Part shown: positions 1 to 64,000 of the stretch, in pieces
How positions within the stretch are numbered: position 1 is the first letter of the stretch
Layout: the number at the start of each line of letters is the position of its first letter
Sequence record: EU863408
Length of the DNA: 64,000 nucleotides
Strand: one strand, 5' to 3'
Source: Escherichia phage JSE
Program-made: the position numbers and the translations under genes
Notes under the pieces: model-generated
The model's database searches: none
Seen by the model: the letters and a program-made list of their open reading frames with translations, nothing else
What the model was told of the DNA's origin: nothing

Positions 1-774
1 GTCTTCTTGAAGGTCTTTAATCTTCTGGCGATCTTGCATTATTTCGTCCATCTTGTCAAGTGCTGCGATGAAATCATCGAAACGTTCAAAGGTTTTACCT
101 TCATTTGCTTCGCCAAATTTAACCATTGTCAGGCCGTAACGACTACTAAACAGACGTTTCAACTGTCCAACGATTTTAGAATCAGTGGTTATAACTTCCA
201 ATTCTTCTACTTCACGAAAGAATTTTCTATCAGAATCAATAAACCAGCTAGTTCCCTTATGGTCGCTATCTTCTGTTGCGCTCATTAGAGTATGGTCTTT
301 ACCATCAATTTCAATTACATCAATTTGCCCACATGGACTAACATTTTTAACAGTAAAAGGTCTATAATTTATTGCTCGTGCAATAACATAATTAAGGTTA
401 GATACGTTTTCAGCATAATGGCAGAAGTCTGTCATAGCATTCGCATCTTTCCAAGTATAAGTTTTACCAACTTCCCATTTCTGGGGAACTTCTTCAACTT
501 CACGAAAGAATTTTCTATCAAATGGACTAAAGAAATATGTTGCAGTCCAAATGTCTTTTCCTGTAGCAGTTTTCGCCGTATGATAAACACCGTCTAGCTC
601 TATTGCATCAATCCAACCGTTACCCTCGATCTCGATGATGGTAAATGGCTTGTCACCAATAGCTGCACTAATATCGCTGTTAAGTGGAGAAAGAACACCT
701 TCTCCGTTAGTAATAAACTCAGTTTTAGCGTTTTCGTCTTTCCAGGTGTAAGTTTTACCAATTTCCCATTTCAT
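1..774 (-). CDS. Paralog family A protein, 3' end runs off window start; contains two copies of the KWE(V/I)GKTYTWKD module
   Basis: Minus-strand ATG at 774 with AAGGGGA RBS; translation MKWEIGKTYTWKD..., second PQKWEVGKTYTWKDAN repeat near 440-480; no stop before position 1. Confidence 0.55.
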   Translation of the reverse strand, partial: MKWEIGKTYTWKDENAKTEFITNGEGVLSPLNSDISAAIGDKPFTIIEIEGNGWIDAIELDGVYHTAKTATGKDIWTATYFFSPFDRKFFREVEEVPQKWEVGKTYTWKDANAMTDFCHYAENVSNLNYVIARAINYRPFTVKNVSPCGQIDVIEIDGKDHTLMSATEDSDHKGTSWFIDSDRKFFREVEELEVITTDSKIVGQLKRLFSSRYGLTMVKFGEANEGKTFERFDDFIAALDKMDEIMQDRQKIKDLQED

Positions 775-786
775 AATATATTCCCC

Positions 787-1251
787 TTAACCGATTTTAT
801 CAAGTTCGTTTAATGCTTTCTCTGCTTCCTGTATAGCTTGCACCCTTTCCGGCATTTTGTCAAGAAAATCTTTCAACTCTTCAAAACTGGAGATATGACG
901 CAAGGCGTTAGCACCGATAGCCGCATGTGATTTGCATTCAAAGCGGATTTTATAATTATCCATCGCCAATTTGAGAAGATCAATTAATTTAGATTCTTCT
1001 GGAATAATAATTTCTTCAAATCTGCTACGGTCATGATCCAGAAACCAACAAGATAGACCTACATCGGTTGAACTCATATAAGTTCCATCATGAAGATAAA
1101 CAGACCGCACGTATCCTTTTTTCGCATCAACCGACGCAACTTTAAACGGTAATCTCAGATATTTCAAATAATCAACATCATACCATTTAAAAAATTGGTT
1201 TGCATCTTTTACATCTTTCCACGCATAGGTCTTACCAACTTCCCATTTCAT
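787..1251 (-). CDS. Paralog family A protein (N-terminal MKWEVGKTY, PFKV...DGTY beta module, C-terminal helical region)
   Basis: ORF track 787..1266; start moved to ATG 1251 which follows the stop of the upstream gene; shares motifs with 1..774, 1256..1783 and 6382..9020 genes. Confidence 0.55.
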   Translation of the reverse strand: MKWEVGKTYAWKDVKDANQFFKWYDVDYLKYLRLPFKVASVDAKKGYVRSVYLHDGTYMSSTDVGLSCWFLDHDRSRFEEIIIPEESKLIDLLKLAMDNYKIRFECKSHAAIGANALRHISSFEELKDFLDKMPERVQAIQEAEKALNELDKIG

Positions 1252-1255
1252 AATA

Positions 1256-1783
1256 TCATCTCTCATTTTTGATACGTGATTCTAATTGGATCATACGGTC
1301 GCGCGTTTGCTTGTATTCGCGGATAGCACCGATCCGGCTAGGCATACCATCAAGCACGCTCTTAATACCTTCTAGGGTAGTAATTTTGGCAATGCTATTA
1401 TGTAACCCCATCTTATCGATCAACTGAATGTCGTAGGCTTCCATAAGCAGACCCAGGCGTTCTAAAGTTAGGTCTTCTTCTTTTTCTTCCGATTCTGGAA
1501 TCTTAGGTTCAATAGTAACTTCGGTAAAGAAACGACGCTCACCCGACCAAAACCACACACCGGAACAGCCAATAGGGGATTCTTTTAACGTCATAGAGTC
1601 GAAATTACTACCAATAATAGTAATTTCTCTAACATCACCATCATCGTCAAGGTCTTCTACCCTAAACGGGCGACCAGCCAACAAGTCCACAATACATCTG
1701 TTAATAGACGACGAAAATTTAGTCAGTTCGGCTTTCGACGCTTCGCATTCAATCTTGTAAGTTTTACCAACTTCCCATTCCAT
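1256..1783 (-). CDS. Paralog family A protein (MEWEVGKTY N-terminus)
   Basis: ORF track 1256..1792 begins at GTG; ATG at 1783 preceded by GAGGTGA RBS. Confidence 0.55.
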   Translation of the reverse strand: MEWEVGKTYKIECEASKAELTKFSSSINRCIVDLLAGRPFRVEDLDDDGDVREITIIGSNFDSMTLKESPIGCSGVWFWSGERRFFTEVTIEPKIPESEEKEEDLTLERLGLLMEAYDIQLIDKMGLHNSIAKITTLEGIKSVLDGMPSRIGAIREYKQTRDRMIQLESRIKNER

Positions 1784-1793
1784 AATAATCACC

Positions 1794-2297
1794 TCAAATA
1801 ATTTTCACTGGAATACTATTAACAATCTTGTATTGTACTTGATTGTCAGACCCCCGCCACGGCTTCTTCGTTGGCATATCTTTAATATAACGCCCATCGA
1901 TGAACATGTCAACTGATTCTACAATTTTTCTTTGCTCATCATTCAATTGGTCAAGGGTATAACCGGACCATAGCCAAATATCTTTATTTGGCATCCATGA
2001 TTTTACTTCATCGATGATCCGCTGTACACCCTTTAAATTGCGTTTATACAACGGATCACCACCTAAGAATGTTAGCCCCTGAATAAAATCAGGTCTAAGC
2101 AGATCCAGAATCAATCCCATTGTATCATCGGTGAATGGTTCCCCGTTCTTAGGATTGAGTAGGCTAGCATTAAAGCAACCATCACATGCGTGTGAACATC
2201 CGGTAACGTAAAGGGAGACTCTCACTCCCTCACCGTTAACCATATCACAATCTTTAATATCGGCATAGCGTAGTTTGCCGTATGTATCAGAACTCAT
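1794..2297 (-). CDS. nrdG: Anaerobic ribonucleotide reductase activating protein NrdG (radical SAM-type activase)
   Basis: GCSHACDGCFN cysteine cluster and GGDPL motif as in T4 NrdG; ~167 aa; directly downstream of nrdD as in T4. Confidence 0.85.
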   Translation of the reverse strand: MSSDTYGKLRYADIKDCDMVNGEGVRVSLYVTGCSHACDGCFNASLLNPKNGEPFTDDTMGLILDLLRPDFIQGLTFLGGDPLYKRNLKGVQRIIDEVKSWMPNKDIWLWSGYTLDQLNDEQRKIVESVDMFIDGRYIKDMPTKKPWRGSDNQVQYKIVNSIPVKII

Positions 2298-2439
2298 ATT
2301 CAATTACCCCGAACTCGTTTACAATCTGCGCTTTATAGTAACCACCGCGAGATGCTAATAGATAAGCTGGGCTTAGGTATTCGTATTCACGGATTTCTAC
2401 TTGTGCGTTTTCAGTTTCCCAAATCAGTAAAGTCCACAT
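2287..2439 (-). CDS. Small hypothetical protein (~50 aa)
   Basis: ATG at 2439 preceded by CAGGAGAATCAAAT leader and promoter cassette; longer ORF-track start runs through the promoter. Confidence 0.4.
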   Translation of the reverse strand: MWTLLIWETENAQVEIREYEYLSPAYLLASRGGYYKAQIVNEFGVIEYEF

Positions 2440-2481
2440 ATTTGATTCTCCTGTAAAGTTGTATCTCGTCTTGATGAATAT

Positions 2482-2510
2482 AGTATAGGGGATCTCGCGA
2501 TCCCCGTCAA
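2482..2510 (-). promoter_or_regulatory. Sigma70-like early promoter cassette (TTGACG-17-TATACT) with palindromic GC-rich spacer GGGGATCGCGAGATCCC
   Basis: Read on minus strand; followed by conserved leader and GGAGAATCAAAT-ATG. Confidence 0.6.
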
Positions 2511-2514
2511 GCAT

Positions 2515-3063
2515 TTATTTAAATTTTTCGAGAGATTTCAACCACAGGCGGCCTGGTAGGTACTCTCCGGCAAACATGAAATTGTCATCTGGATAAGAAC
2601 GCAGCATATTCAAAATAAACTTCCGGCACTCTTCGTAATCTTTACGTTTAAGATAAATCACATTCTCGCCAGTACCGATCACACCTTTTCTGTATCCATG
2701 CTCTTTACGCACAGACCATTGTACAGTATCTTTTTTAACCCGAATCACAACAGGTTCCCAATACCCAGCGCATCCGGCTACACCACACGAACAGGTGAGG
2801 AAGTATTGACCTTTTGCTTTGTTTTCCTCCCACCCGATATTAACCGGATGCCATTCGTGAAACAAGGCTAAAGCATCGTGTGTCTCTTCGATCTGTTTAT
2901 TGTCAATTCTTACCGTAACCATCCATACAGGGATCTTATTTGTTGGTTCATCATCATAACATGAATCATCATCAATATGTTCTAATGTCATGTCAACATT
3001 AATTGATTTTGCGTGTTCCATGTGTCGTTGTGCTTTACGCTTACGATTCAATAATTTAGACAT
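2515..3063 (-). CDS. Hypothetical protein (183 aa, cysteine-containing CSCGVAGCAGYWEP segment)
   Basis: ORF with GAGGTG RBS before ATG at 3063; no recognisable family. Confidence 0.5.
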   Translation of the reverse strand: MSKLLNRKRKAQRHMEHAKSINVDMTLEHIDDDSCYDDEPTNKIPVWMVTVRIDNKQIEETHDALALFHEWHPVNIGWEENKAKGQYFLTCSCGVAGCAGYWEPVVIRVKKDTVQWSVRKEHGYRKGVIGTGENVIYLKRKDYEECRKFILNMLRSYPDDNFMFAGEYLPGRLWLKSLEKFK

Positions 3064-3075
3064 ATTCACCTCACA

Positions 3076-3612
3076 TTATAAACGAAATTGTACGCCATCA
3101 AAATGAGAACTTGCATTACAGCTATTATAGATAATAAATCCTGTATCTGGCGCTTGTACTACAAATTGACTTGCATTAACAGCGGCAACAGTAAAAATAC
3201 GATCCGTGAGACTATGTTTAATTTCTGTCCCAACTTCCAATGGGATGTACTCTTCCTCTTCGACCCCAACACCAAAACAGCCTTCTTCATGGTACGCCTG
3301 AATCTTTTTATCACAATTACACAGTTTAGCAAAATCAAGCGTATACAATTCACGAGAGTTGTCGGTATAAACCAACACAGATTGATTATGATAGCGAATC
3401 ACATACAGGTTATTATCTTCGTCAACGACACAAAAACTACGGATTTGTGTGCCTTCGCCTTTACTCCAGCAGATATTAACAACCGTTCCCATAATAAAGA
3501 AACTTTCTTTTGTACCAAAGCTAGCCAGTGTGCTAGCGTGCATTTTAACAACTACACCATCACCAATTTCTAACTTGCGAATTTTAATTTCTTTATTCAA
3601 TATACAAAACAT
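3076..3612 (-). CDS. Hypothetical protein (178 aa)
   Basis: ATG at 3612 downstream of TTGACA-16-TATAAT promoter and AGAGAGGA RBS. Confidence 0.5.
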   Translation of the reverse strand: MFCILNKEIKIRKLEIGDGVVVKMHASTLASFGTKESFFIMGTVVNICWSKGEGTQIRSFCVVDEDNNLYVIRYHNQSVLVYTDNSRELYTLDFAKLCNCDKKIQAYHEEGCFGVGVEEEEYIPLEVGTEIKHSLTDRIFTVAAVNASQFVVQAPDTGFIIYNSCNASSHFDGVQFRL

Positions 3613-3643
3613 AATGTTGTCCTCTCTTGTTTTCGATGTGAGC

Positions 3644-3671
3644 ATTATACACGAGCTAATCCGGTTGTCAA
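3644..3671 (-). promoter_or_regulatory. Sigma70-like early promoter TTGACA-16-TATAAT
   Basis: Minus-strand read of 3644..3671; directly downstream of terminator hairpin. Confidence 0.6.
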
Positions 3672-3682
3672 CACCCCAAAAC

Positions 3683-3710
3683 GAAAAAGCCGACCCTTTC
3701 GGATCGACTA
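3683..3710 (-). terminator. Rho-independent terminator after nrdD (CGAUCC-GAAA-GGGUCG stem-loop followed by U run)
   Basis: GNRA-loop hairpin with G-U wobble followed by GCUUUUUCGUUUU on minus strand. Confidence 0.6.
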
Positions 3711-3714
3711 AAAA

Positions 3715-4707
3715 TTACATGTGCTTAACGCGGTTTACCATCTCGGAGTGTTTCCCGTGGTTAAATGGACGCAGATCAACAGATCCAAGATATCCACTAA
3801 CGCGACGGATAACATTCATCTTTTCCAGATTGTCATTTCCGCAATCAGGGCAAACAAAACCAGACTCGGTCGCTCTCATTTCCTTATTAGATCCGCATAC
3901 ATGACATACATCAGAAGGAGTATTAACACCGAAGTAGTGCAATTTATCCATTGCATAGTCTACTACAGTTTCAAGACCTTTCAGGTTGTTTTTCATGTCT
4001 GGGAACTCAACATAAGAGATCATGCCACCGGACGCCAGCCAGTGATAATCTTTCTCAAAGTCGATTTTCTCAAATGGTGTGACTTTCCGGTCTACGTCAA
4101 GGTGGAATGAGTTGGTGTACCAGTCTTTATCGGTAGCACCCTTAACAATACCAAATTGCTCTCTGTCCAGTCGATTAAATCGATAGCAAAGGCTCTCGGC
4201 TGGCGTACCGTAAAGACTAAACCCAAGTCCGGTTTCGTCCTTCCATTTTTCAGTATAATGACGCAAGATCTTAAGAATATGTTTACCGTATCGCTGCGCA
4301 TCTTCCGAATCAAACGGATGAACACCAAACAGGACGCTCAATACCTCATGTAAACCAATATATCCAAGAGAGATACTAGCGCGACCATCTTTCAGCACTT
4401 CCAAAATTTCATCGTTTTGATGAATACGGAAAAATGCACCTTCTGTATACAGTACAGGAGCAACATTGGCTTTAGCCCCTTTTAAAGCGTCTACGCGACT
4501 CATAAGCGCATCAAAGCAAATAGGCATACGATTAGCTAGCTCTTGTTCGAATAGCTCAATTCTGCGCATTACAGACGCTTTACCAGCACGACGCGCGGCA
4601 ATAAGAGCAATACGCGGAAGATTCAGAGTCACAACACCCAAGTTATTACGTCCGTCTAATACTTCCTCGCCTTTCTCGTTATGCCACACACCCAGGAAAC
4701 TTCTACA
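3715..4707 (-). CDS. nrdD: Anaerobic ribonucleoside-triphosphate reductase NrdD, exon 2 (C-terminal half)
   Basis: Begins CRSFLGVW...; C-terminal RRVSGYLGS glycyl-radical motif and CHVCG...CPDCG zinc site; ORF-track ATG at 4708-4710 reinterpreted as intron 3' end. Confidence 0.8.
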   Translation of the reverse strand, partial: CRSFLGVWHNEKGEEVLDGRNNLGVVTLNLPRIALIAARRAGKASVMRRIELFEQELANRMPICFDALMSRVDALKGAKANVAPVLYTEGAFFRIHQNDEILEVLKDGRASISLGYIGLHEVLSVLFGVHPFDSEDAQRYGKHILKILRHYTEKWKDETGLGFSLYGTPAESLCYRFNRLDREQFGIVKGATDKDWYTNSFHLDVDRKVTPFEKIDFEKDYHWLASGGMISYVEFPDMKNNLKGLETVVDYAMDKLHYFGVNTPSDVCHVCGSNKEMRATESGFVCPDCGNDNLEKMNVIRRVSGYLGSVDLRPFNHGKHSEMVNRVKHM

Positions 4708-5467
4708 CATTATTTGTTCAGGGTAGGTCGCTAATCTACCCCCGCCTTTCGGCTGCTACATGTCGCCATGCAGATCAGACTATATCTTCTATCTTTCGAT
4801 AGTCTACCATTTCGGATCGCTTGATCCTACGCCGCTACATTCATCACGGCTAGTCGTTAGGCATTTCATAGCGGAACTCATATTCATAAGTATTGGTTTT
4901 TCTACCATCAAGAATTGCAGATACATTTTTACGATGCAAGCCCAATGTTTCAGAAAGACTTCTCACGCTTTTAAATGTCTGCTCTTGTCCGGTTTCTTTA
5001 TGGATCGCAGTAACCTTATATGAACGACGTTTGAACTTATAGCACCCGTTTTCGTAACCTTCTTTCGTGTTTTCGCTGTTAGTCCCCCACTCAAGGTTAG
5101 ATGCATCGTTTATAGTTTTATCGTCGTTTTTATGTTTCACATATCGATAGCCGTTAGGATTCGGAATCCAACATTCAGCCACAATAACATGAACACGCAA
5201 ACATAAAGGTTTCTTGTCTCTCCTTACCCTTACTAATGTATATCCGGTATTGTTTTCTATCCAGGTACTCAACTGTTTACCTTTAGGAGAAAACACCCGT
5301 CCATCTTTCGATACCATATATTCGGTATCACGAATTTTTCTAAGTTCCATAATATATCCTCTTATACACATTGGCGTAAAGAGAATATGACCGCTATGTT
5401 TAGCACGGGATTGTCTTCTAGAGAGTTCCCCCGTTTAGGCAGATTTTAGATGAGCTGTTTAAAGTTT
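4708..5467 (-). mobile_element. Group I self-splicing intron (T4 td/nrdD-like core) in nrdD carrying an HNH endonuclease ORF
   Basis: 760 nt between NrdD halves; 5' segment AAUCUGCCUAAACGGGGGAACUCUCUAGAAGACAAUCCCGUGCUAAA and 3' segment with AGAUAUAGUCUG resemble T4 group I intron core; exon 1 ends in U, intron ends in G. Confidence 0.75.
4850..5350 (-). CDS. Intron-encoded HNH homing endonuclease (166 aa)
   Basis: HVIVAECWIPNPNGYRYVKHKNDDKTINDASNLEWGT HNH motif; ATG 5350 with AAGAGGA RBS; located inside intron. Confidence 0.8.
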   Translation of the reverse strand: MELRKIRDTEYMVSKDGRVFSPKGKQLSTWIENNTGYTLVRVRRDKKPLCLRVHVIVAECWIPNPNGYRYVKHKNDDKTINDASNLEWGTNSENTKEGYENGCYKFKRRSYKVTAIHKETGQEQTFKSVRSLSETLGLHRKNVSAILDGRKTNTYEYEFRYEMPND

Positions 5468-6337
5468 ACCCATCGGGCTAACCGGAACACTAGATCCAGT
5501 GATGCTACGGTTATTCTTCGCAGAGATATAATCAGGGTAAAGACGCTTACTAGAACATTCCAATGCAAGTTGCTTAATGTCGTAGTTCGGATCTTCCGGT
5601 TTAAGGTTTAATCCTTCTTCTAAGAACATCACCAGCTTAGGAAACACCGGAGTTATACCGTCTTTACCTAAACCTTTAGTTCGAACTTTCAGGATCGCTT
5701 TCTGAATCAGTTTTTCTTCCCAGCTAGTACCCATACCAAAGGTTAAAGTCACAAAAGGTGTTTGACCGTTGGTAGAGAACAAAGTGTTGATCTCATATTC
5801 CAACGCCTGATATCCGTCTAACGTTTCTTTTTCTGTTTTCTCTTGTGCATAGAGAGTATCAGCTTTGATTCCGTAGGTTTCGGCATCAGCAAGGTGTTTA
5901 TGATATGTTTTCTTAACATACGGCGCTAACACCTGGTCGATGTTTGCAATTGTGGTCCCGCCATATTGATGACTTGCCACCTGTGCGATAATTTGAGCGG
6001 TTACAGCACATGCAACACCGATCGATTTAGGACTTTCGATTTGTGCGCTACCCAATTTAAAACCATTCTCTAACATGTCTTTGAGATTAACAAGACAGCA
6101 GTTAGTAAACGGCATAGCTGGTGCATAATCCATATCATGATAATGAATATCACCGTCTACATGCGCTTTATAGATGTGCTCAGGTAACACGGTTTTAGCA
6201 ATATGTTTAGACACAGCGCCAGCAATCAGATCTCGACGTGTCGGGAATGTTCGCGCGTCTTTGTTCGCGTTCTCTTTGCTTACTTCGTTTTCTTTACCCG
6301 TTGCGATCTCTGTAATGTCTTTGATTAGTTTTTCCAT
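5468..6337 (-). CDS. nrdD: Anaerobic ribonucleoside-triphosphate reductase NrdD, exon 1 (N-terminal 290 aa)
   Basis: ATG 6337 with AGGTGA RBS; ends ...VPVSPMG; ORF-track stop 5459-5461 lies inside the intron. Confidence 0.8.
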
Positions 6338-6348
6338 TGTATCACCTA

Positions 6349-6371
6349 TGAAAAAGCGGGATTTCTCCCGC
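6349..6371 (-). terminator. Terminator-like hairpin (GCGGGA-GAAA-UCCCGC + UUUUUC) 12 nt upstream of the nrdD start codon
   Basis: Perfect 6 bp GC stem, U run overlaps nrdD RBS region. Confidence 0.5.
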
Positions 6372-6381
6372 TCGTTGATAG

Positions 6382-6876
6382 TTATTTTACCAGTTCTGCT
6401 AATTCTTTTTCTTTAGCTTCTAGTTCAGCTTTAAGCTGTTTAATCTCTTGTCGCTTCTTATTAGCGGCTTCCTGCTTACTATTTCGGATAACCTGATCTA
6501 GATACAACTCCCAATCCTGAATATTTTTGATAATGTATCCGTCAACATTAATTGGTCGGAGATTCAGTACAGCTTCCAGTTTAGTTGCAAAAACTTTAAT
6601 TGCTGGGGTGAAGTATTCATATTCGTTATCTTCAAACCAATAACCTAGACTTGCATTCTCAATACGAAGATGAAGTTTAAGATCAAGGTCTTTATCATCG
6701 GTATATAGGTCTTTTACACACCCCATAGAATTAACAACAACTTTAAAACGAATTTTATCTACACCACCAAAAACATCTTCAAGAATATCAGCAATTGAGC
6801 TATTAGCGCAAGATTGGTCGCTGAATGCGTCAAGGTTTTCTTTAGTTACAGTATACCAAACATCTTGTACCCACAT
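6382..6876 (-). CDS. Paralog family A protein (164 aa) with C-terminal coiled-coil
   Basis: ATG 6876 after promoter cassette; IRFKVVVNSMGCV and RPINVDGYIIKN modules. Confidence 0.5.
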   Translation of the reverse strand: MWVQDVWYTVTKENLDAFSDQSCANSSIADILEDVFGGVDKIRFKVVVNSMGCVKDLYTDDKDLDLKLHLRIENASLGYWFEDNEYEYFTPAIKVFATKLEAVLNLRPINVDGYIIKNIQDWELYLDQVIRNSKQEAANKKRQEIKQLKAELEAKEKELAELVK

Positions 6877-6906
6877 AATATAATCCTCTCGTTGTTAAGT
6901 GGGAGT

Positions 6907-6934
6907 ATTATAGCATACTCCCTTCGCATGTCAA
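6907..6934 (-). promoter_or_regulatory. Early promoter cassette TTGACA-16-TATAAT; -10 sits in loop of GGGAGTA/TACTCCC palindrome
   Basis: Minus-strand read; leader ...GAGAGGATTATATT-ATG. Confidence 0.6.
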
Positions 6935-8109
6935 GCACTAACTTTTTTCTTTACTGCTTTCACCTTCTGGCGAATTACTCGAATCTCTTCGATCTCTTTT
7001 TCAGTCTCTTTAACAATTTCTTTGCGATTCTGAATATCTGTATCGAGATTATCATCAAGTTTAGGCAGCATGTCAATCAAGAACTTTTTAAAGTCTTTCA
7101 GGTTTCGGATAACAGCACCTTCACCCATTACCGCCACACCAACACCATCCGGCAGATCACCAAACAGTTTAACCAGTTCAGACAGATGATCATGGTCTTC
7201 TAATGCTTCCTCCGGTTCAGATGGCAGTTCAACAAAGTTATAACGTTCATCATTGCTGATCAAGTGATACCAGCAAAGCCCGAAAGATTTCGGTGTATAT
7301 TCTACACCATCAATTTCAACCGCGTCAACACTTCCATAATCATCTACTTTAGTTACCTTAAATCCTTGTCCCAGCTTTTGAACAATTTCAACAACATGAC
7401 TTGATACAGTTTCAGCGGTAAACCAATATGGCAAATTATGCTGATTTGGCTTGTAGCGTTCACCTACTTTAAATCTCTGACCATCCGCTTGCATAGCATG
7501 AAATTGTTGTTTCGTGATTTCCGCGAAGTATTCAAATTCGCCACCATCAAACACACAAGCCCATTGATCACAAAAACGATCTGCCTTAACAGTTTCACCT
7601 TTCGCGGTGATCATGGTAGCTGATCCGTGCAATTCTTCTTCAACTAAAAAGCCATATTCGACAAAATCAACAAGTTTCATAGCTTCTTTGTGATCTGGAT
7701 CATGCTCTCCCCAGAATCGCTTAAATTCTTGCAAACCTTCTGGTGTAAACGAATAACATTTACCTTTTTCAAAGTAAGTCGGCATTGCATCCTCTTTCTT
7801 GTTCATCGCTTCGTATGCCTCTTTTGAGATGCGTTTAAAGTATTTACGCTCATCGTGCATAATCATAGTAGCCCAATAATAAACGATATCCTCAGCGGAA
7901 TAAACTACATCTCCAGCTTCAATAGTAATAACATGACCGTTGTCATCTTTTTCTAATACTTTAAAGCCCTTTTCGACGATTTCAGCAACCCGAATATGAC
8001 CACGGCGCGAAGCATCGGTCAGAATAATTGAATAGCGAGAAAAGTCTAGAAACTCATCTTTACCACCTTCACGGAATGCATAGTAATGACCTTCAAAGAA
8101 TTTAGCCAT
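6931..8109 (-). CDS. Paralog family A protein (392 aa) with duplicated GFKV...ERKYFKRI module
   Basis: ATG 8109; motifs EKGFKVLEKDDNGHV...ERKYFKRISK and GQGFKVTKVDDYGSV. Confidence 0.55.
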   Translation of the reverse strand: MAKFFEGHYYAFREGGKDEFLDFSRYSIILTDASRRGHIRVAEIVEKGFKVLEKDDNGHVITIEAGDVVYSAEDIVYYWATMIMHDERKYFKRISKEAYEAMNKKEDAMPTYFEKGKCYSFTPEGLQEFKRFWGEHDPDHKEAMKLVDFVEYGFLVEEELHGSATMITAKGETVKADRFCDQWACVFDGGEFEYFAEITKQQFHAMQADGQRFKVGERYKPNQHNLPYWFTAETVSSHVVEIVQKLGQGFKVTKVDDYGSVDAVEIDGVEYTPKSFGLCWYHLISNDERYNFVELPSEPEEALEDHDHLSELVKLFGDLPDGVGVAVMGEGAVIRNLKDFKKFLIDMLPKLDDNLDTDIQNRKEIVKETEKEIEEIRVIRQKVKAVKKKVSA

Positions 8110-8140
8110 AATATAATCCTCTCGTTGTTTAAATGGGAGT

Positions 8141-8169
8141 ATCTTACTACTCCCGTTTCATCATGTCAA
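8141..8169 (-). promoter_or_regulatory. Early promoter cassette TTGACA-17-TAAGAT within GGGAGTA/TACTCCC palindrome
   Basis: Minus-strand read. Confidence 0.6.
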
Positions 8170-8172
8170 GCG

Positions 8173-8733
8173 TTAAATGACTTTTTGGATCTCTTTCAGT
8201 TCAGCTACTTTATCGGCGCTGAATTTAGCGTAGGTATCATGTCGAATAATTTCACTTTCAAGAAAGGTTTCCAGCCGAGATCTATTTTCAATAAGGAACT
8301 CTTTCAGGTCTTCCGCGTTCTTGATAAAGATTTTATTGTCAGTAATGTCATCTTCAATCGCAAAGGAGATAGAGCGAACTTTACCAAACAAGTTAATCAG
8401 ATCTTCCAGCGATTCTTCTTTCTTAACTGGTTTCATTTCTTCAAACTGCTTTTTAGTGATGCGTTTAAAGTATTTGCGCTCGCTTGCATCAATCATGATT
8501 GACGCACCCTCATAATCATGAGTTTCTACCAAATACACTTTACCCATAACATTAACCGTAAGAACTTTAAAGCCCCTGTGAAGCACACCATACAGGAACT
8601 TGTTATGTTGTGGATAGCGTTTAACAAATTCCTCTGCGGACTCAGCATTACGGAAAGTGTAATAACGACCTCGTTCAAAAACAGCATCATTTGAAGACTT
8701 AGCTGGATACAATTTATACGTTTTCTGTACCAT
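8173..8733 (-). CDS. Paralog family A protein (186 aa)
   Basis: ATG 8733 with GAGGATT RBS; HRGFKVLTVNVMGKV...ERKYFKRITK module. Confidence 0.55.
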   Translation of the reverse strand: MVQKTYKLYPAKSSNDAVFERGRYYTFRNAESAEEFVKRYPQHNKFLYGVLHRGFKVLTVNVMGKVYLVETHDYEGASIMIDASERKYFKRITKKQFEEMKPVKKEESLEDLINLFGKVRSISFAIEDDITDNKIFIKNAEDLKEFLIENRSRLETFLESEIIRHDTYAKFSADKVAELKEIQKVI

Positions 8734-8747
8734 AATATAATCCTCTA

Positions 8748-9020
8748 TCATTTCACTAATTGAACAGCACGAAACAGAATGCGGTCACACGGAAGAAGCA
8801 TAAATTCCCAACGCGGATCAAAGTCTTTAGCGGTATATGTTTTCCCATCAACCGAGATTTCACTTACATAACCAATAGGTGACACTTTAAGAACAGTAAA
8901 CCCATTCTTGATGACTTCGTAGGTATCTTTCAATCCTTCGTAGTCATCCTCTAGGAAGTCTTTACGTGCTTGCTCAGATTTAAAAACATAGGCCACACCG
9001 GATTTAAACATCTTACGCAT
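8748..9020 (-). CDS. Paralog family A protein, short (90 aa, single beta module)
   Basis: ATG 9020 after GGAGAATCAAC leader; KNGFTVLKVSPIGYVSEISVDGKTY module; ORF-track start 9080 is a TTG inside the -35 box. Confidence 0.5.
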   Translation of the reverse strand: MRKMFKSGVAYVFKSEQARKDFLEDDYEGLKDTYEVIKNGFTVLKVSPIGYVSEISVDGKTYTAKDFDPRWEFMLLPCDRILFRAVQLVK

Positions 9021-9051
9021 TGTTGATTCTCCTTCTTGATTAGATGGGAGT

Positions 9052-9080
9052 ATTTTACTACTCCCATTTCTTATTGTCAA
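9052..9080 (-). promoter_or_regulatory. Early promoter cassette TTGACA-17-TAAAAT within GGGAGTA/TACTCCC palindrome
   Basis: Minus-strand read. Confidence 0.6.
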
Positions 9081-9083
9081 CTA

Positions 9084-9557
9084 CTATCTTAATCTTTGTA
9101 TAAATTGTTTCTTATACTTCTTCGTGATCTCTTCTCTTGTATCAGCGTCACAGTAATCGAAACCTTCTGCGTCCATAATAGCAACCATCTCCGCGCGTGT
9201 CAAGCGTGAAAATCGTTTTACTTTATCAACAGCATATTGAGGATGTAAATGATTGTTGGTGTAGTCTCCTTTGATGTAATTAACATAGTTTGTAGCCCAA
9301 ACAACGAAATCAGCACCTAAAGCACCAACACCAAACCGTTTAAAGTCTCCGGTCAACGATCCTTCTAGGCGGTTGCAACACGAATGAAGCAATCCCCTTA
9401 CACGGCCTTGCCCTTTCCCATCTAGATCGTGGTCGTGGTCAAGATGGTTTTTGCTCATATCCTCAAAAAGTGGCAATTGACAAAGGGGGCAAATACCCCC
9501 CTGTTTTTCGAATAGTTCTTGTTTGTACTCTTTAGCACTCTTAGCAGTCAGTAACAT
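9084..9557 (-). CDS. 49: Endonuclease VII (Holliday junction resolvase, 157 aa)
   Basis: HLDHDHDLDGKGQGRVRGLLHSCCN and C-terminal ...FSRLTRAEM match T4 gp49 as recalled; length identical to T4 endo VII; GGAGGGTGA RBS. Confidence 0.9.
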   Translation of the reverse strand: MLLTAKSAKEYKQELFEKQGGICPLCQLPLFEDMSKNHLDHDHDLDGKGQGRVRGLLHSCCNRLEGSLTGDFKRFGVGALGADFVVWATNYVNYIKGDYTNNHLHPQYAVDKVKRFSRLTRAEMVAIMDAEGFDYCDADTREEITKKYKKQFIQRLR

Positions 9558-9581
9558 AAATTCACCCTCCAAAGAAGGTAT

Positions 9582-9863
9582 TTAACCATGAATCTTGTTT
9601 TTGACTACAAAGGATCGGAACTCATCAAAGCCACCAATATAATCACCATCATAGAAAATCTGCGGCATGGTGGCAATAACTTCTACCCCTGCGCGATCCT
9701 GAATGTCGGCAATGATAGAATCAATCTTTACAGGGCGACCGTTTTCGTCCACACCATCATTGACAGGAATATAGATGTAAGGGATCTTACGCGATTCACA
9801 AAGGCGCTTTGCATTCTGGCAATACTTACAGTTGTAACCTTCAAAACCAAAAATTTCTACCAT
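9582..9863 (-). CDS. nrdC: Glutaredoxin/thioredoxin NrdC
   Basis: CKYCQNAKRL active site (T4 has CVYCDNAKRL) and MPQIFYDGDYIGGFDE; 93 aa; GAGGTA RBS. Confidence 0.85.
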   Translation of the reverse strand: MVEIFGFEGYNCKYCQNAKRLCESRKIPYIYIPVNDGVDENGRPVKIDSIIADIQDRAGVEVIATMPQIFYDGDYIGGFDEFRSFVVKNKIHG

Positions 9864-9871
9864 GTTGTACC

Positions 9872-10684
9872 TCAATCTACGTTAGTTACATAAACTTCTT
9901 GTGTATCAGAAGACTTACCACCTGAACGATCTAGGCAATAGGTCTTATTCAACAGGACGCAGTTTAAATCATTCCGCTTGATAAAGTCAAGGAGATGATC
10001 ATTTACCTTTCCCTTATGATGTGTGACATTACTGATACCAAACCGAAAACCACGCTCCATAATAGATTCTACCCACTGATAGAATTTAATCTCTTCCTCG
10101 TCACTCCAGAACTTATTGTATTCCGCAGAAGTGATAAGGTACGGCGGGTCCAAATAAACGAAATCACCTGGCAAGATCTCGATCTCGTCATAGCGACCAG
10201 ACGTAAAACTGATTCGACCGTCTTTGTTTTCTTCCTTAAAATTCAGGACACGCTCTACCGCGTTTTCGTTAAAAGTCCGGCGACCAAAATTAGCATTAAA
10301 TTCTCCCTTCCTGTTATGGCGGTTAATGTTGCTAAAACTGTGCTGAATCAGAACAAACAGAGATAGCGGATCTGGATTCTCATTATACTTCTTACGGAAT
10401 GCCATGTAAGCGTCTTTATCTTCGCGAGACAAACCATTCTCGGCAATAATCCGCTTGATCGTAGAAACCGGGTCAGGACACTCGTCAATCGCTTTGTACG
10501 CGTCAATTAAGCGGTGATCATAGTCATTAGCCAGCACATCCCCTTCGACGTACAGAGACACGCTCAAGCCGCCACAAAAGGCATCAACAAAGCGGTTATA
10601 GTGCTTAGGGAAATACTTACTAACACCAGGCAATAACTTTTCCTTATTGCCAGTATAGGGAATTAAACCTAATGCTTTCTTCAT
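9872..10684 (-). CDS. dam: DNA adenine methyltransferase Dam (alpha-class, DPPY)
   Basis: NRFVDAFCGGLSVSL motif I and DFVYLDPPYLIT motif IV, YNKFWSDEEE, matching T4 Dam as recalled; start at MKKALG with GAGGAAGGG RBS. Confidence 0.9.
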   Translation of the reverse strand: MKKALGLIPYTGNKEKLLPGVSKYFPKHYNRFVDAFCGGLSVSLYVEGDVLANDYDHRLIDAYKAIDECPDPVSTIKRIIAENGLSREDKDAYMAFRKKYNENPDPLSLFVLIQHSFSNINRHNRKGEFNANFGRRTFNENAVERVLNFKEENKDGRISFTSGRYDEIEILPGDFVYLDPPYLITSAEYNKFWSDEEEIKFYQWVESIMERGFRFGISNVTHHKGKVNDHLLDFIKRNDLNCVLLNKTYCLDRSGGKSSDTQEVYVTNVD

Positions 10685-11115
10685 TATCCCTTCCTCAAAT
10701 AAGTTCTCTCGATCTCTACCAGTTCGAAAAATTCTTGCCAATCACACGGAAAATTGCAGTTTCCGAAATGATCCTCTTTGTAAAGTTCTTTACCGGATGG
10801 CAGCTTAATATCTGTTACGCTGTAGTATCCGCAACAATCGCAATCACCATCTGTATATTCTGTTTTAGTCGGAATATCCATCATTGCCAGATACAAAGGT
10901 ACATCGTCTTGCTCAAAGTTCATGTAACCTTCATGGTCGAATGAAACAAAGTTATCATCACCACCGAAAGGGATATAATGGTCATAATCGGTTACAGGGT
11001 GACCGTGTAATTCCCATTCTACAATTTTAACATTACCACTAAACTTTATACCCATAATTTCAACAAGAAAATGAGTATCGTCAATGTAAATCTTACTAGG
11101 GGTTGGATAAACCAT
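10684..11115 (-). CDS. Hypothetical protein (143 aa, acidic, CDCCGYY cluster)
   Basis: ORF with GAGGATT RBS; TAATG overlap with dam start. Confidence 0.5.
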   Translation of the reverse strand: MVYPTPSKIYIDDTHFLVEIMGIKFSGNVKIVEWELHGHPVTDYDHYIPFGGDDNFVSFDHEGYMNFEQDDVPLYLAMMDIPTKTEYTDGDCDCCGYYSVTDIKLPSGKELYKEDHFGNCNFPCDWQEFFELVEIERTYLRKG

Positions 11116-11125
11116 TATATAATCC

Positions 11126-11419
11126 TCATATCTCAGAGAATAGAATCTCTGTTAGCTTCACTGACTGCTCTCTGAATGTTAGCGTATACTCGAAAGGAAA
11201 GTCAATACCCAACTTCAAAAGAGAATAGCCTACCGCCTCTTTATGCTTATCGGTTAGGGCGATCCTAACCAATTCCCGTTGAATCTCTTTAGGCGGTGAA
11301 TGGATAGTAACACGGGTATCATGCAATGTCCAGTCACCATTACGAATCAAGATTAACGGTTTATCGTCATTGAAGATCACCGACCCCTTTCCGGTCGGTG
11401 AGTGTTTTATACTAATCAT
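11126..11419 (-). CDS. Hypothetical protein (~97 aa)
   Basis: ORF; ATG 11419. Confidence 0.4.
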   Translation of the reverse strand: MISIKHSPTGKGSVIFNDDKPLILIRNGDWTLHDTRVTIHSPPKEIQRELVRIALTDKHKEAVGYSLLKLGIDFPFEYTLTFREQSVKLTEILFSEI

Positions 11420-11633
11420 CAAATTCTAAGAAATATTCTGGAACGATATAACCGTTAAAGTCATTACACTTATAAAAATGTGGTGCATTTAATGCTGGAT
11501 GAGCATTAGTAAAGAGTTTACCCTCTAGAAACAGAATGTAATTAATAGGTCTAATACCTACAGAATCAGGGTCTAAACCTTTTTCTTTCAGTTCAGCCAG
11601 CGTTAAAACTCGTCCAGATCGTAACTTAGCCAT
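11412..11633 (-). CDS. Hypothetical protein (73 aa)
   Basis: ORF in operon-like array. Confidence 0.4.
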   Translation of the reverse strand: MAKLRSGRVLTLAELKEKGLDPDSVGIRPINYILFLEGKLFTNAHPALNAPHFYKCNDFNGYIVPEYFLEFDD

Positions 11634-11919
11634 GATTTACCCCCAATTCATCAAGATTATGTCGCAGCATTTCAGAGTATTTTTCTACTTCCTTAATCTT
11701 AGTGTGGATCTCCACGATCTCATCTTCACTATCAGAAAGTTTAATGGCAATAGCGGTACTTCCTTGACCCGTCTTGATCGCTTCTTTCAGTTCAACCAAC
11801 ATGTCCGCGTGTTTCAATAGCAATTCTTCACGTCGAACATAAGCGACGGTCAAAGCCTCATCAGCGATTTCTAAAGCATTTTCAGCAACACCAACAACCA
11901 TTTTACGAGTAGACAGCAT
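11626..11919 (-). CDS. Hypothetical protein (97 aa, helical)
   Basis: ORF in operon-like array. Confidence 0.4.
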   Translation of the reverse strand: MLSTRKMVVGVAENALEIADEALTVAYVRREELLLKHADMLVELKEAIKTGQGSTAIAIKLSDSEDEIVEIHTKIKEVEKYSEMLRHNLDELGVNHG

Positions 11920-11933
11920 AAATTCACCTCACA

Positions 11934-12242
11934 TTATTTCACGTTAACGCCGTCATCAATCCAGCCGACGCTATTTGGTTTAACAGTTTTACCATAGGAT
12001 GCATACTTAATCAAGCATGGTTTAACATCATTATCAAATCTTCCTAAACGTACTCCCAAATCAGGAATATCCATGTATGCGGCTTTATATCCCCATGTAC
12101 CGTATTCAGAATCAATCTCAACCGGACGGCCTTTAAAAGCATACACTACACCGTGACGGTCAACGATAACATAGCGATAGCCAGCCGGAAGATACACAGT
12201 TTCGCCGTAAACTTTAACTGGAGTAGCAGAAGAGATAAACAT
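11934..12242 (-). CDS. Hypothetical protein (~102 aa)
   Basis: ATG 12242 with GAGGATTATATT leader downstream of promoter cassette. Confidence 0.45.
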   Translation of the reverse strand: MFISSATPVKVYGETVYLPAGYRYVIVDRHGVVYAFKGRPVEIDSEYGTWGYKAAYMDIPDLGVRLGRFDNDVKPCLIKYASYGKTVKPNSVGWIDDGVNVK

Positions 12243-12277
12243 AATATAATCCTCACATCGTTCATTTGATGCGGTCA

Positions 12278-12305
12278 TTATATGATAACCGCATTTTCAT
12301 GTCAA
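12278..12305 (-). promoter_or_regulatory. Early promoter cassette TTGACA-16-TATAAT inside GCGGT/ACCGC palindrome, AT-rich UP-like region upstream
   Basis: Minus-strand read. Confidence 0.6.
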
Positions 12306-12312
12306 CAGTTTT

Positions 12313-12622
12313 TTAAAAATCTTCTTCCGGTTTATATCGACCGTCATCGACTGGTTTTGGACTGAATCCTTTATGCGTGCGCGGCTTCGCTTCCGGTTTA
12401 CCAGCAATCATCAAACCAAAACATTTCAGCCCCTTATAACACATAACATTATCAACCACGGTCCACGTTATAGGCCATACGATTGCAGCAATACAAAATG
12501 CTCCTGTATCGACCTCTTTGGTGTCCTTGTCGAATCTGGCGTACAAGCAGAATACTAGATACGAGATCATTGCACCAGTAGTCCAGATATAAAGCACATT
12601 AACAATATCTTGTGTTGTCACA
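12313..12622 (-). CDS. Small membrane protein (~100 aa), probable GTG start
   Basis: AAGGAGGA RBS 6 nt before GTG at 12622; hydrophobic segments; ORF-track start 12735 overlaps upstream gene. Confidence 0.4.
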
Positions 12623-12631
12623 TTATCCTCC

Positions 12632-12910
12632 TTACATGTCTTGCAGTGCATAAAAGCATTTTTCTTCATAGTCATAGAAAATGTCAAAGTATGCTTTTTC
12701 CACATACTCGCCATTAATCCAAGCGGCAGTAACAATCAGAGTGGTCCAGTTAGATCCGCTCTCAACGGTAAAGGTTTTAATACCCAGCTTCGCTGCCAAG
12801 TCGAACGCAAACCGGACGCAACCACGGCAGGAAGTGATATTGGAAGTTTTGATTTTAAAGCCACCGCGAGTTTTAGAAATTTCTACTTTAGCGAAAGACA
12901 GGTTGCTCAT
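12632..12910 (-). CDS. Hypothetical protein (92 aa)
   Basis: ATG 12910 after promoter cassette and conserved leader. Confidence 0.45.
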   Translation of the reverse strand: MSNLSFAKVEISKTRGGFKIKTSNITSCRGCVRFAFDLAAKLGIKTFTVESGSNWTTLIVTAAWINGEYVEKAYFDIFYDYEEKCFYALQDM

Positions 12911-12952
12911 TTTGATTCTCCTTAAGAAAGTGTGTTTCGTTTTGATGTGTGT

Positions 12953-12981
12953 AGTATAGGGGATACGTGATCCCCTGTCAA
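12953..12981 (-). promoter_or_regulatory. Early promoter cassette TTGACA-17-TATACT with palindromic spacer GGGGATCACGTATCCCC
   Basis: Minus-strand read; leader ACACACATCAAAACGAAACACAC...GGAGAATCAAA-ATG. Confidence 0.6.
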
Positions 12982-12989
12982 CAAATTTT

Positions 12990-13319
12990 TTATGATTTTA
13001 GTGAATTAACCACTACATCAAAATGATGGACAGAGCACACCTTATTAAACACATACTCATCGTGTTTAGGAATAGCGCCTAACCGCTTTATTTCGCTCGC
13101 TGACACGATAAACCGTTTATCCGGTGCATTTACCTTACATGCTTCAACAACGCACGGGAAACGCGTTTCAGAGAGTTCTGGATAGTTTTCTGAATCCATC
13201 AGGACAATGAATACCCTGTTACATTGATTGTAGAATCCTGTTTTTGATTTCATCAAGTTTTCTTCTCTGTACAATTCGTGCAATCTTCCTTTCATGATTT
13301 CGTTGGTTCTTGTCTTCAC
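12990..13319 (-). CDS. Hypothetical protein (<=109 aa)
   Basis: ORF; 5' end overlaps upstream ORF so true start is probably internal. Confidence 0.35.
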   Translation of the reverse strand: MKTRTNEIMKGRLHELYREENLMKSKTGFYNQCNRVFIVLMDSENYPELSETRFPCVVEACKVNAPDKRFIVSASEIKRLGAIPKHDEYVFNKVCSVHHFDVVVNSLKS

Positions 13320-13560
13320 AGTTTACCCATTCAACAAGATCTTTACCCAACTCGAAAGCCCATTCTCGGTCTTGCTTTACGTTTTGTAGGTATGGACTTT
13401 CTGACACTCTACGAAGTGATGTTGTCGTAACAAGAATGATCCCAGGAATGGTCGGATGTTCCTTTCCATATACAATAGGACGCGAGTCACTATCAATACC
13501 TTGTAAGAAGGTGTATCCTGAATCACTTAGAATCATATACTTTTTCATTTCACACATCAC
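13219..13560 (-). CDS. Hypothetical protein (113 aa)
   Basis: ORF. Confidence 0.4.
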   Translation of the reverse strand: MMCEMKKYMILSDSGYTFLQGIDSDSRPIVYGKEHPTIPGIILVTTTSLRRVSESPYLQNVKQDREWAFELGKDLVEWVNCEDKNQRNHERKIARIVQRRKLDEIKNRILQSM

Positions 13561-13814
13561 AGTTTCCTCAACCAGTTATTAAAGCGAGCAAACCATGACG
13601 CTTTTCGTGCTTCTTTTACTTTATGTGCACGAAAACCACTGAAACACCATTCATAATCATCACCGAAACATGATTCAACAGGAACACCCGCATTTCGTAG
13701 TTCTCTGGTCTTTATCATAAATCCTTGACATAAGGGTCGACCTTCAACAATGATAGGAAGTTTAACTTTTTCCATGAAAGTATACCCAGCACGGTCAATA
13801 ATTTCAATTTTCAT
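13557..13814 (-). CDS. Hypothetical protein (85 aa)
   Basis: ORF, 4-nt overlap with neighbours. Confidence 0.4.
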   Translation of the reverse strand: MKIEIIDRAGYTFMEKVKLPIIVEGRPLCQGFMIKTRELRNAGVPVESCFGDDYEWCFSGFRAHKVKEARKASWFARFNNWLRKL

Positions 13815-14059
13815 TTTACATTATCTCCATAGATCTTTCCAGCAATATCAATTTCACCAGCGCGAACATCTAGGATAAGATGCGGTAGGTGTATGCAGTT
13901 TTCCCACCCCACTCGCTTCATTTCTGAAACCGTGACGTAAGCCCATCCGTTCGCTGTAATAAAGTCTACTTCAACCTTGAGAGGAAAGCAAGACTTTTCT
14001 ATGTCTTCAAATCCGATAATGTGTTTTGTCGTTGAATATGGAATATATCCGGTGATCAT
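13811..14059 (-). CDS. Hypothetical protein (82 aa)
   Basis: ORF, 4-nt overlap with neighbours. Confidence 0.4.
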   Translation of the reverse strand: MITGYIPYSTTKHIIGFEDIEKSCFPLKVEVDFITANGWAYVTVSEMKRVGWENCIHLPHLILDVRAGEIDIAGKIYGDNVK

Positions 14060-14517
14060 TTTGTGATCTCCTTATACTCAACACACCATAAGCAGGTAGC
14101 CCATGATAAACGCTCATAACGCTGGCAGAAATCGGACCATAGATATTGTGCACCGTTCGGCATAGTTGAAATATGCGTTTTCTCTCCAACTTTCACGAAA
14201 GAAGTATTCGATTTTGTGATCTCGACCGGAGTATATCCGAAAGCGGGTTCCAACTCAACATCTGAACTAAATGCCAATTTAACAGAATTTGTTTTTCTGA
14301 CCGCTGTCCGGTTTCCTTCTGGGTACAGCACAGCAGGTTTAGCGCCTAAGCGGATAAACTCAGTATTTTTAATGAACAGAATATCATGATAACCGTCATA
14401 TTCCGACACTTCCATAGTAACAGGAAAATCGACATGTGCTAAACCTGGTAGATCTCGCATATCATGAAAGGTCGCCATCAACTTTTTCATTCTATATTCC
14501 TCACTCTTCTGTTTCAT
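14056..14517 (-). CDS. Hypothetical protein (153 aa)
   Basis: ORF. Confidence 0.4.
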   Translation of the reverse strand: MKQKSEEYRMKKLMATFHDMRDLPGLAHVDFPVTMEVSEYDGYHDILFIKNTEFIRLGAKPAVLYPEGNRTAVRKTNSVKLAFSSDVELEPAFGYTPVEITKSNTSFVKVGEKTHISTMPNGAQYLWSDFCQRYERLSWATCLWCVEYKEITK

Positions 14518-14737
14518 TTCTTTTATATGGTACTATAACAGGATTAATACAGCAAGCACCAATTACGTTATGAGCACCACAAGTTAAACATTTATAGTCA
14601 TGGAACTTATTAAGGAATCGACCAAACTCATAACCGACTAGCGCCGCGTGTACTTGAGTCTCGATCTCATCCATATCAGCCAATGTTTTAACCTTCATAG
14701 TATAATCCTCAAATGGTAGTTTTGCGAAGATGGTCAT
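14501..14737 (-). CDS. Hypothetical small Cys-containing protein (78 aa)
   Basis: ORF; CLTCGAHNVIGACC segment. Confidence 0.4.
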   Translation of the reverse strand: MTIFAKLPFEDYTMKVKTLADMDEIETQVHAALVGYEFGRFLNKFHDYKCLTCGAHNVIGACCINPVIVPYKRNETEE

Positions 14738-14999
14738 TACATGCTTTTAATGCATCAGTCGCGGTGTCATAGCGAGTATTATCATAGCACCAGTAACCAT
14801 CTGTCAACTGATAAATCAATCCGTCCTTTTTAGCTTCGATGAAAGACAATTCTTTGAAAGTTTCTACTTTCTTTGCTGATACTCCACGGTCACGGCGTTT
14901 ATAGAGTTTAGCTAAAATGCGTTCAGCTTGTTCCTCTTTATTGCCAGACAGATCCCAGATGATGTTTCTTATATGCTTGATTAATTGTTCAGTGGTCAT
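14709..14999 (-). CDS. Hypothetical protein (96 aa)
   Basis: ATG 14999 after promoter and GGAGAATCAAAG leader. Confidence 0.45.
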   Translation of the reverse strand: MTTEQLIKHIRNIIWDLSGNKEEQAERILAKLYKRRDRGVSAKKVETFKELSFIEAKKDGLIYQLTDGYWCYDNTRYDTATDALKACNDHLRKTTI

Positions 15000-15028
15000 C
15001 TTTGATTCTCCTTAGTTGGTATGCGTGC

Positions 15029-15056
15029 ATTATAGCATTGTGATTATCTTTGTCAA
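15029..15056 (-). promoter_or_regulatory. Early promoter TTGACA-16-TATAAT
   Basis: Minus-strand read. Confidence 0.6.
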
Positions 15057-15061
15057 CACCC

Positions 15062-15092
15062 AAAAACAAAAAAGGCTATCCCGAAGGATAGC
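15062..15092 (-). terminator. Rho-independent terminator after the Gly-rich gene (GGCUAUCC-UUCG-GGAUAGCC + U run)
   Basis: 8 bp perfect stem, UUCG-type loop, UUUUUUGUUUUU tail. Confidence 0.7.
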
Positions 15093-15100
15093 CCATAAAA

Positions 15101-15877
15101 TTACACGCGAGCACCGTAGATCGTGCCTACTTTATCCCAGCGTGGAGCATTACCAGTAACGGCTTTACCAGCAGCACCACCGTTATATTCTGTACCGTTC
15201 CCCTGAGTATTACATCTTCCTCCAGCAGCACCAACGTTACCGCCCGCACCGCCTGTATATGCACTAAGAGACCCCTCACCAACAGATCCTTTACCAGGAG
15301 CGGAAATAGTACCAGCAGTTGCACCGGAACTCATATGAGAGGAAGACCCACCAGCACCGAATGGGCGACCACCGCCACCACCAAATACTAGTCGACCCCT
15401 GTTACCGCCGCCACCGCCGCCACCGCCGCCAGCGATAGCACCGTTATTTGTAATTCGTAGACGTGTACCGATAGCGTTATTGATTGCGTTTCCACCAGCA
15501 GCGCCAGCAGCGTTACTACCACCATTACCCCCACGTCCGTAGACAGTCACACCGGAGTTAATGATCAATGTTACATATTCGTTTGTTAACGAGCTAGGGA
15601 AGTCAAGACAAGGAACGCCAGTAGATTGGGAAACAATATCACCAGTGATAGTAATTACTACAGGAGTAGATCCTTGTGCTTTCATCCAGTTAATAAGAGT
15701 GTCTTTATTGTAAGAGTTACTAGCACCAATGCTATAATGAATCTCTTTAGAGCGTCCGACCATTGCCGACATATACGCCGGACGACCTAAGCGTACAGCT
15801 TCCATTGCGGCACTCATCCACCGTTGACCAGTCTCGGACACAGCAGATGATCCTACCCATCCAGAAGATATTGCCAT
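15101..15877 (-). CDS. Glycine-rich low-complexity protein (258 aa) of unknown function
   Basis: GAGGAAA RBS; N-terminal ~115 aa ordinary, then poly-Gly tracts (GGGGGGGGGN, GGGGGRPFGAGG); flanked by terminators. Confidence 0.5.
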   Translation of the reverse strand: MAISSGWVGSSAVSETGQRWMSAAMEAVRLGRPAYMSAMVGRSKEIHYSIGASNSYNKDTLINWMKAQGSTPVVITITGDIVSQSTGVPCLDFPSSLTNEYVTLIINSGVTVYGRGGNGGSNAAGAAGGNAINNAIGTRLRITNNGAIAGGGGGGGGGNRGRLVFGGGGGRPFGAGGSSSHMSSGATAGTISAPGKGSVGEGSLSAYTGGAGGNVGAAGGRCNTQGNGTEYNGGAAGKAVTGNAPRWDKVGTIYGARV

Positions 15878-15896
15878 AAAATTTCCTCACAAGAAA

Positions 15897-15913
15897 AGCC
15901 CCATTTAAGGGGC
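15897..15913 (-). terminator. Terminator hairpin GCCCC-UUAAAU-GGGGC followed by UUUUCUUG
   Basis: Seen on minus strand between 15932 gene and Gly-rich gene. Confidence 0.5.
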
Positions 15914-15931
15914 ATTGATTGATAATATTAC

Positions 15932-16153
15932 TTAGATGATCTCTGCTTCACCATCCAAGAAGAAAGACCATGTTTTGTTAGGATAGCGAAGCGCCCATGA
16001 TTCGGCAGTTTTAACACCAGTTTCGAACAATTGACGGCTGGTCACTTTAGCCATACCATCTTCGATGGCAACGTTTTCAATAATCATCGGGTACTTAGCG
16101 CCACGCATGAAACCGAAGCCAGCGGAAGATTTGATAATTTTAACAGTTGCCAT
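15932..16153 (-). CDS. Hypothetical protein (73 aa)
   Basis: ATG 16153 after conserved leader AGGAGAATCAAAA. Confidence 0.45.
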   Translation of the reverse strand: MATVKIIKSSAGFGFMRGAKYPMIIENVAIEDGMAKVTSRQLFETGVKTAESWALRYPNKTWSFFLDGEAEII

Positions 16154-16192
16154 TTTTGATTCTCCTAGAAAGTGTCGTGTTTCGATGGGTGT

Positions 16193-16221
16193 ATTATGCA
16201 ATAACACCGGATCGCTGTCAA
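16193..16221 (-). promoter_or_regulatory. Early promoter cassette TTGACA-17-CATAAT, -10 inside GGTGT/ACACC palindrome
   Basis: Minus-strand read. Confidence 0.6.
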
Positions 16222-16240
16222 CACTTTCTAAGAAAAATTT

Positions 16241-16525
16241 TTAAACTAATCGAATATAGCCCAGAATTTCAGCACCTTTAGCCAGTCCTAAAACTTCCCA
16301 TTCAAGGTCGCCGTAGTCATAATTTGCAACCATCAACTGACCATTTTTCATGCAGCAATCATGAGAGAAAATTTGCCCCGCATAAACTACGATAGTAATA
16401 AACTTTCCTGATTCTGGCGGTGTGGAAGACAAAGCGACCATATGACCATTCAGCTTAGTAACCAGTGATGGAACAATAAAATTCGGGCTTACCTTAATAC
16501 CGTTAAATTCGTTTGTGTCTTTCAT
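16241..16525 (-). CDS. Hypothetical protein (94 aa)
   Basis: ORF. Confidence 0.4.
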   Translation of the reverse strand: MKDTNEFNGIKVSPNFIVPSLVTKLNGHMVALSSTPPESGKFITIVVYAGQIFSHDCCMKNGQLMVANYDYGDLEWEVLGLAKGAEILGYIRLV

Positions 16526-16872
16526 GCCAGACCTCGCAAAACACTAATAGCATAATCATGCTGGTTATTCATAATATCAATTGCATTGTGATAACGAGCT
16601 AAACCATCAAGGATAAATTCTTGTTTATCCTGTTTCAGTTTGGTATCACGCGCAGCCATAAGAGCATCAAGAACAGGTCCAAAGTGATTATCTAATTCAT
16701 CTTCGGTTGCAATGTTTCCTATTGCCTCGTCTATCCGTGATTCTAATGCTTGCTTTTCGTTGATCACTTGCTGGGTATATTCCAACACATCAAGAATATC
16801 GCGGGTAACGTCGCCATGATAAGGTATTCCCGCATGAAGATGATCAATTAGTCGTTGAATGTCAATGTTCAT
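16522..16872 (-). CDS. Hypothetical protein (116 aa)
   Basis: ORF with 4-nt overlaps. Confidence 0.4.
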   Translation of the reverse strand: MNIDIQRLIDHLHAGIPYHGDVTRDILDVLEYTQQVINEKQALESRIDEAIGNIATEDELDNHFGPVLDALMAARDTKLKQDKQEFILDGLARYHNAIDIMNNQHDYAISVLRGLA

Positions 16873-17207
16873 TTGTAACCCTCCTCTGAAAGCACATCCC
16901 AGATCGTTGAGTCAAGGTGCATTAAATTCCACATAATAGAGTCATAACTACCGAAGCCAGAAGTAAAAATTACATCACACTGGCGATATGTCTTATGAAA
17001 ATCGGTGGCTGTCTCTGCATCAATAGGCATATCGTCACCTGAAAGCACCAGACATTTAAGAATCATAACTCTGTTAGCCGTTGGCGCTTGCTTAGTCTTT
17101 TCAGCATATTTTTCGATGATCCGTTTTGCCTTTTCTTCTTTGATACGTCCAGACCAAATCCGGTTTCGGTATTGATTCATAATAATTTCAATCACATCAT
17201 TTTGCAT
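16869..17207 (-). CDS. Hypothetical protein (112 aa)
   Basis: ORF. Confidence 0.4.
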   Translation of the reverse strand: MQNDVIEIIMNQYRNRIWSGRIKEEKAKRIIEKYAEKTKQAPTANRVMILKCLVLSGDDMPIDAETATDFHKTYRQCDVIFTSGFGSYDSIMWNLMHLDSTIWDVLSEEGYK

Positions 17208-17406
17208 TCTTCACGGTCTCCATAATGGTTTTGTAAGCCAGTTTAAGATGATCACCGAAAAACTTTGCGGTGTTACCCTTCGGATCGCGGAGCATGGTTT
17301 CTACGATCTCATCGGCAGTAACAATTTCTCCTTTCTTTGCTGCATGTTCTACCATATACTTCAAAGTTTCTTCGGAAGCAAGTGCTGCGGCTACTGGATT
17401 AATCAT
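17197..17406 (-). CDS. Hypothetical protein (69 aa)
   Basis: ATG 17406 after promoter and GGAGAATCAAAA leader. Confidence 0.45.
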   Translation of the reverse strand: MINPVAAALASEETLKYMVEHAAKKGEIVTADEIVETMLRDPKGNTAKFFGDHLKLAYKTIMETVKNAK

Positions 17407-17437
17407 TTTTGATTCTCCTTTGTTGTCGATGTGTGCA

Positions 17438-17465
17438 TTATGCTATACCCTATTCCGGTTGTCAA
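17438..17465 (-). promoter_or_regulatory. Early promoter TTGACA-16-CATAAT
   Basis: Minus-strand read. Confidence 0.6.
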
Positions 17466-17470
17466 CACCT

Positions 17471-17500
17471 AAAAACGAAAAAGCCACCCTTTCGGATGGC
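17471..17500 (-). terminator. Rho-independent terminator (GCCAUCC-GAAA-GGGUGGC + U run)
   Basis: GNRA loop, G-U wobble, UUUUUCGUUUUU tail on minus strand. Confidence 0.65.
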
Positions 17501-17735
17501 TTTTTGATTATATTTTATTCACGTCCATTTGTATAGTAGTGTTTGAATCGACCTTTGCTAAACTAGTTAAACATAGTAACCAATTCACCATCCCTTTCCA
17601 ATGATAACCCTTCCTCGTCTTAGACGGGTCTTCCGATTCGGTAGTAATTGAACACGCGAAAGTATGAGGAAGCCAAATAGTTGTGTTAATGCTAGTATTC
17701 TTTTACTTCTGGTATGCATCCCACGGTGACTAACA

Positions 17736-18134
17736 TTAAGCCAGTCGAGTGAGTTTATAAATTGTTTTAAAGCATAGAGCTTTGATATCGTCTAAAACGC
17801 TCTGTAACGAGCTATCAACATCATTATAAATCTCACTAGCCATTTGCGTTAACTCTTGCAAATAGGCAATTTCGCTAATCTCCTTGCGGACGACCAACTT
17901 TGGCTGATAACGACCAGTGATCCCAATATTGGTTTCAGTGAAATTATCAACCAATTCTTGCATTTCAAGATAGAACTCTTCTAGAGCCTTATGTTTTGCA
18001 TAAGATCCAGGACCAGTTACCCCAAAATGCGCAGAATGCATATAAGTAACACTCATCAGACATTCACCGATAAAGCGGTCAACTTTATTAGCCTTTCCCT
18101 CTTCGGACGTCTTTAGAAAATCACTGAATTTCAT
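17736..18134 (-). CDS. Hypothetical protein (132 aa)
   Basis: ORF; followed by ~230 nt ORF-free structured region before terminator. Confidence 0.45.
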   Translation of the reverse strand: MKFSDFLKTSEEGKANKVDRFIGECLMSVTYMHSAHFGVTGPGSYAKHKALEEFYLEMQELVDNFTETNIGITGRYQPKLVVRKEISEIAYLQELTQMASEIYNDVDSSLQSVLDDIKALCFKTIYKLTRLA

Positions 18135-18423
18135 GTTCTAGATTCTCCATATTATGCAACAGAACAAATTGTTGTGCGGCATATCCCCCCATAATAAAAC
18201 ACTGCCTAGAATCCATACATTTACTACGAGCATACATCTTCATAATATGGGCATGAAATTTCTGGCTGGTTTCAATGGAAGGAGATATTTTGTTTACATA
18301 TACTATCATTGCGCCGTCGAAATAATCAGTAAAGTCACCAGTTGGATCATATTGATCAGCACCGACACTTCCGACCGCAGTCAAGCATATTGCCGCTGTT
18401 AGAGTTTTACGAATAAATGACAT
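18121..18423 (-). CDS. Secreted/periplasmic protein (100 aa, signal peptide)
   Basis: N-terminal hydrophobic signal-like segment; preceded by late-promoter-bearing hairpin. Confidence 0.45.
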   Translation of the reverse strand: MSFIRKTLTAAICLTAVGSVGADQYDPTGDFTDYFDGAMIVYVNKISPSIETSQKFHAHIMKMYARSKCMDSRQCFIMGGYAAQQFVLLHNMENLEHEIQ

Positions 18424-18432
18424 AAGTCATTC

Positions 18433-18472
18433 CCCCAGATTGAAAATATTCAGTTATATTTATAATCTGGGG
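18433..18472 (-). promoter_or_regulatory. Hairpin (9 bp stem CCCCAGAUU/AAUCUGGGG) whose loop contains T4 late promoter consensus TATAAATA
   Basis: Minus-strand TATAAATA at 18457..18464, ~35 nt upstream of ATG 18423. Confidence 0.5.
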
Positions 18473-18491
18473 CTTTATTTATGATTAACTC

Positions 18492-19088
18492 TTATTTGGT
18501 AGTACCGTCAATAAAATGTTTACGACACACAGAAACATATTTATCCTCTGCACCAACTTCTATTTGAGCACCATCGCGAATAACATTACCCTCTTTATCT
18601 ACACGAAGGACCATTGTTGCTTTCTTGCCACAATGACAAATACCCTTCATTTCGACCAGTTTATCAGCAAATGCCATTAATGCCGCAGATCCTTCAAATA
18701 GATTGCCCTGAAAGTCAGTGCGAAGGCCATAGCACAGTACAGGGATATTAGCATCATCAACAAGCGCACACAAGCCTAAAACATGCTCTTTAGTCATAAA
18801 TTGGGCTTCATCTACAAATACAGCATCAGGACGCCAGCGATCCGGTCTACGCTTACCTAACGATTCACGATAAACCAAATCGAAAAGATCATCCGATTTA
18901 GTGAAGGTGATCGCTGGGGCACTTAGGCCAATTCGGGAAACGACTTCACTTTCTGAATCTCGATTATCAATCGCTGGCTTAAGAATTAATACTCGCATAT
19001 CACGTTCTGTATAGTTATAAGCACTTTGTAACAGAGAAGTTGATTTGCCAGCGTTCATAGATGCATAGTAGAAATATAATTGCGCCAT
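18492..19088 (-). CDS. tk: Thymidine kinase
   Basis: P-loop MNAGKST, C-terminal CHCGKKA...CRKHF zinc motif; 198 aa as in T4 Tk. Confidence 0.9.
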   Translation of the reverse strand: MAQLYFYYASMNAGKSTSLLQSAYNYTERDMRVLILKPAIDNRDSESEVVSRIGLSAPAITFTKSDDLFDLVYRESLGKRRPDRWRPDAVFVDEAQFMTKEHVLGLCALVDDANIPVLCYGLRTDFQGNLFEGSAALMAFADKLVEMKGICHCGKKATMVLRVDKEGNVIRDGAQIEVGAEDKYVSVCRKHFIDGTTK

Positions 19089-19381
19089 TAATTAATCTCC
19101 AAAAATCCAACAAGACCTAAACCGATATAAGTCCAGATACCAATAAAAAAGATGTTAATGCTCATGGCAAGGATAAACCCTTTCAGCGTTTTGGGATACC
19201 CGACCCAATATTCCCGACCATCTTCTAACCGGATCAGTTTATTGCCTTGAGAGTCCATATCAACTACAACATGTTTATTTCGAGATTGCAATAGATATTG
19301 TTTTACAATCTCTACACCCGCCATAATAACAATAACGAAAATAAAAGTCCACACAACAAGATTAATGATAGTCTCAAGCAT
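19088..19381 (-). CDS. Small membrane protein (97 aa)
   Basis: Two predicted TM segments; TAATG overlap with tk. Confidence 0.45.
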   Translation of the reverse strand: MLETIINLVVWTFIFVIVIMAGVEIVKQYLLQSRNKHVVVDMDSQGNKLIRLEDGREYWVGYPKTLKGFILAMSINIFFIGIWTYIGLGLVGFLEIN

Positions 19382-19616
19382 TTTCTATCACCTCCACCCA
19401 ATCAGGTGTTTCCTGAAAGACTCCTTCTCCTTCATGATGGTCGCAACCTTTATTGCTACAATACATCCACCAATCCCACATTCCCCACGGTAAACGCTGC
19501 ATATCGTCGTTACAGCAAGTGAAGATAATAGGCCAACCACATCTAACACATCGGCAGTTTTCTTTCATGTGAGCGGTATTCGGCTTCTTCATAGATGACT
19601 CCAATATAATCGACAT
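19374..19616 (-). CDS. Small Cys-rich (zinc-binding-like) protein (80 aa)
   Basis: CRCVRCGW...CCNDD...CSNKGCDHH. Confidence 0.4.
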   Translation of the reverse strand: MSIILESSMKKPNTAHMKENCRCVRCGWPIIFTCCNDDMQRLPWGMWDWWMYCSNKGCDHHEGEGVFQETPDWVEVIENA

Positions 19617-19819
19617 TTACATTTAGGGCAATGCGGTTCTTTAATATAATACCCGTCTGTCTTTGGAACACTAACAGGAGCGGTTTTTATATTGTATTCA
19701 GTGAAACAACGAAAACAAGTTACGTTTTCTACAGACTGACGTTTCACCCAATCACCGGAATATAGATCATTTTTATTTGTCATATTCAACCACCACAATG
19801 TTAATGTCTGGAGTAGCAA
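19589..19819 (-). CDS. Small zinc-ribbon-like protein (76 aa)
   Basis: CFRCF...CPKCKC. Confidence 0.4.
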   Translation of the reverse strand: MLLQTLTLWWLNMTNKNDLYSGDWVKRQSVENVTCFRCFTEYNIKTAPVSVPKTDGYYIKEPHCPKCKCRLYWSHL

Positions 19820-20228
19820 TATTAATGATCTCTTCTACACATTCCCACTCAAGGCCACCGATACCGCAACCGATTTTAGGAATATAGAAAGGCTGTATAG
19901 CACCTTCAAAAACATCATTGATAGTCTCAAATCCTTTCAGGATAGCACCATATTCAGCATTTGGACCCGGTCGGAATTGGGTATATAGATTCACCCCGCA
20001 CCAGTTATAACCATTAACTTGATGCGTCCAGACACTAAACCCACCCAGCTTTTCTACCTTACCGCGAGAAGTTTGCTTGTCAATCTCTAACGCTTGCGGG
20101 AACTCTTTCGCGATCTTTGCAGCAATACCAGCACCCATAGTATGAAAACAATTACAACCATGAATTAAATGACCGTTTCCTTGTTTAAACAGGGCGATGA
20201 GATCGCCCTTTACAGTATCAATAATCAT
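19773..20228 (-). CDS. Macro-domain protein (ADP-ribose binding/processing fold, 151 aa)
   Basis: GDLIAL...GHLIHGCNC...MGAGIAAKI and PKIGCGIGGL resemble macro-domain motifs; GAGAGG RBS. Confidence 0.65.
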   Translation of the reverse strand: MIIDTVKGDLIALFKQGNGHLIHGCNCFHTMGAGIAAKIAKEFPQALEIDKQTSRGKVEKLGGFSVWTHQVNGYNWCGVNLYTQFRPGPNAEYGAILKGFETINDVFEGAIQPFYIPKIGCGIGGLEWECVEEIINIATPDINIVVVEYDK

Positions 20229-20243
20229 AATATAAACCTCTCA

Positions 20244-20603
20244 TTAGTCACGGGAAGACAACCCAGCCATAAAACGGCTTAACAGTGTGTCGCGATAAGC
20301 AAAGCATAATTGCTTATCAGGGGCAGTATCACAAAGGTTGCGTTTTGTTTTAGCAAAGCTGGCAATACTCAGATCCCACGCTCGATTTTTTCGTTTTTCG
20401 TCTCGACCTTGTTTGTATGCTTCGTCGAGTTCAAGTGCGATAAAATCACTACACATGTTATCATCATCACAGAAAGTTTTAATGATCTTTTTGTTGATCT
20501 CAAATCCTTTGTATTCGAACTTTGGATAAGGGCGCTCATTACTAGCAAGCGCACCAGCCGAGAACATCATAGCAATCATAGCAATTATTGTCAACTTTTT
20601 CAT
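20244..20603 (-). CDS. Periplasmic protein with signal peptide (119 aa)
   Basis: MKKLTIIAMIAMMFSAGALA signal-like N-terminus. Confidence 0.45.
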   Translation of the reverse strand: MKKLTIIAMIAMMFSAGALASNERPYPKFEYKGFEINKKIIKTFCDDDNMCSDFIALELDEAYKQGRDEKRKNRAWDLSIASFAKTKRNLCDTAPDKQLCFAYRDTLLSRFMAGLSSRD

Positions 20604-20610
20604 ATATTCC

Positions 20611-21201
20611 TCAATAGCGTTTAGTCTTAAGAATGCCTTTACTCTTTAGATGGTTAGCCTTTTTTAGTACATCATCAGCATAACCTAACCCGGCTTTATA
20701 GTTCCATCCAGCATTGTAAGAAGCTAGCGCGAGTCGGATATTACCGTTTCGAACATCCAGCCAGTATGCTAACTCATCCATCGCGTAGAATGCAGAAACC
20801 TCGCGATTCATGATAAAGTTGATAGTCTGGCGATCACTCATTTTAACACCGCGCTTTGCATTTTTCGCTTTCACCGTTTTAAGGTAATTTTGAAATAATC
20901 CATAAGCATGATGATTTTTCTTTGGTGCTAAGTTTGCACCCGCGCTTGATTCTTGCCATGCGATACCCGCCAGGATGTGACCTAAACCCTTTCCGTTATA
21001 GCGAATATTCGGATGGTCCTTTTTCAACTTACCGCTTTTCTCGAATTGCTCGCCGTATTGATAGGCGAAATGTAAATTATCTAGTTGGTGTGCTGTAAAG
21101 TTGTCTATCGGCGCTTTTTTGATCGGTGCGCTAGTCGATGCGTGTGTAGCACCAACGGCTAGTGACAGACTCAATACTATCGCTTTTAGAACTTTTAACA
21201 T
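20611..21201 (-). CDS. Secreted lytic transglycosylase (SLT domain) with signal peptide
   Basis: Signal peptide; GIAWQESS...YGLFQ...ASYNAG motifs typical of SLT family. Confidence 0.7.
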   Translation of the reverse strand: MLKVLKAIVLSLSLAVGATHASTSAPIKKAPIDNFTAHQLDNLHFAYQYGEQFEKSGKLKKDHPNIRYNGKGLGHILAGIAWQESSAGANLAPKKNHHAYGLFQNYLKTVKAKNAKRGVKMSDRQTINFIMNREVSAFYAMDELAYWLDVRNGNIRLALASYNAGWNYKAGLGYADDVLKKANHLKSKGILKTKRY

Positions 21202-21287
21202 TAATTTCTCCTGTTTGGCTTAACTTTCTGATTCCATAATATAGCCCTATCACCAGAAAGTCAAGCATTATTTTTAACCAATTTCCA

Positions 21288-21710
21288 TTATTGGTCTACC
21301 TTCAAAACAACCGCCGACATTTTACCCGCCAGTCGTTTTGGATTCTCTATAATCATTCGGCAGCATAGACCGTGATATGGCTTACCCTCTTCGATTAGAT
21401 CTACTGTCATCCCGATCCACATGTTACCGTCAGTAATTTCTAATCGATTCGGTCGGTCTTCCATTTTCAGGAAGTCGAAGATCTCCGGCAAACGAGTTTC
21501 TATCTTATTGAATAGTTCCATTGTCTTATGTTCATCGATATGACGATCGGTTAGACGGTCGATCATATGCGGACTAAAGCGAATGAAAATATACTCACCG
21601 TAACCATCATTCAAGCACTTTTCTTTGATCTGCGCATTGGTTTTGCGCATTTCGGTTTCGAAGAATCTACGCAGCTTACTACGGCGAACATGTACGTTAA
21701 TTGTTTCCAT
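21288..21710 (-). CDS. regB: Endoribonuclease RegB
   Basis: INVHVRRSKLRRFFETE, RLEITDGNMWIGMTV and CRMIIENPKRLAGK match T4 RegB as recalled; ATG 21710 with AAAGGATAA RBS. Confidence 0.8.
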   Translation of the reverse strand: METINVHVRRSKLRRFFETEMRKTNAQIKEKCLNDGYGEYIFIRFSPHMIDRLTDRHIDEHKTMELFNKIETRLPEIFDFLKMEDRPNRLEITDGNMWIGMTVDLIEEGKPYHGLCCRMIIENPKRLAGKMSAVVLKVDQ

Positions 21711-21714
21711 TTTA

Positions 21715-22050
21715 TTATCCTTTCTTAAACAAATTGCGAATCCAGTATACAAACGGGATTTCTTTAAACTTGAATTTCTCTATAGTTAATTCTTTAGTAG
21801 CAAGATGAATACCATAAGCATCATGTGTAACTATATGCCATTTTCTATAGCCCAAATGTGAACAACCGTCTGGATCTAGGTTAATAAGAGTTTCTCGCTC
21901 ACTAGGATTATTTTTCCACAATTTTGTAATAGGATCGCACATAATTCGACCTAGCGTACCATGAATAATCTCACAACGGTAAAGTTTTCCAGCAGTGAGA
22001 TAGGCGCACCCGTCATAGTCGGTATAAACAAACACTTCTTTAACACTCAT
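21715..22050 (-). CDS. Paralog family B protein (DGCSHL motif, 111 aa)
   Basis: ATG 22050 after promoter cassette; DPDGCSHLGYRKWHI. Confidence 0.45.
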   Translation of the reverse strand: MSVKEVFVYTDYDGCAYLTAGKLYRCEIIHGTLGRIMCDPITKLWKNNPSERETLINLDPDGCSHLGYRKWHIVTHDAYGIHLATKELTIEKFKFKEIPFVYWIRNLFKKG

Positions 22051-22081
22051 TTTAATACTCCTTTGTTGTTTCGATGGGGGT

Positions 22082-22110
22082 ATATTACTACCCCCGATCA
22101 TGTGTGTCAA
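22082..22110 (-). promoter_or_regulatory. Early promoter cassette TTGACA-17-TAATAT inside GGGGGTA/TACCCCC palindrome
   Basis: Minus-strand read. Confidence 0.6.
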
Positions 22111-22372
22111 CTACTTTTTCAAGATTTTTTTTGATTGCATTCCAAAGACCTTTATTTCCAGGTTGTTTTGGTTCTTCGATCAGTGTCCATGTTCGACCGT
22201 CTAAGTGTGCACAATTTTTAAGGCAAATAAAAATCTGGTGTCCCTTATCAGCACGGATATAACCACTATTCGCAAATCTTTCATGTGGTGTATATTCATA
22301 CAGTGTATTAGGTGTAATATACTTGCGGTTACTATAAGGTGTCATCACATACATCATGGTACTAACTCCCAA
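22088..22372 (-). CDS. Paralog family B protein (94 aa)
   Basis: NCAHLDGRTWTL motif. Confidence 0.4.
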   Translation of the reverse strand: MGVSTMMYVMTPYSNRKYITPNTLYEYTPHERFANSGYIRADKGHQIFICLKNCAHLDGRTWTLIEEPKQPGNKGLWNAIKKNLEKVVDTHDRG

Positions 22373-22548
22373 CGATCACCGCGAAGATGAGAACATCCAC
22401 CATCAAGAAGTATCGTAATACGATAACCTATATCATCTTTGATGTAACCGATTGTCGGTGGATTTTCGTCGTCTCGTGCCGGGGTAAAATCATACATCTT
22501 TCCGGGCGTAATATCTTGTCCTTTATTGCTATTGGTATAAACTTGCAT
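22354..22548 (-). CDS. Paralog family B protein (64 aa)
   Basis: DGGCSHLRGDRWEL motif. Confidence 0.4.
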   Translation of the reverse strand: MQVYTNSNKGQDITPGKMYDFTPARDDENPPTIGYIKDDIGYRITILLDGGCSHLRGDRWELVP

Positions 22549-22569
22549 TTTCTTAATCTCCTATATTAA

Positions 22570-23268
22570 CTAACCACGGGTATAGTGTTCCAGAACAACG
22601 GTCAGATGAATATATTCTAATAGATCTTTCCAAAAGTCAACATCTGGTTCTTCCGGCATACCGTTTTTCTTTGCCTCTTCACGCGCGAGTTTAACACGCT
22701 CGTAGAGATCTTTCAATTCTTCCCGCACATTATCAAAGGTTCTTTCTCCTAACTTACACGCTAAAATAGAAGAACGTCGCGCGAGCGGGAATTGTAGATC
22801 ACCTGTCTGATAGATTTCAAGTAGCTGATAACCAACACGCAGAGCATGAGAAAGATCTTTCCAGTTACTGAAATACTTTTCAGATTTGGCTACCTGCTTT
22901 TTGAGATAGCCAGACAAACCCCACATACCAACATGATAGAATTTATCTCGATGTGTTCGGATGTATTCCCATTCTCTGGAGGATTCAACCAACATGTTAC
23001 TAGGCGCGTGCACCATATCAATAGCGCCGATATCGCCTTTACATGCCAGATTGATAAACCGTTTTAGACTGAACATATTAACGTCAATATCGTCTTTGGT
23101 GTTCTTGATCCCTTGACCGCTAGTGCTTTGATCATAGTGTTCTTTCATCGATCCTAAGATAATTTCTTTCGCAGTCGGAACAAAGATACCACGATAATCT
23201 TTATCGGAATTTTCAGTATCAAGGCCGTATAAGTGAGATCCGAAGACCATTTTAACCATTGTATGCAT
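22570..23268 (-). CDS. Pol-beta superfamily nucleotidyltransferase (232 aa) with C-terminal helical domain
   Basis: FGSHLYGLDTENSDKD matches GS-x10-DxD nucleotidyltransferase signature, third acidic DDIDV; GAGGGT RBS. Confidence 0.6.
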   Translation of the reverse strand: MHTMVKMVFGSHLYGLDTENSDKDYRGIFVPTAKEIILGSMKEHYDQSTSGQGIKNTKDDIDVNMFSLKRFINLACKGDIGAIDMVHAPSNMLVESSREWEYIRTHRDKFYHVGMWGLSGYLKKQVAKSEKYFSNWKDLSHALRVGYQLLEIYQTGDLQFPLARRSSILACKLGERTFDNVREELKDLYERVKLAREEAKKNGMPEEPDVDFWKDLLEYIHLTVVLEHYTRG

Positions 23269-23281
23269 AATTAAACCCTCA

Positions 23282-23812
23282 TTAGTATTTTACGTTACGT
23301 CGAACGCCTTTTCGAATCTGACAAATAGCAGACGGTGAAACATTATATTTTCTTGCAAGTTCTACACCCTTCATATGGGGAGAAGATAAAATCTCTTCCA
23401 CTTGGTCGTCGGTAAGTTTTGCGTTTCCGTGGTTCTCTCCCCAATTTTTGTTTAATCCTTCTTCCTTCGCATGAACAAGATTTCGGGTATCTGTCGTCCA
23501 TTCAAGATTATAAAGGTCATAGTTTTGTTTGTTTCCATCCTTATGATTAACTACACGGTAGTTATTTGGATTCGGAATAAACGCAACCGCCATAGCTTTA
23601 TGCATGTTCACGGTTTTTCTAAATCCATCCGGCTTATAACATACTGTAAATTTAGAATAACCAGTTTTACCATAAACACTAATATAATTTCCGGTCTCCG
23701 TATTTCTAACCCTACCATGAGAGCTAATCTCAAATTGAGTGTAGGGCAACAGCGCATCAATCACTTTCCATTCTTCGACAGGATGGTCATCACAATATCT
23801 TTTAATCATCAT
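23282..23812 (-). CDS. Free-standing HNH homing endonuclease with C-terminal HTH
   Basis: FIPNPNNYRVVNHKDGNKQNYDLYNLEWTT HNH motif; C-terminal LTDDQVEEIL...ARKYNVSPSAICQIRKG helix-turn-helix. Confidence 0.8.
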   Translation of the reverse strand: MMIKRYCDDHPVEEWKVIDALLPYTQFEISSHGRVRNTETGNYISVYGKTGYSKFTVCYKPDGFRKTVNMHKAMAVAFIPNPNNYRVVNHKDGNKQNYDLYNLEWTTDTRNLVHAKEEGLNKNWGENHGNAKLTDDQVEEILSSPHMKGVELARKYNVSPSAICQIRKGVRRNVKY

Positions 23813-23830
23813 ATCACCTCATAAAAATAA

Positions 23831-23852
23831 AGCCAACCCTTTCGGATTGGCT
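23831..23852 (-). terminator. Terminator after grcA (AGCCAAUCC-GAAA-GGGUUGGCU + U-rich tail)
   Basis: GNRA hairpin with wobble, followed by UUAUUUUUAU. Confidence 0.6.
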
Positions 23853-23859
23853 TAAAAAT

Positions 23860-24276
23860 TTACATTGCTTCCGTAAAGGTGCGCGAAATAACGTCACGTT
23901 GTTGGTCTGGAGTCAGACTATTGAATCTTACGGCATATCCGCTAACGCGAATGGTTAGTTGCGGATACTTATCAGGATTAGCAACCGCATCGAGAAGAAG
24001 ATCGCGACTCATAACATTGATATTAGCGTGCTGACCACCTTCGACAACCGGAGCACCATTATCTACAATCACCGGACGGAAGCTAGTTGTGTGCAGTGCC
24101 AGAGAATCGACGTCTTCTGCGGTGATCACATGGTCTTCTGCGAAAGTTTTACTAACAATTACTTTAGCGCCGATCAGTGCTTTCGGTTCGGATACCAGAA
24201 TCATAGGCGCGAAGTGTCCACCAATAATAGTACCTTTATGCTCACCTTTCATGATTTGAATTGCTTTAAATTCCAT
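23860..24276 (-). CDS. grcA: Autonomous glycyl radical cofactor GrcA (YfiD-like)
   Basis: C-terminal GGQHANINV...[36 protein letters not shown] nearly matches E. coli GrcA as recalled (RVSGYAV glycyl-radical loop); AAGAGGTGA RBS. Confidence 0.9.
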
Positions 24277-24411
24277 AATTCACCTCTTATAGATCAGGAC
24301 GTTCGTCATTAATTTTACCAACCAAAACACCATAGAGTTTATCAGGTTGGACTTTACGATTCTTTTTAATTGTAGCACGGAATCGACGAGCTACGCTATC
24401 TTTATTTTTCA

Positions 24412-24897
24412 TTAGTTGATACCTAAGCCAATGAAAATAGGTTGGTCTTCTACATTACCCATCCCAACACTAAGTCGATTCAATTCTAAAAACTGCAATA
24501 CGCTGTCAGTAAATCCGCGCATGGTAGTATCTAGGATAAAAATTGTTTTGTCAAGACTACGACCTCGCCATGTGATCGGATTCAGGAAAGTTCGGATAGA
24601 TGTACAATCTACATCTGAAATATTTACATTTTCACCGCGACCGCGATCTCGGATCGTTTTGGCATGTTCCCGCGTCGTTGAAACGATAAAGACACTATAG
24701 CCTTTTCGCGTATAATGGTCATATAACTTGATTGTAGCGTCTGTATGCCCTGTCTGACGGCCTAAATTGATTGAGACGATGGAATCTAGGTCATCAGCAA
24801 AATTGCGTCGCTTACGGCGTTCTATGATGCCATTTACGGCAGATACACACGCAGCATAAATCAAATCTTTACTTTCTAATTTTACATCAATATTCAT
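24412..24897 (-). CDS. Hypothetical protein (161 aa), possible degenerate P-loop (GRQTGHT)
   Basis: ORF with GGAGAC RBS; weak P-loop-like and hhhhD motifs only. Confidence 0.4.
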   Translation of the reverse strand: MNIDVKLESKDLIYAACVSAVNGIIERRKRRNFADDLDSIVSINLGRQTGHTDATIKLYDHYTRKGYSVFIVSTTREHAKTIRDRGRGENVNISDVDCTSIRTFLNPITWRGRSLDKTIFILDTTMRGFTDSVLQFLELNRLSVGMGNVEDQPIFIGLGIN

Positions 24898-24959
24898 GGT
24901 AAAGTCTCCAGTGAACGGGGAGAGATCCTTAGATTGTCTCCCCGTTGATGGTTAATATT

Positions 24960-25535
24960 TTATTTTGGATCTGGGAAATTCAATAGAGCATATTCTCCAT
25001 AAAATTTCCTAGCTGCATTATCATAAGCGATTGCAGCTTCGATTTCTGTGTCATATTGTCCAAGAACATGTCTTTGTAGGTTGACCATTATACTAGCTCT
25101 CCATTTCTTACGCAAATCCTTCCTGTTACACTTACTAACACCCTTATACACACTAGAAAACTTTTTAGACTTCTTCTTTCTATTATGTTGATTTTGCGCG
25201 TCGGTTGCCTCCCTAAGATTTGGAGGATTGTTATTAGCAGGATTACCGTCAATATGATCAATTAATCTAACTTGCGTCCCATGTTCTAGAAACCAAACAA
25301 CCCTATGCACGAATAGATGAACTCTAGGAAGACCGTCATCTCTACTATGCCAAAATCTAAGATGACCATCTTTATTTGTTCTGACTTTAACTAAATCGCC
25401 GTGTTTATATCTACTCCCTAATGGTCGTCCTTTGATAGCTTTACTATCGACTCTATAATATAAGATACCCTCTATATGAGCATATCTAAGTTTTATCTCG
25501 TTTTGTAGGGATTCATCCCAATATTTAAAAGCCAT
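24960..25535 (-). CDS. HNH endonuclease fused to AP2 DNA-binding domain
   Basis: HRVVWFLEHG...IDHIDGNPANNNPPNLREAT HNH motif and C-terminal YKGVSK...WRASI...YDNAARKFYGEYA AP2-like segment. Confidence 0.75.
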   Translation of the reverse strand: MAFKYWDESLQNEIKLRYAHIEGILYYRVDSKAIKGRPLGSRYKHGDLVKVRTNKDGHLRFWHSRDDGLPRVHLFVHRVVWFLEHGTQVRLIDHIDGNPANNNPPNLREATDAQNQHNRKKKSKKFSSVYKGVSKCNRKDLRKKWRASIMVNLQRHVLGQYDTEIEAAIAYDNAARKFYGEYALLNFPDPK

Positions 25536-25580
25536 TTTATAATCCTCACAAAGCCAGCGATTAAGCTGGCTTTATTTTAG

Positions 25581-25970
25581 TTATACCGGGTCTGGATATA
25601 CCTTTTTATCGAGTTCCATATGCGGTCCGTCTTTAAAAGTAACCCAATCAACACCGCAGATAACAGGAACACCCAATTCTCGACCAGCTTGTTTAAATGC
25701 ATCAGCGATCATACGGTAGTATTTCATGTTCCATGTATCCTTATCTTTCGGATACGCTACAACGTCAACCGCGAAACCGTGAAGATGACGAGATTTCATA
25801 GTCTTAGATTTACCTTCCGCAACATATTTCTTTTGCGTTTCTAGACTACGTACACCTTCCGTAATACCAAAATCGACCGGAGTCAGTTCTAACGCACGAT
25901 GAACGACTTTTACCAGGTCTGGATGCACACCAACAAGCCGATCTTTGCTTCTTTGAGATAATTTAAACAT
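25581..25970 (-). CDS. Endolysin, L-alanyl-D-glutamate peptidase (peptidase M15, T5-endolysin type)
   Basis: SRHLHGFAVD and DGPHMEL zinc-site motifs and N-terminal HRALELTPVDFGITEG resemble phage T5 endolysin as recalled; GGGGGTGA RBS. Confidence 0.85.
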   Translation of the reverse strand: MFKLSQRSKDRLVGVHPDLVKVVHRALELTPVDFGITEGVRSLETQKKYVAEGKSKTMKSRHLHGFAVDVVAYPKDKDTWNMKYYRMIADAFKQAGRELGVPVICGVDWVTFKDGPHMELDKKVYPDPV

Positions 25971-25998
25971 TATTCACCCCCTTTGTGAGTGATAATAT

Positions 25999-26190
25999 TT
26001 AGATCCCGGCGATCCTGCATAGAGTTCTTGTATTAGCACCAATAAGGATAGCATTAACGACAACCATTCCCCAATCAACCCACTGATTATTATAAATGCT
26101 AAATCCGTTTGCTAGGCCAAATACAAGCATTCCGGTACACATACTCAGAGCAATAATCAACATCACGGTAAAACCAAATGCAAATCTCAT
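25999..26190 (-). CDS. Small membrane protein (63 aa)
   Basis: Hydrophobic ORF immediately upstream of endolysin. Confidence 0.4.
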   Translation of the reverse strand: MRFAFGFTVMLIIALSMCTGMLVFGLANGFSIYNNQWVDWGMVVVNAILIGANTRTLCRIAGI

Positions 26191-26191
26191 A

Positions 26192-26458
26192 TTATTTTCC
26201 TTTTCTCTGTTTACGTTTATAAAAGTAATACATTACCTCATCGCGTCCGGTGATCCAACATGCTAGGGCGGTAAACAGGTTTACAATTCCCAACACACCT
26301 ACTGACGCGGCGCTGTCAACAGACATAGGAACAGTAAAGGCCATAGCTAACATAGCAACGCCACAAATGACATTAAGCACCATTATAATAAGACCGAAGA
26401 AAACCATTGTCAATCCTCCGACACAAGAAAACCAACAATCACGCCAGTGATAAGACAT
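26192..26458 (-). CDS. Small membrane protein (<=88 aa)
   Basis: Hydrophobic ORF; start probably internal. Confidence 0.35.
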   Translation of the reverse strand: MSYHWRDCWFSCVGGLTMVFFGLIIMVLNVICGVAMLAMAFTVPMSVDSAASVGVLGIVNLFTALACWITGRDEVMYYFYKRKQRKGK

Positions 26459-26601
26459 GATGCGCCGCTAATCAGACAACCCGCACCAAGTGATTCCCAC
26501 CAGATCAGAGAAGCGACAATAACACAGAATCCCCATACTACCGCAATCACAACATAGGCAAGGGTCGCCCAAAACATATATTTGTTCATAATAAATCCCA
26601 T
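26410..26601 (-). CDS. Small membrane protein (63 aa)
   Basis: Two TM-like segments. Confidence 0.4.
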   Translation of the reverse strand: MGFIMNKYMFWATLAYVVIAVVWGFCVIVASLIWWESLGAGCLISGASCLITGVIVGFLVSED

Positions 26602-26774
26602 TCACCAAACAAATAAGAAAAAAGCCATATCAACAGAAACGAGGCAATTGATCCGGCAAGCAAAATGATATTAGAGAATCCGCCGTCTATCCAGGCGACA
26701 AAACAGAATACGCCAGTATAGAAGCATAAACCAATTACAAAGCATACTATAAGCAACCATAGATAAAACGCCAT
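26586..26774 (-). CDS. Small membrane protein (62 aa)
   Basis: GGAGGG RBS; two TM-like segments. Confidence 0.4.
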   Translation of the reverse strand: MAFYLWLLIVCFVIGLCFYTGVFCFVAWIDGGFSNIILLAGSIASFLLIWLFSYLFGEWDLL

Positions 26775-26835
26775 AGAAAGCCCTCCATCGAGATAAATTA
26801 GTGCGGGTAGTACATTACCCTACCCGCATTGTTAA

Positions 26836-26994
26836 TCATCGCAGAGCGTGTTCTAGAACGATTCCACACCAACCGCTAACCACACCCAAACACACAGCAA
26901 CAAGCAGATTCATTCGGTCTTTTGGAATCATCGCAAACAGAACAACACCCACACAGAAAGCCATTACCATTGAAGTTAACATTTGTTCAACCAT
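26836..26994 (-). CDS. Small membrane protein (52 aa), not in ORF track
   Basis: ATG 26994 with AAAGGTG RBS (TGATAATG overlap with upstream stop); translation MVEQMLTSMVMAFCVGVVLFAMIPKDRMNLLVAVCLGVVSGWCGIVLEHALR. Confidence 0.4.
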   Translation of the reverse strand: MVEQMLTSMVMAFCVGVVLFAMIPKDRMNLLVAVCLGVVSGWCGIVLEHALR

Positions 26995-26996
26995 TA

Positions 26997-27335
26997 TCAC
27001 ACCTTTAAAGTCATAGACGCATAAACATTAATGTCAGGCCAGTTAGGTTCGCAATTATACTCAACATCCCACAAATAAAGCGGTTTAGATGTATCAGCCA
27101 AGTTTTTAAAATCTTCTACCCACATTTCAAGGCTATATGATGGATAAACTAGGCTATCATATCCGCCGTAACGTTGGCCTACTGGTCGGTCAGTAAAAAC
27201 TACCTCAAGATCCGGTAATTCTTTTTCAAGGATAACCGCCAGCGCATAAATCAGACGGTCTTCCTTGTTACGCTGCCGAAGGACCGTTGTCAGTGGGTTT
27301 TTCTGGTTCACTAGCAAGCACCTCCACATTTTCAC
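26997..27335 (-). CDS. Hypothetical protein (<=112 aa)
   Basis: ORF; 5' end overlaps upstream gene. Confidence 0.35.
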   Translation of the reverse strand: MKMWRCLLVNQKNPLTTVLRQRNKEDRLIYALAVILEKELPDLEVVFTDRPVGQRYGGYDSLVYPSYSLEMWVEDFKNLADTSKPLYLWDVEYNCEPNWPDINVYASMTLKV

Positions 27336-27588
27336 AGAATGAAATTTTCACAGACACAATTTTACCATAAGTGAAGAATGAATATACATTATCGAGATAT
27401 TCAACGTCACCTACAATCACATCAAACTGCGGATCAGCAACCGCCGCAACATATTCTACCAGTTCATCAAGAGAATGCAACTTAATTTCATCAATTCGGC
27501 TGTATTTGGTTGCATCTTTGATTTTAAAACCACGTTCTTTCAGCTTATCAATTAGAATTTCACGCGGAGTTTCAAACAGTTTGCTCAT
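27268..27588 (-). CDS. Hypothetical acidic protein (106 aa)
   Basis: ATG 27588 with GAGGATTATATT leader. Confidence 0.45.
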   Translation of the reverse strand: MSKLFETPREILIDKLKERGFKIKDATKYSRIDEIKLHSLDELVEYVAAVADPQFDVIVGDVEYLDNVYSFFTYGKIVSVKISFCENVEVLASEPEKPTDNGPSAA

Positions 27589-27610
27589 AATATAATCCTC
27601 ACATAGTTAA

Positions 27611-27805
27611 TCAATGGTCAATAATCTTGCACATTATAACAGAAAGAACAAAGACCGCAACCCACATATAGATCCCAGCAATCAATGCAATTTCAATATC
27701 ACAATATCCAAGATATACAACAGGAATAAAAACAAACATACAGACCAGCGCAAAGAAACTAGCAAAGACGCTAGAAAATCCGATAGCAGTATTAGTAATA
27801 TTCAT
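27611..27805 (-). CDS. Small membrane protein (64 aa)
   Basis: Hydrophobic ORF. Confidence 0.4.
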   Translation of the reverse strand: MNITNTAIGFSSVFASFFALVCMFVFIPVVYLGYCDIEIALIAGIYMWVAVFVLSVIMCKIIDH

Positions 27806-27806
27806 A

Positions 27807-27989
27807 TTAACAATCCTCGCGGCTTAAGTCAACAGCAATTGCATACAGCATAATGAATATGCTAGCCGATCCGAGAATCAATGCACCCTCACATTTTGAA
27901 ACTCGCTCATCAAAATGTAACATTATCCATCCGAGGATGTTAAAGGCGCAGACCGCGCCTATGTTCGCTAACCAATTAATCTTTTTCAT
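27807..27989 (-). CDS. Small membrane protein (60 aa)
   Basis: Hydrophobic ORF. Confidence 0.4.
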   Translation of the reverse strand: MKKINWLANIGAVCAFNILGWIMLHFDERVSKCEGALILGSASIFIMLYAIAVDLSREDC

Positions 27990-27997
27990 AATATACC

Positions 27998-28324
27998 TTA
28001 GAAAGAAACAGTTTTCAAGAAATCCAGATTTTTAGTACCGAAAACAGAAAAGTAGTGTTTTCCTTTTTCGGTTTTAGAGAAAGCGATTGTCTTCTCTACA
28101 TGGTGACGGAAGCCAGACAGACGATCACCCAGGTCAAGGCGGCAAGCGTAAGTAGTGCCGTTTTCGAAAGTAACCTCGATTTGAGTTTTGTCATATTCGC
28201 TTTCATAGGCTTTTGCTGCCGCTTCCTGTGCTTTACGCTCGAAGTCTTCGAAGTGGAATACTTCGTTTGCGTTAGCGAATACAGAAGATTCAGAGAAGAT
28301 AACTTTAACAGATACTGGTTTCAT
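27998..28324 (-). CDS. Hypothetical protein (108 aa)
   Basis: ATG 28324 after promoter cassette and conserved leader. Confidence 0.45.
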   Translation of the reverse strand: MKPVSVKVIFSESSVFANANEVFHFEDFERKAQEAAAKAYESEYDKTQIEVTFENGTTYACRLDLGDRLSGFRHHVEKTIAFSKTEKGKHYFSVFGTKNLDFLKTVSF

Positions 28325-28367
28325 TTTGATACTCCTTAGTAGTTCGTGTTTCGTTTCGATGGGTGTA

Positions 28368-28395
28368 TTATGCTATACACCCTCTCTCGTGTCAA
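28368..28395 (-). promoter_or_regulatory. Early promoter cassette TTGACA-16-CATAAT inside GGGTGTAT/ATACACCC palindrome
   Basis: Minus-strand read; leader ACACCCATCGAAACGAAACAC. Confidence 0.6.
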
Positions 28396-28402
28396 CAACT
28401 TT

Positions 28403-28591
28403 TTAGTCTTTTTTCATAATTTCTAGAGCAGTTTCTACAGCACCTTTCCAACCTTCCCACATAATGGACATAGTAAGGAAGTTAAAGCACCCGCAGGAAT
28501 CAACCTTTTTAGAGATAAACCATTCTACAAACGCTTCGCTCATACCATGCTCTTTAGCGGATTCGCGTAATTGTTCAATTTGGTCTTCCAT
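28403..28591 (-). CDS. Hypothetical small protein (62 aa)
   Basis: ORF. Confidence 0.35.
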   Translation of the reverse strand: MEDQIEQLRESAKEHGMSEAFVEWFISKKVDSCGCFNFLTMSIMWEGWKGAVETALEIMKKD

Positions 28592-28613
28592 AGTATCACC
28601 TCAACACTTAACG

Positions 28614-28808
28614 TTATTCAAACTCAAACGGTCTATTCATCCTATTGTAAAAGTACATATAACAAGCATAGTTATGTTTTGGTTGTACCGTATCAGATAG
28701 ACACGCTTTTACAGCCTCGCGGTCCGATGGGTCTACACCCTCAGCTTTAAGTAATGCTAAAATCTGGTTATAGCGTACTCTTAGTTGTACTAATGGTTTA
28801 TCCCCCAT
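28614..28808 (-). CDS. Hypothetical small protein (64 aa)
   Basis: ORF. Confidence 0.35.
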   Translation of the reverse strand: MGDKPLVQLRVRYNQILALLKAEGVDPSDREAVKACLSDTVQPKHNYACYMYFYNRMNRPFEFE

Positions 28809-28817
28809 ATTACCCCC

Positions 28818-29039
28818 TTATAGTTGATCAGCGATGTAAGCGTGACAAGCGCGGAGTTTCATTAATGCACTACCTTTCACTTCGCCTACGATGTTCATAA
28901 CTTCTAAGCGGTCGGATGGATTCATCTTAGAGCACCAGATCTGGTTAGCCAATTCCAGTTTACTCATATTTGGTTCCATCTCAAACAGTTCACGCTCAAA
29001 GTCGATAATTTCTTTTGCTGCGTCTTTAAAGTTAATCAT
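28818..29039 (-). CDS. Hypothetical small protein (73 aa)
   Basis: ATG 29039 after promoter cassette. Confidence 0.4.
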   Translation of the reverse strand: MINFKDAAKEIIDFERELFEMEPNMSKLELANQIWCSKMNPSDRLEVMNIVGEVKGSALMKLRACHAYIADQL

Positions 29040-29068
29040 TTTGATTCTCCCGTTTCGTTGATGGTTGT

Positions 29069-29097
29069 ATTGTAGGGGAGTTATCCTCCCCTGTCAA
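29069..29097 (-). promoter_or_regulatory. Early promoter cassette TTGACA-17-TACAAT with palindromic spacer GGGGAGGATAACTCCCC
   Basis: Minus-strand read. Confidence 0.6.
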
Positions 29098-29105
29098 CAC
29101 TTTTA

Positions 29106-29291
29106 TCAGAAATATGCAATATAGTTTGCCAGTCCGACAGAGTCATCATTCGGCATTGCTTTTACTGCCAGTTCAAACCCTGCTTCAACTTTCTGTTTAG
29201 CGGATTCTTCGTTATAACCCCAGATTACCAGAATAGCTACTACGTTTTCTTTGCTTACTGCTTTCAGTGCTTTAGTGATGCGACGTGCCAT
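29106..29291 (-). CDS. Hypothetical small protein (61 aa)
   Basis: ATG 29291 after promoter cassette and conserved leader. Confidence 0.4.
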   Translation of the reverse strand: MARRITKALKAVSKENVVAILVIWGYNEESAKQKVEAGFELAVKAMPNDDSVGLANYIAYF

Positions 29292-29337
29292 AATTTGATT
29301 CTCCGTTTAAGAAAGTGTGTTTCGTTTCGATGGGTGT

Positions 29338-29366
29338 ATTATGCTATAGGCCGGATCTGGTGTCAA
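29338..29366 (-). promoter_or_regulatory. Early promoter cassette TTGACA-17-CATAAT with A/T-rich upstream region
   Basis: Minus-strand read; leader ACACCCATCGAAACGAAACACAC. Confidence 0.6.
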
Positions 29367-29395
29367 CAACTTTTTTTAAAAAAAATTTTTAGGCA

Positions 29396-29421
29396 ATAAA
29401 AAAGCCACTCCGAAGAGTGGC
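29396..29421 (-). terminator. Rho-independent terminator (GCCACUC-UUCG-GAGUGGC + UUUUUU)
   Basis: 7 bp perfect stem, UUCG loop, U6 tail on minus strand. Confidence 0.75.
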
Positions 29422-29570
29422 TTATAGGGAAGGTAGCGAATCTTCCTTGTCTCCAACCTGCTAGCGGCCTAGCAAGTGAATGCTTTAGCGTACCGGATCG
29501 CCCATACGCTGCAATAAATGCGGCTAGGTGACGTCCAAATCATTCTAACCGCGCTGTCTTTAGTTCACTA
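29422..29570 (-). ncRNA. Candidate structured non-coding RNA / long structured 3' UTR
   Basis: 149 nt with no ORF of >=60 aa between a stop codon and a strong terminator; at least four predicted hairpins (GCGGUUAG/CUAGCCGC, AGCGUA/UACGCU, UGCUAG/CUAGCA, GGAAG/CUUCC). Confidence 0.3.
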
Positions 29571-29789
29571 TTATTTATATCGCTTTCTCTCGCGACGTTT
29601 TTGATCTTCTTCCTTGATAGAGTTAAATGCATCAAAAAGACACATGACACTAATAATAAACATAACCGTATTTTCTACGATATCCCACGGCTTCGCATCA
29701 GTACAGATCCCCCAAACGGTAAGAAATGCAAATAGTGCAGAAGAGATCACAAGCATGATACTTGCTAAGATATAAAAAGTCATTTTCAT
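29571..29789 (-). CDS. Small membrane protein (72 aa)
   Basis: Hydrophobic ORF, basic C-terminus. Confidence 0.4.
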   Translation of the reverse strand: MKMTFYILASIMLVISSALFAFLTVWGICTDAKPWDIVENTVMFIISVMCLFDAFNSIKEEDQKRRERKRYK

Positions 29790-29980
29790 GGTTTTACCTC
29801 AATTCTTCGATATTCATCACACATCCACGCAGTAAGCAAGAATCCTAACACATAAGCAACAAAATACGTTAATGCTTCTTCTGGTTCTGTGCTGTGTATC
29901 ATCATTAAACCAGCTAGAACGGTCTTAACAATTACATTTAAAATAATTAGCCACGCAAATAATTTCATCGTTTGCCCCAT
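29786..29980 (-). CDS. Small membrane protein (64 aa)
   Basis: Hydrophobic ORF. Confidence 0.4.
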   Translation of the reverse strand: MGQTMKLFAWLIILNVIVKTVLAGLMMIHSTEPEEALTYFVAYVLGFLLTAWMCDEYRRIEVKP

Positions 29981-30204
29981 TTCGGTCGAGTCTTTTCAAA
30001 CTTATACATTCCGTAACAATCTCGAATCATCCACGTAACAAGAGCACCAGTCAACACAGACAATACACAGAAGAAGTAAAACGGTCCAGTTGCATTATCA
30101 ACATGAGCAAGCCATGTAAAGAAAACACATGCTAAGAATGTAAAGAACATCATAAAACACAAGAAAGCAAAATATTTTATGCTACTCATAGCGCCACCAT
30201 ACAA
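29965..30204 (-). CDS. Small membrane protein (79 aa)
   Basis: Hydrophobic ORF. Confidence 0.4.
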   Translation of the reverse strand: MYGGAMSSIKYFAFLCFMMFFTFLACVFFTWLAHVDNATGPFYFFCVLSVLTGALVTWMIRDCYGMYKFEKTRPKWGKR

Positions 30205-30292
30205 CAGATCATAAGAAAACCCAACGCAATAAGAATTGCATCAAATTTAGTGAACTCAGGTCCACCTATCAACATCATTCGTTCCTGTTCAT

Positions 30293-30490
30293 TCATAGAT
30301 CACAGAGCCATCTTACAGCACCACATAAAGCGATCAAAAGACTAGGTATAAACGAGATTACAACAAGTTTACAAAAATCATCTAAGGTAACACCGGAATA
30401 GCTACCTACTGTAACAACACCGATCATCAGACACAGAAAGAAAACAAATGCAATCAGAAACAAAGTATTGCTAAACAGTTTAGTGATCAT
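30293..30490 (-). CDS. Small membrane protein (65 aa)
   Basis: Hydrophobic ORF. Confidence 0.4.
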   Translation of the reverse strand: MITKLFSNTLFLIAFVFFLCLMIGVVTVGSYSGVTLDDFCKLVVISFIPSLLIALCGAVRWLCDL

Positions 30491-30684
30491 TAGACACCCC
30501 CACGACGATCAATTTCAAAAACTTTTTTACCATCAACGAAGCATGTCACAACTGCCTCGTTGACTTCCGCAAATTGTTGTGTCACCCACTTAAGGTCAGA
30601 GCGAAACAATGTTCTATTAATAACAAATGTTTTACCGCTCTTATCCTTACCCATAAATTTTGCTTTAACCATATCCAATTCCAT
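30490..30684 (-). CDS. Hypothetical small protein (64 aa)
   Basis: ORF. Confidence 0.35.
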   Translation of the reverse strand: MELDMVKAKFMGKDKSGKTFVINRTLFRSDLKWVTQQFAEVNEAVVTCFVDGKKVFEIDRRGGV

Positions 30685-30693
30685 ATTATCACC

Positions 30694-30852
30694 TTATTTG
30701 CTAATCGCTAAACCCAATCCGAAGAGAGCACCCGATGCTACAGTATACCCGAAAGTTTCAAATGCAGTAAAGATATCTAAGCCACCAGCTAACAGAGTTG
30801 CAGTAAACAGAGTACCAGCTACGAACATAAAAGTTTTACCGATAAATTTCAT
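30694..30852 (-). CDS. Small membrane protein (52 aa), not in ORF track
   Basis: ATG 30852 directly after promoter cassette and GGAGAATCAAA leader; translation MKFIGKTFMFVAGTLFTATLLAGGLDIFTAFETFGYTVASGALFGLGLAISK. Confidence 0.45.
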   Translation of the reverse strand: MKFIGKTFMFVAGTLFTATLLAGGLDIFTAFETFGYTVASGALFGLGLAISK

Positions 30853-30883
30853 TTTGATTCTCCTTTCGTTTGTTTGTGGGGGT

Positions 30884-30912
30884 ATCTTACTACCCCCGTT
30901 TCATGTTGTCAA
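30884..30912 (-). promoter_or_regulatory. Early promoter cassette TTGACA-17-TAAGAT inside GGGGGTA/TACCCCC palindrome
   Basis: Minus-strand read. Confidence 0.6.
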
Positions 30913-30918
30913 CTGTTT

Positions 30919-31293
30919 TTAAGAAAATTTTACTTCGTCTACAATGTCTTTCATGACATTGATTTCCATTCCGGTCAGAACACGTTGGAACATGTGCTGC
31001 ACATACGCTTTCAGGTATTCATTTGATGGCTTGCTATCGAAAGTCTTTTTAGTGTAGTAGTCATCACCGAAAGCTACTGTAATTACATTTTCGTCGTCGT
31101 TCCAAGCGATATAAGCAAATTTGCCGTTATCCCAGAAGCGAGCACTAATTGCTACTTTTGTTGAATCGAATCCTACTTCGCTGTGAGATTCAAGAACTAC
31201 TTGCGTACCAGTTTCTTTATGAATGTAGTAGCGGGATACTAAGTCAAAGTTACGGGTGTAGTGACATTCGAATTTATCTTTAAACATCATCAT
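30919..31293 (-). CDS. Hypothetical protein (~125 aa)
   Basis: ATG-ATG-ATG at 31293 after conserved leader; ORF-track start 31362 runs through promoter. Confidence 0.45.
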   Translation of the reverse strand: MMMFKDKFECHYTRNFDLVSRYYIHKETGTQVVLESHSEVGFDSTKVAISARFWDNGKFAYIAWNDDENVITVAFGDDYYTKKTFDSKPSNEYLKAYVQHMFQRVLTGMEINVMKDIVDEVKFS

Positions 31294-31330
31294 TTTGATT
31301 CTCCTAAGTGTGTTTCGTTTCGATATGTGC

Positions 31331-31360
31331 ATTATGCTATAGTCGTTTATGGTTGTCAAC
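31331..31360 (-). promoter_or_regulatory. Early promoter TTGACA-18-CATAAT
   Basis: Minus-strand read; leader GCACATATCGAAACGAAACACAC. Confidence 0.55.
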
Positions 31361-31365
31361 ACCTA

Positions 31366-31396
31366 AAAACAAAAAACCCCGAAAAATTTTCGGGGT
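31366..31396 (-). terminator. Rho-independent terminator after acb1 (CCCCGAAAA/UUUUCGGGG + U run)
   Basis: Palindromic GC-clamped hairpin followed by UUUUUUGUUUUU. Confidence 0.7.
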
Positions 31397-31402
31397 ATAA
31401 AA

Positions 31403-31867
31403 TTACAGTTTGGTCGTCCACTCCAGGTCTAGATCTTCGACATACTCATGAGATCGGACAATCTCTAAATCGAACTCTAGGTCAGTGCCAAATTTACGCG
31501 CACCAACATCATAAGAAAGCGTGATATGCGGTACATATTCAGGATAATCCCACGTCGCGCCTAAAGCAGTGCCGATATCGTGTCTGAATTGCATGTAGTC
31601 GCTTTCAAATGCCAACACAAGCGCATTAGTACCGGATTGAGTTTCAAACACTTTCAGATGGCATAGAGAGCCTAAAAACTTTTCACCCTCTTCTGGGATA
31701 AACGGAACATAGACACGAGAATATAAGATAGTGCTATGCAGTTTATCACGAGGAACGGCATTAGGCAGATCGTAGAACTCCTGCAATTTTTCAATGCGGT
31801 CTAGTGTATCCTCAGTGAATTTAACAGCCGCATATGTACCTTTAACGGATTCTCGAAACGGGGTCAT
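31403..31867 (-). CDS. acb1: 2H phosphoesterase, anti-CBASS protein Acb1 (T4 gene 57B position)
   Basis: Two H-x-T/S-x motifs (HSTIL, HITLS); 154 aa; immediately downstream of 57A as in T4. Confidence 0.75.
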   Translation of the reverse strand: MTPFRESVKGTYAAVKFTEDTLDRIEKLQEFYDLPNAVPRDKLHSTILYSRVYVPFIPEEGEKFLGSLCHLKVFETQSGTNALVLAFESDYMQFRHDIGTALGATWDYPEYVPHITLSYDVGARKFGTDLEFDLEIVRSHEYVEDLDLEWTTKL

Positions 31868-31869
31868 AA

Positions 31870-32130
31870 TCAAGCCTCCGTGATCAGTTCTACTTCCTCT
31901 TCTGCGTCTTCCGCTGCTTCGTCTTTAGGGAGAAGTGCTTTCACTTCTTCGACAATAGCATCAAGGGAAACAGTCCCGTTTTCGTCTGGCTGAATACCCA
32001 GAATGCGTACCAGTTCCATCAATACACGCTCACGATCTTTCAGTTGGCCTTCTAAGAATGCGGCCTTTTCTTGAGTGTCAAACAGACGTACTTTCAGGAC
32101 ATTAATCATTTGTTCATGCTGATTGGACAT
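31870..32130 (-). CDS. 57A: Tail fiber assembly chaperone gp57A
   Basis: 86 aa acidic coiled-coil protein at the T4 57A position; AGGAGA RBS. Confidence 0.65.
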   Translation of the reverse strand: MSNQHEQMINVLKVRLFDTQEKAAFLEGQLKDRERVLMELVRILGIQPDENGTVSLDAIVEEVKALLPKDEAAEDAEEEVELITEA

Positions 32131-32162
32131 ATTCACATCTCCTACTTGTTGATAACTTTTTA

Positions 32163-32819
32163 TTAAATGTTCGCGAGAATCGCGCTTTCAAATTCTTCTA
32201 ATGTACCATTATTTATGATAATGGTTTCACCGTCAATAGGCAAAATTCCTTTTTCGGTGGAGTGAGTCGATACAATACCAGTATCACGCTGAATATGCAA
32301 CACCTTAGCACCCATAGCACGCACGAGAGCAATTTCAATAGGCTGACGCACATCAACCACTACAAAATAACCTTCTTCATTTTTGCGCTTCATAAACTCA
32401 TTCACGAATAGATTACACCAATAAAGCGGATTGATCAAGTTAACCATTATATCAGTACCGAGAGTGGTTAACATGAGACGAATAGACCAGACGTTATTAT
32501 GTTTTTCGCCAATCTCATTAACGACCTTGTAAATCTCAGCCAGACGATCACAAGTAAAGGAACTACCGCCATACTTCGAATCTAGCATAAGCAGACACTG
32601 AATAAACCACTTATGCGCGGTATAGGTATCAATACCTAGATCGGCTTCTCTGTCACGCCCTAACCCGTCAAAGTCAAGATAAGTCAGACCTAAGTCTGGT
32701 TGACATTCGCACAATATTTCTTTGATCGGTGCTGCCAGTTGATAACTATGTCCATCAATGATTAACGCGGCAGTATCTTTTCCTACTCGCTTTTTACCAC
32801 AAAGTGCAATCAATTTCAT
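32163..32819 (-). CDS. 1: Deoxynucleoside monophosphate kinase gp1
   Basis: N-terminal P-loop LCGKKRVGKDT; syntenic with T4 gene 1. Confidence 0.8.
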   Translation of the reverse strand: MKLIALCGKKRVGKDTAALIIDGHSYQLAAPIKEILCECQPDLGLTYLDFDGLGRDREADLGIDTYTAHKWFIQCLLMLDSKYGGSSFTCDRLAEIYKVVNEIGEKHNNVWSIRLMLTTLGTDIMVNLINPLYWCNLFVNEFMKRKNEEGYFVVVDVRQPIEIALVRAMGAKVLHIQRDTGIVSTHSTEKGILPIDGETIIINNGTLEEFESAILANI

Positions 32820-32834
32820 TATATAAGCCTCTTA

Positions 32835-33425
32835 TTACTTTCTAAAAGCAGGGTGCATAGCTTTAATACCTTCCACCCTCTGACGATCCGCCGCCTGAAT
32901 TGCTGGGCGAGGAACGATCAGTTGACCATCACGTTCAATGCTCATTGTTTTAAAGGGAAGAATTGCAGTACACACCAGAGATTCATGCATATCATCGGTG
33001 TATGTTAACTCAAGTTCCCCCAATTGTGAACACCAACAACCATAAAAGTTAAAAGTGCACACAATGTTACGTCGTTCGTTGTCCATCATGTGAACTTGAA
33101 CGGCTTCCGGCATTGAATCCTTCCACGCAGTGGAGTTACCGTTATTGTAGTCTACTATAGAAAGCATCCATGTGTAAAGGTTTAGATAGCTTTCCAAATG
33201 CTCATCGACAATAAACCGGACTACCAACGGGTCAAACTCCACATGACTAGACGGATAATCAGCGACCGCCAAACCATATTGACCAGCAACTTGCTTAGTC
33301 GGTGGAATGGTTATAGCCGGAAGTGTAACACCTTGAGCATTTAAAGTAAAGCCTTTTGTTAGTTGTCCATCTGGAATATTGATCTGCCAGTTGCTGGGGT
33401 TAGCATAGTTAAAGAGATTAGACAT
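32835..33425 (-). CDS. 3: Tail completion/sheath stabiliser gp3
   Basis: 196 aa ORF at the T4 gene 3 position (between 1 and 2); GAGGAA RBS. Confidence 0.65.
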   Translation of the reverse strand: MSNLFNYANPSNWQINIPDGQLTKGFTLNAQGVTLPAITIPPTKQVAGQYGLAVADYPSSHVEFDPLVVRFIVDEHLESYLNLYTWMLSIVDYNNGNSTAWKDSMPEAVQVHMMDNERRNIVCTFNFYGCWCSQLGELELTYTDDMHESLVCTAILPFKTMSIERDGQLIVPRPAIQAADRQRVEGIKAMHPAFRK

Positions 33426-33615
33426 TACTGATTCCTCAAATGAAAATATTTATTAACAATTGTCGCTTTGCGACGTGCCGGAGGCACTGACTACTTTTTA
33501 ACCGAAACAAATTTTCTATTATTCTAAAGATCTTTCTTCGTTTTGGTTATGTTTTAACCAATAACTATATTTTTATACAGTAATAAATAAAACGGGTACT
33601 ATACGAGGACTTCTT

Positions 33616-33870
33616 ATGACAGAAGACATTTTGTTAAAACTCTATGATCGTCTGGATAACGAATTAGCAACATTGCGGGGTGAAGTTCTCTATTTGTCTA
33701 AATGCAATACAGATCTGCTTAAGCAGATTGCAGAAAGGGATGATCAAATAAAATCCCTTTCAGGTGCATTACGTGATCGCGACAAGGCATTAGAGATTTT
33801 ACAGCGTGTTACCAATAAGGAAGAATTAAAAGACTTCTTACATGGTTATGCTCATGCCATCGATCTATAA
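33616..33870 (+). CDS. Small coiled-coil protein (84 aa) encoded antisense to the surrounding operon
   Basis: GAGGAC RBS; heptad-rich sequence; convergent with 33901..35043 gene and sharing its terminator hairpin. Confidence 0.45.
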   Translation: MTEDILLKLYDRLDNELATLRGEVLYLSKCNTDLLKQIAERDDQIKSLSGALRDRDKALEILQRVTNKEELKDFLHGYAHAIDL

Positions 33871-33871
33871 T

Positions 33872-33894
33872 AAAAAAGCCCGTCATTGACGGGC
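33872..33894. terminator. Shared hairpin terminator between convergent genes (GCCCG...CGGGC), U6 tail on minus strand
   Basis: A6-GCCCGTCATTGACGGGC on plus; strong in minus orientation, weak in plus. Confidence 0.6.
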
Positions 33895-33900
33895 TTAATG

Positions 33901-35043
33901 TTAACTATTGATCATATCAATGACGTTTTGTAGCTCTGATATGGATAGCGTTTCTGTATATCCATCTGGCATATCTTCTTTACTAACATAGAAACCTTTA
34001 TACTTTTTCTTTATTGCACATTCCATAGAAAGAGCATCATCACCGTTATCGTATTTTTTATAAAATGTCAACTCATGACGAAATATAGATTTTGAAGATT
34101 GGTTTTGTATTCTTTTTATTAATCTGTTGTTGGTTATACCAAATTTTATAGCAACCGCAACATCTTCTTTGTATAAAGTTTGTACATAAATGTATGCAGG
34201 TTTATTCCTCTTAAATCCATGATTGCTACACATAGGGCAACCGCTATTTTTTGATACGTAGTCTCCTAAGTTTGGCGTAAATTCATGTCCGCTACTACAA
34301 CGCATTACCAATTTTGTTTTTAGCATTCCTCTATACTCACCGCCAACAAAATCAACAAATGTATCACCTTTATCAATCGCCTTATCTGTTATTTCCTTTA
34401 CTACTTGCTCAGTTGACTTCTTGTTTTTACCTGAACATAGTTTACATCTAGATCCATTAACTAAAAACGAGTGACCGGATGCAGTATATTCATGTCCATT
34501 AGGGCATTTAACTAAGATATTTCTTTCATAAAAATCTTTATAATCAGACACATAGCCAATGACTTCGTGGTCTTTTTGGTTATTCCTCATCTCTGTTAGC
34601 AACTCTTCGCTATTCCAGCGTTTACCCTTAACGCAGAGACAACCATGACCTTGATAAAGATATATAAATTTCTTAGTAAAGTTTTTGTTGCAATCAGGAC
34701 AATGCATTAGTAATTCTGTCATTTGACCTGTATATCCTTTAGGAATATCGATCAATGTGTATTTTCCGCATATTGTCTTTAATGCATCATCTATTCTTTC
34801 TTTGGTCCAGCGTAAGCGACCAGTGCATTCATGACATTTTACACCCAGTCTAAGAGTATCTAAACTAAATATAGTTGACGTATGTCCTTTATCACATTTT
34901 AACTTAAATCTAGTATCCTTTGCGTTGGTGTATTCTCCGACTAGACCATACCATTCATAACAACATGGGATATGTTCTTTTACCTTCTCTAGATATACAC
35001 CGAACGGTCTAGGAACTGAATTGGGTTTTCTTTCTTTAGTCAT
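33901..35043 (-). CDS. Putative endonuclease: four tandem zinc-ribbon repeats plus C-terminal GIY-YIG-like (T5orf172-type) domain
   Basis: Repeated C-x2-C...G-H...C-x2-C units; C-terminal KPAYIYVQTLYKEDVAVAIKFGITNNRLIKRI; inserted between genes 2 and 3. Confidence 0.5.
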   Translation of the reverse strand: MTKERKPNSVPRPFGVYLEKVKEHIPCCYEWYGLVGEYTNAKDTRFKLKCDKGHTSTIFSLDTLRLGVKCHECTGRLRWTKERIDDALKTICGKYTLIDIPKGYTGQMTELLMHCPDCNKNFTKKFIYLYQGHGCLCVKGKRWNSEELLTEMRNNQKDHEVIGYVSDYKDFYERNILVKCPNGHEYTASGHSFLVNGSRCKLCSGKNKKSTEQVVKEITDKAIDKGDTFVDFVGGEYRGMLKTKLVMRCSSGHEFTPNLGDYVSKNSGCPMCSNHGFKRNKPAYIYVQTLYKEDVAVAIKFGITNNRLIKRIQNQSSKSIFRHELTFYKKYDNGDDALSMECAIKKKYKGFYVSKEDMPDGYTETLSISELQNVIDMINS

Positions 35044-35099
35044 ATTTTTATATCCTGTAAATTAAAGCGCCGTCACCAGCGGCGCTATTTTTATAATCA

Positions 35100-35922
35100 T
35101 TAAAACAATTTCCACACCTTACGAGCATCATATTTCTTGTCTTTGCTCATAAACTGGTAGGTCGGAAGATACACAACCGTGCTCCAATCTTTTGGTGCGA
35201 TCTCAATCAGTTTTGTTTGGATGTGTCCAGGCAAATATGCTTTGATCATGTGGTCTGCGCCTCTCATACCTTTAACATCACTCCATTTAATTTTTAAACG
35301 AGTTTTATTACTAAGAGTAGGTGTACTCGCGTATTGTCGCAACAACGCTTCTAAGAACTGCTGGCGAGCTTTAGGTGGCGCATAGTGCAAGTTCAAACCT
35401 AGCATAATCTCGTTTCCCGCTTTAGATGTACCAAATCCTAGACAGATAATCAAGGGGTATCGGTCAAAGAATGGCAAAGAATCCCGATATTTTGGGTTAT
35501 ACGCATAAGTATAGATCCGTCCCACTTGTGGTTTTACTACCTGATGACCTTTTACACCATCCTTGATGGTCTTCATAAACCACTCCTGTGATTTTTCTTT
35601 AGGACGACTCTTTGATACAGCACGCATAGACGCACGAAAATCATTAATCATCATCATTGCGCGTTGCTGCTTATTGAGACCCTTTGCACCTTTCCCTTTT
35701 AGTTTTTCAACTTCTATTGCTGTTTTAATTTCGCTGGCATAACGAGACATACTTTTAGTGAAAGTCGCATAGGCTATTCCCTTAGAATCTGCAAATGCTT
35801 TAGCTGTCATGCCTTTGGCTTTTGCTTTCGCAAATTCTACACCCAATTCGACCCACTGTTTAGACTTTCGTTTTTGGGGTAGACGGCTTTTCGTCTTCTG
35901 TGATTATTTCAAATACGCTCAT
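35100..35922 (-). CDS. 2: DNA end-protector protein gp2, with apparent +1 frame discontinuity near 35871..35879
   Basis: RBS-supported ATG at 35922 (AGAGGATAATATT) opens a 20-codon frame that ends at 35860; long basic ORF continues in +1 frame from 35903; corrected length ~273 aa equals T4 gp2. Confidence 0.6.
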
Positions 35923-35933
35923 AATATTATCCT

Positions 35934-36407
35934 CTATTTGTTAAGCCCTTTAAAGCCAAACACTTTCTTTAATGCATGTTCGGTGATGATCTTAAACTCC
36001 ATGTTATGCTTTTGGCATAATTTCACGGCAGCTAACCATTTTTCAGTATTTTTTGTGTATGTCCATACTTCATGCATATATCGTTGCTTTGTCTTCGCGG
36101 TCATTCTTTTTGGCTTTTCCGGTGGCCTTGTCTCTTTAGCTGGTTTAACTTCCCATAAATGCTCCTTGCCATCATCAAACTTAACGTAAAAATCCATAAA
36201 GTATCTGTGTCTTTTTCCGTCTGTTGATGACTCATAAGGAATTACTACGGTCTCAGATCCCCATTTTGCAACTCTAGGATTGCGGTCTAGCCACTGCATG
36301 ATCCATCTTTCCCAGCTTGAACGGTATGTGATCTTACGTATATCCCCTTTATACTTTTCCTTATTCTCAGGAACATACTTGCCCTTATAAGTGTTAGATC
36401 CTCCCAT
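35934..36407 (-). CDS. 4: Head completion protein gp4
   Basis: 157 aa ORF divergent from gene 53, as T4 gene 4 (150 aa); AAGGGTG RBS. Confidence 0.65.
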   Translation of the reverse strand: MGGSNTYKGKYVPENKEKYKGDIRKITYRSSWERWIMQWLDRNPRVAKWGSETVVIPYESSTDGKRHRYFMDFYVKFDDGKEHLWEVKPAKETRPPEKPKRMTAKTKQRYMHEVWTYTKNTEKWLAAVKLCQKHNMEFKIITEHALKKVFGFKGLNK

Positions 36408-36423
36408 TTTAGCACCCTTTATT

Positions 36424-36431
36424 ATAAATAC
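36424..36431 (+). promoter_or_regulatory. T4-type late promoter TATAAATA upstream of gene 53
   Basis: Exact TATAAATA 32 nt upstream of ATG 36463. Confidence 0.7.
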
Positions 36432-36462
36432 ATAATACTATTTATCAATTGAGGGTGATAAA

Positions 36463-37017
36463 ATGCTCTTTTCTTTCTTCCCTGCCATTGAATACAACGG
36501 CAAGATGATTACTGACATTGTGCGCAATTACCGCGCATATTTCAACGCAATAATTTCTGATTATAACATACAAACATATTACATTCAAGGTAGTCCACGA
36601 CCGGAACAAGTTGCATATGAAGTATACGGAAACCAACAACTTTACTGGATCTTGCTGATGCTTAATGACGTATACGATCCGTTCCATGACTGGATCACCG
36701 ATCAAGAGACAGCATATGAATCAGCCGAACAACGATATGCAAATGTCGGAGGAAATCAAGTATTATACCACGTTGATATTGACGGAAACAAGTATTGGAA
36801 TCTTACCGAATATCCGAAAGGATCAAGCAATTGGTATGATAAAGGGGATATTCATCACCGTCATTTGCAGTTTCATGGTGCATTGTCGGCAGTGGACACA
36901 CTGGAAGATGCGATCCTCCGTAATGAGGAACGACGCAAGATCAAGATCATAGATCCTACACAAATTAAACAATTTATTAACGCATTCATTCGAGAAATGG
37001 AAAAGGCTGATGTGTAA
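36463..37017 (+). CDS. 53: Baseplate wedge protein gp53
   Basis: 184 aa ORF directly upstream of gp5; synteny and size with T4 gp53. Confidence 0.7.
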   Translation: MLFSFFPAIEYNGKMITDIVRNYRAYFNAIISDYNIQTYYIQGSPRPEQVAYEVYGNQQLYWILLMLNDVYDPFHDWITDQETAYESAEQRYANVGGNQVLYHVDIDGNKYWNLTEYPKGSSNWYDKGDIHHRHLQFHGALSAVDTLEDAILRNEERRKIKIIDPTQIKQFINAFIREMEKADV

Positions 37018-37028
37018 GGTGATTAATT

Positions 37029-38828
37029 ATGCTAATGTTTAATAACTCCGTTAAATGGTTTACCGGAATTGTAGAAAACAGGGAAGACCCATTAATGCTG
37101 GGGCGTGTTCAGGTTAGGATTCATGGTATACATCCCTCGCTATCCGCGCACGGTGACATTCAAGGTCTTCCAACAGAAGATCTATTATGGATTACGCCAG
37201 TACAAGATATTACAAGCGCGGCGATCTCCGGTATAGGTCAAAGCCCTACTGGTATTGTTGAAGGTTCAATGGTATTTGGTTTGGCTTTAGATGAACGTTA
37301 TTTAAACTGCGTTATTCTGGGTACTATTGCCGGACAATATACAGAGAAACCACTCACTACAGAAGGTTTTTGCGACCCTTCTGGTGCATATCCTCGTTAT
37401 ATTGGTAATGATGTTAATATTCTTGCTCGTGGCGGTATTAACCCAGAAACCGGACAAACAACAAAACCTGATAGTGTCTATATTCGAGATGAAAACACTG
37501 GAGTTGCAGTAAATCCAGACGACGAGCCATTAGACCAAATTCCGGTTGATGATAATCCTGATTTTACAATAGAAAAAATGCTGAGGGGCGATGAGGGATA
37601 TCGCGAGAAATGGTATCTTGATTCAGAAGGATATCCGACAATAGGCATCGGGCATTTGATCATTTATAAGAAAACCAGTGATCTGGGTATTATCAATAAT
37701 GAACTTTCTAAGCTGGTAGGGCGTGAAGTTACAAACGGAAGACTTACCGCCGAAGAAGTTAGTAAAGTATTTGCTGACGATATAGAAAAGACTCGTCGTG
37801 ATATGCGCAAACATCCACGAATTGCACCTGTCTATAATAAATGTAATGCCTCTCGTCGTATGGCATTAGAAAATATGGCGTTTCAAATGGGTGTTGGTGG
37901 ATTGGGTAAATTTAAGAATAGTCTTGCTGCGATGTTAGCGGAAGAATGGAAACAAGCCTATGATGGATTACGTCAATCTGTATGGGCTAATCAAACTCCA
38001 GGACGGTCAAGCCGTGTTTCTAAAATTATTCTTACTGGTAACTTAGAATCATATGGCGTAATTGCTCCAAAGAAAGAGGAATCTGTTTCTGATGATCCGC
38101 GAGCACGTTTGAGAAATGCCCGTATTGCTGCCTATAAGACGCAGAGAGCAGAAGAAGACCCAGAAGCACCGTTTACCCCACAAGACACACGAATCATGTT
38201 TAAAGAGCCTAAGAGTTCGTATTCTGCGAGGTATCCTTATAACCATGTGTACGAGTCAGAGAGCGGTCATATTATCGAGATTGATGATACTCCTTCTCAT
38301 GAGCGTTATCACCGCAAACATCCTTCTGGTACATTTGAAGAAACCAGACCGGACGGAACGAGGGTAGAAAAGATTGAAGGTGATGATTATCTAATCGTTA
38401 AACAAGGCCGGAAAGTAAACGTTAAGGGTAATTTGCAAGTTGTTGTTGAAGGTGACGCGCAAGTTTATTATATGGGTAATGTGATGCAAACCGTTGATGG
38501 TAACGTCACTGAATTTATTCGTGGCAATGTTAATCAGACCGTTGAAGGTACGGCTAACATGCATGTTGTAGGTGATGTTACCGCTCAACTTGACGCTAAT
38601 TTAACGGCTAATGTCAAGGGTAATGCTGAATTAATGATCGAGGGTAACACTACCGAAACAATTAAAGGTAACTATGATTTAACCGTTGAGGGTAATTTTA
38701 ATATGACCGTCAATGGCACTAAATCAGATCAGGTTAATGGTGACTGGTCCCGTAATTGTGGTGCAAGCGTTAAAGATATTGCATCTGGTACAGTTCAAAT
38801 TGATGGTAGCCGTATTGATTTTGGGTGA
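37029..38828 (+). CDS. 5: Baseplate hub/tail lysozyme gp5 (cell-puncturing device)
   Basis: Internal T4-lysozyme-like GYPTIGIGHLI motif; C-terminal beta-helix with VxGxxxxx repeats; 599 aa. Confidence 0.95.
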   Translation: MLMFNNSVKWFTGIVENREDPLMLGRVQVRIHGIHPSLSAHGDIQGLPTEDLLWITPVQDITSAAISGIGQSPTGIVEGSMVFGLALDERYLNCVILGTIAGQYTEKPLTTEGFCDPSGAYPRYIGNDVNILARGGINPETGQTTKPDSVYIRDENTGVAVNPDDEPLDQIPVDDNPDFTIEKMLRGDEGYREKWYLDSEGYPTIGIGHLIIYKKTSDLGIINNELSKLVGREVTNGRLTAEEVSKVFADDIEKTRRDMRKHPRIAPVYNKCNASRRMALENMAFQMGVGGLGKFKNSLAAMLAEEWKQAYDGLRQSVWANQTPGRSSRVSKIILTGNLESYGVIAPKKEESVSDDPRARLRNARIAAYKTQRAEEDPEAPFTPQDTRIMFKEPKSSYSARYPYNHVYESESGHIIEIDDTPSHERYHRKHPSGTFEETRPDGTRVEKIEGDDYLIVKQGRKVNVKGNLQVVVEGDAQVYYMGNVMQTVDGNVTEFIRGNVNQTVEGTANMHVVGDVTAQLDANLTANVKGNAELMIEGNTTETIKGNYDLTVEGNFNMTVNGTKSDQVNGDWSRNCGASVKDIASGTVQIDGSRIDFG

Positions 38829-38836
38829 GGTAACTA

Positions 38837-39403
38837 ATGGTTGAAATTCTTCCGATGAATTCAAAATTGGAGGATATCAGCGAGCGAGAAATCTTTGAGG
38901 TGGTGTTCTCTTATAAAGCAACGCCACCGGATGCAAATACCACATACACAATTAAAGAGTTTAAGATCAGCGAGTATCGCCCTAATAAGGGCGTTACCGT
39001 TGAAGAAACTAAAATATCTGGTGAGTATCGGGATAGTTTTTCGCTTGGCGCGGATTCTCTTAAATATATAACGAAAGATAGAATTAAAAAATCTGCCGGA
39101 AGTTTTGATGATTTACCAGATCCAACTACCGCAGATCTATATTATTTTAACGCTCCTACACGTCTACAGGAGGTTTATACTTATAAAGTAACCCTAACCT
39201 ATATCCAATCTGTTTCAGAGTCTTCTGGTGGTTCTGGTGAAGGAAATAGTGGTGGTTCCAATAGCCGAGAGGGTGCTGGTGAAACTAATCCTCCTCCGGT
39301 AGTAACCGAACACACAATAGAGAAAGTTTATACTCAAACCGTTTTTGGAAATTGGGATGTGTGGGCGCAGCAACTAAGAGATTATGTACATAGGGGTGTT
39401 TAA
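38837..39403 (+). CDS. Hypothetical baseplate-associated protein (gene 5.1 position), Gly/Ser-rich linker
   Basis: 188 aa ORF between gp5 and the PAAR protein. Confidence 0.5.
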
Positions 39404-39696
39404 TGGCTGGATTATCCTACGATAAAGCTAAAACTACAGGGCACGGAAACTACCCACCTACGGTAATTAATGCAACTCAATCTAAGGTATTTGTTGAGGG
39501 TATCCCTGTATTAGTCGAAGGAGACCCAATTACACCACACACAAAAACAACAAAGCCTTATGATACACACGGGGGAACTACGGTCGCCAGTACCCCGAAA
39601 GTATTTGTTACCGGAAAGAAAGCAATTCAAATGGCAGATCGTATTAGCTGTGGCGATACCGTCGCTATGGCATCACCGAAGGTATTCATAAAATGA
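39403..39696 (+). CDS. 5.4: PAAR-repeat spike tip protein gp5.4
   Basis: 97 aa, same length as T4 gp5.4; located between gp5 and gp6. Confidence 0.75.
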
Positions 39697-41597
39697 CAAA
39701 GCAAAAGATTACACAAATTCCTGATATTTTTAATGCTGCTACATTCGATGAAATTAAAAGCGCATTAACAGACTGGATGAGAAACCAGGAAGAATTTAAA
39801 GATTTTGATTTTAATGGTGCTGGTATTAACGTATTGATGGACTTGCTCGCATATAACACTCTGTATATTCAGCAATTCGCTAACGCCGCGCTATATGAAT
39901 CTTTTATCAGAACGGCAATTAAGCGTAGTTCAGTTGTTCAAGCCGCGCAAGATTTAGGATATTTGCCAGCAAGTAAAACTAGTGCATCGACTACAATTAT
40001 GTTGCACGTAACACATCCTCGAAATCCGGCAAGTATTCGAATCCCACGAGGAACTAAATTTATTGCAAGTGTGGATCGCCAGACGTCTTATCCGTTTGTG
40101 ACTACAGAAGACGTTGTGAGCGTTTTAGGTTCAAATGGTTTATATACGCCTATGCTTAAAGTCGCACAAGGTCGTATTGTTCGTACAGAAATGTTATTTG
40201 ATCCGAAGAAACAAATTCTGATCCGCGATCCTGATATTGACCGCGCTCAGGTTAAATTGTGGGTAGACGGTGCTGAATGGAAAGACTGGACACGAGAAAG
40301 CATTGTTAACGCAACTGGTGCAAGCAATATTTTCTATATGCGTGAAACCGTAGACGGTCATACAGAAATCTTCTTTGGTGAAGGTGAATCAACTTTATCT
40401 GCTGCTGGCGGTGCACTGGAAGCAAATTATATTGGTGGACTTAAGCCGTCAACTGGTGCTAATATTGTTATCGAATATATCAGCACTAAAGGCGCGGAAG
40501 CTAACGGATCTGTCAATTTCACATACGCGGATACATTGGCATCTATCTCTATTGTTAAAATTATTGAGAATCCGACAAATGATCGTGATTATGTCGGTGC
40601 AGATGGTGGTGGTGATCCTGAATCAATCGAACGTATCCGTGAACTTGCTCCGGTAATGCGTGAATCTCAGCGTCGTTGTGTTACTGCTTCTGACTATGAG
40701 GCTTTTGTATCTAGCCGTTTTGGTAGTATTGTTCAGGCGGTACAATGTTTCACCGACCGAGAAAAACCGGGTTATGCTTTTGTTGCTGTTAAGCCTAAAT
40801 CTGGCTTGCGTTTGACAACTGTTCAAAAAGAAGATATGCGGGATTATCTGGCAAAATATAATCTTGCCCCTATCACGCCGAGCATCATTGACCCAAACTA
40901 TCTGTATATTAAACAGAATATTAAAGTTTCCTATTCAATCAATGACTTGTCAGAATCAGAGCAGTGGTTGCGCGGTGCGGTTATTGATCAGATTGATGCA
41001 TATTATACCGACGAAGTGGAAATTTTTAACCAGACCTTTAGTAAGTCTAAAATGCTTGCTCGTATTGACAAAGCTGATGTATCTGTGATAGGTTCTAGTG
41101 CAGAAATCGAGATGGTGCGAGAGATCGACAACTTCTATAAAGCACCTATGGCTGGAATCAAGTTTTTAAACCAGTATAAGAGCGGAATCAAGTCTAGTTC
41201 ATTCAACTTCGAAAAGGACGACAAGCAATATCCGATCCATTATGTAAGTACAGAAATGAACAAAGAATCCGGTTTAGCTAAATTGCTGGTTGGACCTTTC
41301 CCTGTTGGTTCTGCAATCGCTTTACCGCACTATTCCGGCACTGATTTTGATAAAGAGGTTATCGACGGTGCGGACCTATACTTTGAGGTTGGAGAGGTTC
41401 AGCATTATGACGACCTTATTTCATGGGATCTGGGTAAACTGAATATCAATAGCGATCGCTTTACTGGTTCATATATTGAGTTGACAGCTAAACCGATTGC
41501 TGATAACATCTTTACTAAAGACGGTTCTTTGATCGTGTTTGAAAACGATCTCCGTCCTCAGTACACAACTATTAGTCTGGAGGCAATTGCTCAATGA
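39693..41597 (+). CDS. 6: Baseplate wedge protein gp6
   Basis: 634 aa; synteny and size (T4 gp6 ~660 aa). Confidence 0.8.
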
Positions 41598-44500
41598 TTA
41601 AAGCGCCTAGTGTAACTAGCTTGACAATAGAAAAATTGTCTGCTAATCAGGCGTATATCACATGGGATGACGTAGGCGAAAACTTCTTTTATTTTGTGGA
41701 GTTAGCCGAAACCAGAACACGAGACGGGGAGATCATCCCCGTCGATGAGTTAAGCTGGGTAAACCTGGGATATACTGCCGAACAAAACTGGTTTGAGGAT
41801 AAAAACCTTTTTCCAGAATATTATTACAAATTTCGTGTAGCAGTAGCCGCAGAAGGATTTGAACAAAGTAAATGGATTGAAACCGAAGAGTTTCAGACAT
41901 TTAAAACAAACGCATATAATTTTTCTATGATGCGAGAGTTCAACCTTGCAAACGAGTTTGTTAAGCAAAAGTTTACATATGATAATCGTGATTATATTAA
42001 ATTCAATACTGATTTAATTCAAGCATCATTGATGAAGGAAGATTTTGTCTTTAGTCCTGAATATGCAAACATGACAAATATCTCAAACTACATTGTAGTT
42101 GATGAGAACTTTCATGAAATACAGGATCACATAGAAAAAGTTTGTATTGATATAAACCGCACTATGTTAGCGGAAATGAACGGTGTTTTGTACCTTTTCG
42201 AACGGTTCCAGCCGATTGTGAAAGTGTCAAATGATAAAGGTCAATCATGGAAAGCATACAAGGCTTTTAATGACCGTGTAGGCAATCCGGTTTCCCGTAC
42301 ATGCGTTTATCAGTCTAAAACCACTACTTACGTTTTAGGATATGACCGAATCTTTTACGGACGACAAGCTAGAGATACTCGATGGAGCGCGGACGATGTT
42401 CGATTTAGTGATGATACGATCACTTTTGCAAAGGTTGGTGACGAGAACGATTTAGGCTTTGACGTTGAGGTCTTTGGTGTATTTTCCAGATTGACAGGTG
42501 ACACCACAAAATACGCCGAAGCTATGGCGTGCAGTGACGATTATTTGTGGGTTGGTGCTAAAGATGTTATTCGCCGGATTCGTCTTAAGAATACTCCTGT
42601 TGATACCGTACAGGGTTCGCCTACGTTTGGAGAAAAAATATTCGATCCTGATGTTATCCGAGTAACAGGAAATGATAAAGCTGTCATTCAGAAAATGGAT
42701 GTGATCGACGGTAAATTGCTTGTATTTGTTACGGGTGAAGTTAAACAGCGTTATCAAGATCCAACTAAACCAGAAAACGTTGTTCCGTCAGATGATGCGG
42801 GTGTATACTTAATAGGGAGTGATGGTCTGTCTTTTCAGAGAGTATTTGGCAACACTCCGCAGGAAAGGGAATATATTCAGCATGGGTTCAGTAATATGTC
42901 AACCAATGGTGATGAGGTGTTCATAAGCCATTATAATCATCACTTTGAAAGCATTTTACCTGATCCAGAAACTGCCGCGAAATATGAATTAGGCGAAGCT
43001 GTGAAATATTCTCAGGAGCCAACTTATCTAACTGATAAGAAAATACATCAAACTACTTTCAGAGCAAGTTATGATGATTTGCGTATTTGGGAGTTGGGAC
43101 CGCAAGCGTATTATAATGAGGCTGATTATACATGGATGCGTCGAAACGGTGTCCGTGTGTGGATCACAAATGATAATCGCCCGTTGGTTGTTTATCCAGA
43201 GGTTATCTATACTCAAGAAGTTGATACATCTGGCATTCTTGACCAAAATAGGGTCAACCGAGAAGTTTATGATAAAGGGACCGTGACCTGTTATCTTAAC
43301 AATGTTAAATTTGAAGGATTCAAACAATATGCATCCGGTGTAATGTTCCATAAAAACACGGGAGAGATCATAGGATTCTATCAATTTAATTATCGTGTTC
43401 GTGACCAAGTTGGTGTATATTGGAAACCTACAAATGTCGCATTTGTTGCTGAATTGCAAAATCAGGTTCGGGAGGTTCCCTGGGTTCCTGTTCATTATGA
43501 CAGAGAGCAAGATCCAGATTTGCGGCCTTTACTGAATAAGATGACGCCTGATAGCTTTTTACTTGAGAACGAAAATTTCAGAAAATTCTCTGAATATTAT
43601 CTGCAATTCTTAAGTGATGGTTCAGGAACATATTATAATAAACTAAAAAATCTGATTAAAAACAAATATCCACGCGAGCAAGATGCATATGAGTATCTTT
43701 GGTCAGAGATGAACAAACGAAACATCTATGCAGATAAAAACAAGCGAGATGCGGTCGTAAGATTCTTTGAATCCCGCAAATCAGATTTTTATTCCACTAA
43801 GGGCGTGGAGGCTTCTTACAAGTTCTTGTTTAAGTTACTTTATAATGAAGATGTGGAAATTGAGGTTGAATCACAAGCCGGACTAGAGTATGATATTGTT
43901 GTTAGTTCAACGAACATTGACGAGGATATCGTAGGACGCACGATCTATACTCCAACCGGACGGGCTAACGTGACTTATCTTGAAAGGGAATATGAAGGTG
44001 GACGTCTACGCTGGCGAGTAACCATTCATAACCTGATCGGGCGGTTTGAAGAAGGTCAAGTGATCAAATCAGAGAAAACAGCGTTTGAGGGGATGATCCT
44101 TGTTGGTGTACGTGGTAAAGAGTTGTTGAGTAGTTCAATCGACTATATCAACCGCTCACGAAGCCAATACACCATGAAGATTAAAAGTGCATTGCCAGTT
44201 TCGCGCTATGCAAATGATGTAATGCGATTCGTTCATCCTGTCGGCTTTGGTTTCATAGGTGTTACTCTTCTTACAATGTTTATTAATAGCGGGTTAAGTA
44301 TGAGACACGTAGAAACTATAATTCAATCTCTGAAAAATTATAAGTTTGACAGCGGATTGCCTAGCGTGTATCCTGATCGTGTTGCTGATCTTGATGTTGA
44401 TGGAAATATTAAGATTGACCCACTAACAGGGAAACCATTATACTTAACGTCACCGACAATTGGCGAAGAGTTCCCTGTTCCTCCTGAATATGATCAGGAG

Positions 44501-44680
44501 AACAGCGAATTGTTCCACGGACTTAAAGCAAGCGAACGAAGATTTGCAATGAGTCCACTGTTTGACCAGTCGGCGGTAACATTCTCTATGTTCCGTGAAC
44601 TTGTAGATAAACGGTTGAAGGATAATATAGGGAATCCACGCGATCCGAAGAATCCGACACAGAGGAAAATTAATGGCTAA
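41594..44680 (+). CDS. 7: Baseplate wedge initiator gp7
   Basis: 1028 aa; synteny and size (T4 gp7 ~1030 aa). Confidence 0.85.
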   Translation: MIKAPSVTSLTIEKLSANQAYITWDDVGENFFYFVELAETRTRDGEIIPVDELSWVNLGYTAEQNWFEDKNLFPEYYYKFRVAVAAEGFEQSKWIETEEFQTFKTNAYNFSMMREFNLANEFVKQKFTYDNRDYIKFNTDLIQASLMKEDFVFSPEYANMTNISNYIVVDENFHEIQDHIEKVCIDINRTMLAEMNGVLYLFERFQPIVKVSNDKGQSWKAYKAFNDRVGNPVSRTCVYQSKTTTYVLGYDRIFYGRQARDTRWSADDVRFSDDTITFAKVGDENDLGFDVEVFGVFSRLTGDTTKYAEAMACSDDYLWVGAKDVIRRIRLKNTPVDTVQGSPTFGEKIFDPDVIRVTGNDKAVIQKMDVIDGKLLVFVTGEVKQRYQDPTKPENVVPSDDAGVYLIGSDGLSFQRVFGNTPQEREYIQHGFSNMSTNGDEVFISHYNHHFESILPDPETAAKYELGEAVKYSQEPTYLTDKKIHQTTFRASYDDLRIWELGPQAYYNEADYTWMRRNGVRVWITNDNRPLVVYPEVIYTQEVDTSGILDQNRVNREVYDKGTVTCYLNNVKFEGFKQYASGVMFHKNTGEIIGFYQFNYRVRDQVGVYWKPTNVAFVAELQNQVREVPWVPVHYDREQDPDLRPLLNKMTPDSFLLENENFRKFSEYYLQFLSDGSGTYYNKLKNLIKNKYPREQDAYEYLWSEMNKRNIYADKNKRDAVVRFFESRKSDFYSTKGVEASYKFLFKLLYNEDVEIEVESQAGLEYDIVVSSTNIDEDIVGRTIYTPTGRANVTYLEREYEGGRLRWRVTIHNLIGRFEEGQVIKSEKTAFEGMILVGVRGKELLSSSIDYINRSRSQYTMKIKSALPVSRYANDVMRFVHPVGFGFIGVTLLTMFINSGLSMRHVETIIQSLKNYKFDSGLPSVYPDRVADLDVDGNIKIDPLTGKPLYLTSPTIGEEFPVPPEYDQENSELFHGLKASERRFAMSPLFDQSAVTFSMFRELVDKRLKDNIGNPRDPKNPTQRKING

Positions 44681-45668
44681 TGAAAATAGTGTGATCTATC
44701 GCTCAATCATTACTAGCAAATTCAGAACAGAAAAACTTCTGAACTTCTATAATTCTGTAGGCGATGGAGCAAATCAAATTACAATTTATGGAACGTTTGG
44801 ACGTTCGGAGCCGTGGTCAGAAAACGAAAAAGAGGTGGGCTTTGCCCCACCTTATCCGACCGATTCAACGGCTGGTGTTGTTGACATGTGGACCCATATG
44901 ATGGGGGCGGTTAAGATTAACAAATCACTTCTTGATGCGGTTATCCCTCGTAAAGATTGGGGTGATACCGGACAGGATAACCCGCGCACATTCTTTATCA
45001 ATGACATTGTTGTTGTCAACTCAGCACCATATAACCGAACTGATGTTGGTAGCGGCTGGATGGTGTATCGCGTAACCGATGTTCCTGAACGCGGTTACTG
45101 CTCGATTTCAAGCATTGACGCTAAAGTAGAGTGTTTGAAGTTGGGCGGAAAGTGGACCCCCACTCATGAATCAATTGCGCCACCTGTAGGAAAGGGCGAT
45201 TCTATTGATATGGGTGATGGGTATCGTTGGGAATATCTGTACACAATTCCACCTGATGCGGCGATCAACCGTTGCACCAATGAACATATTGTTGTACCGT
45301 TCCCCGATGAACTGCGACAAGATCCGGCGCGTTGGGGCTATGACAATGTGATCACATGGTATAATGACTATAATCTTCTTTATCGGCTGAAAGTAGTAAC
45401 TTTGCGTTTTCAGGCTTATATGGACTCTGCGCAATTCCCAACTACCGCGTTAGTGGGTAATACTGGTTTCCGTCAGTTAAGCATTATCCTTAACCCATTG
45501 GAAAAGAAAGCACGCCCTAGCGATCCAGACGTTAAAGCGGTCAAAGATAAGTACCGACCGCAAGACTTAGAGCCACACTCAGGCGAAATGATCTACATGG
45601 AAAACCGACAACCTATCGTTCGGTCATTAGATCAAACAGAACTTGTTTCTGTATTGTTTGAGTTCTAA
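44673..45668 (+). CDS. 8: Baseplate wedge protein gp8
   Basis: 331 aa; synteny and size (T4 gp8 334 aa). Confidence 0.85.
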   Translation: MANENSVIYRSIITSKFRTEKLLNFYNSVGDGANQITIYGTFGRSEPWSENEKEVGFAPPYPTDSTAGVVDMWTHMMGAVKINKSLLDAVIPRKDWGDTGQDNPRTFFINDIVVVNSAPYNRTDVGSGWMVYRVTDVPERGYCSISSIDAKVECLKLGGKWTPTHESIAPPVGKGDSIDMGDGYRWEYLYTIPPDAAINRCTNEHIVVPFPDELRQDPARWGYDNVITWYNDYNLLYRLKVVTLRFQAYMDSAQFPTTALVGNTGFRQLSIILNPLEKKARPSDPDVKAVKDKYRPQDLEPHSGEMIYMENRQPIVRSLDQTELVSVLFEF

Positions 45669-45683
45669 GTGTATGATTTTAAA

Positions 45684-45715
45684 AGCCAATTCGAGAGAGT
45701 TGGCTTTTTCCATTT
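45684..45715 (+). terminator. Rho-independent terminator after gene 8 (9 bp stem, GAGA loop, U run)
   Basis: AGCCAAUUC-GAGA-GAGUUGGCU followed by UUUUUCCAUUUUU. Confidence 0.7.
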
Positions 45716-45721
45716 TTGGTG

Positions 45722-45749
45722 TTGACAATCTTATTTGGTAAGGTATAAT
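45722..45749 (+). promoter_or_regulatory. Sigma70-like early promoter TTGACA-16-TATAAT on plus strand inside the late baseplate cluster
   Basis: Consensus hexamers; followed by ACGGAGGATAAATT-ATG. Confidence 0.7.
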
Positions 45750-45778
45750 ACACACATCTAAACAACGGAGGATAAATT

Positions 45779-46036
45779 ATGGCACGTCGTAAATTTACAG
45801 ATAATTGTGAAGCAATTCAGGTATCCCCTTGCGGTTGGGATGTGATCGCGAACGGTGAAAAGATCGGCGAGATCATCGATCATACTCATTCATCACTAGC
45901 CGATTACACCGATGAACTATGGGAGGGTATCAACTTCATGAATGACACTAAACGATTCAAGACTATCGACGAAGCTATCTATTTTGTGTATAATCCAACT
46001 TTCGGTATGTGGGGAACTAGAAAATGGCACGCGTAA
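45779..46036 (+). CDS. Hypothetical protein (85 aa), first gene of inserted early cassette
   Basis: GGAGGA RBS; no recognisable family. Confidence 0.5.
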   Translation: MARRKFTDNCEAIQVSPCGWDVIANGEKIGEIIDHTHSSLADYTDELWEGINFMNDTKRFKTIDEAIYFVYNPTFGMWGTRKWHA

Positions 46037-46356
46037 ATATTAAATTGCATTACACAATGAATAAAGCTAAGTTCCCAATGCAAAAGCATTACTATGGTCT
46101 ACGTGCACAAGATCCTAAACTCTATGGTACTCATTGGTTTTGTAAACATGATAACCAATGGCACACATACGAAGAAATGCATGAGATGATGAAACAGGGT
46201 ATTGAATTTAGTTATTCTAATTATGACCATCGTATAACTTGCATTCGAAAATTGAAACGATGGATTCGTAAGAATCCGCAATTTAAAAACTTTGTGTTCT
46301 TTATGTCTCATGTTTATTTGGGACATAGCGTTACCGTCACAGCAAAGGTTAAATAA
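46024..46356 (+). CDS. Hypothetical protein (110 aa, His/Trp/Tyr-rich)
   Basis: ORF overlapping neighbours by a few nt. Confidence 0.45.
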   Translation: MARVNIKLHYTMNKAKFPMQKHYYGLRAQDPKLYGTHWFCKHDNQWHTYEEMHEMMKQGIEFSYSNYDHRITCIRKLKRWIRKNPQFKNFVFFMSHVYLGHSVTVTAKVK

Positions 46357-47195
46357 TGGCACGACTTTCTAAACAAGAACAAAAATTACACGATCGGGTG
46401 ATGGAGTTGATTAATTCAGATCGCCCATTGACATATGAAGAAAAAGAATTTTGCTATAATAACTATCATGGCGATGGTCTAGGCGGTTCAGGTGCATTCT
46501 TTACCCCAGAAGGGCTTGCATGGGATTTTACCATCGATGCACATTGCACAGGAAAAGTATTAGATCTTTGTGCTGGGATCGGTCGCTTATCTTTTTGTAT
46601 GTTACATCGTTGTAAGCCAGAAAAGATCGTATGCGTCGAACTCAATCCAGAATTTGCGCGGATTGGCAAGAGACTATTACCGGAGGCAGAATGGATCACC
46701 AGCGATGTATTCGAATTTGAGTCAAACGAAAAATTCGATGTGGTGATCAGCAATCCACCTTTCGGGAAAATCAATACAACCGACACAAAGGATGTATTTG
46801 AGTACACTGGCGGCGAATTTGAATTTAAGGTTATGACATTAGGCCAGAAGTTTGCCGATGTAGGTTATTTTATTGTTCCTACTGGTTCCGCTGGTTTTGC
46901 TTATTCCGGCAGACCTTATTATGACGGGAGCATGAAGTCTAATAAATATCTAAAATGGAGCAAACAAACTGGTTTGGTGACTTACGCCGGATGTGGGATC
47001 GATACATCAATCTATCGCGATGAATGGCATAGTACCAACGTTTTAACAGAAGTGGTTGAGGTTCGGTATTACGAGAAAGAAGCTGTAGAAGCGCCTAAAT
47101 CACGTCCTAACGAACAAATAGAAGAAAGTAAGGAGATTACCTTACCGAAACAGGAAAGCGAGTCTGGGACGCTCTCAGATTTGTTTGACATTTAA
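46356..47195 (+). CDS. Orphan DNA methyltransferase, gamma-class (probable N6-adenine), 279 aa
   Basis: AFFTPEG (motif X), VLDLCAGIGRLSF (motif I), DVVISNPPFGK (motif IV) in gamma order X-I-IV. Confidence 0.75.
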   Translation: MARLSKQEQKLHDRVMELINSDRPLTYEEKEFCYNNYHGDGLGGSGAFFTPEGLAWDFTIDAHCTGKVLDLCAGIGRLSFCMLHRCKPEKIVCVELNPEFARIGKRLLPEAEWITSDVFEFESNEKFDVVISNPPFGKINTTDTKDVFEYTGGEFEFKVMTLGQKFADVGYFIVPTGSAGFAYSGRPYYDGSMKSNKYLKWSKQTGLVTYAGCGIDTSIYRDEWHSTNVLTEVVEVRYYEKEAVEAPKSRPNEQIEESKEITLPKQESESGTLSDLFDI

Positions 47196-47200
47196 TTATA

Positions 47201-47226
47201 AGCCGTCCTTGTGGGCGGCTTTTTTG
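47201..47226 (+). terminator. Rho-independent terminator after methyltransferase cassette
   Basis: GCCGUCC-UUGU-GGGCGGC + UUUUUUG. Confidence 0.75.
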
Positions 47227-47235
47227 TATGTATTT

Positions 47236-47243
47236 TATAAATA
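47236..47243 (+). promoter_or_regulatory. T4-type late promoter TATAAATA upstream of gene 9
   Basis: Exact TATAAATA 28 nt upstream of ATG 47271. Confidence 0.7.
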
Positions 47244-47270
47244 ATACATCATAACATGAGGAATTAAACA

Positions 47271-48125
47271 ATGGCACAAGTTCCAAAGAAAAGAATAGAC
47301 ACAGGTACTGTCGGCAATCCCAGCACCGGGGACATCCTCTATGACGGCGGTAATAAAATTAACGATAACTTTGATTCAATATATGACGCATTTGCTGATC
47401 AACGGTTTAAAGACGTAGACCACGGCGTAGGAAGAATGGTTATTCATGCAACCGGATACTATCAGAAACATCCACGTCAAAGCTACTCTGGTTCCGCTGT
47501 TGAGATTGGGAGTCTACACGATATCGATACAACTCAAGGCGCACTTATTGCTATTCTACCTAAAGCAAAGGTCGGTGAGGGTGTTGTATTCATAAATAGT
47601 AACGGTAGCCTTTCAACGACTACACCGCTCAATATTCGAACTCAAGCAGGTGATTCTATTAGCGGGTATTCCGGTGATGCTACAATAACACAACCATTTT
47701 CAAAAGTCACTGTTTGGTGTACTGCCGTTGAAGGTAGTCGCGTAACATGGCGATTGGGTATCGAAAGTATGTTTACCGATACAACAACGCCATTAGATAA
47801 AACAGTTAACGTAACTGGAGTAGCAACAAACGTTGCTATTGCCGCAAAAACAGAATACGTTTCCATCAAATTATTAACTACCGCTAGCAATACATCCGGT
47901 TCAAAAATGCGTTCAAGTGAAACGCTACTGATGATTGATTCTAAAGCCGGAAAAGTTTATGCGACGGAATATGCAGTTTTGCAGAAGACAGAAGACGAAT
48001 TATACACGGTTCGTTATTTCATCGGTTCCGGCGATAAAGTATATGCAGAGTATAAGGCTACTGGCGAAAATATTCGTTTAGCAGTTAAAGCCGTAGACAC
48101 TATTAAAATCGGGGTTGCTACATGA
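47271..48125 (+). CDS. 9: Baseplate wedge/long tail fiber socket protein gp9
   Basis: 284 aa; synteny and size (T4 gp9 288 aa). Confidence 0.8.
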   Translation: MAQVPKKRIDTGTVGNPSTGDILYDGGNKINDNFDSIYDAFADQRFKDVDHGVGRMVIHATGYYQKHPRQSYSGSAVEIGSLHDIDTTQGALIAILPKAKVGEGVVFINSNGSLSTTTPLNIRTQAGDSISGYSGDATITQPFSKVTVWCTAVEGSRVTWRLGIESMFTDTTTPLDKTVNVTGVATNVAIAAKTEYVSIKLLTTASNTSGSKMRSSETLLMIDSKAGKVYATEYAVLQKTEDELYTVRYFIGSGDKVYAEYKATGENIRLAVKAVDTIKIGVAT

Positions 48126-49924
48126 AACAATTAATTAATATCGGTAACGTTGTTGATGACGGTACAGGTGATTATCTAAGAAAAGGCGGTCAAAAGATTA
48201 ATGACAACTTTTCTGAACTTTATACTAAGCTGGGGGATGGTGATATCCCTCATGCATCCGGCGCGTGGAAAACTCACACACAACCAGTATTAAAACCAAA
48301 TTTTGGTGATGCATGGGCGATTAATACAACGAACAACGCTGTTTCTGTTGAATTGCCTAAAGGTGGAGTTGGTGATTATAACAAGACAATTAAACTTCGT
48401 GATGTTTGGCGCTCGTGGGCGTCTCATAACGTAACACTTAAGCCAGCACAAGGTGATACCATTAAGGGATCTCCAATCGACCGTGAGTTGTATAAAGATT
48501 TTATGGATGTTGAACTGGTTTATTGTGCGCCTGGACGCTGGGAATATATCGAAAACAAGCGAGTTGACACGATCACCACGTCTGACCTAAGCACAGTAGC
48601 TAAGGAAGTTTATATTGCCACAGAAGGGCAAACAGATTTCCCTAATGTATTTGGTTCTAACACATATAACACTCGAAATGTTGAAGTATATTATCGAGGA
48701 AACCTTTTATATTATGGCAAGTCTTTTAGTAATGACTCTAACTACGGTTCAATTGGTGAGGATGGATCACTTGTTGAACTTGATGGCAAAAGCATAAAAC
48801 TTCGTTTTCCTTGTTCGGCTGGGGATACCGTTCAAATTATTACATATATGGACGGAATTGCATCATTCCGATCTAGTTATATCACACACACAATTAGAGT
48901 GTATGATACCGGAATGACAGCACTAGAAACTATTCCTGGTGAAGTGTGGGTAGGTGATTTATCGACGAAAAAAGAATTTACCAATGCTGATTTGGGAGTT
49001 AGTAAACGTGATATAATTAACCCAAATTCATTTGAGTTATTAATAAATGGTACTCAAATGATTAAAGCTGGTGATGCTGATCTTCCTTCGTTTGTTTGTG
49101 AAGGTGCTGACGGAGAAACCGAAGAGAGTTGCGCACTTGCTGGCGGTCAGTGGGTACAGTCTGGAGAAGATTATTCACTGGTATTTGATGAGAATAGCAT
49201 TGTAACAGGGATTAAATTAGCTAAAGCGTTGGACAATAGAGATACTATAACAATTCGTTGGTTTAATAACGATATCGGAACTCTATTAGAATGGGATGGT
49301 GTCGGCGGAATTAAAGAAAAAGCAGACAAGATTTATCTCAATAACGAAGACGAAGTTAATTTAACAAAACAAATTGAATATACCGACTTCCAGAATCCTA
49401 GCCAGAAAAACACTCGTCCGGCGGAAGAGTATTCAGGTCGAATTATGGATATATATGCACTGTTTGATATTTTCCATCCGATCGGCACGATATACGAAAA
49501 CGCACATAACCCAGCTAACCCAGCGACATATATGGGTATTGGTATCTGGGTTCGGTATGCGGAAGGAGAATTTCTTGCTGGTTGGTCTTCCGATGCCAGC
49601 GACCAGAATTTTGCATTAAACAATAACGATCTTGATATTCATGGACAACCTACACACACCGCTGGTGGTACTGGTGGTGAAGTTGCCTATCAAATCAAGA
49701 AAGATATGATTCCTGAATTACAATCCAGCGATCGTGTTTTGGTGAAAGACGATACAGGGTCAATTATCATTGGTGGTTGTCAAGTTGACCCTGATGCGGC
49801 AGGTCCAGCGTTTACGAAATATAGAGAGGATATCGTAAAAGTTAATTCTGGAAATGCTGATCCATCAATGATGGGTATTCTTCCTCCATATCGCACCGTT
49901 CATCGCTGGTTAAGGGTAGGTTAA
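48122..49924 (+). CDS. 10: Baseplate wedge protein gp10
   Basis: 600 aa; synteny and size (T4 gp10 602 aa). Confidence 0.85.
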   Translation: MKQLINIGNVVDDGTGDYLRKGGQKINDNFSELYTKLGDGDIPHASGAWKTHTQPVLKPNFGDAWAINTTNNAVSVELPKGGVGDYNKTIKLRDVWRSWASHNVTLKPAQGDTIKGSPIDRELYKDFMDVELVYCAPGRWEYIENKRVDTITTSDLSTVAKEVYIATEGQTDFPNVFGSNTYNTRNVEVYYRGNLLYYGKSFSNDSNYGSIGEDGSLVELDGKSIKLRFPCSAGDTVQIITYMDGIASFRSSYITHTIRVYDTGMTALETIPGEVWVGDLSTKKEFTNADLGVSKRDIINPNSFELLINGTQMIKAGDADLPSFVCEGADGETEESCALAGGQWVQSGEDYSLVFDENSIVTGIKLAKALDNRDTITIRWFNNDIGTLLEWDGVGGIKEKADKIYLNNEDEVNLTKQIEYTDFQNPSQKNTRPAEEYSGRIMDIYALFDIFHPIGTIYENAHNPANPATYMGIGIWVRYAEGEFLAGWSSDASDQNFALNNNDLDIHGQPTHTAGGTGGEVAYQIKKDMIPELQSSDRVLVKDDTGSIIIGGCQVDPDAAGPAFTKYREDIVKVNSGNADPSMMGILPPYRTVHRWLRVG

Positions 49925-49925
49925 T

Positions 49926-50570
49926 ATGATTTCTAAAACACGTTCTAAAGCAAGCGTATTTTCTAGCGACGCAGCATTCATTTCATACGATCCGGGGTCT
50001 AAAGACCCCATTATTGGTGACATTCGCCCAATTGGTGGATTAAACGTAGACCAATCTCGCAAAGGTTCTTTTATTAACAACGTACAATCAGCCATTGATG
50101 ATTTGTATAGCATTTCTATGCTTAATGTCGGTGATGTATTGGTAACTACAAATTCAACTCCACCGGAAGCGGCGGGACAAATAGAAACTCTTTCTTTCAC
50201 TGGAACGGTAACAAATAAACACGATCCAGCCGCGAAAAAAGTTGTGATTGAAGTTTTGGGTTATCCATTTGTTGTTAATGTTGGAACATCGAATGTTGCA
50301 TTATGCGAAATGGTCACAACAAAATTTACTGAATTGAAAGACAAAAGCATCCTGTTCTCTAAAGTTCAGAGGAAAGGCACTGGCAACGATCAAATAGAGA
50401 TTCAGTATATTGATTCAAACGCACACGAAGCAACGGTCGTAGAAAAATATGGTATTAGCGTTCGTGGGGAAATAAATTCCCCTGCTCGTTATGGTTATGG
50501 TGCATGGTCCAGATTGGGAACGGAAGAAAAATTTGATTCAACACTATTTTATTTTAAGCGTATTGCGTAA
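49926..50570 (+). CDS. 11: Baseplate wedge/short tail fiber attachment protein gp11
   Basis: 214 aa; synteny and size (T4 gp11 219 aa). Confidence 0.8.
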   Translation: MISKTRSKASVFSSDAAFISYDPGSKDPIIGDIRPIGGLNVDQSRKGSFINNVQSAIDDLYSISMLNVGDVLVTTNSTPPEAAGQIETLSFTGTVTNKHDPAAKKVVIEVLGYPFVVNVGTSNVALCEMVTTKFTELKDKSILFSKVQRKGTGNDQIEIQYIDSNAHEATVVEKYGISVRGEINSPARYGYGAWSRLGTEEKFDSTLFYFKRIA

Positions 50571-50581
50571 GGTGTAAAATT

Positions 50582-51985
50582 ATGAATAACACTATTAATC
50601 ACGTAAAAGACGATGCACAGTATGTTAAGTTTGACCCTACCGGAAATTGGCCTAGCAATATAAAAAACGTACAAGCGGCATTAGCCGCTATTCAGGGATT
50701 TGCTATTGCAGGTCTTCCAACGGCAACCGAAGAAACAGCGGGTATTGCTGAAATTGCTACTCAACAAGAAGTAGATGATGGGTTGGATGGAACTAAAATT
50801 GTTACCCCCAAAACATTGGCTGTTAAGCTGTCAAGACCGGACGCAACAAAACTTGTCAAAGGGATCACTCGCTATGCTAATAACGATGAAGCTATGGGCG
50901 ATACTCCAAATATTGCAATTGGTCCTGATACATTAACCCATGTATTCGAGAATAAGAAAGCAACGGAAACCGTACAGGGTACAATTAAAATCTGTTCTAT
51001 GGATGCGGCAAAAATCGGTAGTGATGACACTATGGCGGTCACGCCTAAAAAGATGCACGCTGCTATTGCTCAGATTGTTCCTGGGTTGATTCCAGAACAA
51101 AACACGGCGACCGAGTCCCGTGAGGGTTTAGTTCGACTGGCGACAAGCCAACAAACGCTTGCTGGTACTATCAGAGAAGGATTTGCCGTTAGCCCATATG
51201 CATTTTCCAACGCAAGAGCCAATGAAAATCAGGCGGGTACTGTTAAAATTGCGTCATCCCAACAAATGATTGACGGTAATGACAACACAGTAGTAGTATC
51301 AGCACAAAAATTTGCGAACACTAAAGCAACCACTGGACAATTCGGTGTTGTTAAGCTAACAGATAACCCAGGATCAGGCGAGGCAAACACAGCACTGTCG
51401 GCAAACGCTCGTGTATTGCCTCTAAGTGGTGGTGTCGTTACTGGTGATGTGTATCGTCATAGTGGAGGCGACGGAAACCAGTTTATCATTAAAAATGAAC
51501 TGGATGGTCTTTGTATGCCTATTGGTGGCATCATTCTTACAGCATTTAACAGTTTCGACCACGCACAATTCAAAATCTGCAACGGTCAATGGTTAAATAA
51601 ACACCAATATCCAGTATTATTTTCACGAATCGGTTTCACTTACGGCGGAGATGGCGGAGACAACTTTGCTCTACCCGATATGCGAGGGCTTGTTGCTAGA
51701 GGATGCGACCACGGTCGAGGACTAGACCCAGGTCGTGGATTTGGTACTTATCAAGACGACACCATGCAACATATGACAGGTAACTTCCCTGTAGCCAACC
51801 GTTGGCGAGGTTGGACTGGTGGTGTATTTGCCATCACAGGCGGTCAATGGAGCACGAACTATAAAAACGGTGGTGGTGATGATTGGGGTAGTATTGTTAA
51901 CTTTGACAGCGCAAGACAGGTTAGAACGTCTGGCGAAACTCGCGTTAAAAGCCTTGCATTAAACTACATGATAAGGGTACAATAA
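50582..51985 (+). CDS. 12: Short tail fiber protein gp12
   Basis: 467 aa; N-terminal alanine-rich repeats, C-terminal His-containing head region; synteny. Confidence 0.8.
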   Translation: MNNTINHVKDDAQYVKFDPTGNWPSNIKNVQAALAAIQGFAIAGLPTATEETAGIAEIATQQEVDDGLDGTKIVTPKTLAVKLSRPDATKLVKGITRYANNDEAMGDTPNIAIGPDTLTHVFENKKATETVQGTIKICSMDAAKIGSDDTMAVTPKKMHAAIAQIVPGLIPEQNTATESREGLVRLATSQQTLAGTIREGFAVSPYAFSNARANENQAGTVKIASSQQMIDGNDNTVVVSAQKFANTKATTGQFGVVKLTDNPGSGEANTALSANARVLPLSGGVVTGDVYRHSGGDGNQFIIKNELDGLCMPIGGIILTAFNSFDHAQFKICNGQWLNKHQYPVLFSRIGFTYGGDGGDNFALPDMRGLVARGCDHGRGLDPGRGFGTYQDDTMQHMTGNFPVANRWRGWTGGVFAITGGQWSTNYKNGGGDDWGSIVNFDSARQVRTSGETRVKSLALNYMIRVQ

Positions 51986-53754
51986 TGATCGAACAGTTAA
52001 ACATTCGAAAGATCCCTAACGTCGATGGTGTCCCTGGAGAGGGACAGCATTCTATTAGCTGGATTAAAAATGGTGAATGTCTAAGCGCAGCAACCACAGA
52101 AACAGGACACGAGGGGACGCTTAACCGCGCCCCTTATGCGATTCAAGAAAATATTGTTCGTCTGGATGAAAATTCTAAGACAACGGTAACAAAAGTTAAC
52201 GAAGTTGTTACAGCAGTTAATGATATTAAAACTACTTTAGGCGCGGTTGCTGATGGTAGTATTATTGATATTGTCAATCAAACTATTGCAAAGGTTGATT
52301 CTGTAGAAGAAAATTTAGGAGAAACTTCAAGGATATTACAAACCACAGTAGATGAACTGGCAGAGACAGGAAAGAAAATTGGTGTTCGTCCGGCAGCAGA
52401 TCCGAGTACACGAACAATATATGATGATATTTCTTTCATCAAACAAGAATTGGGCGCTTTCCCTAACTTCAATATCAACGGTTCTCCAGATCCGGGTAGT
52501 TCCGGTTCCGGTATCAAATATCGAGTTATCCAGAATACGGAAGCATTAAACAACCACGGTCAGCGAATCCGCCAACTAGAAAACGACTGGCAAGATTCTG
52601 ACGTTGGAGAGCTAACAAAACAAGTTAACAAAATGCGAAGCGAGCTAGGCGATACATCACTAGCAACACAGGACAATGTTTATCTTCGTCTTCGCACAAA
52701 TACTCGCAATATCGCTAGTATATCAAACGAAGTTCAGGAAGTAAAGAAAGCGATTCTATTTGAATCAATTCCTGATATCGGGACTAAAGTAACTAAGCTA
52801 CAATCTGATTATACACAGCTTAATGATGAAGTCAACGGCGTTGACGCTGGTATCCGTCCTCGTTTAACTCTTCTGGAAAATAATATTGGCAATCCTCAAG
52901 CCGCTGGAAGTATTGATTATCGATTGACTAATCAAGAACGGGAATTTGTAGATCTTAAATCTGTTGTCGGTGTTAGTGGTGCTGATGGTCTACGTGGTGA
53001 GGTTGCACGAATCTCTAACACAGTTGGTACTGATAGTGAGCGTCATACTATCGCAGGTCGTCTAAAAATTGTCGAAAACACACAGGGACGACTAGAAGCT
53101 AGCGTACAGGATATCGAGCAAATGATCGGCGATCGAGATTCCGGTCTAACCGCCGGGGTTATTAAGCTGTCAAGCGACATGTACGGCAATCCAGAAGGAA
53201 GCACGCAGCTTGAACAAGATGGGATCGTGAAAACTGTTAAGGAATTGAGCACATCAAATGCAAGCAAGGTAACAGACGTTCCTGATGATGGTTTCCATTA
53301 TCTACGTAAGCACGGGGAATGGGTTCAGGTCGCATGGGCGGCTGGTGCATTTAAAAACACCGCTCAGATTGATATTACTCTCGACGGACAAGATCAATAC
53401 AAAGGAATCCCGCTAAACGATATGACCGAAGAAGTTCCTGCGCGTGGAATGGTTAAGAGCGAATCTCTTGTTACGGTTAACGACAAAGGCTTATTCCGTT
53501 GTGATTTCCGTTGTTCTGTAAATGCGGCACATAACGCTACTTTCGTAGTCGGTATTGCTAAAAATGGTCTGATTGTACATGAGGTACGAAATGGTCATTA
53601 TGGACCTGATGATTTAATTAGCTATTCTACCAGTGCTTTCCTAAATATTGAAAAGGGCGACCGGATCGATATTCGCATTAAGGGCGTATCCGAAGAAGCA
53701 TTAGCGCAACAGCTACAAATTAAAGAGTTCCTCTTTGGAATTTCTCCGGTATAA
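51985..53754 (+). CDS. wac: Fibritin (whisker) Wac with internal foldon-like motif and extra C-terminal domain
   Basis: Long coiled-coil; DDGFHYLRKHGEWVQV (53284..53331) resembles T4 foldon DGQAYVRKDGEWVLL; ~140 aa follow the foldon. Confidence 0.75.
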   Translation: MIEQLNIRKIPNVDGVPGEGQHSISWIKNGECLSAATTETGHEGTLNRAPYAIQENIVRLDENSKTTVTKVNEVVTAVNDIKTTLGAVADGSIIDIVNQTIAKVDSVEENLGETSRILQTTVDELAETGKKIGVRPAADPSTRTIYDDISFIKQELGAFPNFNINGSPDPGSSGSGIKYRVIQNTEALNNHGQRIRQLENDWQDSDVGELTKQVNKMRSELGDTSLATQDNVYLRLRTNTRNIASISNEVQEVKKAILFESIPDIGTKVTKLQSDYTQLNDEVNGVDAGIRPRLTLLENNIGNPQAAGSIDYRLTNQEREFVDLKSVVGVSGADGLRGEVARISNTVGTDSERHTIAGRLKIVENTQGRLEASVQDIEQMIGDRDSGLTAGVIKLSSDMYGNPEGSTQLEQDGIVKTVKELSTSNASKVTDVPDDGFHYLRKHGEWVQVAWAAGAFKNTAQIDITLDGQDQYKGIPLNDMTEEVPARGMVKSESLVTVNDKGLFRCDFRCSVNAAHNATFVVGIAKNGLIVHEVRNGHYGPDDLISYSTSAFLNIEKGDRIDIRIKGVSEEALAQQLQIKEFLFGISPV

Positions 53755-53762
53755 GAAATTAA

Positions 53763-53785
53763 AGGGGCGTTAAGCCCCTTTTTCG
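53763..53785 (+). terminator. Terminator after wac (AGGGGC-GUUAA-GCCCCU + UUUUU)
   Basis: Perfect 6 bp stem and U run. Confidence 0.7.
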
Positions 53786-53800
53786 TTTATAGGTGATATT

Positions 53801-54733
53801 ATGTCAGGATATGTAACCAATAACCCAAGAGAATTAAAAGACGCTATTCTGCGTCGTTTAGGCGCACCAGTAATTAACGTAGAAGTAACAGAAGACCAGA
53901 TTTACGATTGTATTCAGAGAGCATTAGAACTCTATGGGGAATATCATTTCGATGGTGTGAATAAAGGATATAAAGTATTTCGTGTTAGTGCAGAGCAAGC
54001 GCAACACGGGGTATTTGATTTAAGCGATTCTGGAGTATTCGCAGTAACTAAAATAATTCGAACAAACGTAGGTAGCGCGGCTACGATGGATGGTACTGCC
54101 GTTTATCCGTGGTTTACTGACTTTCTGTTGGGTTTAGCGGGTGTAAATGGCGGTTTAGGATCTGGCTGTAGTAAATTTTATGGACCAAATGCAATGGGCG
54201 GTGATCTAGGATATTTCGAACAGCTTATGAGCTATCGAGCCACTATGCAAAATATGCTTAATCCGCTGCCAGATTATTGGTATAATAGCGCAAACGGACA
54301 ACTTAAGATAACAGGAAACTTCCGAGAAGGTGATCTCATTGTTGTTGAATTATATGTTAAAAGTTATGTTGATGTACCTGATATGATCGGCGCGGTTGCT
54401 GGTTATGCTCATGCGGGAGGATGTTCTACCGCTGGCGGGATTAGCGCCGTTTATGATAACCCAACTGCTGGTTTAAGCGGGATTGTTGCTGGCATGGGAC
54501 CGATCCGTGATAACAAGCAGGGCGCATATAATAACCGTTGGGTTAAAGACTGCGCGACTGCGTTTACTCGTGAGCTATGGGGGCAGATCTTAGCTAAACA
54601 TCAAGGGTTGCAATTACCAGGTGGTGTCACTGTTGATGGTGTCAGAATCATCGAAGAAGCACGCGCGGATATTGAGAAATTGCGACAAGAACTACTTGAC
54701 TTAGATCCTCCGTTCGGCATCCTCATGATTTGA
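53801..54733 (+). CDS. 13: Neck protein gp13
   Basis: 310 aa; synteny and size (T4 gp13 309 aa). Confidence 0.8.
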
Positions 54734-54769
54734 TTTATTGGGGGAGTATTCCCCCATTTGGAGTAACAT

Positions 54770-55510
54770 ATGTTTAACAACACTCTTTTTGCTCGCCTTG
54801 AATCGCAAAAGGATTATGAGAATACACGACAAACCGAGATTCTCAATCCTTACGTAAATTTCAACCGTCATACAAACACCCAGACGTTAGCCGACGTTAT
54901 GGTCGCCGAAGCTATTCAGATGCGAGGTGTAGAATTATATTACATCCCTCGTGAATTTGTCAAACCAGATATGATCTTTGGTGAGGATGTTCAAAGCAAA
55001 TTTACTAAAGCATGGAAATTTGCTGCGTATATAAACTCTTTCGACGGGTATGAAGGTGCAGGAAACTTTTTTCAATCTATGGGTTATACGGCAAACGACG
55101 AATTAACGTTTACGGTGAATCCTAACCTATTCAAGCATCAAGTAGATGATCAAGAGCCAAAATCAGGTGACTTGATTTATATTCCAATGAGTAATGATCT
55201 CTTTGAAATTAATTACGTCGAGCCATATCAGCCGTTTTTTCAGGCTGGCAAAAATGCCATGCGTAAAATTATTGCAGAGAAATTTGTGTATAGCGGTGAG
55301 GAATTGCGACCAGAATTACAACGCAATGAGGGAATTAATGTTGATGAGTTTGCGGATCTGGATCTTGCACCGATCACTAATCTGGACGGGTTAACAGATA
55401 TCAACTTAGATCAGTACAAAGAAGATAAGCAATTCAGAAGCGAAGGACAAGATTTTATTGATCCGTTTGATCCTATTAATGGCAAGGGTTCACCTTTCTC
55501 CGATTTTTGA
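54770..55510 (+). CDS. 14: Neck protein gp14
   Basis: 246 aa; synteny and size. Confidence 0.8.
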
Positions 55511-55550
55511 TAAATACTTGTATTGATATAATATAAGGATCTAATGACTT

Positions 55551-56306
55551 ATGAAAAACTATTATCTATACGAAATAAAGAACAATATAAATGGTAAGAT
55601 ATATGTTGGCATTCGTGGGTATGATGGTGACATAAGTCAAGATCCTTATATGGGTAGTGGATTGACTCTTAAGAGGTCTATTAAAAAGAACGGGATAGAA
55701 AACTTCACAAAAACAATTCTCAAAACGTTTGACTCATGGAAAGAGGCAAGGAAAGCAGAAAGAGAAATAGTTACAGAGGAATTTGTAAAAAGAGAAGATA
55801 CCTATAATGTTTCGGTTGGTGGACAAGGTGGAAATACTCACGCTGGGATGAGCGAAGAACGAAGAAAACTTGCAAGCGAAAGACACGCAGAAGCAAACCG
55901 AAATAGAGTATGGAAGCAAGAATCTAGAGATAAGGTTAGCGCAAGATTCAAAGGTCATAAGCTATCACAGAAGCAGATAGACGCGCTAAAGAAGGCAAAC
56001 ACAGGAAGAAAGTTCACAGAAGAACACAAGTTCAAAATAGGTAAAACGTGGCGAGGAAAGAAACGACCAGATATAGGAGAGAAGGTTGCGGCAAAATTAA
56101 CAGGGAGAAAACTACCCCCAGAACATGTGGCAGCAATAACGCAAAATACACCGAGAGGAAAACAACACTTTAGGGCAAAAAGATTCTTCATCGACGATAT
56201 GGAATTTTATATTTTGAGTGATGCAGCTAAAATGTTTGGTATAAGTTATAAAACGGTTAAAGCTAGACTTCTCTCAGATAAGTTTCCTACATGGAGATAT
56301 GAATAA
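55551..56306 (+). CDS. Free-standing GIY-YIG homing endonuclease (Seg-like) inserted between genes 14 and 15
   Basis: N-terminal YYLYEIKNNINGKIYVGIRG GIY-YIG motif; basic repeat region; C-terminal HTH; stop overlaps gene 15 start (TAAATG). Confidence 0.85.
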   Translation: MKNYYLYEIKNNINGKIYVGIRGYDGDISQDPYMGSGLTLKRSIKKNGIENFTKTILKTFDSWKEARKAEREIVTEEFVKREDTYNVSVGGQGGNTHAGMSEERRKLASERHAEANRNRVWKQESRDKVSARFKGHKLSQKQIDALKKANTGRKFTEEHKFKIGKTWRGKKRPDIGEKVAAKLTGRKLPPEHVAAITQNTPRGKQHFRAKRFFIDDMEFYILSDAAKMFGISYKTVKARLLSDKFPTWRYE

Positions 56307-57140
56307 ATGTTTTCACATTTTTACAATTCGTCAATTAGAAGGTATATTGTATTGCTGGGTAATTTATTCTCCGGCGTACAAATTAAAAGGGTGCGTAGTG
56401 ACGGTGAGCGTTTTATTAAAGTTCCTATCACCTACGCAAAGAAAGAAAAATTCATGATGAGTCTGGACAAATATAACAATATCTTAAGCGAGGAAGACGT
56501 CGCAAAGGTAGAAACTATTTTACCTCGTATGTGTCTTTCTTTGATTGATATGACATACGCCCAGAACTTTAAAACCAATATTGCAAATAAGACAGTACCA
56601 AAATATACGGCTGATGGAATCAGGAGCGTAACACAATATAATCCTGTACCATATAAGTTTACTTTCGAGTTAGGGATTTATACGCGTAACGAAGATGATA
56701 TGTTTCAGATAATTGAACAGATTCTTCCTTACTTCCAGCCTCATTTTAACTGTAAGATTAAAGAACTACACGGTAATGATGTATGGATTGATCGAGATAT
56801 TCAGGTCACAATTAGTTCTATTACTCCAGATGAACAGGTAGGCGAAGATAAGTTTTCTCGTCGTCGTCTTGAGTGGACCATTATGTTTGAGTTCATCGGG
56901 TTTATCTATCCTCCAGCCACCGACGTTAAGGGGGAAATCAGAACGATTTATCTTGATTTTCATGCTAATTCTCGTGAATTAAATCCTAGCGGTAATTTTG
57001 AATCAGTGGATCATGAAGTTGTTAAACGTGATGTTGAGCAAGAAGAATGGGACGGAACTATCAAAGAATCATATTCTAGTGATATTCCAATACCAGTTGC
57101 ACCGACTCCACCGGGTCCACGTATTGTAAGAGAATTTTAA
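56307..57140 (+). CDS. 15: Tail sheath stabiliser/completion protein gp15
   Basis: 277 aa; synteny and size (T4 gp15 272 aa). Confidence 0.8.
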   Translation: MFSHFYNSSIRRYIVLLGNLFSGVQIKRVRSDGERFIKVPITYAKKEKFMMSLDKYNNILSEEDVAKVETILPRMCLSLIDMTYAQNFKTNIANKTVPKYTADGIRSVTQYNPVPYKFTFELGIYTRNEDDMFQIIEQILPYFQPHFNCKIKELHGNDVWIDRDIQVTISSITPDEQVGEDKFSRRRLEWTIMFEFIGFIYPPATDVKGEIRTIYLDFHANSRELNPSGNFESVDHEVVKRDVEQEEWDGTIKESYSSDIPIPVAPTPPGPRIVREF

Positions 57141-57153
57141 GAGGTAATTTATT

Positions 57154-59474
<2,321 letters not shown>

Positions 59475-59505
59475 CGATAATGCATAAAAAGATGAGGAAA
59501 TTCTA

Positions 59506-61509
59506 ATGACTCTATTATCACCGGGTTTCGAAACGAAAGAAACTACTCTCTCCACTACCATTGTGCAATCTGCGACTGGTCGCGCGGCGCTGGTAGGTAA
59601 ATTTCAATGGGGTCCAGCTTTCCAGATTGTTCAAGTAACTAATGAAGTTGAATTAGTTAATAAATTTGGTCAGCCGGATAATAACACCGCAGACTATTTC
59701 ATGAGCGGGGCTAACTTCCTCCAGTATGGCAATGACCTGCGTGTTGTTCGTGTACTCAATAAAGAAAAAGCAAAAAACGCAACTGCCCTAGCTGGTAACG
59801 TAGAGTTTGAAATCACAAACGAAGGTTCAAACTATGAAGTAGGCGATACCATCAAGATTAAACATAACCGTCAAGATATTGAAACGGCAGGTAAAGTAAC
59901 TAAAGTTGATGGTGATGGTAAAGTTAAGGGCGTATTTATCCCAACTGGTAAAATTATCGCTCACGCTAAAGCAATCGGTGTATATCCAGAACTTGATGGC
60001 GGTTGGACGGCAGAGTTCACTTCTTCGTCAGGTAACGGTAGTGCGGCGCTGTCAGTAACTAAAATTGTTACCGATTCCGGTCTTCTCTTAACGGATCTGG
60101 AAACTTCCCGAGCCAATATCACCAATCAAGATTTTTTGACTAAGCTCAAAAAGTATGATATGCCAGCGGTAAGTGCAATCTATGCTGGTGAGATCGGCAA
60201 CTCTCTGGAAGTTGAAATTCTGGCACGTAGCTCGTTCAGTGGCGCGGTAGCACCTGAATTAACTATGTATCCGTTCGGCGGAACTCGTGCCGCAGCACGC
60301 AACCTAATTCCATATGCACCGCAGAATGATAATCAATATGCGTTTATTGTTCGTCGAGATGGTGTTGTGGTAGAATCCTATGTACTGTCTACTCTGAAAG
60401 GGGATAAAGACGTATACGGCAATTCTATCTACATGGACGACTTCTTTGCTCGTGGTTCTAGCCAGTACATCTATGCAACCGCTCAAGGGTGGGTAGATGG
60501 TTTCAGTGGTATTATCTCTCTTGCTGGTGGTGTGTCTGCTAACGAAGCCAGTACGGGCGACCGTGGAAATGATCCGTTCATTGGTGCGATGATGCAAGGT
60601 TGGGATCTGTTTGCTGAACGAGAATCTATTCACGTAAACCTGTTGATTGCTGGTGCATGTGCTGGCGAAGGCGATGCGTTCTCTACCGTACAGAAACATG
60701 CTGTTTCCATCGGTGATGAGCGTCAGGATTGCTTAGTAATGGTTTCTCCGCCGCGTAGCACTGTTGTTAATATTCCGGTCACTACCGCAATCGATAATCT
60801 GATCGCATGGCGAGAAGGAAATAGCAATTATTCAGACAACAACATGAACATTAATACCACTTACGCGGTTATTGATGGTAACTACAAATATCAGTATGAC
60901 AAATACAACGACGTAAACCGTTGGGTTCCGTTGGCTGCTGATATTGCTGGTTTGTGCGCTCGTACTGATGCTGTATCCCAGCCGTGGATGAGTCCGGCAG
61001 GTTATAACCGTGGTCAGATCATGAACGTGGTTAAACTGGCTATTGAGCCTCGCAAGGCACACCGTGATCGTCTGTATCAGGCTGCAATTAACCCGGTGAT
61101 CGGTGCTGGTGGTGAAGGGTTTATCCTGATGGGTGATAAAACCGCTACGACTGTTCCTAGCCCGTTTGACCGCATTAACGTTCGTCGTCTGTTTAACATG
61201 CTGAAAAAGAATATCGGCGATTCAAGCAAATACAAACTGTTTGAAAACAACGATAACTTTACTCGCGCTTCCTTCCGTATGGAGGTTTCGCAATATCTCA
61301 GCACGATTCGCTCTCTTGGTGGCATTTATGACTTCCGAGTACAATGCGACACCACGAACAACACGCCGGATGTAATTGATCGTAACGAATTTGTTGCTAG
61401 TATGTTCATCAAACCAGCAAAATCGATCAACTATATCATGCTCAATTTCACTGCTGTTGCAACTGGTGCTGATTTTGACGAAATTATCGGTCCAGCTAAC
61501 CAGGCATAA
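59506..61509 (+). CDS. 18: Tail sheath protein gp18
   Basis: 667 aa; synteny and size (T4 gp18 659 aa). Confidence 0.9.
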   Translation: MTLLSPGFETKETTLSTTIVQSATGRAALVGKFQWGPAFQIVQVTNEVELVNKFGQPDNNTADYFMSGANFLQYGNDLRVVRVLNKEKAKNATALAGNVEFEITNEGSNYEVGDTIKIKHNRQDIETAGKVTKVDGDGKVKGVFIPTGKIIAHAKAIGVYPELDGGWTAEFTSSSGNGSAALSVTKIVTDSGLLLTDLETSRANITNQDFLTKLKKYDMPAVSAIYAGEIGNSLEVEILARSSFSGAVAPELTMYPFGGTRAAARNLIPYAPQNDNQYAFIVRRDGVVVESYVLSTLKGDKDVYGNSIYMDDFFARGSSQYIYATAQGWVDGFSGIISLAGGVSANEASTGDRGNDPFIGAMMQGWDLFAERESIHVNLLIAGACAGEGDAFSTVQKHAVSIGDERQDCLVMVSPPRSTVVNIPVTTAIDNLIAWREGNSNYSDNNMNINTTYAVIDGNYKYQYDKYNDVNRWVPLAADIAGLCARTDAVSQPWMSPAGYNRGQIMNVVKLAIEPRKAHRDRLYQAAINPVIGAGGEGFILMGDKTATTVPSPFDRINVRRLFNMLKKNIGDSSKYKLFENNDNFTRASFRMEVSQYLSTIRSLGGIYDFRVQCDTTNNTPDVIDRNEFVASMFIKPAKSINYIMLNFTAVATGADFDEIIGPANQA

Positions 61510-61582
61510 TCAGTAAATTAGCATAGATTAAAAGTTAAATCAAGCGGGGATTTTCTCCCCGCTCTATTAAGGAATATCAATT

Positions 61583-62077
61583 ATGGCACTCGATTTGAAT
61601 GATATTACACGCGGTTTCGAGTCTGGCGATTTTGCTCGTCCTAACCTGTTTGAAGTTGAGATCCCGTATCTGGGGCAAAACTTTAAGCTGATGTGTAAGG
61701 CTGCGACTGTCCCGGCTGCTACCGTAGAAAAAATTGCTGTAGGCTATCAAAACCGTAAAATTAACATCGCTGGCGACCGTGTATACGACGACTGGACCAT
61801 CACTGTATTCAACGATGACGCACACAAGATCCGTGATGCTATCGTTGCATGGAGCGATCAGACACATGGCACAGGTTCGGCGATCACTGGTGCAACTCCT
61901 GCACAATATAAGAAACAAGCTATTGTTCGTCAACTTAACCGTAACACCGAATCAACTAGCGAAAAAACATTGTACGGTATTTTCCCGACCAACGTTGGTG
62001 AAGTAACCCTCGATTGGGAACAAAACAACGAAGTTGAAACGTTTGAAGTTACTTTTGCTATCGATTGGGTAGAATAA
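61583..62077 (+). CDS. 19: Tail tube protein gp19
   Basis: 164 aa; synteny and size (T4 gp19 163 aa). Confidence 0.9.
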   Translation: MALDLNDITRGFESGDFARPNLFEVEIPYLGQNFKLMCKAATVPAATVEKIAVGYQNRKINIAGDRVYDDWTITVFNDDAHKIRDAIVAWSDQTHGTGSAITGATPAQYKKQAIVRQLNRNTESTSEKTLYGIFPTNVGEVTLDWEQNNEVETFEVTFAIDWVE

Positions 62078-62135
62078 ATATATTATCATGCGGGGAGAAG
62101 TTCCCCGCTTAATTTCTCCCAATTCGAGGTGAATA

Positions 62136-63701
62136 ATGTTTAGTAGATTAAAAATGCTTGCGCGTTGGGCTGATTTTGACAACGACAAATACGAAGAACA
62201 AATTAAAGATAAAGCAGAGTCTATCGCCGCACCTAAAAACAATGATGGTGCTACGGAAGTAGAAATTAATGATAATTCACCTGCTAGCGCGTGGAACTCT
62301 ATTACCCAGCAATTTTACAGCACCGACCAGAAAATCAGCACAACTAAGCAATTAGTTAACACATATCGCGGTTTGATGAATAACCATGAAGTCGAAAACG
62401 CTGTACAAAATATCGTTAACGATGCGATTGTATTTGAAGAAGGTCATGAAGTTGTTTCATTAAATCTTGAGGCGACTGGCTTTAGTGAATCTGTAAAAGA
62501 GCGCATTCATGAAGAATTTAAAGATCTTTTAAACACTATCCAGTTTGATAAGCGTGGTCAGGATATGTTCCGTCGCTGGTATGTCGATTCGCGTATTTTC
62601 TTCCATAAAATCATCGGCAAAAATCCAAAAGATGGTATCGTAGAATTACGCCAGCTTGACCCACGAAATCTTGAATACGTTCGAGAGATCATTACAGAAG
62701 ACACACCGGAAGGTAAAATTTATAAAGCAACGAAAGAATATTTCATTTACACTGTAGGCAATAGCTCTTATTGCGCAGGTGGTCAAGTATTCTCTCCTAA
62801 TAGTCGCGTTAAAATCCCGCGTAGTGCTATTACATACGCTCACAGCGGCTTGATGGATTGCGATGATAAATATATCATTGGTTATTTGCATCGGGCTGTT
62901 AAGCCAGCAAACCAGCTTAAATTGTTGGAAGACGCAATGGTCGTTTATCGTATCACGCGTGCACCGGAACGCCGAGTGTTCTTTATTGATACCGGAAACA
63001 TGAACAACCGCAAGGCTGCACAGCACATGAACTCAGTGGCACAGTCTTTTAAAAACCGCGTTGTTTATGATGCATCGACTGGTAAACTTAAAAACCAGCA
63101 AGCAAATCTATCAATGACAGAGGACTACTGGTTACAGCGTCGAGATGGTAAAGCAATCACCGACGTTACTACTTTACCGGGTGCATCCGGTATGAGTGAT
63201 ATCGATGATATTCGCTACTTTAACCGTAAATTGTATGAAGCGTTGCGTGTGCCATTGTCACGTAGCAATCTCTCCGATGCTAATATGGTGATCGGTGGTG
63301 ATGGTTCAGAAATTACTCGCGATGAGTTGGAATTTTCGAAATTCATTAGAACTCTGCAATCACAGTTTTCGGAAGTATTGCGCGATCCTCTGAAATATAA
63401 TCTGATTCTCAAAAATGTAATTACGGAAGACGATTGGGATCGTGAAATAAATAATATCAAGGTGGTTTTCCATCGGGACTCTTACTATACAGAAGTTAAA
63501 GACGCGGAAATTTTAGAACGTCGAATCGGTCTAATCGAACGTATTACACCTTACATTGGTAAATATTTCTCTAACCAGACAGTGATGCGTGACATTCTGA
63601 AATATACCGATGACCAGATGGACACCGAGAAGAAACAGATCGAAGAAGAAGCGAACGATCCGCGCTTTAAACAAACTCCCGATGAAATAGAGGATTTTTA
63701 A
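62136..63701 (+). CDS. 20: Portal vertex protein gp20
   Basis: 521 aa; synteny and size (T4 gp20 524 aa); AATAAATA late-promoter-like box at 62073..62080. Confidence 0.9.
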   Translation: MFSRLKMLARWADFDNDKYEEQIKDKAESIAAPKNNDGATEVEINDNSPASAWNSITQQFYSTDQKISTTKQLVNTYRGLMNNHEVENAVQNIVNDAIVFEEGHEVVSLNLEATGFSESVKERIHEEFKDLLNTIQFDKRGQDMFRRWYVDSRIFFHKIIGKNPKDGIVELRQLDPRNLEYVREIITEDTPEGKIYKATKEYFIYTVGNSSYCAGGQVFSPNSRVKIPRSAITYAHSGLMDCDDKYIIGYLHRAVKPANQLKLLEDAMVVYRITRAPERRVFFIDTGNMNNRKAAQHMNSVAQSFKNRVVYDASTGKLKNQQANLSMTEDYWLQRRDGKAITDVTTLPGASGMSDIDDIRYFNRKLYEALRVPLSRSNLSDANMVIGGDGSEITRDELEFSKFIRTLQSQFSEVLRDPLKYNLILKNVITEDDWDREINNIKVVFHRDSYYTEVKDAEILERRIGLIERITPYIGKYFSNQTVMRDILKYTDDQMDTEKKQIEEEANDPRFKQTPDEIEDF

Positions 63702-63944
63702 ATGAAACAATTTATCGAAGCAATTAAAACTCGCGATCTAACGCTGATCGAAAAAGAATTTGATAAGATCATGGAGGCTAAAAAAGCCCAGATCATCGAA
63801 TCCCAGCGTGTCGAAATCGCATCCAGTATCATGATCGAAGGTGAAGAAGAAAAAGACCGCGATGATGAAGAAGATATGGAAGATGAAGATGAGGACGACG
63901 AAGATCGCAAAGACGATAAAAAAGACAAAGAAGACGACGAATAA
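63702..63944 (+). CDS. 67: Prohead core protein gp67
   Basis: 80 aa with highly acidic C-terminus, same size as T4 gp67; directly follows gp20. Confidence 0.75.
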   Translation: MKQFIEAIKTRDLTLIEKEFDKIMEAKKAQIIESQRVEIASSIMIEGEEEKDRDDEEDMEDEDEDDEDRKDDKKDKEDDE

Positions 63945-63956
63945 TAGGAAGCCAAC

Positions 63957-64000
63957 ATGATTAAAGATTTTACTCCTAAAGCTGACTTAGAAACTTTTCT
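63957..64000 (+). CDS. 68: Prohead core protein gp68, 5' fragment (runs off window end)
   Basis: ATG 63957 with AGGAAG RBS, MIKDFTPKADLETF...; position after gene 67. Confidence 0.55.
   Translation, partial: MIKDFTPKADLETF

Follow-up and report, generated by a model that had tools for sequence, protein, structure and literature searches.

The window, by which we mean the whole 64-kb stretch of DNA analyzed here, is ~95% identical to an RB49-like phage and belongs to Krischvirus. Seven minus-strand genes, designated M1 to M7, flank nrdD and nrdG and correspond one-to-one to RB49 ORF049c, 050c, 051c, 057c, frd.2/058, 059c, and 060c. All seven ORFs listed in a preliminary description of this DNA are present at the coordinates in Table 1, and the peptide strings quoted there are found in the translated proteins. 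M1 loses ~16 C-terminal residues at the window edge (RB49 ORF049c has 274 amino acids), and its C-terminal domain is matched by the corresponding HMM at 2e-23. M5 is confined to 57 Krischvirus records as judged by tblastn. M4, M5, and M6 have in common the ribosome-site motif GA(G/A)GATTATATTATG.

Table 1. Genes, barrels, and promoter elements of the family in the window
Feature	Position	Strand	Description
M1 / RB49 ORF049c orthologue	1..774	minus	two tandem barrels (HMM domains 2e-28 and 2e-30) and start of shared C-terminal domain
M1 barrel 1	484..774 (aa 1-97)	minus	
M1 barrel 2	190..483 (aa 98-195)	minus	
M2 / RB49 ORF050c orthologue	787..1251	minus	barrel (aa 1-86) and shared C-terminal domain
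M3 / RB49 ORF051c orthologue	1256..1783	minus	barrel (aa 1-93), flexible linker (aa 94-102), shared C-terminal domain
Candidate sigma-70 promoter inside nrdG 3' end	1884..1912	minus	consensus match alone; ~100 nt upstream of M3; no stem-loop
M4 / RB49 ORF057c orthologue	6382..6876	minus	divergent barrel (aa 1-96) and own coiled-coil tail
PeSL cassette upstream of M4	6901..6934	minus	TTGACA, 16 nt, TATAAT; 12/12 matches, with TG; stem-loop across -10 box
M5 / RB49 'frd.2'/ORF058	6931..8109	minus	three tandem barrels (aa 1-100, 112-203, 212-300; three HMM domains 1e-24 to 2e-27) and shared C-terminal domain
PeSL cassette upstream of M5	8135..8169	minus	TTGACA, 17 nt, TAAGAT; identical stem-loop
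M6 / RB49 ORF059c orthologue	8173..8733	minus	short basic leader, one barrel, shared C-terminal domain
M7 / RB49 ORF060c orthologue	8748..9020	minus	bare 90-aa barrel module
PeSL cassette upstream of M7	9046..9080	minus	TTGACA, 17 nt, TAAAAT; identical stem-loop

All seven proteins contain a module of ~90 residues, giving 10 copies in the seven genes. An all-against-all BLASTP search connected M1, M2, M3, M5, M6, and M7, with E-values ranging from ~1e-10 (M1-M2 and M2-M3) to 0.017 (M6-M7). An HMM of nine modules matched every one of its copies at about 1e-25 to 1e-32, and its next match was M4, with a leave-one-out E-value of 1e-3 among 609 six-frame ORFs taken from the 64-kb window. The membership of M4, the weakest of the seven, was confirmed by profile-profile comparison with hhalign, which gave a probability of 96.4% and an E-value of 1.1e-9 over 82 columns. 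The paralogy of the seven proteins is far above chance. Two members were originally thought to carry the module twice, which is correct for M1, but M5 has three copies. Likewise, the reported helical C-terminal region is a true shared domain of ~75 residues in five of the seven proteins (M1, M2, M3, M5, and M6) but not in M4, which has a different coiled-coil tail, or in M7, which has no C-terminal domain.

Beyond the window, RB49 encodes two more members, ORF048c just to its left (E = 2e-13) and dc2 upstream of gene 41 (E = 1.7e-7), for a total of 9 genes and 12 modules. ORFs at 27271-27606 and 30922-31362 were matched by the module HMM at E = 0.02-0.1 but were not supported by a broader profile or by Pfam and were rejected as members. 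Among the database representatives, the long repeat proteins P0083 (4074 amino acids), P0088, and P0124 gave repeated partial profile matches only and were judged unrelated; the sequence of P0124 is that of a repeat protein of the β-propeller type. Scans of the seven proteins with Pfam, NCBIfam, and PADLOC produced no match above threshold. Weak matches in these scans (RecT, KIB1-4 propeller, CARF_PIN, and others, at E = 1e-3 to 0.1) disagreed between paralogues and were treated as noise.

Three of the genes, M4, M5, and M7, are preceded by a clear promoter cassette in which TTGACA is followed after 16-17 nt by a -10 box lying inside a GGGAGTA-N6-8-TACTCCC stem-loop. Measured against the sigma-70 consensus, the three cassettes agree at 10-12 of 12 positions, and each has a 7-bp G+C-rich stem. 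This stem sequence occurs at these three sites alone within the 64-kb window, and the GGGAGTA/TACTCCC pattern was absent from all shuffled sequences. Four of the genes had been credited with an early promoter cassette, against the three clear ones seen here; a further sigma-70-like site lies within nrdG and lacks the stem-loop. The cassettes correspond to the published PeSL elements described in RB49 and phi1 by Arbiol et al. 2010 (PMC2839356), which have been shown experimentally to be strong promoters and terminators (PMC2839356). In both, an intergenic sigma-70 promoter has a stem-loop over its -10 box, with a Shine-Dalgarno sequence and start codon downstream. There is no essential difference between them, the three window cassettes using one particular stem sequence. 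Because strong sigma-70 PeSL promoters precede the right-hand cluster, its early transcription is predicted. M1, M2, and M6 start 4-14 nt after the preceding gene and have no promoter of their own. The cassette upstream of M7 probably drives both M7 and M6, and the GEC-3S annotation has a promoter at the equivalent position. Apart from the candidate promoter inside nrdG, M3, M2, and M1 are predicted to be co-transcribed with nrdG.

An HMM built from window sequences only was searched against 1120 six-frame ORFs of T4. GoF (1.4e-8), Frd.2 (5e-4), and MotB.1 (0.07) took ranks 1-3; the fourth T4 ORF scored 0.77, and MotB.1 alone is borderline. The seven proteins match three PHROGs named goF, and 'goF mRNA metabolism modulator' is the existing RefSeq and PHROGs label of M5 and M6, M5 matching phrog_8944 of that name at 1e-213. 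M2 matches phrog_5347 at 5e-60, and M4 matches phrog_15067 and phrog_3710. By identity, the M1-M3 group is nearer to GoF (27-29%). A family made up of GoF together with Frd.2 and MotB.1 was published by Kim et al. 2025 (PMC12152347). We conclude with near certainty that the seven genes belong to this family of T4-type phage early proteins. The preliminary description had taken the family to be absent from T4 and to form an undescribed system, and neither view survives the profile matches, the published family (PMC12152347), and the goF labels in RefSeq and PHROGs; a profile match to a characterized T4 protein, which it had named as decisive against its own proposal, is what was found at the level of family assignment. 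It was right that this is a multigene expansion in an early region: the expansion is genuine, and the T4-type phage is hyperplastic there. Pfam and NCBIfam models do not cover the seven proteins. The best explanation of the seven genes, and a moderately probable one, is that the GoF/Frd.2/MotB.1 family has expanded in this particular lineage, taken together with the mechanism proposed below.

In RB49, M5 has carried the annotation 'frd.2' from GenBank record AY343333 onward. The Pfam FRD2 model (PF03197) scores T4 Frd.2 at 133 bits and matched none of the seven proteins at E-values up to 1, and so the RB49 name does not denote orthology with Frd.2. The database label is corrected accordingly.

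Structures were predicted for M7 (pLDDT 92) and M3 (pLDDT 80). In these models the module is a FeoA-like, SH3-type barrel of ~90 residues, occurring in one to three copies per protein. It is predicted to be bent, five-stranded, and antiparallel, with the order β1, two helices, β2-β4, a short helix, and β5. In five of the seven proteins the barrel is followed by a flexible linker (in M3, pLDDT <50 over residues 94-102) and then by a Krischvirus-specific α/β domain of ~75 residues with a long terminal helix. The structural neighbors of the barrel are FeoA, the IdeR/DtxR SH3-like domain, the Mib repeat, the UvrD/PcrA Tudor domain, KOW, and Hfq-type proteins. The sole structural neighbors of the shared C-terminal domain were generic coiled coils, and it has no T4 counterpart.

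Neither of the better known barrel classes accommodates the family. FeoA and the DtxR/IdeR SH3-like domains have no sequence similarity to it, as neither the Pfam FeoA model nor a PDB profile search gave a match to them; the metal-binding histidines are absent (stated for GoF; PMC12152347), the biology is unrelated, and the seven proteins do not qualify as FeoA or DtxR SH3-like domains. Comparison of PDB chains with the sequence profile gave a single match, which was irrelevant (E = 0.027). The Sm, LSm, and Hfq proteins share with the family a small bent five-stranded antiparallel barrel and, through GoF(D25Y), a link to mRNA stability. However, their N-terminal helix is missing in the window barrels, where the helices instead sit between β1 and β2, and the seven proteins contain neither Sm1/Sm2 motifs nor a Pfam Sm match, placing them outside this class. 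'FeoA-type SH3-like barrel' is a better description of the fold than the 'LSm-like fold' of Kim et al. 2025 (PMC12152347). AlphaFold3 gave no confident ring or dimer for GoF or MotB.1 (ipTM ≤0.3; PMC12152347); we propose that multivalency in the window proteins comes from tandem repeats, in contrast to the rings of Sm/LSm/Hfq proteins.

The three T4 proteins GoF (ComC-α), Frd.2, and MotB.1 have an N-terminal β-barrel of ~90 residues homologous to those of the window, with the same predicted fold and the same FeoA/IdeR/Tudor/Hfq-like neighbors, followed by a flexible linker and then a C-terminal domain that varies. Both sets of genes are T4-type and phage-confined; those of T4 are early, and early expression is predicted for those of the window. 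T4 encodes three proteins of the family, all single-barreled, whereas RB49-type phages encode 12 barrels in 9 genes; M1 and M5 carry two or three barrels in tandem, and the C-terminal domain common to five window proteins is lacking in T4. The T4 genes adjoin cef, motB, or frd rather than nrdD and nrdG. The title of Kim et al. names the subfamily Tevenvirinae, to which Krischvirus does not belong, and RB49 is not mentioned in their paper (PMC12152347). Tandem barrels in one goF-annotated polypeptide are also found in the CC31/PG7-type (Karamvirus-like) 'GoF' (phrog_13003). Unlike the window genes, this is encoded at the canonical goF-cef locus and has a different C-terminal domain, ending ...F.V.DE..RL.AI..L; it never has three barrels, unlike M5.

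Across 14 Krischvirus genomes, the barrels of four genes exist as deeply divergent alleles (38-53% identity), with identity falling to 38-49% in the barrels of M2, M3, and M4 and in the second barrel of M1. The C-terminal domains, in contrast, are at least 97% identical in M1 and M2 and at least 86% in M4; that of M3 averages 93.8%, with a minimum of 68% due to ECD7, whose copy is frameshifted. In the same genomes nrdG, nrdD, and gene 49, which flank the family, keep an identity of 97.6% or more (means of 99.1-99.5%), and the breakpoints between divergent barrels and conserved sequence are sharp. Among 31 database orthologues of M3 aligned at full length, identity is 48-98% for the barrel and 89-100% for the C-terminal domain (at least 94% in 30 of the 31). 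In M6, barrel alleles and C-terminal-domain alleles assort independently. A test for simple positive selection on the barrels gave dN/dS values of 0.2-0.44 (0.26-0.44 in the divergent barrels) with dS also raised, and this explanation is rejected; gene conversion between paralogues is likewise rejected as the source of the alternative alleles, each of which is closest to its own positional orthologue. The divergence of the barrels reflects the exchange of old alleles rather than a demonstrable dN/dS above 1. We infer that related phages swap barrels as cassettes while the C-terminal domain stays constant, which suggests that each barrel allele would set a specificity. Nevertheless, an adjacent unrelated ORF (2515-3069) is as mosaic as the barrels, and the cassette pattern may therefore be general recombination in a hyperplastic region.

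As a mechanism for the family we tentatively propose that the barrel is a recognition module acting post-transcriptionally on mRNA fate. It would contact either RNA directly or a component of the host RNA-decay/termination machinery. The contact face would be semi-conserved and basic/aromatic, comprising GK.Y on β1, FKV on β2, and (E/D)R(K/R)(Y/F)F before β5, and tandem barrels plus oligomerization of the C-terminal helix would provide multivalency in place of the rings of true Sm/Hfq proteins. GoF(D25Y) lengthens the half-life measured for a reporter that bears the 5' untranslated region of gene 41 (PMC12152347), and its action is post-transcriptional and Hfq-independent (PMC12152347). Several window barrels are natively aromatic or basic where GoF acquires D25Y and a second suppressor, G84R, which maps to the (E/D)R(K/R)(Y/F)F motif. 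The D25 column, which is variable and adjoins an indel, is aromatic in 5 of the 10 window modules. The G84R column holds K or R in 5 of the 10 as well; for the family the share is 38-40% (33 of 87 rows; 40% of ungapped residues). Five basic columns, on β1, on β2, and just before β5, are semi-conserved. The barrel of M6 is basic (net charge +5). Eight of the 10 window barrels are acidic, with net charges of -1 to -9, and the fit with general RNA binding is therefore poor.

The acidity of most barrels would suit proteins that target other proteins, a rather unlikely alternative in which the family is a host-takeover or anti-defense arsenal and the barrels are SH3/Tudor/FeoA-style protein-binding modules. 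Each barrel would dock onto a different host factor or defense protein, or aid evasion of recognition, while the constant C-terminal domain would oligomerize or supply an effector function common to all, and variation in the host target would be followed by the allelic barrel cassettes. The closest structural neighbors (FeoA, IdeR/DtxR SH3-like, the Mib repeat, and UvrD/PcrA Tudor) bind proteins or peptides, and the UvrD/PcrA Tudor domain binds RNA polymerase. Consistent with an arsenal, C-terminal domains that are nearly identical are combined with two to three barrel alleles of deep divergence in phages otherwise ~95% identical, the two allele sets of M6 assort independently, and the family is multicopy, non-essential, predicted to be early, and phage-restricted. 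Kim et al. leave open an indirect action via nucleases, but their pull-downs gave no functional insight (PMC12152347). PADLOC models do not match the seven proteins, the dN/dS values and the mosaic neighboring ORF described above also count against an arsenal, and the sole known phenotype of the family concerns RNA level.

A broader version of the arsenal, which we consider distinctly unlikely, treats the FeoA-like barrels as interchangeable specificity cassettes of a multivalent host-takeover/anti-defense system. Each of the 12 barrels would serve a different host RNA, host protein, or defense component, the conserved C-terminal domain would build oligomers, and recombination would circulate divergent barrel alleles matching variation among host strains. 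If so, the three single-barrel genes of T4 would be a reduced remnant of a richer system, and D25Y and G84R in GoF would recreate residues native to other paralogues.

By analogy with T4 MotB, the proteins could instead be DNA-binding nucleoid-associated proteins or transcription modulators, which would contact DNA through the barrel or the C-terminal domain and change the transcription of host or phage. T-even members (P0043 and relatives) do combine the barrel with a C-terminal motif shared with MotB (PF17613 positions 118-153, E = 7e-8), RNA polymerase-associated KOW and Tudor domains are among the fold neighbors, and goF was originally read as an anti-termination factor (PMC12152347). However, the MotB motif is absent from the window proteins, most of whose C-terminal domains are acidic or neutral, and GoF(D25Y) acts post-transcriptionally rather than transcriptionally (Kim et al., PMC12152347), making DNA binding very improbable. 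Finally, a wholly undescribed system with no T4 counterpart, or a chance resemblance of motifs, could appeal to the missing Pfam/NCBIfam family, the unmatched FRD2 model, and the lack of a shared C-terminal domain in T4, but is scarcely credible given paralogy E-values as low as 1e-32 and a family in print since 2025, and is refuted by the T4 ranks of the window-only HMM, the three goF-named PHROGs, and the profile-profile match of M4.

Mutants in goF rescue T4 on rho-defective hosts, yet what the wild-type protein does has puzzled workers since the 1970s-90s. We know of no phenotype for the three family members of T4. RB49-type phages offer a richer system, with nine genes, twelve barrels, a shared C-terminal domain, and natural single-, double-, and triple-barrel forms, and closely related genomes supply barrel alleles that have been swapped naturally while the background stayed constant. 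Several of the paralogues natively hold the aromatic or basic residues of RNA-active GoF mutants. Such a system could help to assign a function to a family that is widespread in T4-type phages. These genes do not appear in the HIDEN-SEQ preprint. Metagenomes yield a triple-barrel relative, P0109, which has no counterpart in the phage collection. A search of 1.84 billion representatives yielded just 63 clusters; all named relatives are uncharacterized phage proteins, and the structural matches to the family include 66 viral ones.

The seven minus-strand ORFs that the preliminary description had proposed as a paralogous family (M1-M7) were all found at the coordinates listed in the table. Bases 1-9100 of the window match RB49 and ~50 other Krischvirus genomes with 94-97% identity over 86-90% of the length. 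M1 is truncated by the window edge and lacks ~16 C-terminal residues. The family is real and well delimited. All-against-all BLASTP connected M1, M2, M3, M5, M6, and M7 (M1-M2, 3e-10; M2-M3, 9e-11; M5-M6, 3e-6; and others) and also exposed internal repeats. When the 609 six-frame ORFs of the 64-kb window were searched with an HMM of nine modules, from which M4 was omitted, each copy was recovered with an E-value between 1e-25 and 1e-32, and M4 was the next match (E = 1e-3). Profile-profile comparison of M4 and its orthologs with the other modules gave a probability of 96.4% (E = 1.1e-9, 82 columns).

Coordinates of the barrel-family genes and neighboring features
Feature	Sequence	Coordinates	Strand	Remarks
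M1	window	1-774	minus	RB49 ortholog ORF049c
M2	window	787-1251	minus	RB49 ortholog 050c
M3	window	1256-1783	minus	RB49 ortholog 051c
M4	window	6382-6876	minus	RB49 ortholog 057c
M5	window	6931-8109	minus	RB49 ortholog frd.2 (058)
M6	window	8173-8733	minus	RB49 ortholog 059c
M7	window	8748-9020	minus	RB49 ortholog 060c
ORF048c	RB49 (NC_005066.1)	30297-30773		locus L006; left of window, directly downstream of M1, between M1 and nrdH
dc2	RB49 (NC_005066.1)	11993-12628		locus L001; directly upstream of helicase gene 41
Small ORF over nrdG start	window	2287-2514	minus	Pfam DUF7170, 2e-17
ORF054c of RB49	window	2515-3069	minus	hypothetical; between nrdG and nrdD
ORF055c of RB49	window	3076-3645	minus	hypothetical; between nrdG and nrdD
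Further PeSL-like element	window	3644-3709	minus	just downstream of nrdD, upstream of ORF055
nrdD insert	window	4711-5458	minus	~750 bp; interrupts exactly at ...SPMG|CRSFL...
HNH endonuclease ORF in nrdD insert	window	4850-5371		173 aa; Pfam I-HmuI NUMOD-like 7e-8, HNH_3 1e-4

The unit common to the seven proteins is a module of ~90 residues with invariant Y9, F40, G49, and F86 (M3 numbering), present in ten copies. Two members had been thought to carry it twice; this holds for M1, but M5 has three copies. A second domain of ~75 residues forms the C terminus of M1, M2, M3, M5, and M6. The tail of M4 is a coiled coil of its own, unlike this shared domain, and M7 consists of the module alone. 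Apart from the two M1 modules, which are 53% identical, the modules share 15-38% identity pairwise and are old paralogs.

The AlphaFold2 model of M7 (56-sequence alignment; pLDDT 92.4, pTM 0.82) has the element order β1, two helices, β2, β3, β4, a short helix, and β5. In the M3 model (pLDDT 80 overall and ~88 in the barrel) a linker at residues 94-102 is disordered, and the C-terminal domain is predicted to comprise a helix, two short strands, a helix, and a long helix. No sequence relative was found among PDB chains. The structural neighbors of the window barrels independently match those listed for T4 GoF by Kim et al. (PMC12152347). The models suggest that "FeoA-type SH3-like barrel" describes the fold better than "LSm-like," because the N-terminal helix and Sm motifs that define Sm/LSm proteins are missing.

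Scans with Pfam, NCBIfam, and PADLOC assigned no family to the seven proteins. Their PHROGs matches are phrog_5347, 622, 16115, 15067, 3710, 8944, 13003, and 2980, with phrog_8944, 13003, and 2980 annotated as "goF mRNA metabolism modulator," the RefSeq label of M5 and M6. An HMM built from the window modules only was compared with 1120 six-frame ORFs spanning all T4 early regions. The three top-ranking ORFs were GoF (1.4e-8), Frd.2 (5e-4), and MotB.1 (0.07), followed by a fourth at 0.77. The preliminary description had not recognized the family from T4 and had seen in it a candidate undescribed system, a reading to be dropped if a profile search led to a characterized T4 protein; that reading is wrong, since the search leads to three T4 proteins that Kim et al. 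grouped in 2025 as one early-protein family of T4-type phages, with an N-terminal five-stranded barrel, a flexible linker, and a variable C-terminal domain (PMC12152347). The seven genes are thus a lineage-specific expansion of the described GoF/Frd.2/MotB.1 family and not a new kind of system. Neither RB49 nor Krischvirus nor any multi-barrel form appears in that study (PMC12152347). The RB49 gene name frd.2 for M5 is misleading: T4 Frd.2 reaches 133 bits with the Pfam FRD2 model, which finds nothing in M5. By identity (27-29%), the M1-M3 group is closer to GoF.

A full HMMER search of 1.84 billion representative proteins returned only 63 clusters at E ≤ 1e-3. Foldseek gave 66 matches among viral models, the named ones all being uncharacterized proteins of phAPEC8 and of T4-type phages infecting Escherichia, Proteus, Edwardsiella, Aeromonas, Pectobacterium, Serratia, and others. 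Among the relatives, several carry two or three barrels, and the C-terminal domains are of no fewer than three types. In CC31/PG7-type phages, double-barrel "GoF" proteins occupy the canonical goF-cef locus; the triple-barrel M5 was found in 57 Krischvirus records only. One group of relatives (P0043 and similar proteins of 143-167 aa, from T-even phages) has the barrel fused to a C-terminal motif in common with T4 MotB (Pfam PF17613, positions 118-153, 7e-8), which hints that the family's interchangeable C-terminal domains include MotB-type C termini. Scanning the remainder of the RB49 genome revealed two extra members, ORF048c (2e-13) and dc2 (1.7e-7). Because these add to the set in the window, RB49-type genomes have nine genes and twelve barrels, whereas T4 has three single-barrel genes. 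The neighbor of dc2 in RB49 is gene 41, and it is the gene 41 mRNA that T4 GoF(D25Y) affects.

A population comparison of the region across 14 Krischvirus genomes, which is new here, gave mean protein identities of 99.1-99.5% and dS of 0.06-0.08 for the core set (nrdG, nrdD, and gene 49). Four barrels, those of M2, M3, and M4 plus the second one of M1, come in two or three discrete allelic forms with only 38-53% identity between them, and the breakpoints at the barrel edges are sharp. The alleles include A and B for M2 and for M3 and, for M4, the types of the window, Brandy, and Whisky. Mean identity of the C-terminal domains is high: 99.8% in M2, 99.3% in M1, 95.7% in M4, and 93.8% in M3. Among 31 database orthologs of M3 that align over the full length, the barrel is 48-98% identical and the C-terminal domain 89-100% (at least 94% in 30 of the 31). 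In M6, barrel and C-terminal-domain alleles assort independently. The divergent barrels have dN/dS values of 0.26-0.44, five- to ten-fold above core genes yet below 1, and dS is raised too. The pattern is one of exchange of old allelic cassettes and not of demonstrable positive selection. Gene conversion between paralogs is ruled out as the source, since the nearest relative of each alternative allele is its own positional ortholog. Part of the mosaic signal is general behavior of hyperplastic regions, because the neighboring counterpart of ORF054c is similarly mosaic. This ORF and the counterpart of ORF055c are unrelated to the barrel family, yet both vary among Krischviruses as divergent alleles, with protein identity falling to 48 and 72%, respectively; the ORF054 allele of the window is strongly unlike that of RB49 and resembles that of SFHK24. 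In phage ECD7 the M3 ortholog (locus L017, 2012-2503; annotated as 163 aa) has a frameshifted C terminus that diverges after residue ~140; unless this is a sequencing error, the shared C-terminal domain is naturally truncated there.

Promoter cassettes had been attributed to four of the seven genes. Such cassettes exist, but there are three, in the intergenic regions upstream of M4, M5, and M7, because M6 closely follows M7 (14-nt gap) and M3, M2, and M1 trail nrdG with gaps of 4-12 nt, their sole candidate promoter lying inside nrdG. Each cassette combines a promoter (TTGACA, a 16-17-nt spacer, and a -10 box, matching 10-12 of 12 consensus positions) with a conserved ribosome site and with a stem-loop, GGGAGTA-N6-8-TACTCCC, that spans the -10 box. 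Within the 64 kb the stem pattern is restricted to these three sites, and 100 shuffled sequences did not yield it once. The cassettes are the promoter/stem-loop (PeSL) elements known from RB49 and phi1; in experiments such elements acted as strong promoters and terminators, and they have been proposed to serve modular shuffling (PMC2839356). In the further PeSL-like element near nrdD, a terminator-like hairpin with a 9-bp stem and a T tract precedes a perfect promoter (TTGACA-16-TATAAT); the stem sequence of this element is unlike that of the three family cassettes.

In T4 the family genes are dispensable, and wild-type GoF and MotB.1 have little effect (PMC12152347). On rho-defective hosts T4 is rescued by the GoF substitutions D25Y and G84R, and GoF(D25Y), acting post-transcriptionally and without need of Hfq, stabilizes a reporter with the gene 41 leader (PMC12152347). 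In the alignment, residue G84 falls in the K/R column of the motif (E/D)R(K/R)(Y/F)F (EAGFF in GoF; ERKYF, ERRFF, and DRKFF in the window), so G84R restores a basic residue typical of the family. The D25 column, variable and next to an indel, has an aromatic residue in half of the window modules (five of ten), a clue to mechanism that is only suggestive. M1, M3, M5, M6, and M7 natively have an aromatic residue, a basic one, or both where GoF has D25 or G84. Most of the barrels are acidic (eight of ten, with net charges of -1 to -9); those of M6 and M7 have charges of +5 and +1. Across 87 family modules, five semi-conserved basic columns (40-61% K or R) flank the invariant aromatic residues; they lie just before and within β1, on β2 (FKV), and in (E/D)R(K/R)(Y/F)F before β5. 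We tentatively favor, as the most likely function, post-transcriptional modulation of mRNA fate through this basic/aromatic face of the barrel; tandem barrels and C-terminal oligomerization would confer multivalency. Nearly as likely, though itself doubtful, is a role of the barrels in binding proteins, as specificity cassettes of an arsenal for host takeover or anti-defense. RB49-type phages are better suited than T4 to deciding between mRNA modulation and protein binding because they offer natural barrel-swap alleles and multi-barrel forms.

Of thirteen Krischvirus relatives compared at nrdD, the twelve with annotation, RB49 among them, have the gene uninterrupted (1863 bp); the thirteenth, LF73P4, is unannotated. 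The nrdD insert appears to be an isolate-specific mobile group I intron; the Rfam group I intron match at 4756-4983 is sub-threshold (27.4 bits, E = 9e-5; gathering score 50). The RB49 counterpart of the small ORF over the nrdG start is annotated as shorter (ORF053c, 153 bp). Phages ELT3 (L011), KMB43 (L015), and GEC-3S (L016) have an annotated homing endonuclease gene beside nrdC (~9800-10250 of these loci), at the place that dam occupies in the window, RB49, and others, which is another presence/absence polymorphism beside the gene cluster.

What the first reader, a model, noticed from the sequence alone, without database searches (positions are those of the whole stretch)
2482..31360. At least 16 near-identical promoter/stem-loop/leader cassettes (PeSL-like) punctuate the early region
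Seen: before many minus-strand genes the same ~70-90 nt unit recurs. It has a TTGACA -35, a 16-18 nt spacer, a -10 such as CATAAT/TATAAT/TAAGAT, a leader of the form ACACCCATCGAAACGAAACACAC(TTTCTTAA), and a fixed Shine-Dalgarno/start GGAGAATCAAA-ATG (or the variant GAGGATTATATT-ATG). In most copies a GC-clamped inverted repeat either brackets the -10 (GGGAGTA...TACTCCC, GGGGGTA...TACCCCC, GGGTGTAT...ATACACCC) or fills the spacer (GGGGATCACGTATCCCC, GGGGAGGATAACTCCCC). Conservation is at nucleotide level and independent of the downstream reading frame. Established: promoter-early stem-loop (PeSL) cassettes of this kind were described for the RB49/phi1 group of T4-type phages and proposed to mediate modular gene shuffling. 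Inference: this genome probably belongs to or near that group, and the palindromes could act as terminators or processing sites for read-through transcripts.
Basis: partly seen in the sequence, partly recalled or inferred. Interest (0 to 1): 0.5.

Follow-up and report, generated by a model that had tools for sequence, protein, structure and literature searches.

The report
Known early promoter cassettes (PeSLs) of RB49-like phage
The repeated units are real, but they are the already published "PeSL" early promoter/stem-loop/ribosome-site cassettes of RB49/phi1-type coliphages, found here in a close relative, so the finding is a correct re-discovery and not something new.

Summary
The window is a Krischvirus (RB49/Phi1-like T4-type coliphage), 96-97% identical to published genomes. 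I confirm 17 minus-strand cassettes between 2437 and 31396, plus an 18th on the plus strand at 45681-45781. Each has a near-consensus sigma-70 promoter (TTGACA, 16-17 nt spacer, a -10 hexamer), an AT-rich upstream tract, a stem-loop, a G-poor A/C-rich leader and a fixed ribosome site. Strong promoter matches number 28 on the minus strand against 1.8 expected. All 17 cassettes sit at orthologous positions, almost base for base, in RB49, Phi1, GEC-3S, Whisky, JK32 and G2248. They are therefore the PeSLs of Arbiol et al. 2010, whose promoter and terminator activities were shown by reporter assay. "Near-identical" is overstated: mean pairwise identity is 51% and the maximum 77%, so the cassettes are mosaics of shared blocks. 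Across genomes the -35 and -10 hexamers almost never vary, and stems keep pairing through compensatory changes. Support for PeSL-mediated shuffling in this window is mixed. There are two clear cases: a hypervariable two-gene module bounded by two cassettes, and a cassette swap at a g38 deletion. Most indels, however, are homing-endonuclease genes. One addition: the fixed GGAGAATCAAA matches the RegB/S1 cleavage consensus at 10 of 11 positions.

The parts
2437..2520 (-). PeSL c2510, class I (hairpin in spacer). -35 TTGACG 2510-2505; hairpin GGGGATCGCGAGATCCCC 2505-2488; -10 TATACT 2487-2482; SD GGAGAATCAAA 2451-2441; ATG 2439-2437.
3610..3709 (-). PeSL c3671, class III. Upstream terminator hairpin 3709-3688 followed by a T-run; -35 3671-3666; -10 TATAAT 3649-3644; SD GAGAGGA; ATG 3612-3610.
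6874..6944 (-). PeSL c6934, class II (stem brackets the -10). -35 6934-6929, which contains the TGA stop codon of the upstream gene at 6933-6931; hairpin GGGAGTATGCTATAATACTCCC 6922-6901; SD GAGGATTATATT; ATG 6876-6874.
8107..8179 (-). PeSL c8169, class II. Hairpin GGGAGTAGTAAGATACTCCC 8154-8135; SD GAGGATTATATT; ATG 8109-8107.
9018..9090 (-). PeSL c9080, class II. Hairpin 9067-9044; SD GGAGAATCAAC; ATG 9020-9018.
12240..12315 (-). PeSL c12305, class II. Perfect TTGACA-17-TATAAT; hairpin ATGCGGTTATCATATAATGACCGCAT 12294-12269; SD GAGGATTATATT; ATG 12242-12240.
12908..12991 (-). PeSL c12981, class I. Hairpin AGGGGATCACGTATCCCCT 12976-12958 in the spacer; long leader ACACACATCAAAACGAAACACACTTTCTTAA; SD GGAGAATCAAA; ATG 12910-12908. 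Same design as the tested Phi1 PeSL211/210.
14997..15094 (-). PeSL c15056, class III. Terminator hairpin 15094-15073 followed by a T-run; TTGACA-16-TATAAT; SD GGAGAATCAAA; ATG 14999-14997. In phage G2248 its promoter half is replaced by a class I promoter where g38 is absent.
16151..16245 (-). PeSL c16221, class IV. An 18-bp long-range stem spans 16236-16160 and encloses the whole core promoter; its 3' arm includes the SD. -35 16221-16216; -10 CATAAT 16198-16193; ATG 16153-16151.
17404..17505 (-). PeSL c17465, class III. 12-bp terminator hairpin 17505-17478 followed by a T-run; TTGACA-17-CATAAT; SD GGAGAATCAAA; ATG 17406-17404.
21199..21274 (-). PeSL c21264, class IV and weaker. TTGACT-17-TATTAT. 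A 15-bp stem spans 21266-21218; its 5' arm covers the -35 and its 3' arm lies in the leader. SD GGAGAAATTA; ATG 21201-21199 (vs.1 homologue, immediately downstream of regB).
22048..22120 (-). PeSL c22110, class II. Hairpin GGGGGTAGTAATATACCCCC 22095-22076; SD GGAGTATTAAA; ATG 22050-22048. Drives the ORF095 homologue and regB.
28322..28405 (-). PeSL c28395, class II. Hairpin GGGTGTATAGCATAATACACCC 28382-28361; long leader; SD GGAGTATCAAA; ATG 28324-28322.
29037..29107 (-). PeSL c29097, class I. Hairpin AGGGGAGGATAACTCCCCT 29092-29074 in the spacer; SD GGAGAATCAAA; ATG 29039-29037.
29289..29423 (-). PeSL c29366, class III with a more distant terminator. Hairpin 29423-29402 followed by a T-run; TTGACA-17-CATAAT; full leader ACACCCATCGAAACGAAACACACTTTCTTAA; ATG 29291-29289.
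30850..30922 (-). PeSL c30912, class II. Hairpin GGGGGTAGTAAGATACCCCC 30897-30878; SD GGAGAATCAAA; ATG 30852-30850.
31291..31396 (-). PeSL c31359, class III. Terminator hairpin 31396-31376 followed by a T-run; TTGACA-17-CATAAT; SD GGAGAATCAAA; ATG 31293-31291.
45681..45781 (+). Terminator hairpin 45681-45708; TTGACA 45722-45727; TATAAT 45744-45749; leader ACACACATCTAAACAAC; SD GGAGGATAAATT; ATG 45779-45781. It follows baseplate gene 8. The orthologous site in GEC-3S is annotated as terminator plus promoter.
21288..21710 (-). regB endoribonuclease gene, with its own TIR GGATAATAAAATG. Its product is the probable trans-acting partner of the GGAGAATCAAA module.
   Evidence: PMC3014915, PMC1702504
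2515..3612 (-). Two-gene hypervariable module (homologues of RB49 ORF054/055) lying exactly between cassettes c3671 and c2510. It is the clearest PeSL-bounded exchange in this window.

Best explanation
These are PeSLs (promoter-early stem-loops), the composite regulatory cassettes that punctuate the early, hyperplastic regions of RB49/phi1-type (Krischvirus) T4-like phages. Each cassette is a compact unit of about 70-135 nt packed between two genes. It contains four parts:
1. An AT-rich tract and a near-consensus sigma-70 promoter, used by unmodified host RNA polymerase right after infection. The predicted start is the A of 'CATC', 7 nt after the -10.
2. A stem-loop that exists only in RNA read through from upstream. 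It ends or attenuates the upstream transcript, or protects its 3' end.
3. A short (23-40 nt), G-poor, A/C-rich and therefore unstructured leader.
4. A standard ribosome-binding module.

Four hairpin placements occur here:
- In the spacer, where the U/A-rich -10 follows the hairpin in place of a U-tract (3 copies).
- Bracketing the -10 (7 copies).
- A canonical terminator hairpin plus T-run upstream of the -35 (5 copies, plus the plus-strand one).
- A long stem enclosing the whole core promoter (2 copies).

I infer that the commonest ribosome module, GGAGAATCAAA, is also a RegB/S1 endoribonuclease target. A cassette would then impose 'early-only' expression on whatever ORF follows it.

Because the cassettes share sequence blocks, they sometimes serve as crossover points for swapping or deleting the genes they flank. 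In this region that is a minor source of variation compared with homing endonucleases and ordinary allelic recombination.

Status of each step:
- Shown here: presence, excess over chance, orthology to published PeSLs, purifying selection on the hexamers and SD, and compensatory stem variation.
- Shown in the literature: promoter and terminator activity of class I PeSLs, and 5'-end mapping in RB49.
- Inferred: terminator function of class II and IV stems, RegB targeting, and the recombination role.
For: Identity:
- The window is 96-97% identical to Krischvirus genomes.
- All 17 cassettes are orthologous and nearly identical in RB49, Phi1, GEC-3S, Whisky, JK32 and G2248.
- GEC-3S already annotates promoters and terminators at these sites.
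- Phi1's experimentally tested PeSLs have the same design as window c12981 (PMC2839356 sections 13 and 16).

Promoter:
- 28 strong sites against 1.8 expected, on the coding strand only.
- Across 7 genomes, variable columns are 1/102 in the -35, 1/102 in the -10 and 6/236 in SD..ATG. The leader varies at 7.3%, the spacer at 17.5% and the background at 12.5%.
- The upstream 20 nt are 74% AT against 60% background.
- The RB49 early consensus allows T or C at -12, shows C-rich -3..-1, and agrees with mapped 5' ends (PMC1524935).

Stem-loops:
- 15 of 37 strong hairpins lie in 6.4% of the sequence.
- In class II, the 7 inner pairs are paired in 7 of 7 paralogues, with 2-3 pair types at six of the seven positions. 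Pairing collapses beyond pair 7.
- Class III stems have G.U pairs on the sense strand only, GAAA/UUCG/GAGA tetraloops and T-runs.
- Read-through RNAs fold better than shuffles, with z from -1.6 to -6.0.

Leader: predicted 5'UTRs all start with A, and the leader before the SD is 10% G against 23% background.

RegB:
- GGAGAATCAAA matches GGAGRAYARAA at 10 of 11 positions (PMC1702504).
- All 9 exact copies are in promoter cassettes.
- regB is present with the RB49-type GGAU TIR, which is reported to be cleaved in vivo (PMC3014915).

Recombination:
- Block 2515-3612 diverges 16-64% from all relatives, while its flanks diverge 0-4%. The boundaries fall 8 nt upstream of the -35 of c2510 and inside c3671.
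- The G2248 g38 deletion junction lies between the -10 and the leader of c15056, and a class I promoter is substituted there.
Against: - No expression data exist for this genome.
- Class I and II hairpins lack a canonical U-tract (0-4 T in the 8 nt after the stem). The terminator scan flags only class III.
- The GGAGAATCAAA module has C at position 8, where T4 RegB sites strongly prefer A. RB49 RegB is also diverged from the T4 enzyme (PMC1702504, PMC3014915).
- Shuffling is weakly supported in this window. Of about 11 indels among 7 genomes, six are homing-endonuclease genes or an intron. Of 5 non-HEG indels, only 1 has a breakpoint inside a cassette and 1 lies about 120 nt away.
- Nearest-relative switches occur every ~450 nt. 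14 of 80 are near cassettes, against a rough expectation of ~10, which is not a clear enrichment.
- Shared exact runs between cassettes are short; only 5 of 153 pairs reach 20 nt.
Confidence: 0.9

Rival explanations
1. The cassettes are just strong early promoters with a standard ribosome site. They resemble one another because of shared functional constraint and old local duplication. They play no special part in gene shuffling, and variation in this region comes from homing endonucleases and ordinary homologous recombination.
For: - The conserved positions are mostly the functional ones: -35, -10 and SD.
- Mean pairwise identity is only 51%, and few pairs share an exact run of 20 nt or more.
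- Six of about 11 indels are HEGs or an intron.
- Three of 5 non-HEG indels have no cassette at their ends.
- Mosaic switches are not clearly enriched at cassettes.
Against: - Leader blocks such as ATCGAAACGAAACACACTTTCTTAA are shared between cassettes that have different promoter and hairpin classes, giving a mosaic pattern.
- A hypervariable module is bounded exactly by two cassettes.
- The G2248 junction lies inside a cassette.
- Published phi1/RB49 comparisons and inverse-PCR mini-circles support shuffling (PMC2839356).
Confidence: 0.3
2. The class I and II palindromes act on DNA, not RNA. They would be cruciform or hairpin structures, or binding sites for a phage protein, that either tune or shut off the promoter they overlap or nick the DNA to start recombination (for example through endonuclease VII, which is encoded at 9084-9572).
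For: - Class I and II stems are perfect palindromes fixed in register with the -10 or the spacer, and they lack U-tracts.
- For c9080 the antisense strand pairs at least as well as the sense strand.
- Arbiol et al. themselves speculate that GGGG...CCCC could be a target for a recombination protein (PMC2839356, Discussion).
Against: - Arm sequences differ between copies (GGGAGTA, GGGGGTA, GGGTGTAT, GCGGTTAT, GGGGATC, GGGGAG) while pairing is kept. This argues for structure, not a single recognition sequence.
- 7-bp stems with 4-6 nt loops extrude poorly as cruciforms (general knowledge).
- A class I stem-loop placed between a promoter and lacZ reduced expression like rrnB T1 (PMC2839356).
- Ortholog changes give G.U on the sense strand (window c12305; GEC-3S copy of c9080), not A.C.
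Confidence: 0.15
3. The hairpins are mainly RNA stability or translation devices rather than terminators. They would protect 3' ends after processing. In the long-stem type they would hide the ribosome site in read-through RNA, so that only transcripts started at the cassette's own promoter are translated.
For: - The 18-bp stem of c16221 includes the SD in its 3' arm, and its 5' arm lies upstream of the transcription start (dG -33.1, z -5.99).
- Weaker pairings between the U-rich upstream tract and the SD are predicted in several other cassettes.
- T4 uses the same logic at genes e, soc and I-TevI (PMC3014915, section 29).
- Class II stems lack U-tracts.
Against: - Only one cassette has a convincing SD-occluding stem.
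- U-rich:purine-rich pairings may be compositional.
- Class III elements are textbook intrinsic terminators.
- There is published terminator-like activity for a class I stem (PMC2839356).
Confidence: 0.25

Closest known systems
PeSLs (promoter-early stem-loops) of coliphages RB49 and phi1 (Arbiol et al. 2010, PMC2839356; Comeau et al. 2014, PMC4122927)
   Same: Everything that defines them: TTGACA-N16/17-TATAAT-like promoter, AT-rich upstream tract, Gn-loop-Cn stem-loops at variable positions relative to the promoter, SD plus ATG at the 3' end, and intergenic location upstream of small ORFans in hyperplastic regions. The 17 copies are positional orthologues of those in RB49 and Phi1.
   Different: Nothing essential. 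My additions are:
- A four-class census for this stretch, including two long stems that enclose the whole promoter.
- Quantified constraint across 7 genomes.
- The match of the SD module to the RegB/S1 site, which neither PeSL paper mentions (0 occurrences of 'RegB').
- In this region, shuffling at PeSLs is outnumbered by HEG insertions.
T4 early promoters and PeSL-like elements at the T-even internal-protein loci
   Same: Strong early promoters upstream of small non-essential genes, with nearby stem-loops, proposed as linkers for module exchange.
   Different: T4 early promoters have a GTTTAC-type -35 and extended upstream elements, with weaker AT-rich stems. The cassettes here are near-perfect sigma-70 consensus with GC-clamped stems (PMC2839356 Discussion; PMC1524935).
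RegB/S1 endoribonuclease target sites in T4 early mRNAs (consensus GGAGRAYARAA; Durand et al. 2006, PMC1702504)
   Same: GGAG within the Shine-Dalgarno sequence of early genes, followed by an A-rich 7-mer in a single-stranded context. A regB gene is present in the same genome.
   Different: Position 8 is C instead of the preferred A. Cleavage at these particular sites was not tested. RB49-type RegB is diverged from the T4 enzyme.
Morons of lambdoid phages and integron gene cassettes
   Same: Small accessory ORFs that travel with their own promoter and terminator, and that insert between genes without disturbing neighbours.
   Different: There is no integrase or attC-like recombination site. 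The proposed exchange runs through homology between the regulatory cassettes themselves. Orientation is co-directional with the flanking genes.

Membership tests
PeSL (RB49/phi1 type) | Near-consensus sigma-70 promoter (TTGACA, ~17 nt spacer, TATAAT-like) | tested here: met
   16 of 17 cassettes have TTGAC[A/G] and one has TTGACT. Spacers are 16-17 nt. The -10 hexamers have at most 2 mismatches. The excess is 28 against 1.8 expected.
PeSL (RB49/phi1 type) | AT-rich tract upstream of the -35 | tested here: met
   The 20 nt upstream average 74% AT, against 60 +/- 10% background.
PeSL (RB49/phi1 type) | Stable stem-loop (often Gn...Cn) located upstream of, overlapping, between or just after the promoter hexamers | tested here: met
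   15 cassettes have a stem of 7 bp or more with at least 4 GC pairs. The other two have long 15-18 bp stems. Compensatory variation keeps the pairing.
PeSL (RB49/phi1 type) | Shine-Dalgarno sequence and start codon of the downstream gene at the 3' end | tested here: met
   All 17 have an SD followed by an ATG 29-46 nt after the -10.
PeSL (RB49/phi1 type) | Intergenic, in hyperplastic early regions, mostly upstream of small ORFs of unknown function | tested here: met
   ORF map and RB49/Phi1 annotation of the orthologous genes, mostly 'hypothetical protein' of 50-200 aa.
PeSL (RB49/phi1 type) | Homology or orthology to the described elements | tested here: met
   Column-by-column alignment with RB49 and Phi1. 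Design identity with Phi1 PeSL211/210, 206/205 and 193/191.
PeSL (RB49/phi1 type) | Promoter and terminator activity in vivo | not testable with these tools
   Published lacZ assays exist for Phi1 class I PeSLs (PMC2839356), and 5'-end mapping in RB49 is cited in PMC1524935. There is nothing for this genome, or for classes II and IV.
PeSL (RB49/phi1 type) | Association with insertion, deletion or replacement of flanked ORFs (modular shuffling) | tested here: inconclusive
   For: module 2515-3612 is bounded by c3671 and c2510, and the G2248 g38 junction lies inside c15056. Against: most indels are HEGs, 3 of 5 other indels are not at cassettes, and there is no clear enrichment of mosaic switches.
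PeSL (RB49/phi1 type) | Formation of excised PeSL mini-circles | not testable with these tools
   This needs inverse PCR on infected cells or virions.
Rho-independent (intrinsic) terminator | GC-rich hairpin immediately followed by a U-tract | tested here: met
   Met only for class III: 3709-3688, 15094-15073, 17505-17478, 29423-29402, 31396-31376 and 45681-45708(+).
Rho-independent (intrinsic) terminator | The same feature, for class I and II hairpins | tested here: not met
   There are 0-4 T in the 8 nt after the stem, and none is flagged by the terminator scan. In class I the -10 box (UAUAAU/UAUACU) follows the stem and may substitute for the U-tract. That is an inference, supported by the published assay on Phi1 PeSL211/210.
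RegB/S1 cleavage site | 11-nt single-stranded GGAGRAYARAA | tested here: inconclusive
   GGAGAATCAAA matches 10 of 11 positions (C at position 8). There are 9 exact copies, all in cassettes. The leader is G-poor and predicted to be open in promoter-initiated RNA. Cleavage was not tested.
RegB/S1 cleavage site | A cognate regB gene in the genome | tested here: met
   regB lies at 21288-21710 and is orthologous to RB49 regB. Its TIR GGATAATAAAATG is the RB49-type GGAU site (PMC3014915).

The most novel reading that the evidence does not exclude
Each PeSL may be a complete 'early-only expression plug'. Besides promoter and stem-loop, its fixed ribosome module GGAGAATCAAA would be a RegB/S1 cleavage site. 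In this window the exact 11-mer occurs only at promoter-proximal first genes. In some copies the stem also hides the ribosome site in read-through RNA (the 18-bp stem of c16221). Any ORF dropped behind a cassette would then automatically be transcribed at time zero, translated only from its own promoter's transcript, and silenced when RegB accumulates. The GAGGATTATATT variant would mark RegB-resistant genes. Neither PeSL paper links these cassettes to RegB.
Probability: 0.4. Interest if true: 0.4.

Novelty: already known. Interest (0 to 1): 0.15.

Why it matters
It matters little as a discovery. PeSLs were described in 2010 in RB49 and phi1, and this window is a 96-97% identical relative carrying the same elements at the same places.

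The value of the check is threefold:
1. It shows that the first-stage reader can recognise a real, functionally validated regulatory cassette family from raw sequence.
2. It gives an independent comparative test. The promoter hexamers and SD are under strong purifying selection, and the stems are kept by compensatory change.
3. It tempers the 'modular shuffling' claim for this region. Homing endonucleases and fine-scale allelic recombination dominate, with only two clear cassette-bounded events.

The possible link between the cassette's ribosome module and RegB is a modest, testable addition.

Tried and rejected
- Rfam at gathering thresholds over the whole window gave no hit, so the cassettes are not a curated RNA family.
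- The built-in loose promoter scan gave only 78 against 59.6 expected and does not discriminate. I replaced it with a stricter count and my own shuffles.
- Greedy BLAST chaining for indels dropped HSPs. I replaced it with a 7-genome MAFFT alignment.
- MAFFT alignment of the class II hairpins put the 3' arms in register but shifted the 5' arms. The count of structure pairs could therefore not be applied with a single structure line, so I counted pairs from loop-centred 26-mers instead.
- I looked for the G2248 junction hairpin CGGGGAGAAATCCCCG elsewhere in the window as a donor cassette. Only chance-level matches at up to 5 mismatches appeared.
- A copying-model segmentation, used to ask whether recombination switches concentrate at cassettes, showed no clear enrichment: 14 of 80 against a rough expectation of ~10.
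- Pfam gave nothing for the two proteins of the hypervariable module.
- Desplats et al. 2002 (PMC135041), which holds the RB49 5'-end mapping, is not in the library. I rely on the statement about it in PMC1524935.
- I rejected 36448 (TTGATA-16-TATAAT upstream of gene 4), 32236 and 33178 as family members. They lack the leader and stem-loop design.

Full report
WHAT THE WINDOW IS

Window 12000-32000 is 96-97% identical over 92-100% of its length to Krischvirus genomes: Whisky, RB49, Phi1, GEC-3S and many others, 97 records in all. Genes run on the minus strand up to about 36 kb and on the plus strand afterwards (GC skew; ORFs). By orthology with RB49 and Phi1, the minus-strand part is the early/hyperplastic region. 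It runs from nrdG/nrdD through 49, nrdC, dam, g38, rI, tk, vs, regB and dmd to 57B/57A, 1, 3, 2 and 4.

CHECKING THE OBSERVATION

A strand-specific scan required a -35 with at most 1 mismatch, a 16-18 nt spacer, a -10 with at most 2 mismatches, and an SD plus start within 80 nt followed by an ORF of at least 35 aa. It finds 17 minus-strand cassettes, with -35 hexamers starting at 2510, 3671, 6934, 8169, 9080, 12305, 12981, 15056, 16221, 17465, 21264, 22110, 28395, 29097, 29366, 30912 and 31359. This agrees with 'at least 16' and with the coordinates given.

The excess over chance is large:
- Sites at 10 of 12 or better: 28 on the minus strand of 1-37000, against 1.77 +/- 1.29 in dinucleotide shuffles.
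- Sites at 11 of 12 or better: 18 against 0.36.
- Plus strand: 1 against 1.64.

The quoted motifs are all present and all exceed chance.

Stem-loops are concentrated in the cassettes. Of the 37 hairpins on this strand with a stem of at least 7 bp and at least 4 GC pairs, 15 lie in the 6.4% of sequence the cassettes occupy.

An 18th cassette of the same design lies on the plus strand at 45681-45781, after baseplate gene 8. GEC-3S annotates a terminator and promoter at the orthologous site.

'Near-identical' is the one point that does not hold. In an 18-sequence alignment the mean column identity is 60%. Mean pairwise identity is 51% and the maximum 77%. The longest exact shared run is 32 nt, and only 5 of 153 pairs share 20 nt or more. 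The cassettes are mosaics. For example, c12981 (hairpin in spacer) and c29366 (upstream terminator) share the leader AAACGAAACACACTTTCTTAA, while c28395 and c29366 share TATAGCATAATACACCCATCGAAACGAAACAC.

ANATOMY

Four hairpin placements occur.
- Class I, in the spacer: c2510, c12981, c29097.
- Class II, bracketing the -10: c6934, c8169, c9080, c12305, c22110, c28395, c30912.
- Class III, a canonical terminator hairpin plus T-run upstream of the -35: c3671, c15056, c17465, c29366, c31359, and the plus-strand copy.
- Class IV, a long stem whose 5' arm covers the -35 or the upstream tract and whose 3' arm lies in the leader: c16221 (18 bp, dG -33.1, z -5.99) and c21264 (15 bp, z -3.6).

The 20 nt upstream of the -35 average 74% AT against 60% background. 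With the usual 7-nt distance from the -10, all 17 predicted transcripts start with A. They have 23-40 nt 5'UTRs whose pre-SD part is 51% A, 22% C and only 10% G, against 23% G in the background. The leaders should therefore be unstructured.

Packing is tight. At c6934 the TGA stop of the upstream gene lies inside the TTGACA hexamer.

COMPARATIVE EVIDENCE

I aligned window 1-47000 with the homologous ~47-49 kb of RB49, GEC-3S, Phi1, Whisky, JK32 and G2248. Every cassette is present at the orthologous position with only scattered substitutions.

Variable columns across the seven genomes:
- -35: 1/102
- -10: 1/102
- SD..ATG: 6/236
- Leader: 7.3%
- Spacer: 17.5%
- Rest of the region: 12.5%

So the hexamers and the ribosome site are under strong purifying selection, while the spacers are free to change.

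Stems behave as structures. In the seven class II paralogues the inner seven pairs are paired in 7 of 7 copies, with two or three different pair types at six of the seven positions (for example A-T, G-C and T-A at the same position). Beyond pair 7, pairing drops to 3-4 of 7. Class I stems keep pairing with different loops across orthologues: ACGT, GGTG and ACCG at c12981. Class III stems carry G.U pairs on the sense strand, GAAA/UUCG/GAGA tetraloops and T-runs. This places them firmly at the RNA level on the coding strand.

WHAT IT IS

These are the PeSLs of Arbiol et al. 2010 (PMC2839356). That paper describes about 51-52 such elements per genome in RB49 and phi1. They have sigma-70 consensus promoters, an AT-rich upstream region, stem-loops in five positions relative to the promoter, and the SD and start of the downstream gene. 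They lie mostly upstream of ORFans in hyperplastic regions.

The authors showed very strong promoter activity (PeSL206/205, ~13,000 Miller units). They also showed that the stem-loop of PeSL211/210 reduced read-through like rrnB T1.

I fetched those Phi1 elements. They are class I cassettes with essentially the design and leader of window c12981: TTGACAGGGGATCGGTGATCCCCTTATAATACACACATCAAAACGAAACACACTTTCTTAAACGGAGAATCAAAAATG.

Nolan et al. 2006 (PMC1524935) report for RB49 early promoters T or C at -12 and C-rich -3..-1, exactly as seen here (CATAAT/TATAAT, ACACCC). [quoted passage not shown] Comeau et al. 2014 (PMC4122927) extended PeSLs to other T4-like phages.

HOW IT MOST LIKELY WORKS

Host sigma-70 polymerase starts at each cassette immediately after infection. 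This is supported by constraint here and by assays in the literature.

The stem-loop exists only in RNA coming from upstream, because its 5' arm, or the whole stem, lies upstream of the cassette's own start site. Class III elements are standard intrinsic terminators.

Class I stems are followed directly by the U/A-rich -10 box, which may stand in for a U-tract. That is my inference, consistent with the published assay.

Class II stems have only 0-3 T in the following 8 nt. Their role may be attenuation, 3'-end protection or something else. This is the least secure step.

ADDED INFERENCE: THE RegB LINK

The commonest ribosome module, GGAGAATCAAA, matches the RegB/S1 target consensus GGAGRAYARAA of Durand et al. 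2006 (PMC1702504) at 10 of 11 positions, with C at position 8. All nine exact copies in the 64-kb window are at promoter-proximal first genes.

The phage encodes regB, whose own TIR is GGAUAAUAAAAUG. This is the RB49-type GGAU site reported to be cleaved in vivo (PMC3014915).

By contrast, the GAGGATTATATTATG module occurs 12 times on the minus strand, and 9 of those copies are at internal genes without a promoter.

If the inference is right, the cassette also programmes early shut-off of its first gene. Neither PeSL paper mentions RegB.

TESTING THE SHUFFLING CLAIM IN THIS WINDOW

Indels of 40 nt or more among the seven genomes are mostly mobile endonuclease genes:
- A 760-nt insertion in nrdD unique to the window (4708-5467).
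- HNH ORFs at 23282-23812 and 24960-25535.
- A 380-aa endonuclease-like ORF at 33901-35043.
- HNH insertions in other genomes at window positions 9877, 39402 and 39685.

Of five non-HEG events, three have no cassette at their ends: 13794, 26760 and 27605-27801. One lies about 120 nt from c17465. One is inside a cassette. In that last case G2248 lacks g38, and the junction falls between the -10 and the leader of c15056. A class I promoter (TTGACACGGGGAGAAATCCCCGTATAAT) replaces the terminator-plus-promoter half.

Separately, the two-gene block 2515-3612 is 16-64% divergent from all six relatives, while its flanks are 0-4% divergent. Its boundaries fall 8 nt upstream of the -35 of c2510 and within c3671. 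The best database allele is only 87.8% identical, and other Krischviruses carry 72-81% alleles. This is what a linker-mediated module exchange should look like, although diversifying selection on these two ORFs could contribute.

A copying-model segmentation shows that the window's nearest relative switches about every 450 nt. Of 80 switches, 14 lie near cassettes, against a rough expectation of ~10. My reading is that PeSL-bounded exchange happens, but it is a minority process in this region.

VERDICT

The element is already known, so interest is low. The RegB link and the SD-occluding stem are small, testable extensions.

Noticed in passing
window 4708-5467 (minus strand), within nrdD (3715-4710 and 5459-6337): nrdD is split by a 760-nt insertion that is absent from all six relatives compared. 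It carries a 173-aa HNH/I-HmuI-like ORF (4850-5371) and gives a sub-threshold group I intron match (RF00028, 27.4 bits, E 1e-4, core GAAGAUAUAGUCU). A 95.7% match exists in phage phiS. Copies at 66-70% identity sit in nrdD of unrelated Phapecoctavirus and ~86-kb Salmonella/Escherichia phages. This is probably a homing group I intron.
   Followed up: partly
window 23282-23812, 24960-25535, 33901-35043 (minus strand): Free-standing homing-endonuclease-type ORFs (HNH_3+NUMOD4; HNH_3+AP2; CapR/treble-clef/T5orf172) are present in only some Krischvirus genomes. They account for most of the indels in this region.
   Followed up: partly
window 2515-3612 (minus strand): A two-gene module (homologues of RB49 ORF054/055, no Pfam domains) diverges 16-64% from six relatives whose flanks are nearly identical. 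The best public allele is only 87.8% identical. The block is bounded exactly by cassettes c3671 and c2510.
   Followed up: partly
window 2441-2451, 12911-12921, 15001-15011, 16155-16165, 17408-17418, 29040-29050, 29294-29304, 30853-30863, 31294-31304 (minus strand): The fixed SD module GGAGAATCAAA matches the RegB/S1 cleavage consensus GGAGRAYARAA at 10 of 11 positions. It occurs only at promoter-proximal genes. regB (21288-21710) has the RB49-type GGAUAAUAAAA site in its own TIR.
   Followed up: partly
window 8731-8745, 11113-11127, 14696-14710, 20226-20240, 25533-25547, 27586-27600, 32817-32831, 35920-35934 (minus strand): A second fixed translation-initiation module, GAGGATTATATTATG (at most 2 mismatches), recurs at internal genes that have no promoter. 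It is therefore a general TIR type of this phage and not part of the promoter cassette. Its conservation beyond the SD (TTATATT) is unexplained; a translational repressor site is one possibility.
   Followed up: no
window -35 starts at 1912, 7076, 7328, 9203, 12687, 14807, 20594, 24554, 26413, 32236 (minus strand): About ten further strong sigma-70-like sites lie inside coding sequence, without the stem-loop or leader. Their hexamers vary at only 2 of 120 columns across seven genomes, against 12.5% background. They are probably real internal early promoters.
   Followed up: partly
window 16160-16236 (minus strand): An 18-bp stem pairs the AT-rich/-35 region of c16221 with its leader and SD (z -5.99). 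Read-through RNA would have an occluded ribosome site, while RNA started at the cassette's own promoter would not.
   Followed up: partly
window 6931-6934 (minus strand): The TGA stop codon of the upstream 392-aa gene lies inside the TTGACA -35 hexamer of cassette c6934, an extreme case of packing.
   Followed up: yes
L006 (phage G2248) 16990-17090, corresponding to window 15074-15933: G2248 lacks the g38 adhesin gene at this locus. At the junction, a different (class I) promoter is fused to the leader of cassette c15056.
   Followed up: partly
window 33896-33876, 25575-25548, 23853-23830, 15913-15898, 6373-6354 (minus strand): Terminator-type hairpins with no adjacent promoter. Several have GAAA tetraloops and closely resemble the class III cassette hairpins (AAGCC...GGCTT).
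   Followed up: no
window 1-36000 versus L001-L006: The window is a fine-grained mosaic of its relatives. The closest genome changes about 80 times in 36 kb, which indicates pervasive homologous recombination within the genus.
   Followed up: partly

Follow-up and report, generated by a model that had tools for sequence, protein, structure and literature searches.

The gene for anaerobic ribonucleotide reductase, nrdD, of Escherichia phage JSE (record EU863408), an RB49-like Krischvirus coliphage, is very probably interrupted by a T4-type group I intron, both self-splicing and mobile, that occupies positions 4708..5467 of the minus strand. All positions refer to the window, that is, the whole stretch of 64,000 nucleotides that was analysed, and all features of the gene and its intron lie on the minus strand.

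Alignment to the uninterrupted nrdD of RB49 shows that the JSE gene carries an insert of exactly 760 nt between Gly290 and Cys291, at a junction that is unbroken in 56 other Krischvirus records. NrdD is encoded, as a preliminary description of this DNA had claimed, in two open reading frames around 760 nt that contain an HNH ORF: an N-terminal ORF of 292 aa (5459..6337) and a C-terminal ORF of 331 aa (3715..4710), with positions 1-250 of the Pfam NRDD profile in the first and 264-562 in the second. Exon 1 (Met1-Gly290, 5468..6337) is collinear with RB49 nrdD to ...CCGATGGGT, its last nucleotide being T 5468; the intron runs to ...AAATAATG with G at 4708, and exon 2 (Cys291-Met620 and the stop codon, 3715..4707) begins at 4707 with TGTAGAAGT. 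The joined protein has 620 aa, is the same as RB49 NrdD at 619/621 positions (99.7%), and gives a single, collinear, end-to-end match to the T4 NrdD structure 1H78 (E=4e-256). The first codon of exon 2 encodes the Cys that aligns with T4 NrdD Cys290, and the break lies inside the conserved motif SPMG/CRSF, immediately 5' of this catalytic Cys codon. The insert starts with AAACUUUAA, which leads to an in-frame stop 3 codons in; an intein was ruled out, since with this stop there is no in-frame fusion of the ORFs.

The insert has the anatomy of a T4-type (IA2-like) ribozyme in which every helix from P1 to P9.2 is formed, the P3/P7 pseudoknot included, and P2 is absent. The 5' strand of P1 is supplied by the last 7 nt of exon 1, GAUGGGU (5468-5474), which pair with the internal guide sequence GCUCAUC (5449..5455), so placing U 5468 opposite G 5455 in the splice-site U·G pair; the junction proposed earlier, with U at -1 and a terminal G, thus matches both this pairing and the RB49 alignment. 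A putative P10 can be formed between ACA (5456-5458) and UGU, the first 3 nt of exon 2. The 5' core (5391..5443) comprises the 5' strand of P3, UCUGCC (5438-5443), the 5' strand of P4 (5429-5434), the P5 hairpin (5414-5424), the 3' strand of P4 (5405-5410), the 5' strand of P6, GC (5403-5404), and the 5' strand of P6a, CAUAGCGG (5391-5398). The 3' core (4708..4874), which is identified by its match to RF00028, by covariation and by core alignment, continues with the 3' strands of P6a (4867-4874) and P6 (4861-4862), the 5' strand of P7, GACUA (4851-4855), P7.1 (4831-4850), P7.2 (4814-4827), the 3' strand of P3, GGUAGA (4803-4808), P8 (4789-4802), J8/7 with the 3' strand of P7, AAGAUAUAGUC (4778-4788, aligning to the RF00028 consensus), P9 (4756-4773), P9.1 (4744-4753) and P9.2 (4721-4741), and closes with the 3' tail UGAACAAAUAAUG, which ends ...AAUAAUG with its terminal G at 4708. 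The conserved J8/7-P7 segment of group I introns (GAUAUAGUC) and the terminal G are both present.

A minimum-energy fold of the ORF-deleted core recovered P1, P3-P6a, P7.1, P7.2, P8 and P9-P9.2. Among 11 aligned relatives 96% of the cells are paired, and 31/54 pairs have changed on both sides, that is, in a compensatory manner; none of 500 shuffles was as good, and in slid controls pairing was 33-44%. Pairing is complete (100%) in P3, P4, P5 and P6, and 5/6 of the P3 pairs are compensated. Because MAFFT did not bring P7.2, P8 and P9.1 into register, these helices were excluded from the formal pair count and were checked hairpin by hairpin; P7.2 and P8 are still hairpins in the relatives though their sequences differ. 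The first pair of P1 also co-varies with the exon, being G-C in JSE and Mushroom, C-G in phi92, and U·G in the Vibrio phages and T4 sunY. The segment that the preliminary description had likened to the T4 td intron is a 47-mer from P3-P6 (5399..5445) that agrees with td at 42/47 positions, far beyond chance. Rfam gave a divided result: a local search matched RF00028 to the 3' half (4756-4983; 27.4 bits, E=9e-5), but the gathering score of 50 bits was not reached and a scan of the whole window in gathering mode returned no match. The JSE insert falls below the gathering score because its core is split by an ORF loop of 516 nt; the phi92 ortholog, which has no ORF (70.6 bits), and T4 sunY (105.3 bits) both exceed it.

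From this anatomy we infer that the JSE intron splices. After transcription the ribozyme core would fold and GCUCAUC would pair with GAUGGGU to give P1; an external guanosine would then attack 3' of the U in the U·G pair and free exon 1, which in turn would attack 3' of the terminal G 4708. Ligation of ...CCG AUG GGU to UGU AGA AGU would yield the 620-aa NrdD with its catalytic-loop motif, SPMG-C291-RSF, across the junction, and the predicted junction of the spliced mRNA is CCGAUGGGU joined to UGUAGAAGU.

It is highly improbable that the insert is instead a non-splicing endonuclease cassette, with NrdD made as two polypeptides that reassemble. There is a precedent in Aeromonas phage Aeh1, in which NrdA is reportedly split by mobE and made in this way; moreover, GenBank and RefSeq give ACL78008.1 and ACL78006.1 as separate CDSs, each an 'anaerobic NTP reductase large subunit', exon 1 reads into a stop 3 codons within the insert, and an ATG lies directly 5' of exon 2. 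This ATG (4708-4710), however, consists of the 3 nt that close the conserved tail of the intron, ...GAACA(A)AUAAUG (AAUG is likewise the end of td in T4), and it has no purine-rich Shine-Dalgarno sequence 5' of it. The ORF is surrounded by a complete, co-varying ribozyme core, for which a free-standing cassette would have no use. The guide sequence fits the exon, and the break falls within SPMG/CRSF, immediately 5' of the catalytic Cys.

The ORF in the P6a loop (4850..5350) encodes an I-HmuI-like HNH homing endonuclease of 166 aa from an ATG with a Shine-Dalgarno sequence, or of 173 aa from an upstream ATG; the shorter product is identical to JSE ACL78007.1 ('Homing endonuclease') except that it lacks the first 7 residues. 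It has an N-terminal NUMOD4-like region, an HNH domain and a C-terminal NUMOD/HTH region, in keeping with the modular order of I-HmuI-like enzymes, which starts with a DNA-binding sheet, and matches Pfam PF22083 (I-HmuI_NUMOD-like; 32.3 bits, cutoff 27) and, just under its curated cutoff of 24.8, HNH_3 (22.1 bits, E=1.1e-4). The structure of I-HmuI (1U3E), the nicking HNH enzyme of Bacillus phage SPO1 and likewise the product of a group I intron, is collinear with it over residues 8-163 versus 10-172 (E=4.4e-9), and the HNH (beta-beta-alpha-metal) motif KHKNDDKTINDASNLEW, with the conserved His and Asn, aligns with DHKDGNKDNNLSTNLRW of I-HmuI. Homology thus extends over the full length (156/166 residues), with similar size and domain order, but identity is low, and the target of I-HmuI is a DNA polymerase gene whereas that of the JSE enzyme would be nrdD; nicking and specificity are putative for JSE. 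The presence of an HNH passenger in a group I intron, as first suggested, is in this way borne out by the ribozyme core, the covariation and the ORF itself. Between the JSE and phiS copies of the endonuclease there are 19 nt changes and just 1 aa change, and by this measure the enzyme is intact and under strong purifying selection. At least 14 public contigs carry an identical endonuclease, which lies between the nrdD halves in 8/8 of the places shown. Matches in IMG/VR were of the Felixounavirus type at 54% identity, with none closer, and in the phage collection no relative was found between 54% and 97% identity.

The last 8 codons and the stop of the ORF are encoded by the 3' strands of P6a and P6, J6/7 and the 5' strand of P7, and translation and ribozyme folding would therefore be mutually exclusive in any one RNA molecule. 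A hairpin at 5354..5388 (MFE -14.1 kcal/mol, z = -2.6; 1/200 shuffles as stable) sequesters the Shine-Dalgarno sequence AAGAGGA (5357-5363) just 5' of the ATG at 5350 and, by analogy with I-TevI, probably limits translation of the endonuclease by hiding that sequence. No T4-type late promoter (TATAAATA) was evident upstream of the ORF, and a sigma-70-like match (9/12, 5380-5351) was no better than chance. Activity, specificity and regulation of the enzyme are all predictions from sequence.

Orthologous units of intron and HNH gene occur at the same Cys site in phi92-like, V5-like and Felix O1-like phages and in Vibrio phages, with HNH orthologs of ~50-54% aa identity that share the C-terminus EMPND*, and the intron and its endonuclease therefore entered Krischvirus as a unit. 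In the phi92- and V5-like phages (Stephanstirmvirinae and Vequintavirinae; the phi92 gp192A 'spliced variant', phiWec187, VEcB, HMD-6) the insertion is the same, between ..AUGGGU and UGUAGAAGU, and the core is 82-84% identical to that of JSE over P3-P9 with the same set of helices. As in JSE, the orthologous HNH ORF lies in the P6a loop and ends in YEMPND* encoded by P6-P7, but the endonuclease has only ~50% aa identity to that of JSE, P7.2, P8 and P9.1 are unlike in sequence and length, and phi92 has lost the ORF. The 3'-terminal nucleotide of the guide matches each phage's own exon, GCUCAUC in JSE versus GCUCAUG in the phi92 type. Felixounavirus nrdD (Mushroom, UAB_Phi87, wV8-like) has the same site, a core that is 75% identical and an orthologous HNH ORF at 54% aa identity; unlike in JSE, the ORF stops earlier (EYI*) and the intron ends ...CAACAAG, and in some members (ESCO56) the ORF is internally deleted. 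The Felixounavirus nrdD with its HNH endonuclease has been reported as a split gene and not as an intron in PMC4837284, where 53% identity to the endonuclease of JSE was already pointed out. In addition, one metagenomic relative has an intron at a third nrdD site, Gly190/Gln191.

The preliminary description had taken the insert for the same intron type as that of T4 nrdD (sunY) with its endonuclease swapped. 'Same type' is true only as regards the structural subgroup, the cores being homologous, but the two are not the same intron. They share the host gene, the lack of P2, a T4-type core that is 76% identical over P3-P9, a near-identical guide sequence and the same P7.1 loop, UGAUGAAUGUA; blastn with the ORF-deleted JSE core aligns 190 nt with T4 nrdD (78.5% identity), and the sunY guide sequence with its downstream 22-mer, GCUCAUGUAAAAUCUGCCUAAA, is identical to that of the phi92 ortholog. 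All of this is compatible with a sunY lineage in which an HNH gene took over, in situ, the place of the gene for the GIY-YIG enzyme I-TevII, yet such a history is extremely improbable. The sunY intron (1033 nt versus 760 nt in JSE) is inserted at codon 180 in phase 1, 111 codons upstream of the JSE site at Gly290/Cys291 in phase 0, and its ORF lies downstream of P9 (in P9.1) and not in the P6a loop. The Cys-site units of intron and HNH gene are found in at least four other phage groups, every other sampled Krischvirus is without an nrdD intron, and identity to the T4 td core is nearly equal at 74% over P3-P9. Site, ORF loop and Cys-site orthologs thus contradict the swap.

The td intron resembles that of JSE in having its ORF in the P6a loop, a hairpin occluding the Shine-Dalgarno sequence upstream of the endonuclease, and the 3' tail GAACAUAAUG; it differs in its host gene, thymidylate synthase, in possessing P2 and a short P7.1, and in encoding the GIY-YIG enzyme I-TevI. 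A first judgement that the JSE core is td-like was dropped, as blastn and alignment put it about as near to sunY as to td; features that speak for sunY are the guide sequence, the P7.1 loop and the absence of P2.

Evidence for spread of the intron comes from seven contigs in which the intron is 99.5-100% identical to that of JSE and the exons are 1.7-5.4% diverged (Fisher p = 1.7e-3 to 5.6e-11), although intron identity is biased upward here because the contigs were chosen for having exactly the same endonuclease protein. Third codon positions show the gap between intron and exons as well (p = 0.04 to 8e-7); this control and the one on non-coding sequence lessen the retrieval bias but do not remove it. 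The block of low divergence corresponds to the intron and reaches no more than ~10-30 nt into the exon on either side, the length of the exon tract differing among contigs. The phiS copy is the opposite, its intron being more diverged than its exons. At nt +4, +6 and +9 of exon 2, JSE has TGTAGAAGT where intron-less Krischvirus has TGTCGTAGC, all three changes being synonymous and common to intron-bearing alleles of other phage families; the closest intron-less allele, that of MIZ4, differs from the spliced junction of JSE only at these positions and at +30. The changes within the first 9 nt form a putative co-conversion tract, but they could alternatively have been selected, e.g. for endonuclease immunity or RNA pairing, and not passively co-converted.

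On the basis of these comparisons homing appears to be ongoing, and the intron appears to be spreading among RB49-like phages. The HNH endonuclease would be expected to nick or cut intron-less nrdD near the insertion site in mixed infections, and recombinational repair from the intron-bearing genome would copy the intron together with a few neighbouring exon nucleotides. T4-like phages have very high rates of recombination, and the uniformity of the intron might be attributed to homologous recombination or to a recent selective sweep, with splicing retained and an endonuclease that no longer drives spread. Decay of the endonuclease gene is seen in the ORF-less derivatives phi92, AMO3598, ESCO56 and 18-1-2, and the mode of retrieval biased the contig sample in the direction of uniformity. 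This account is nevertheless quite unlikely to be correct, given the strong purifying selection on the endonuclease, the alignment of its HNH motif with that of I-HmuI, and block limits that lie where short co-conversion tracts would place them.

A broader reading, which we put forward tentatively and consider rather doubtful, is that the Cys-site family and sunY go back, as sister lineages, to a single ribozyme that changed its site within nrdD, each capturing its own endonuclease, and that the JSE-type copy is now sweeping Krischvirus. The 5' exon heptamers of the two sites, UAUGAGU and NAUGGGU, both pair with the guide GCUCAUG, so that ectopic insertion would be possible by reverse splicing or off-target cleavage; capture may then have placed a GIY-YIG gene after P9 in the one and an HNH gene in P6a in the other. 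If this is true, nrdD, with its third intron site at Gly190/Gln191 in the metagenomic relative, would offer a natural setting in which to watch introns switch sites and capture endonucleases.

The mobile intron proposed here for JSE is unannotated in GenBank, which gives two NrdD fragments and a homing endonuclease. JSE nrdD (ACL78008.1 and ACL78006.1) should be one spliced CDS with an intron-encoded endonuclease, and the same re-annotation applies to phiS and to Felix O1-like, V5-like and many Vibrio phage genes. With JSE, nrdD gains a second site for T4-type introns, well defined and directly before the catalytic Cys codon; the intron itself is an addition to a known kind. The Cys-codon site fits the rule that the targets of mobile introns are the best-conserved sequences of essential genes. 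With one intron haplotype, diverged exons, variable tracts and a genus that is mostly intron-less, JSE and its relatives provide a workable natural case for the study of ongoing homing, for which JSE and RB49 would be a ready-made experimental pair.

In Escherichia phage JSE, identified by exact-sequence look-up as NC_012740, nrdD is divided between a 292-aa ORF at 5459..6337(-), which matches positions 1-250 of the Pfam NRDD profile, and a 331-aa ORF at 3715..4710(-), which matches positions 264-562. Between the two halves lies an endonuclease ORF at 4850..5350(-) with PF22083 (I-HmuI NUMOD-like) and HNH_3 matches. GenBank lists the two halves as ACL78008.1 and ACL78006.1 and the endonuclease as ACL78007.1 ('Homing endonuclease', with 7 extra residues), and the JSE record carries no intron annotation for the nrdD locus. 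JSE is an RB49-like Krischvirus, with 97-98% identity over the nrdD region; RB49 itself and 55 further Krischvirus records have no interruption in the gene. Against RB49, the JSE insertion aligns precisely to 4708..5467(-) and is 760 nt long; exon 1 ends in ...CCGATGGGT, the insert begins with AAACTTTAA and ends in ...AAATAATG, and exon 2 begins with TGTAGAAGT. The joined exons encode a 620-aa protein that has the length of RB49 NrdD, is 99.7% identical to it, and aligns with the T4 NrdD structure 1H78 as one continuous match (E=4e-256). The junction is in phase 0 between Gly290 and Cys291, within the motif SPMG/CRSF (hereafter the Cys site). JSE Cys291 aligns with T4 NrdD Cys290, the catalytic thiyl-radical cysteine of class III reductases. 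The preliminary description had proposed two NrdD ORFs flanking an HNH ORF, a 760-nt interruption with these coordinates and this SPMG/CRSF junction, and had suggested aligning the joined protein with T4 NrdD; the ORF listing, sequence reading, Pfam matches, RB49 alignment and 1H78 match agree with it on each point. Immediately beyond the 3' end of nrdD, at 3688-3709(-), a hairpin resembles a terminator, and after it a sigma-70 promoter that matches the consensus perfectly (TTGACA-16-TATAAT, 3671-3644(-)) precedes the next ORF.

A gathering-mode Rfam scan gave no match for the insert, because the 516-nt ORF loop splits the core. When E-value thresholds were used, RF00028, the Rfam group I intron family (gathering score 50 bits), matched the 3' half of the insert (4756-4983; 27.4 bits, E=9e-5) over the invariant AAGAUAUAGUC and P9, so that the covariance search proposed in the preliminary description was negative in one mode and positive in the other. 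Phage phi92 has an ORF-less copy of the JSE-type element at the identical nrdD position, which scores 70.6 bits and bears the label 'spliced variant' in GenBank; sunY, the intron of T4 nrdD, scores 105.3 bits. The minimum free energy structure of the JSE core, with the ORF loop deleted and 7 exon nt included, contains P1, P3, P4, P5, P6, P6a, P7.1, P7.2, P8, P9, P9.1 and P9.2, and P7 (GACUA/UAGUC) closes the pseudoknot. Eleven cores were aligned (JSE, phiS, phi92, HMD-6, 18-1-2, Mushroom, two Vibrio phages, a terL intron from an Aeromonas phage, T4 td and T4 sunY). Of the cells in 54 proposed pairs, 96% hold standard pairs, and both sides have changed in 31 of the pairs; column shuffling never matched this in 500 trials, and pairing fell to 33-44% when the 3' partners were slid by 1-3 columns. 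P7.2 and P8, which are out of register in the MAFFT alignment, form hairpins of differing sequence in every member. P1 of JSE is GAUGGGU/GCUCAUC, with a U·G at the splice site, and its first pair tracks the exon elsewhere, being C-G in phi92 and U·G in the Vibrio phages and sunY. The JSE intron ends in G and, like sunY, has no P2. The RB49 boundaries, the U·G of P1 and the covariation bear out a group I intron with U as the last exon nucleotide and a terminal G. Non-splicing 'genes in pieces', as in Aeh1 NrdA, are unlikely here, since the ATG ahead of exon 2 belongs to the conserved intron tail and lacks a Shine-Dalgarno sequence, and since the ribozyme is complete and co-varies.

The passenger of this group I intron was described beforehand as a 166-aa HNH ORF, and its domain matches and full-length homology to I-HmuI (PDB 1U3E, E=4.4e-9, HNH residues aligned) uphold that. 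Its ATG at 5350(-) lies 7 nt 3' of AAGAGGA, and 166 aa is a better model than the annotated 173 aa because the homologs of other phages begin at the corresponding place. The ORF is located in the P6a loop, closed by the stem CAUAGCGG/CCGCUAUG, which is fully compensatory with CGUAACAG/CUGUUACG in phi92 and CGAAAUAU/AUAUUUCG in one Vibrio phage. The final endonuclease codons (..Y E M P N D stop) double as P6a 3', P6 3', J6/7 and P7 5'. The endonuclease genes of JSE and phiS differ at 19 nt but at just 1 aa, which indicates purifying selection. A hairpin at 5354-5388(-) (z=-2.6) buries the Shine-Dalgarno sequence of the endonuclease, similar to the occlusion reported for endonucleases of T4 introns (PMC2988022), and by this analogy a regulatory role is inferred; the T4-type late promoter TATAAATA was not found within the hairpin.

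A segment likened to td in the preliminary description does resemble it, being identical at 42 of 47 nt to the intron of T4 td, the thymidylate synthase gene. That description was right in what the element is, a group I intron with an HNH passenger, and wrong in its origin. Three things contradict an in-situ exchange of endonucleases in the sunY intron: the site of insertion, the place of the ORF and the Cys-site orthologs. The sunY intron interrupts T4 nrdD at codon 180 in phase 1, 111 codons upstream of the JSE site, and its GIY-YIG ORF follows P9, whereas the HNH ORF of JSE is in the P6a loop. Identity to the JSE core over P3-P9 is 84% for phi92, 82% for HMD-6, 75-77% for the copies in Felix O1-like and Vibrio phages, 76% for sunY and 74% for td. 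The true orthologs are Cys-site introns in four other groups (Justusliebigvirus and Phapecoctavirus, Vequintavirinae, Felixounavirus, and several Vibrio phages), all of which have a collinear HNH ORF or its remnants, ~50-54% identical to that of JSE. On these sequence comparisons the JSE element is a member of the T4-type intron group, not sunY with a swapped ORF. In several records MG0656xx ('Campylobacter phage' A142, A145, C2, C3 and others; 137-146 kb), labelled as Campylobacter jejuni phages, the nrdD introns almost match those found in E. coli V5-like and phi92-like phages, and these records are probably coliphage genomes with misassigned hosts.

Among the Krischvirus records of the phage collection, only phiS also has the intron, as a second haplotype that is 3% diverged. 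The first 9 nt of exon 2 are TGTAGAAGT in JSE, phiS and every intron-bearing allele of the other families, and TGTCGTAGC in RB49. In the closest intron-less allele, that of MIZ4, the sole departures from the spliced junction of JSE are the three synonymous differences within those 9 nt and one more. The JSE endonuclease recurs unchanged on at least 14 public contigs, and in the 8 places listed it always lies between the nrdD halves. Seven Krischvirus-like contigs depart from JSE at 0-4 of 760 intron nt but at 31-100 of 1863 exon nt (Fisher p = 1.7e-3 to 5.6e-11), a comparison biased by retrieval of the contigs through the identical protein and therefore repeated on third codon positions and intron non-coding positions. 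The contrast held between ORF third positions and exon third positions (p = 0.04 to 8e-7), and at intron non-coding positions it was significant in 5 of 7 contigs. The exon tract at the junction varies among contigs (TTCCTG, TTCTTG, TTCTTA), as would be expected for independent co-conversion events. Together these patterns are evidence that the intron is currently mobile; spread through ordinary recombination in place of endonuclease-driven homing is the less likely reading.

Relative to RB49, four further insertions are specific to JSE, each with one ORF: 176 aa (23282-23812(-); HNH_3 and NUMOD4, 35% identical to the intron endonuclease), 191 aa (24960-25535(-); HNH and AP2), 380 aa (33901-35043(-); a CapR-homology domain and treble-clef zinc-finger repeats, in a 1206-nt insertion adjoining gene 2), and a seg-like GIY-YIG ORF of 251 aa (55551-56306(+); I-TevI DNA-binding domain, between genes 14 and 15). 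These are probably free-standing homing endonuclease genes, in agreement with the JSE count of Petrov et al. (2010), who listed seven homing-endonuclease genes and a putative intron only in gene 43 (PMC2993671). At 51656-55518 (the end of RB49 gene 12 through wac, 13 and 14) identity to RB49 is ~85%, compared with 93-97% elsewhere, which suggests a mosaic replacement in the neck and whisker module. Bardina et al. (2016) reported Felixounavirus nrdD as split by a homing endonuclease 53% identical to that of JSE and did not term it an intron (PMC4837284), the Felix O1 genome paper stated that introns are absent, and Dwivedi et al. (2013) catalogued split phage RNR genes (PMC3653736). No description of the JSE element as an intron was found in the literature searched. 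The JSE intron is unannotated and belongs to a well-known kind of element, the T4-type group I introns of phage nrd genes that encode an HNH endonuclease.

A metagenomic contig (logan:SRR28822591) from a more distant relative also has a JSE-type intron at the Cys site, with exon 1 ~75% (aligned part) and exon 2 ~95% identical to JSE. A second insertion (contig 306-1084) interrupts its exon 1 between ..FSTNG and QTPF.. (JSE Gly190/Gln191), with a 170-aa HNH/I-HmuI-like ORF and a partial RF00028 match of 35.8 bits. With it, nrdD would have a third site for group I introns, 10 codons away from that of sunY.

The internal guide sequence (the 3' strand of P1) and the following 22-mer GCUCAUGUAAAAUCUGCCUAAA are identical in T4 sunY and phi92 despite their different sites, and this guide can pair with both exon contexts, UAUGAGU and CAUGGGU; the shared sequence may be the trace of a past intron site switch within nrdD. 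Decay of the endonuclease gene is seen at the Cys site as internal deletions of differing extent: the ORF is cleanly lost in phi92, AMO3598 and ESCO56 have ORF-less versions that keep both ORF ends, and in the ORF-less intron of 18-1-2 P6a is reduced to a minimal 4-bp hairpin. The ORF-less Cys-site introns arose by different deletions, and they are a snapshot of the cycle of homing-endonuclease gain, decay and loss.
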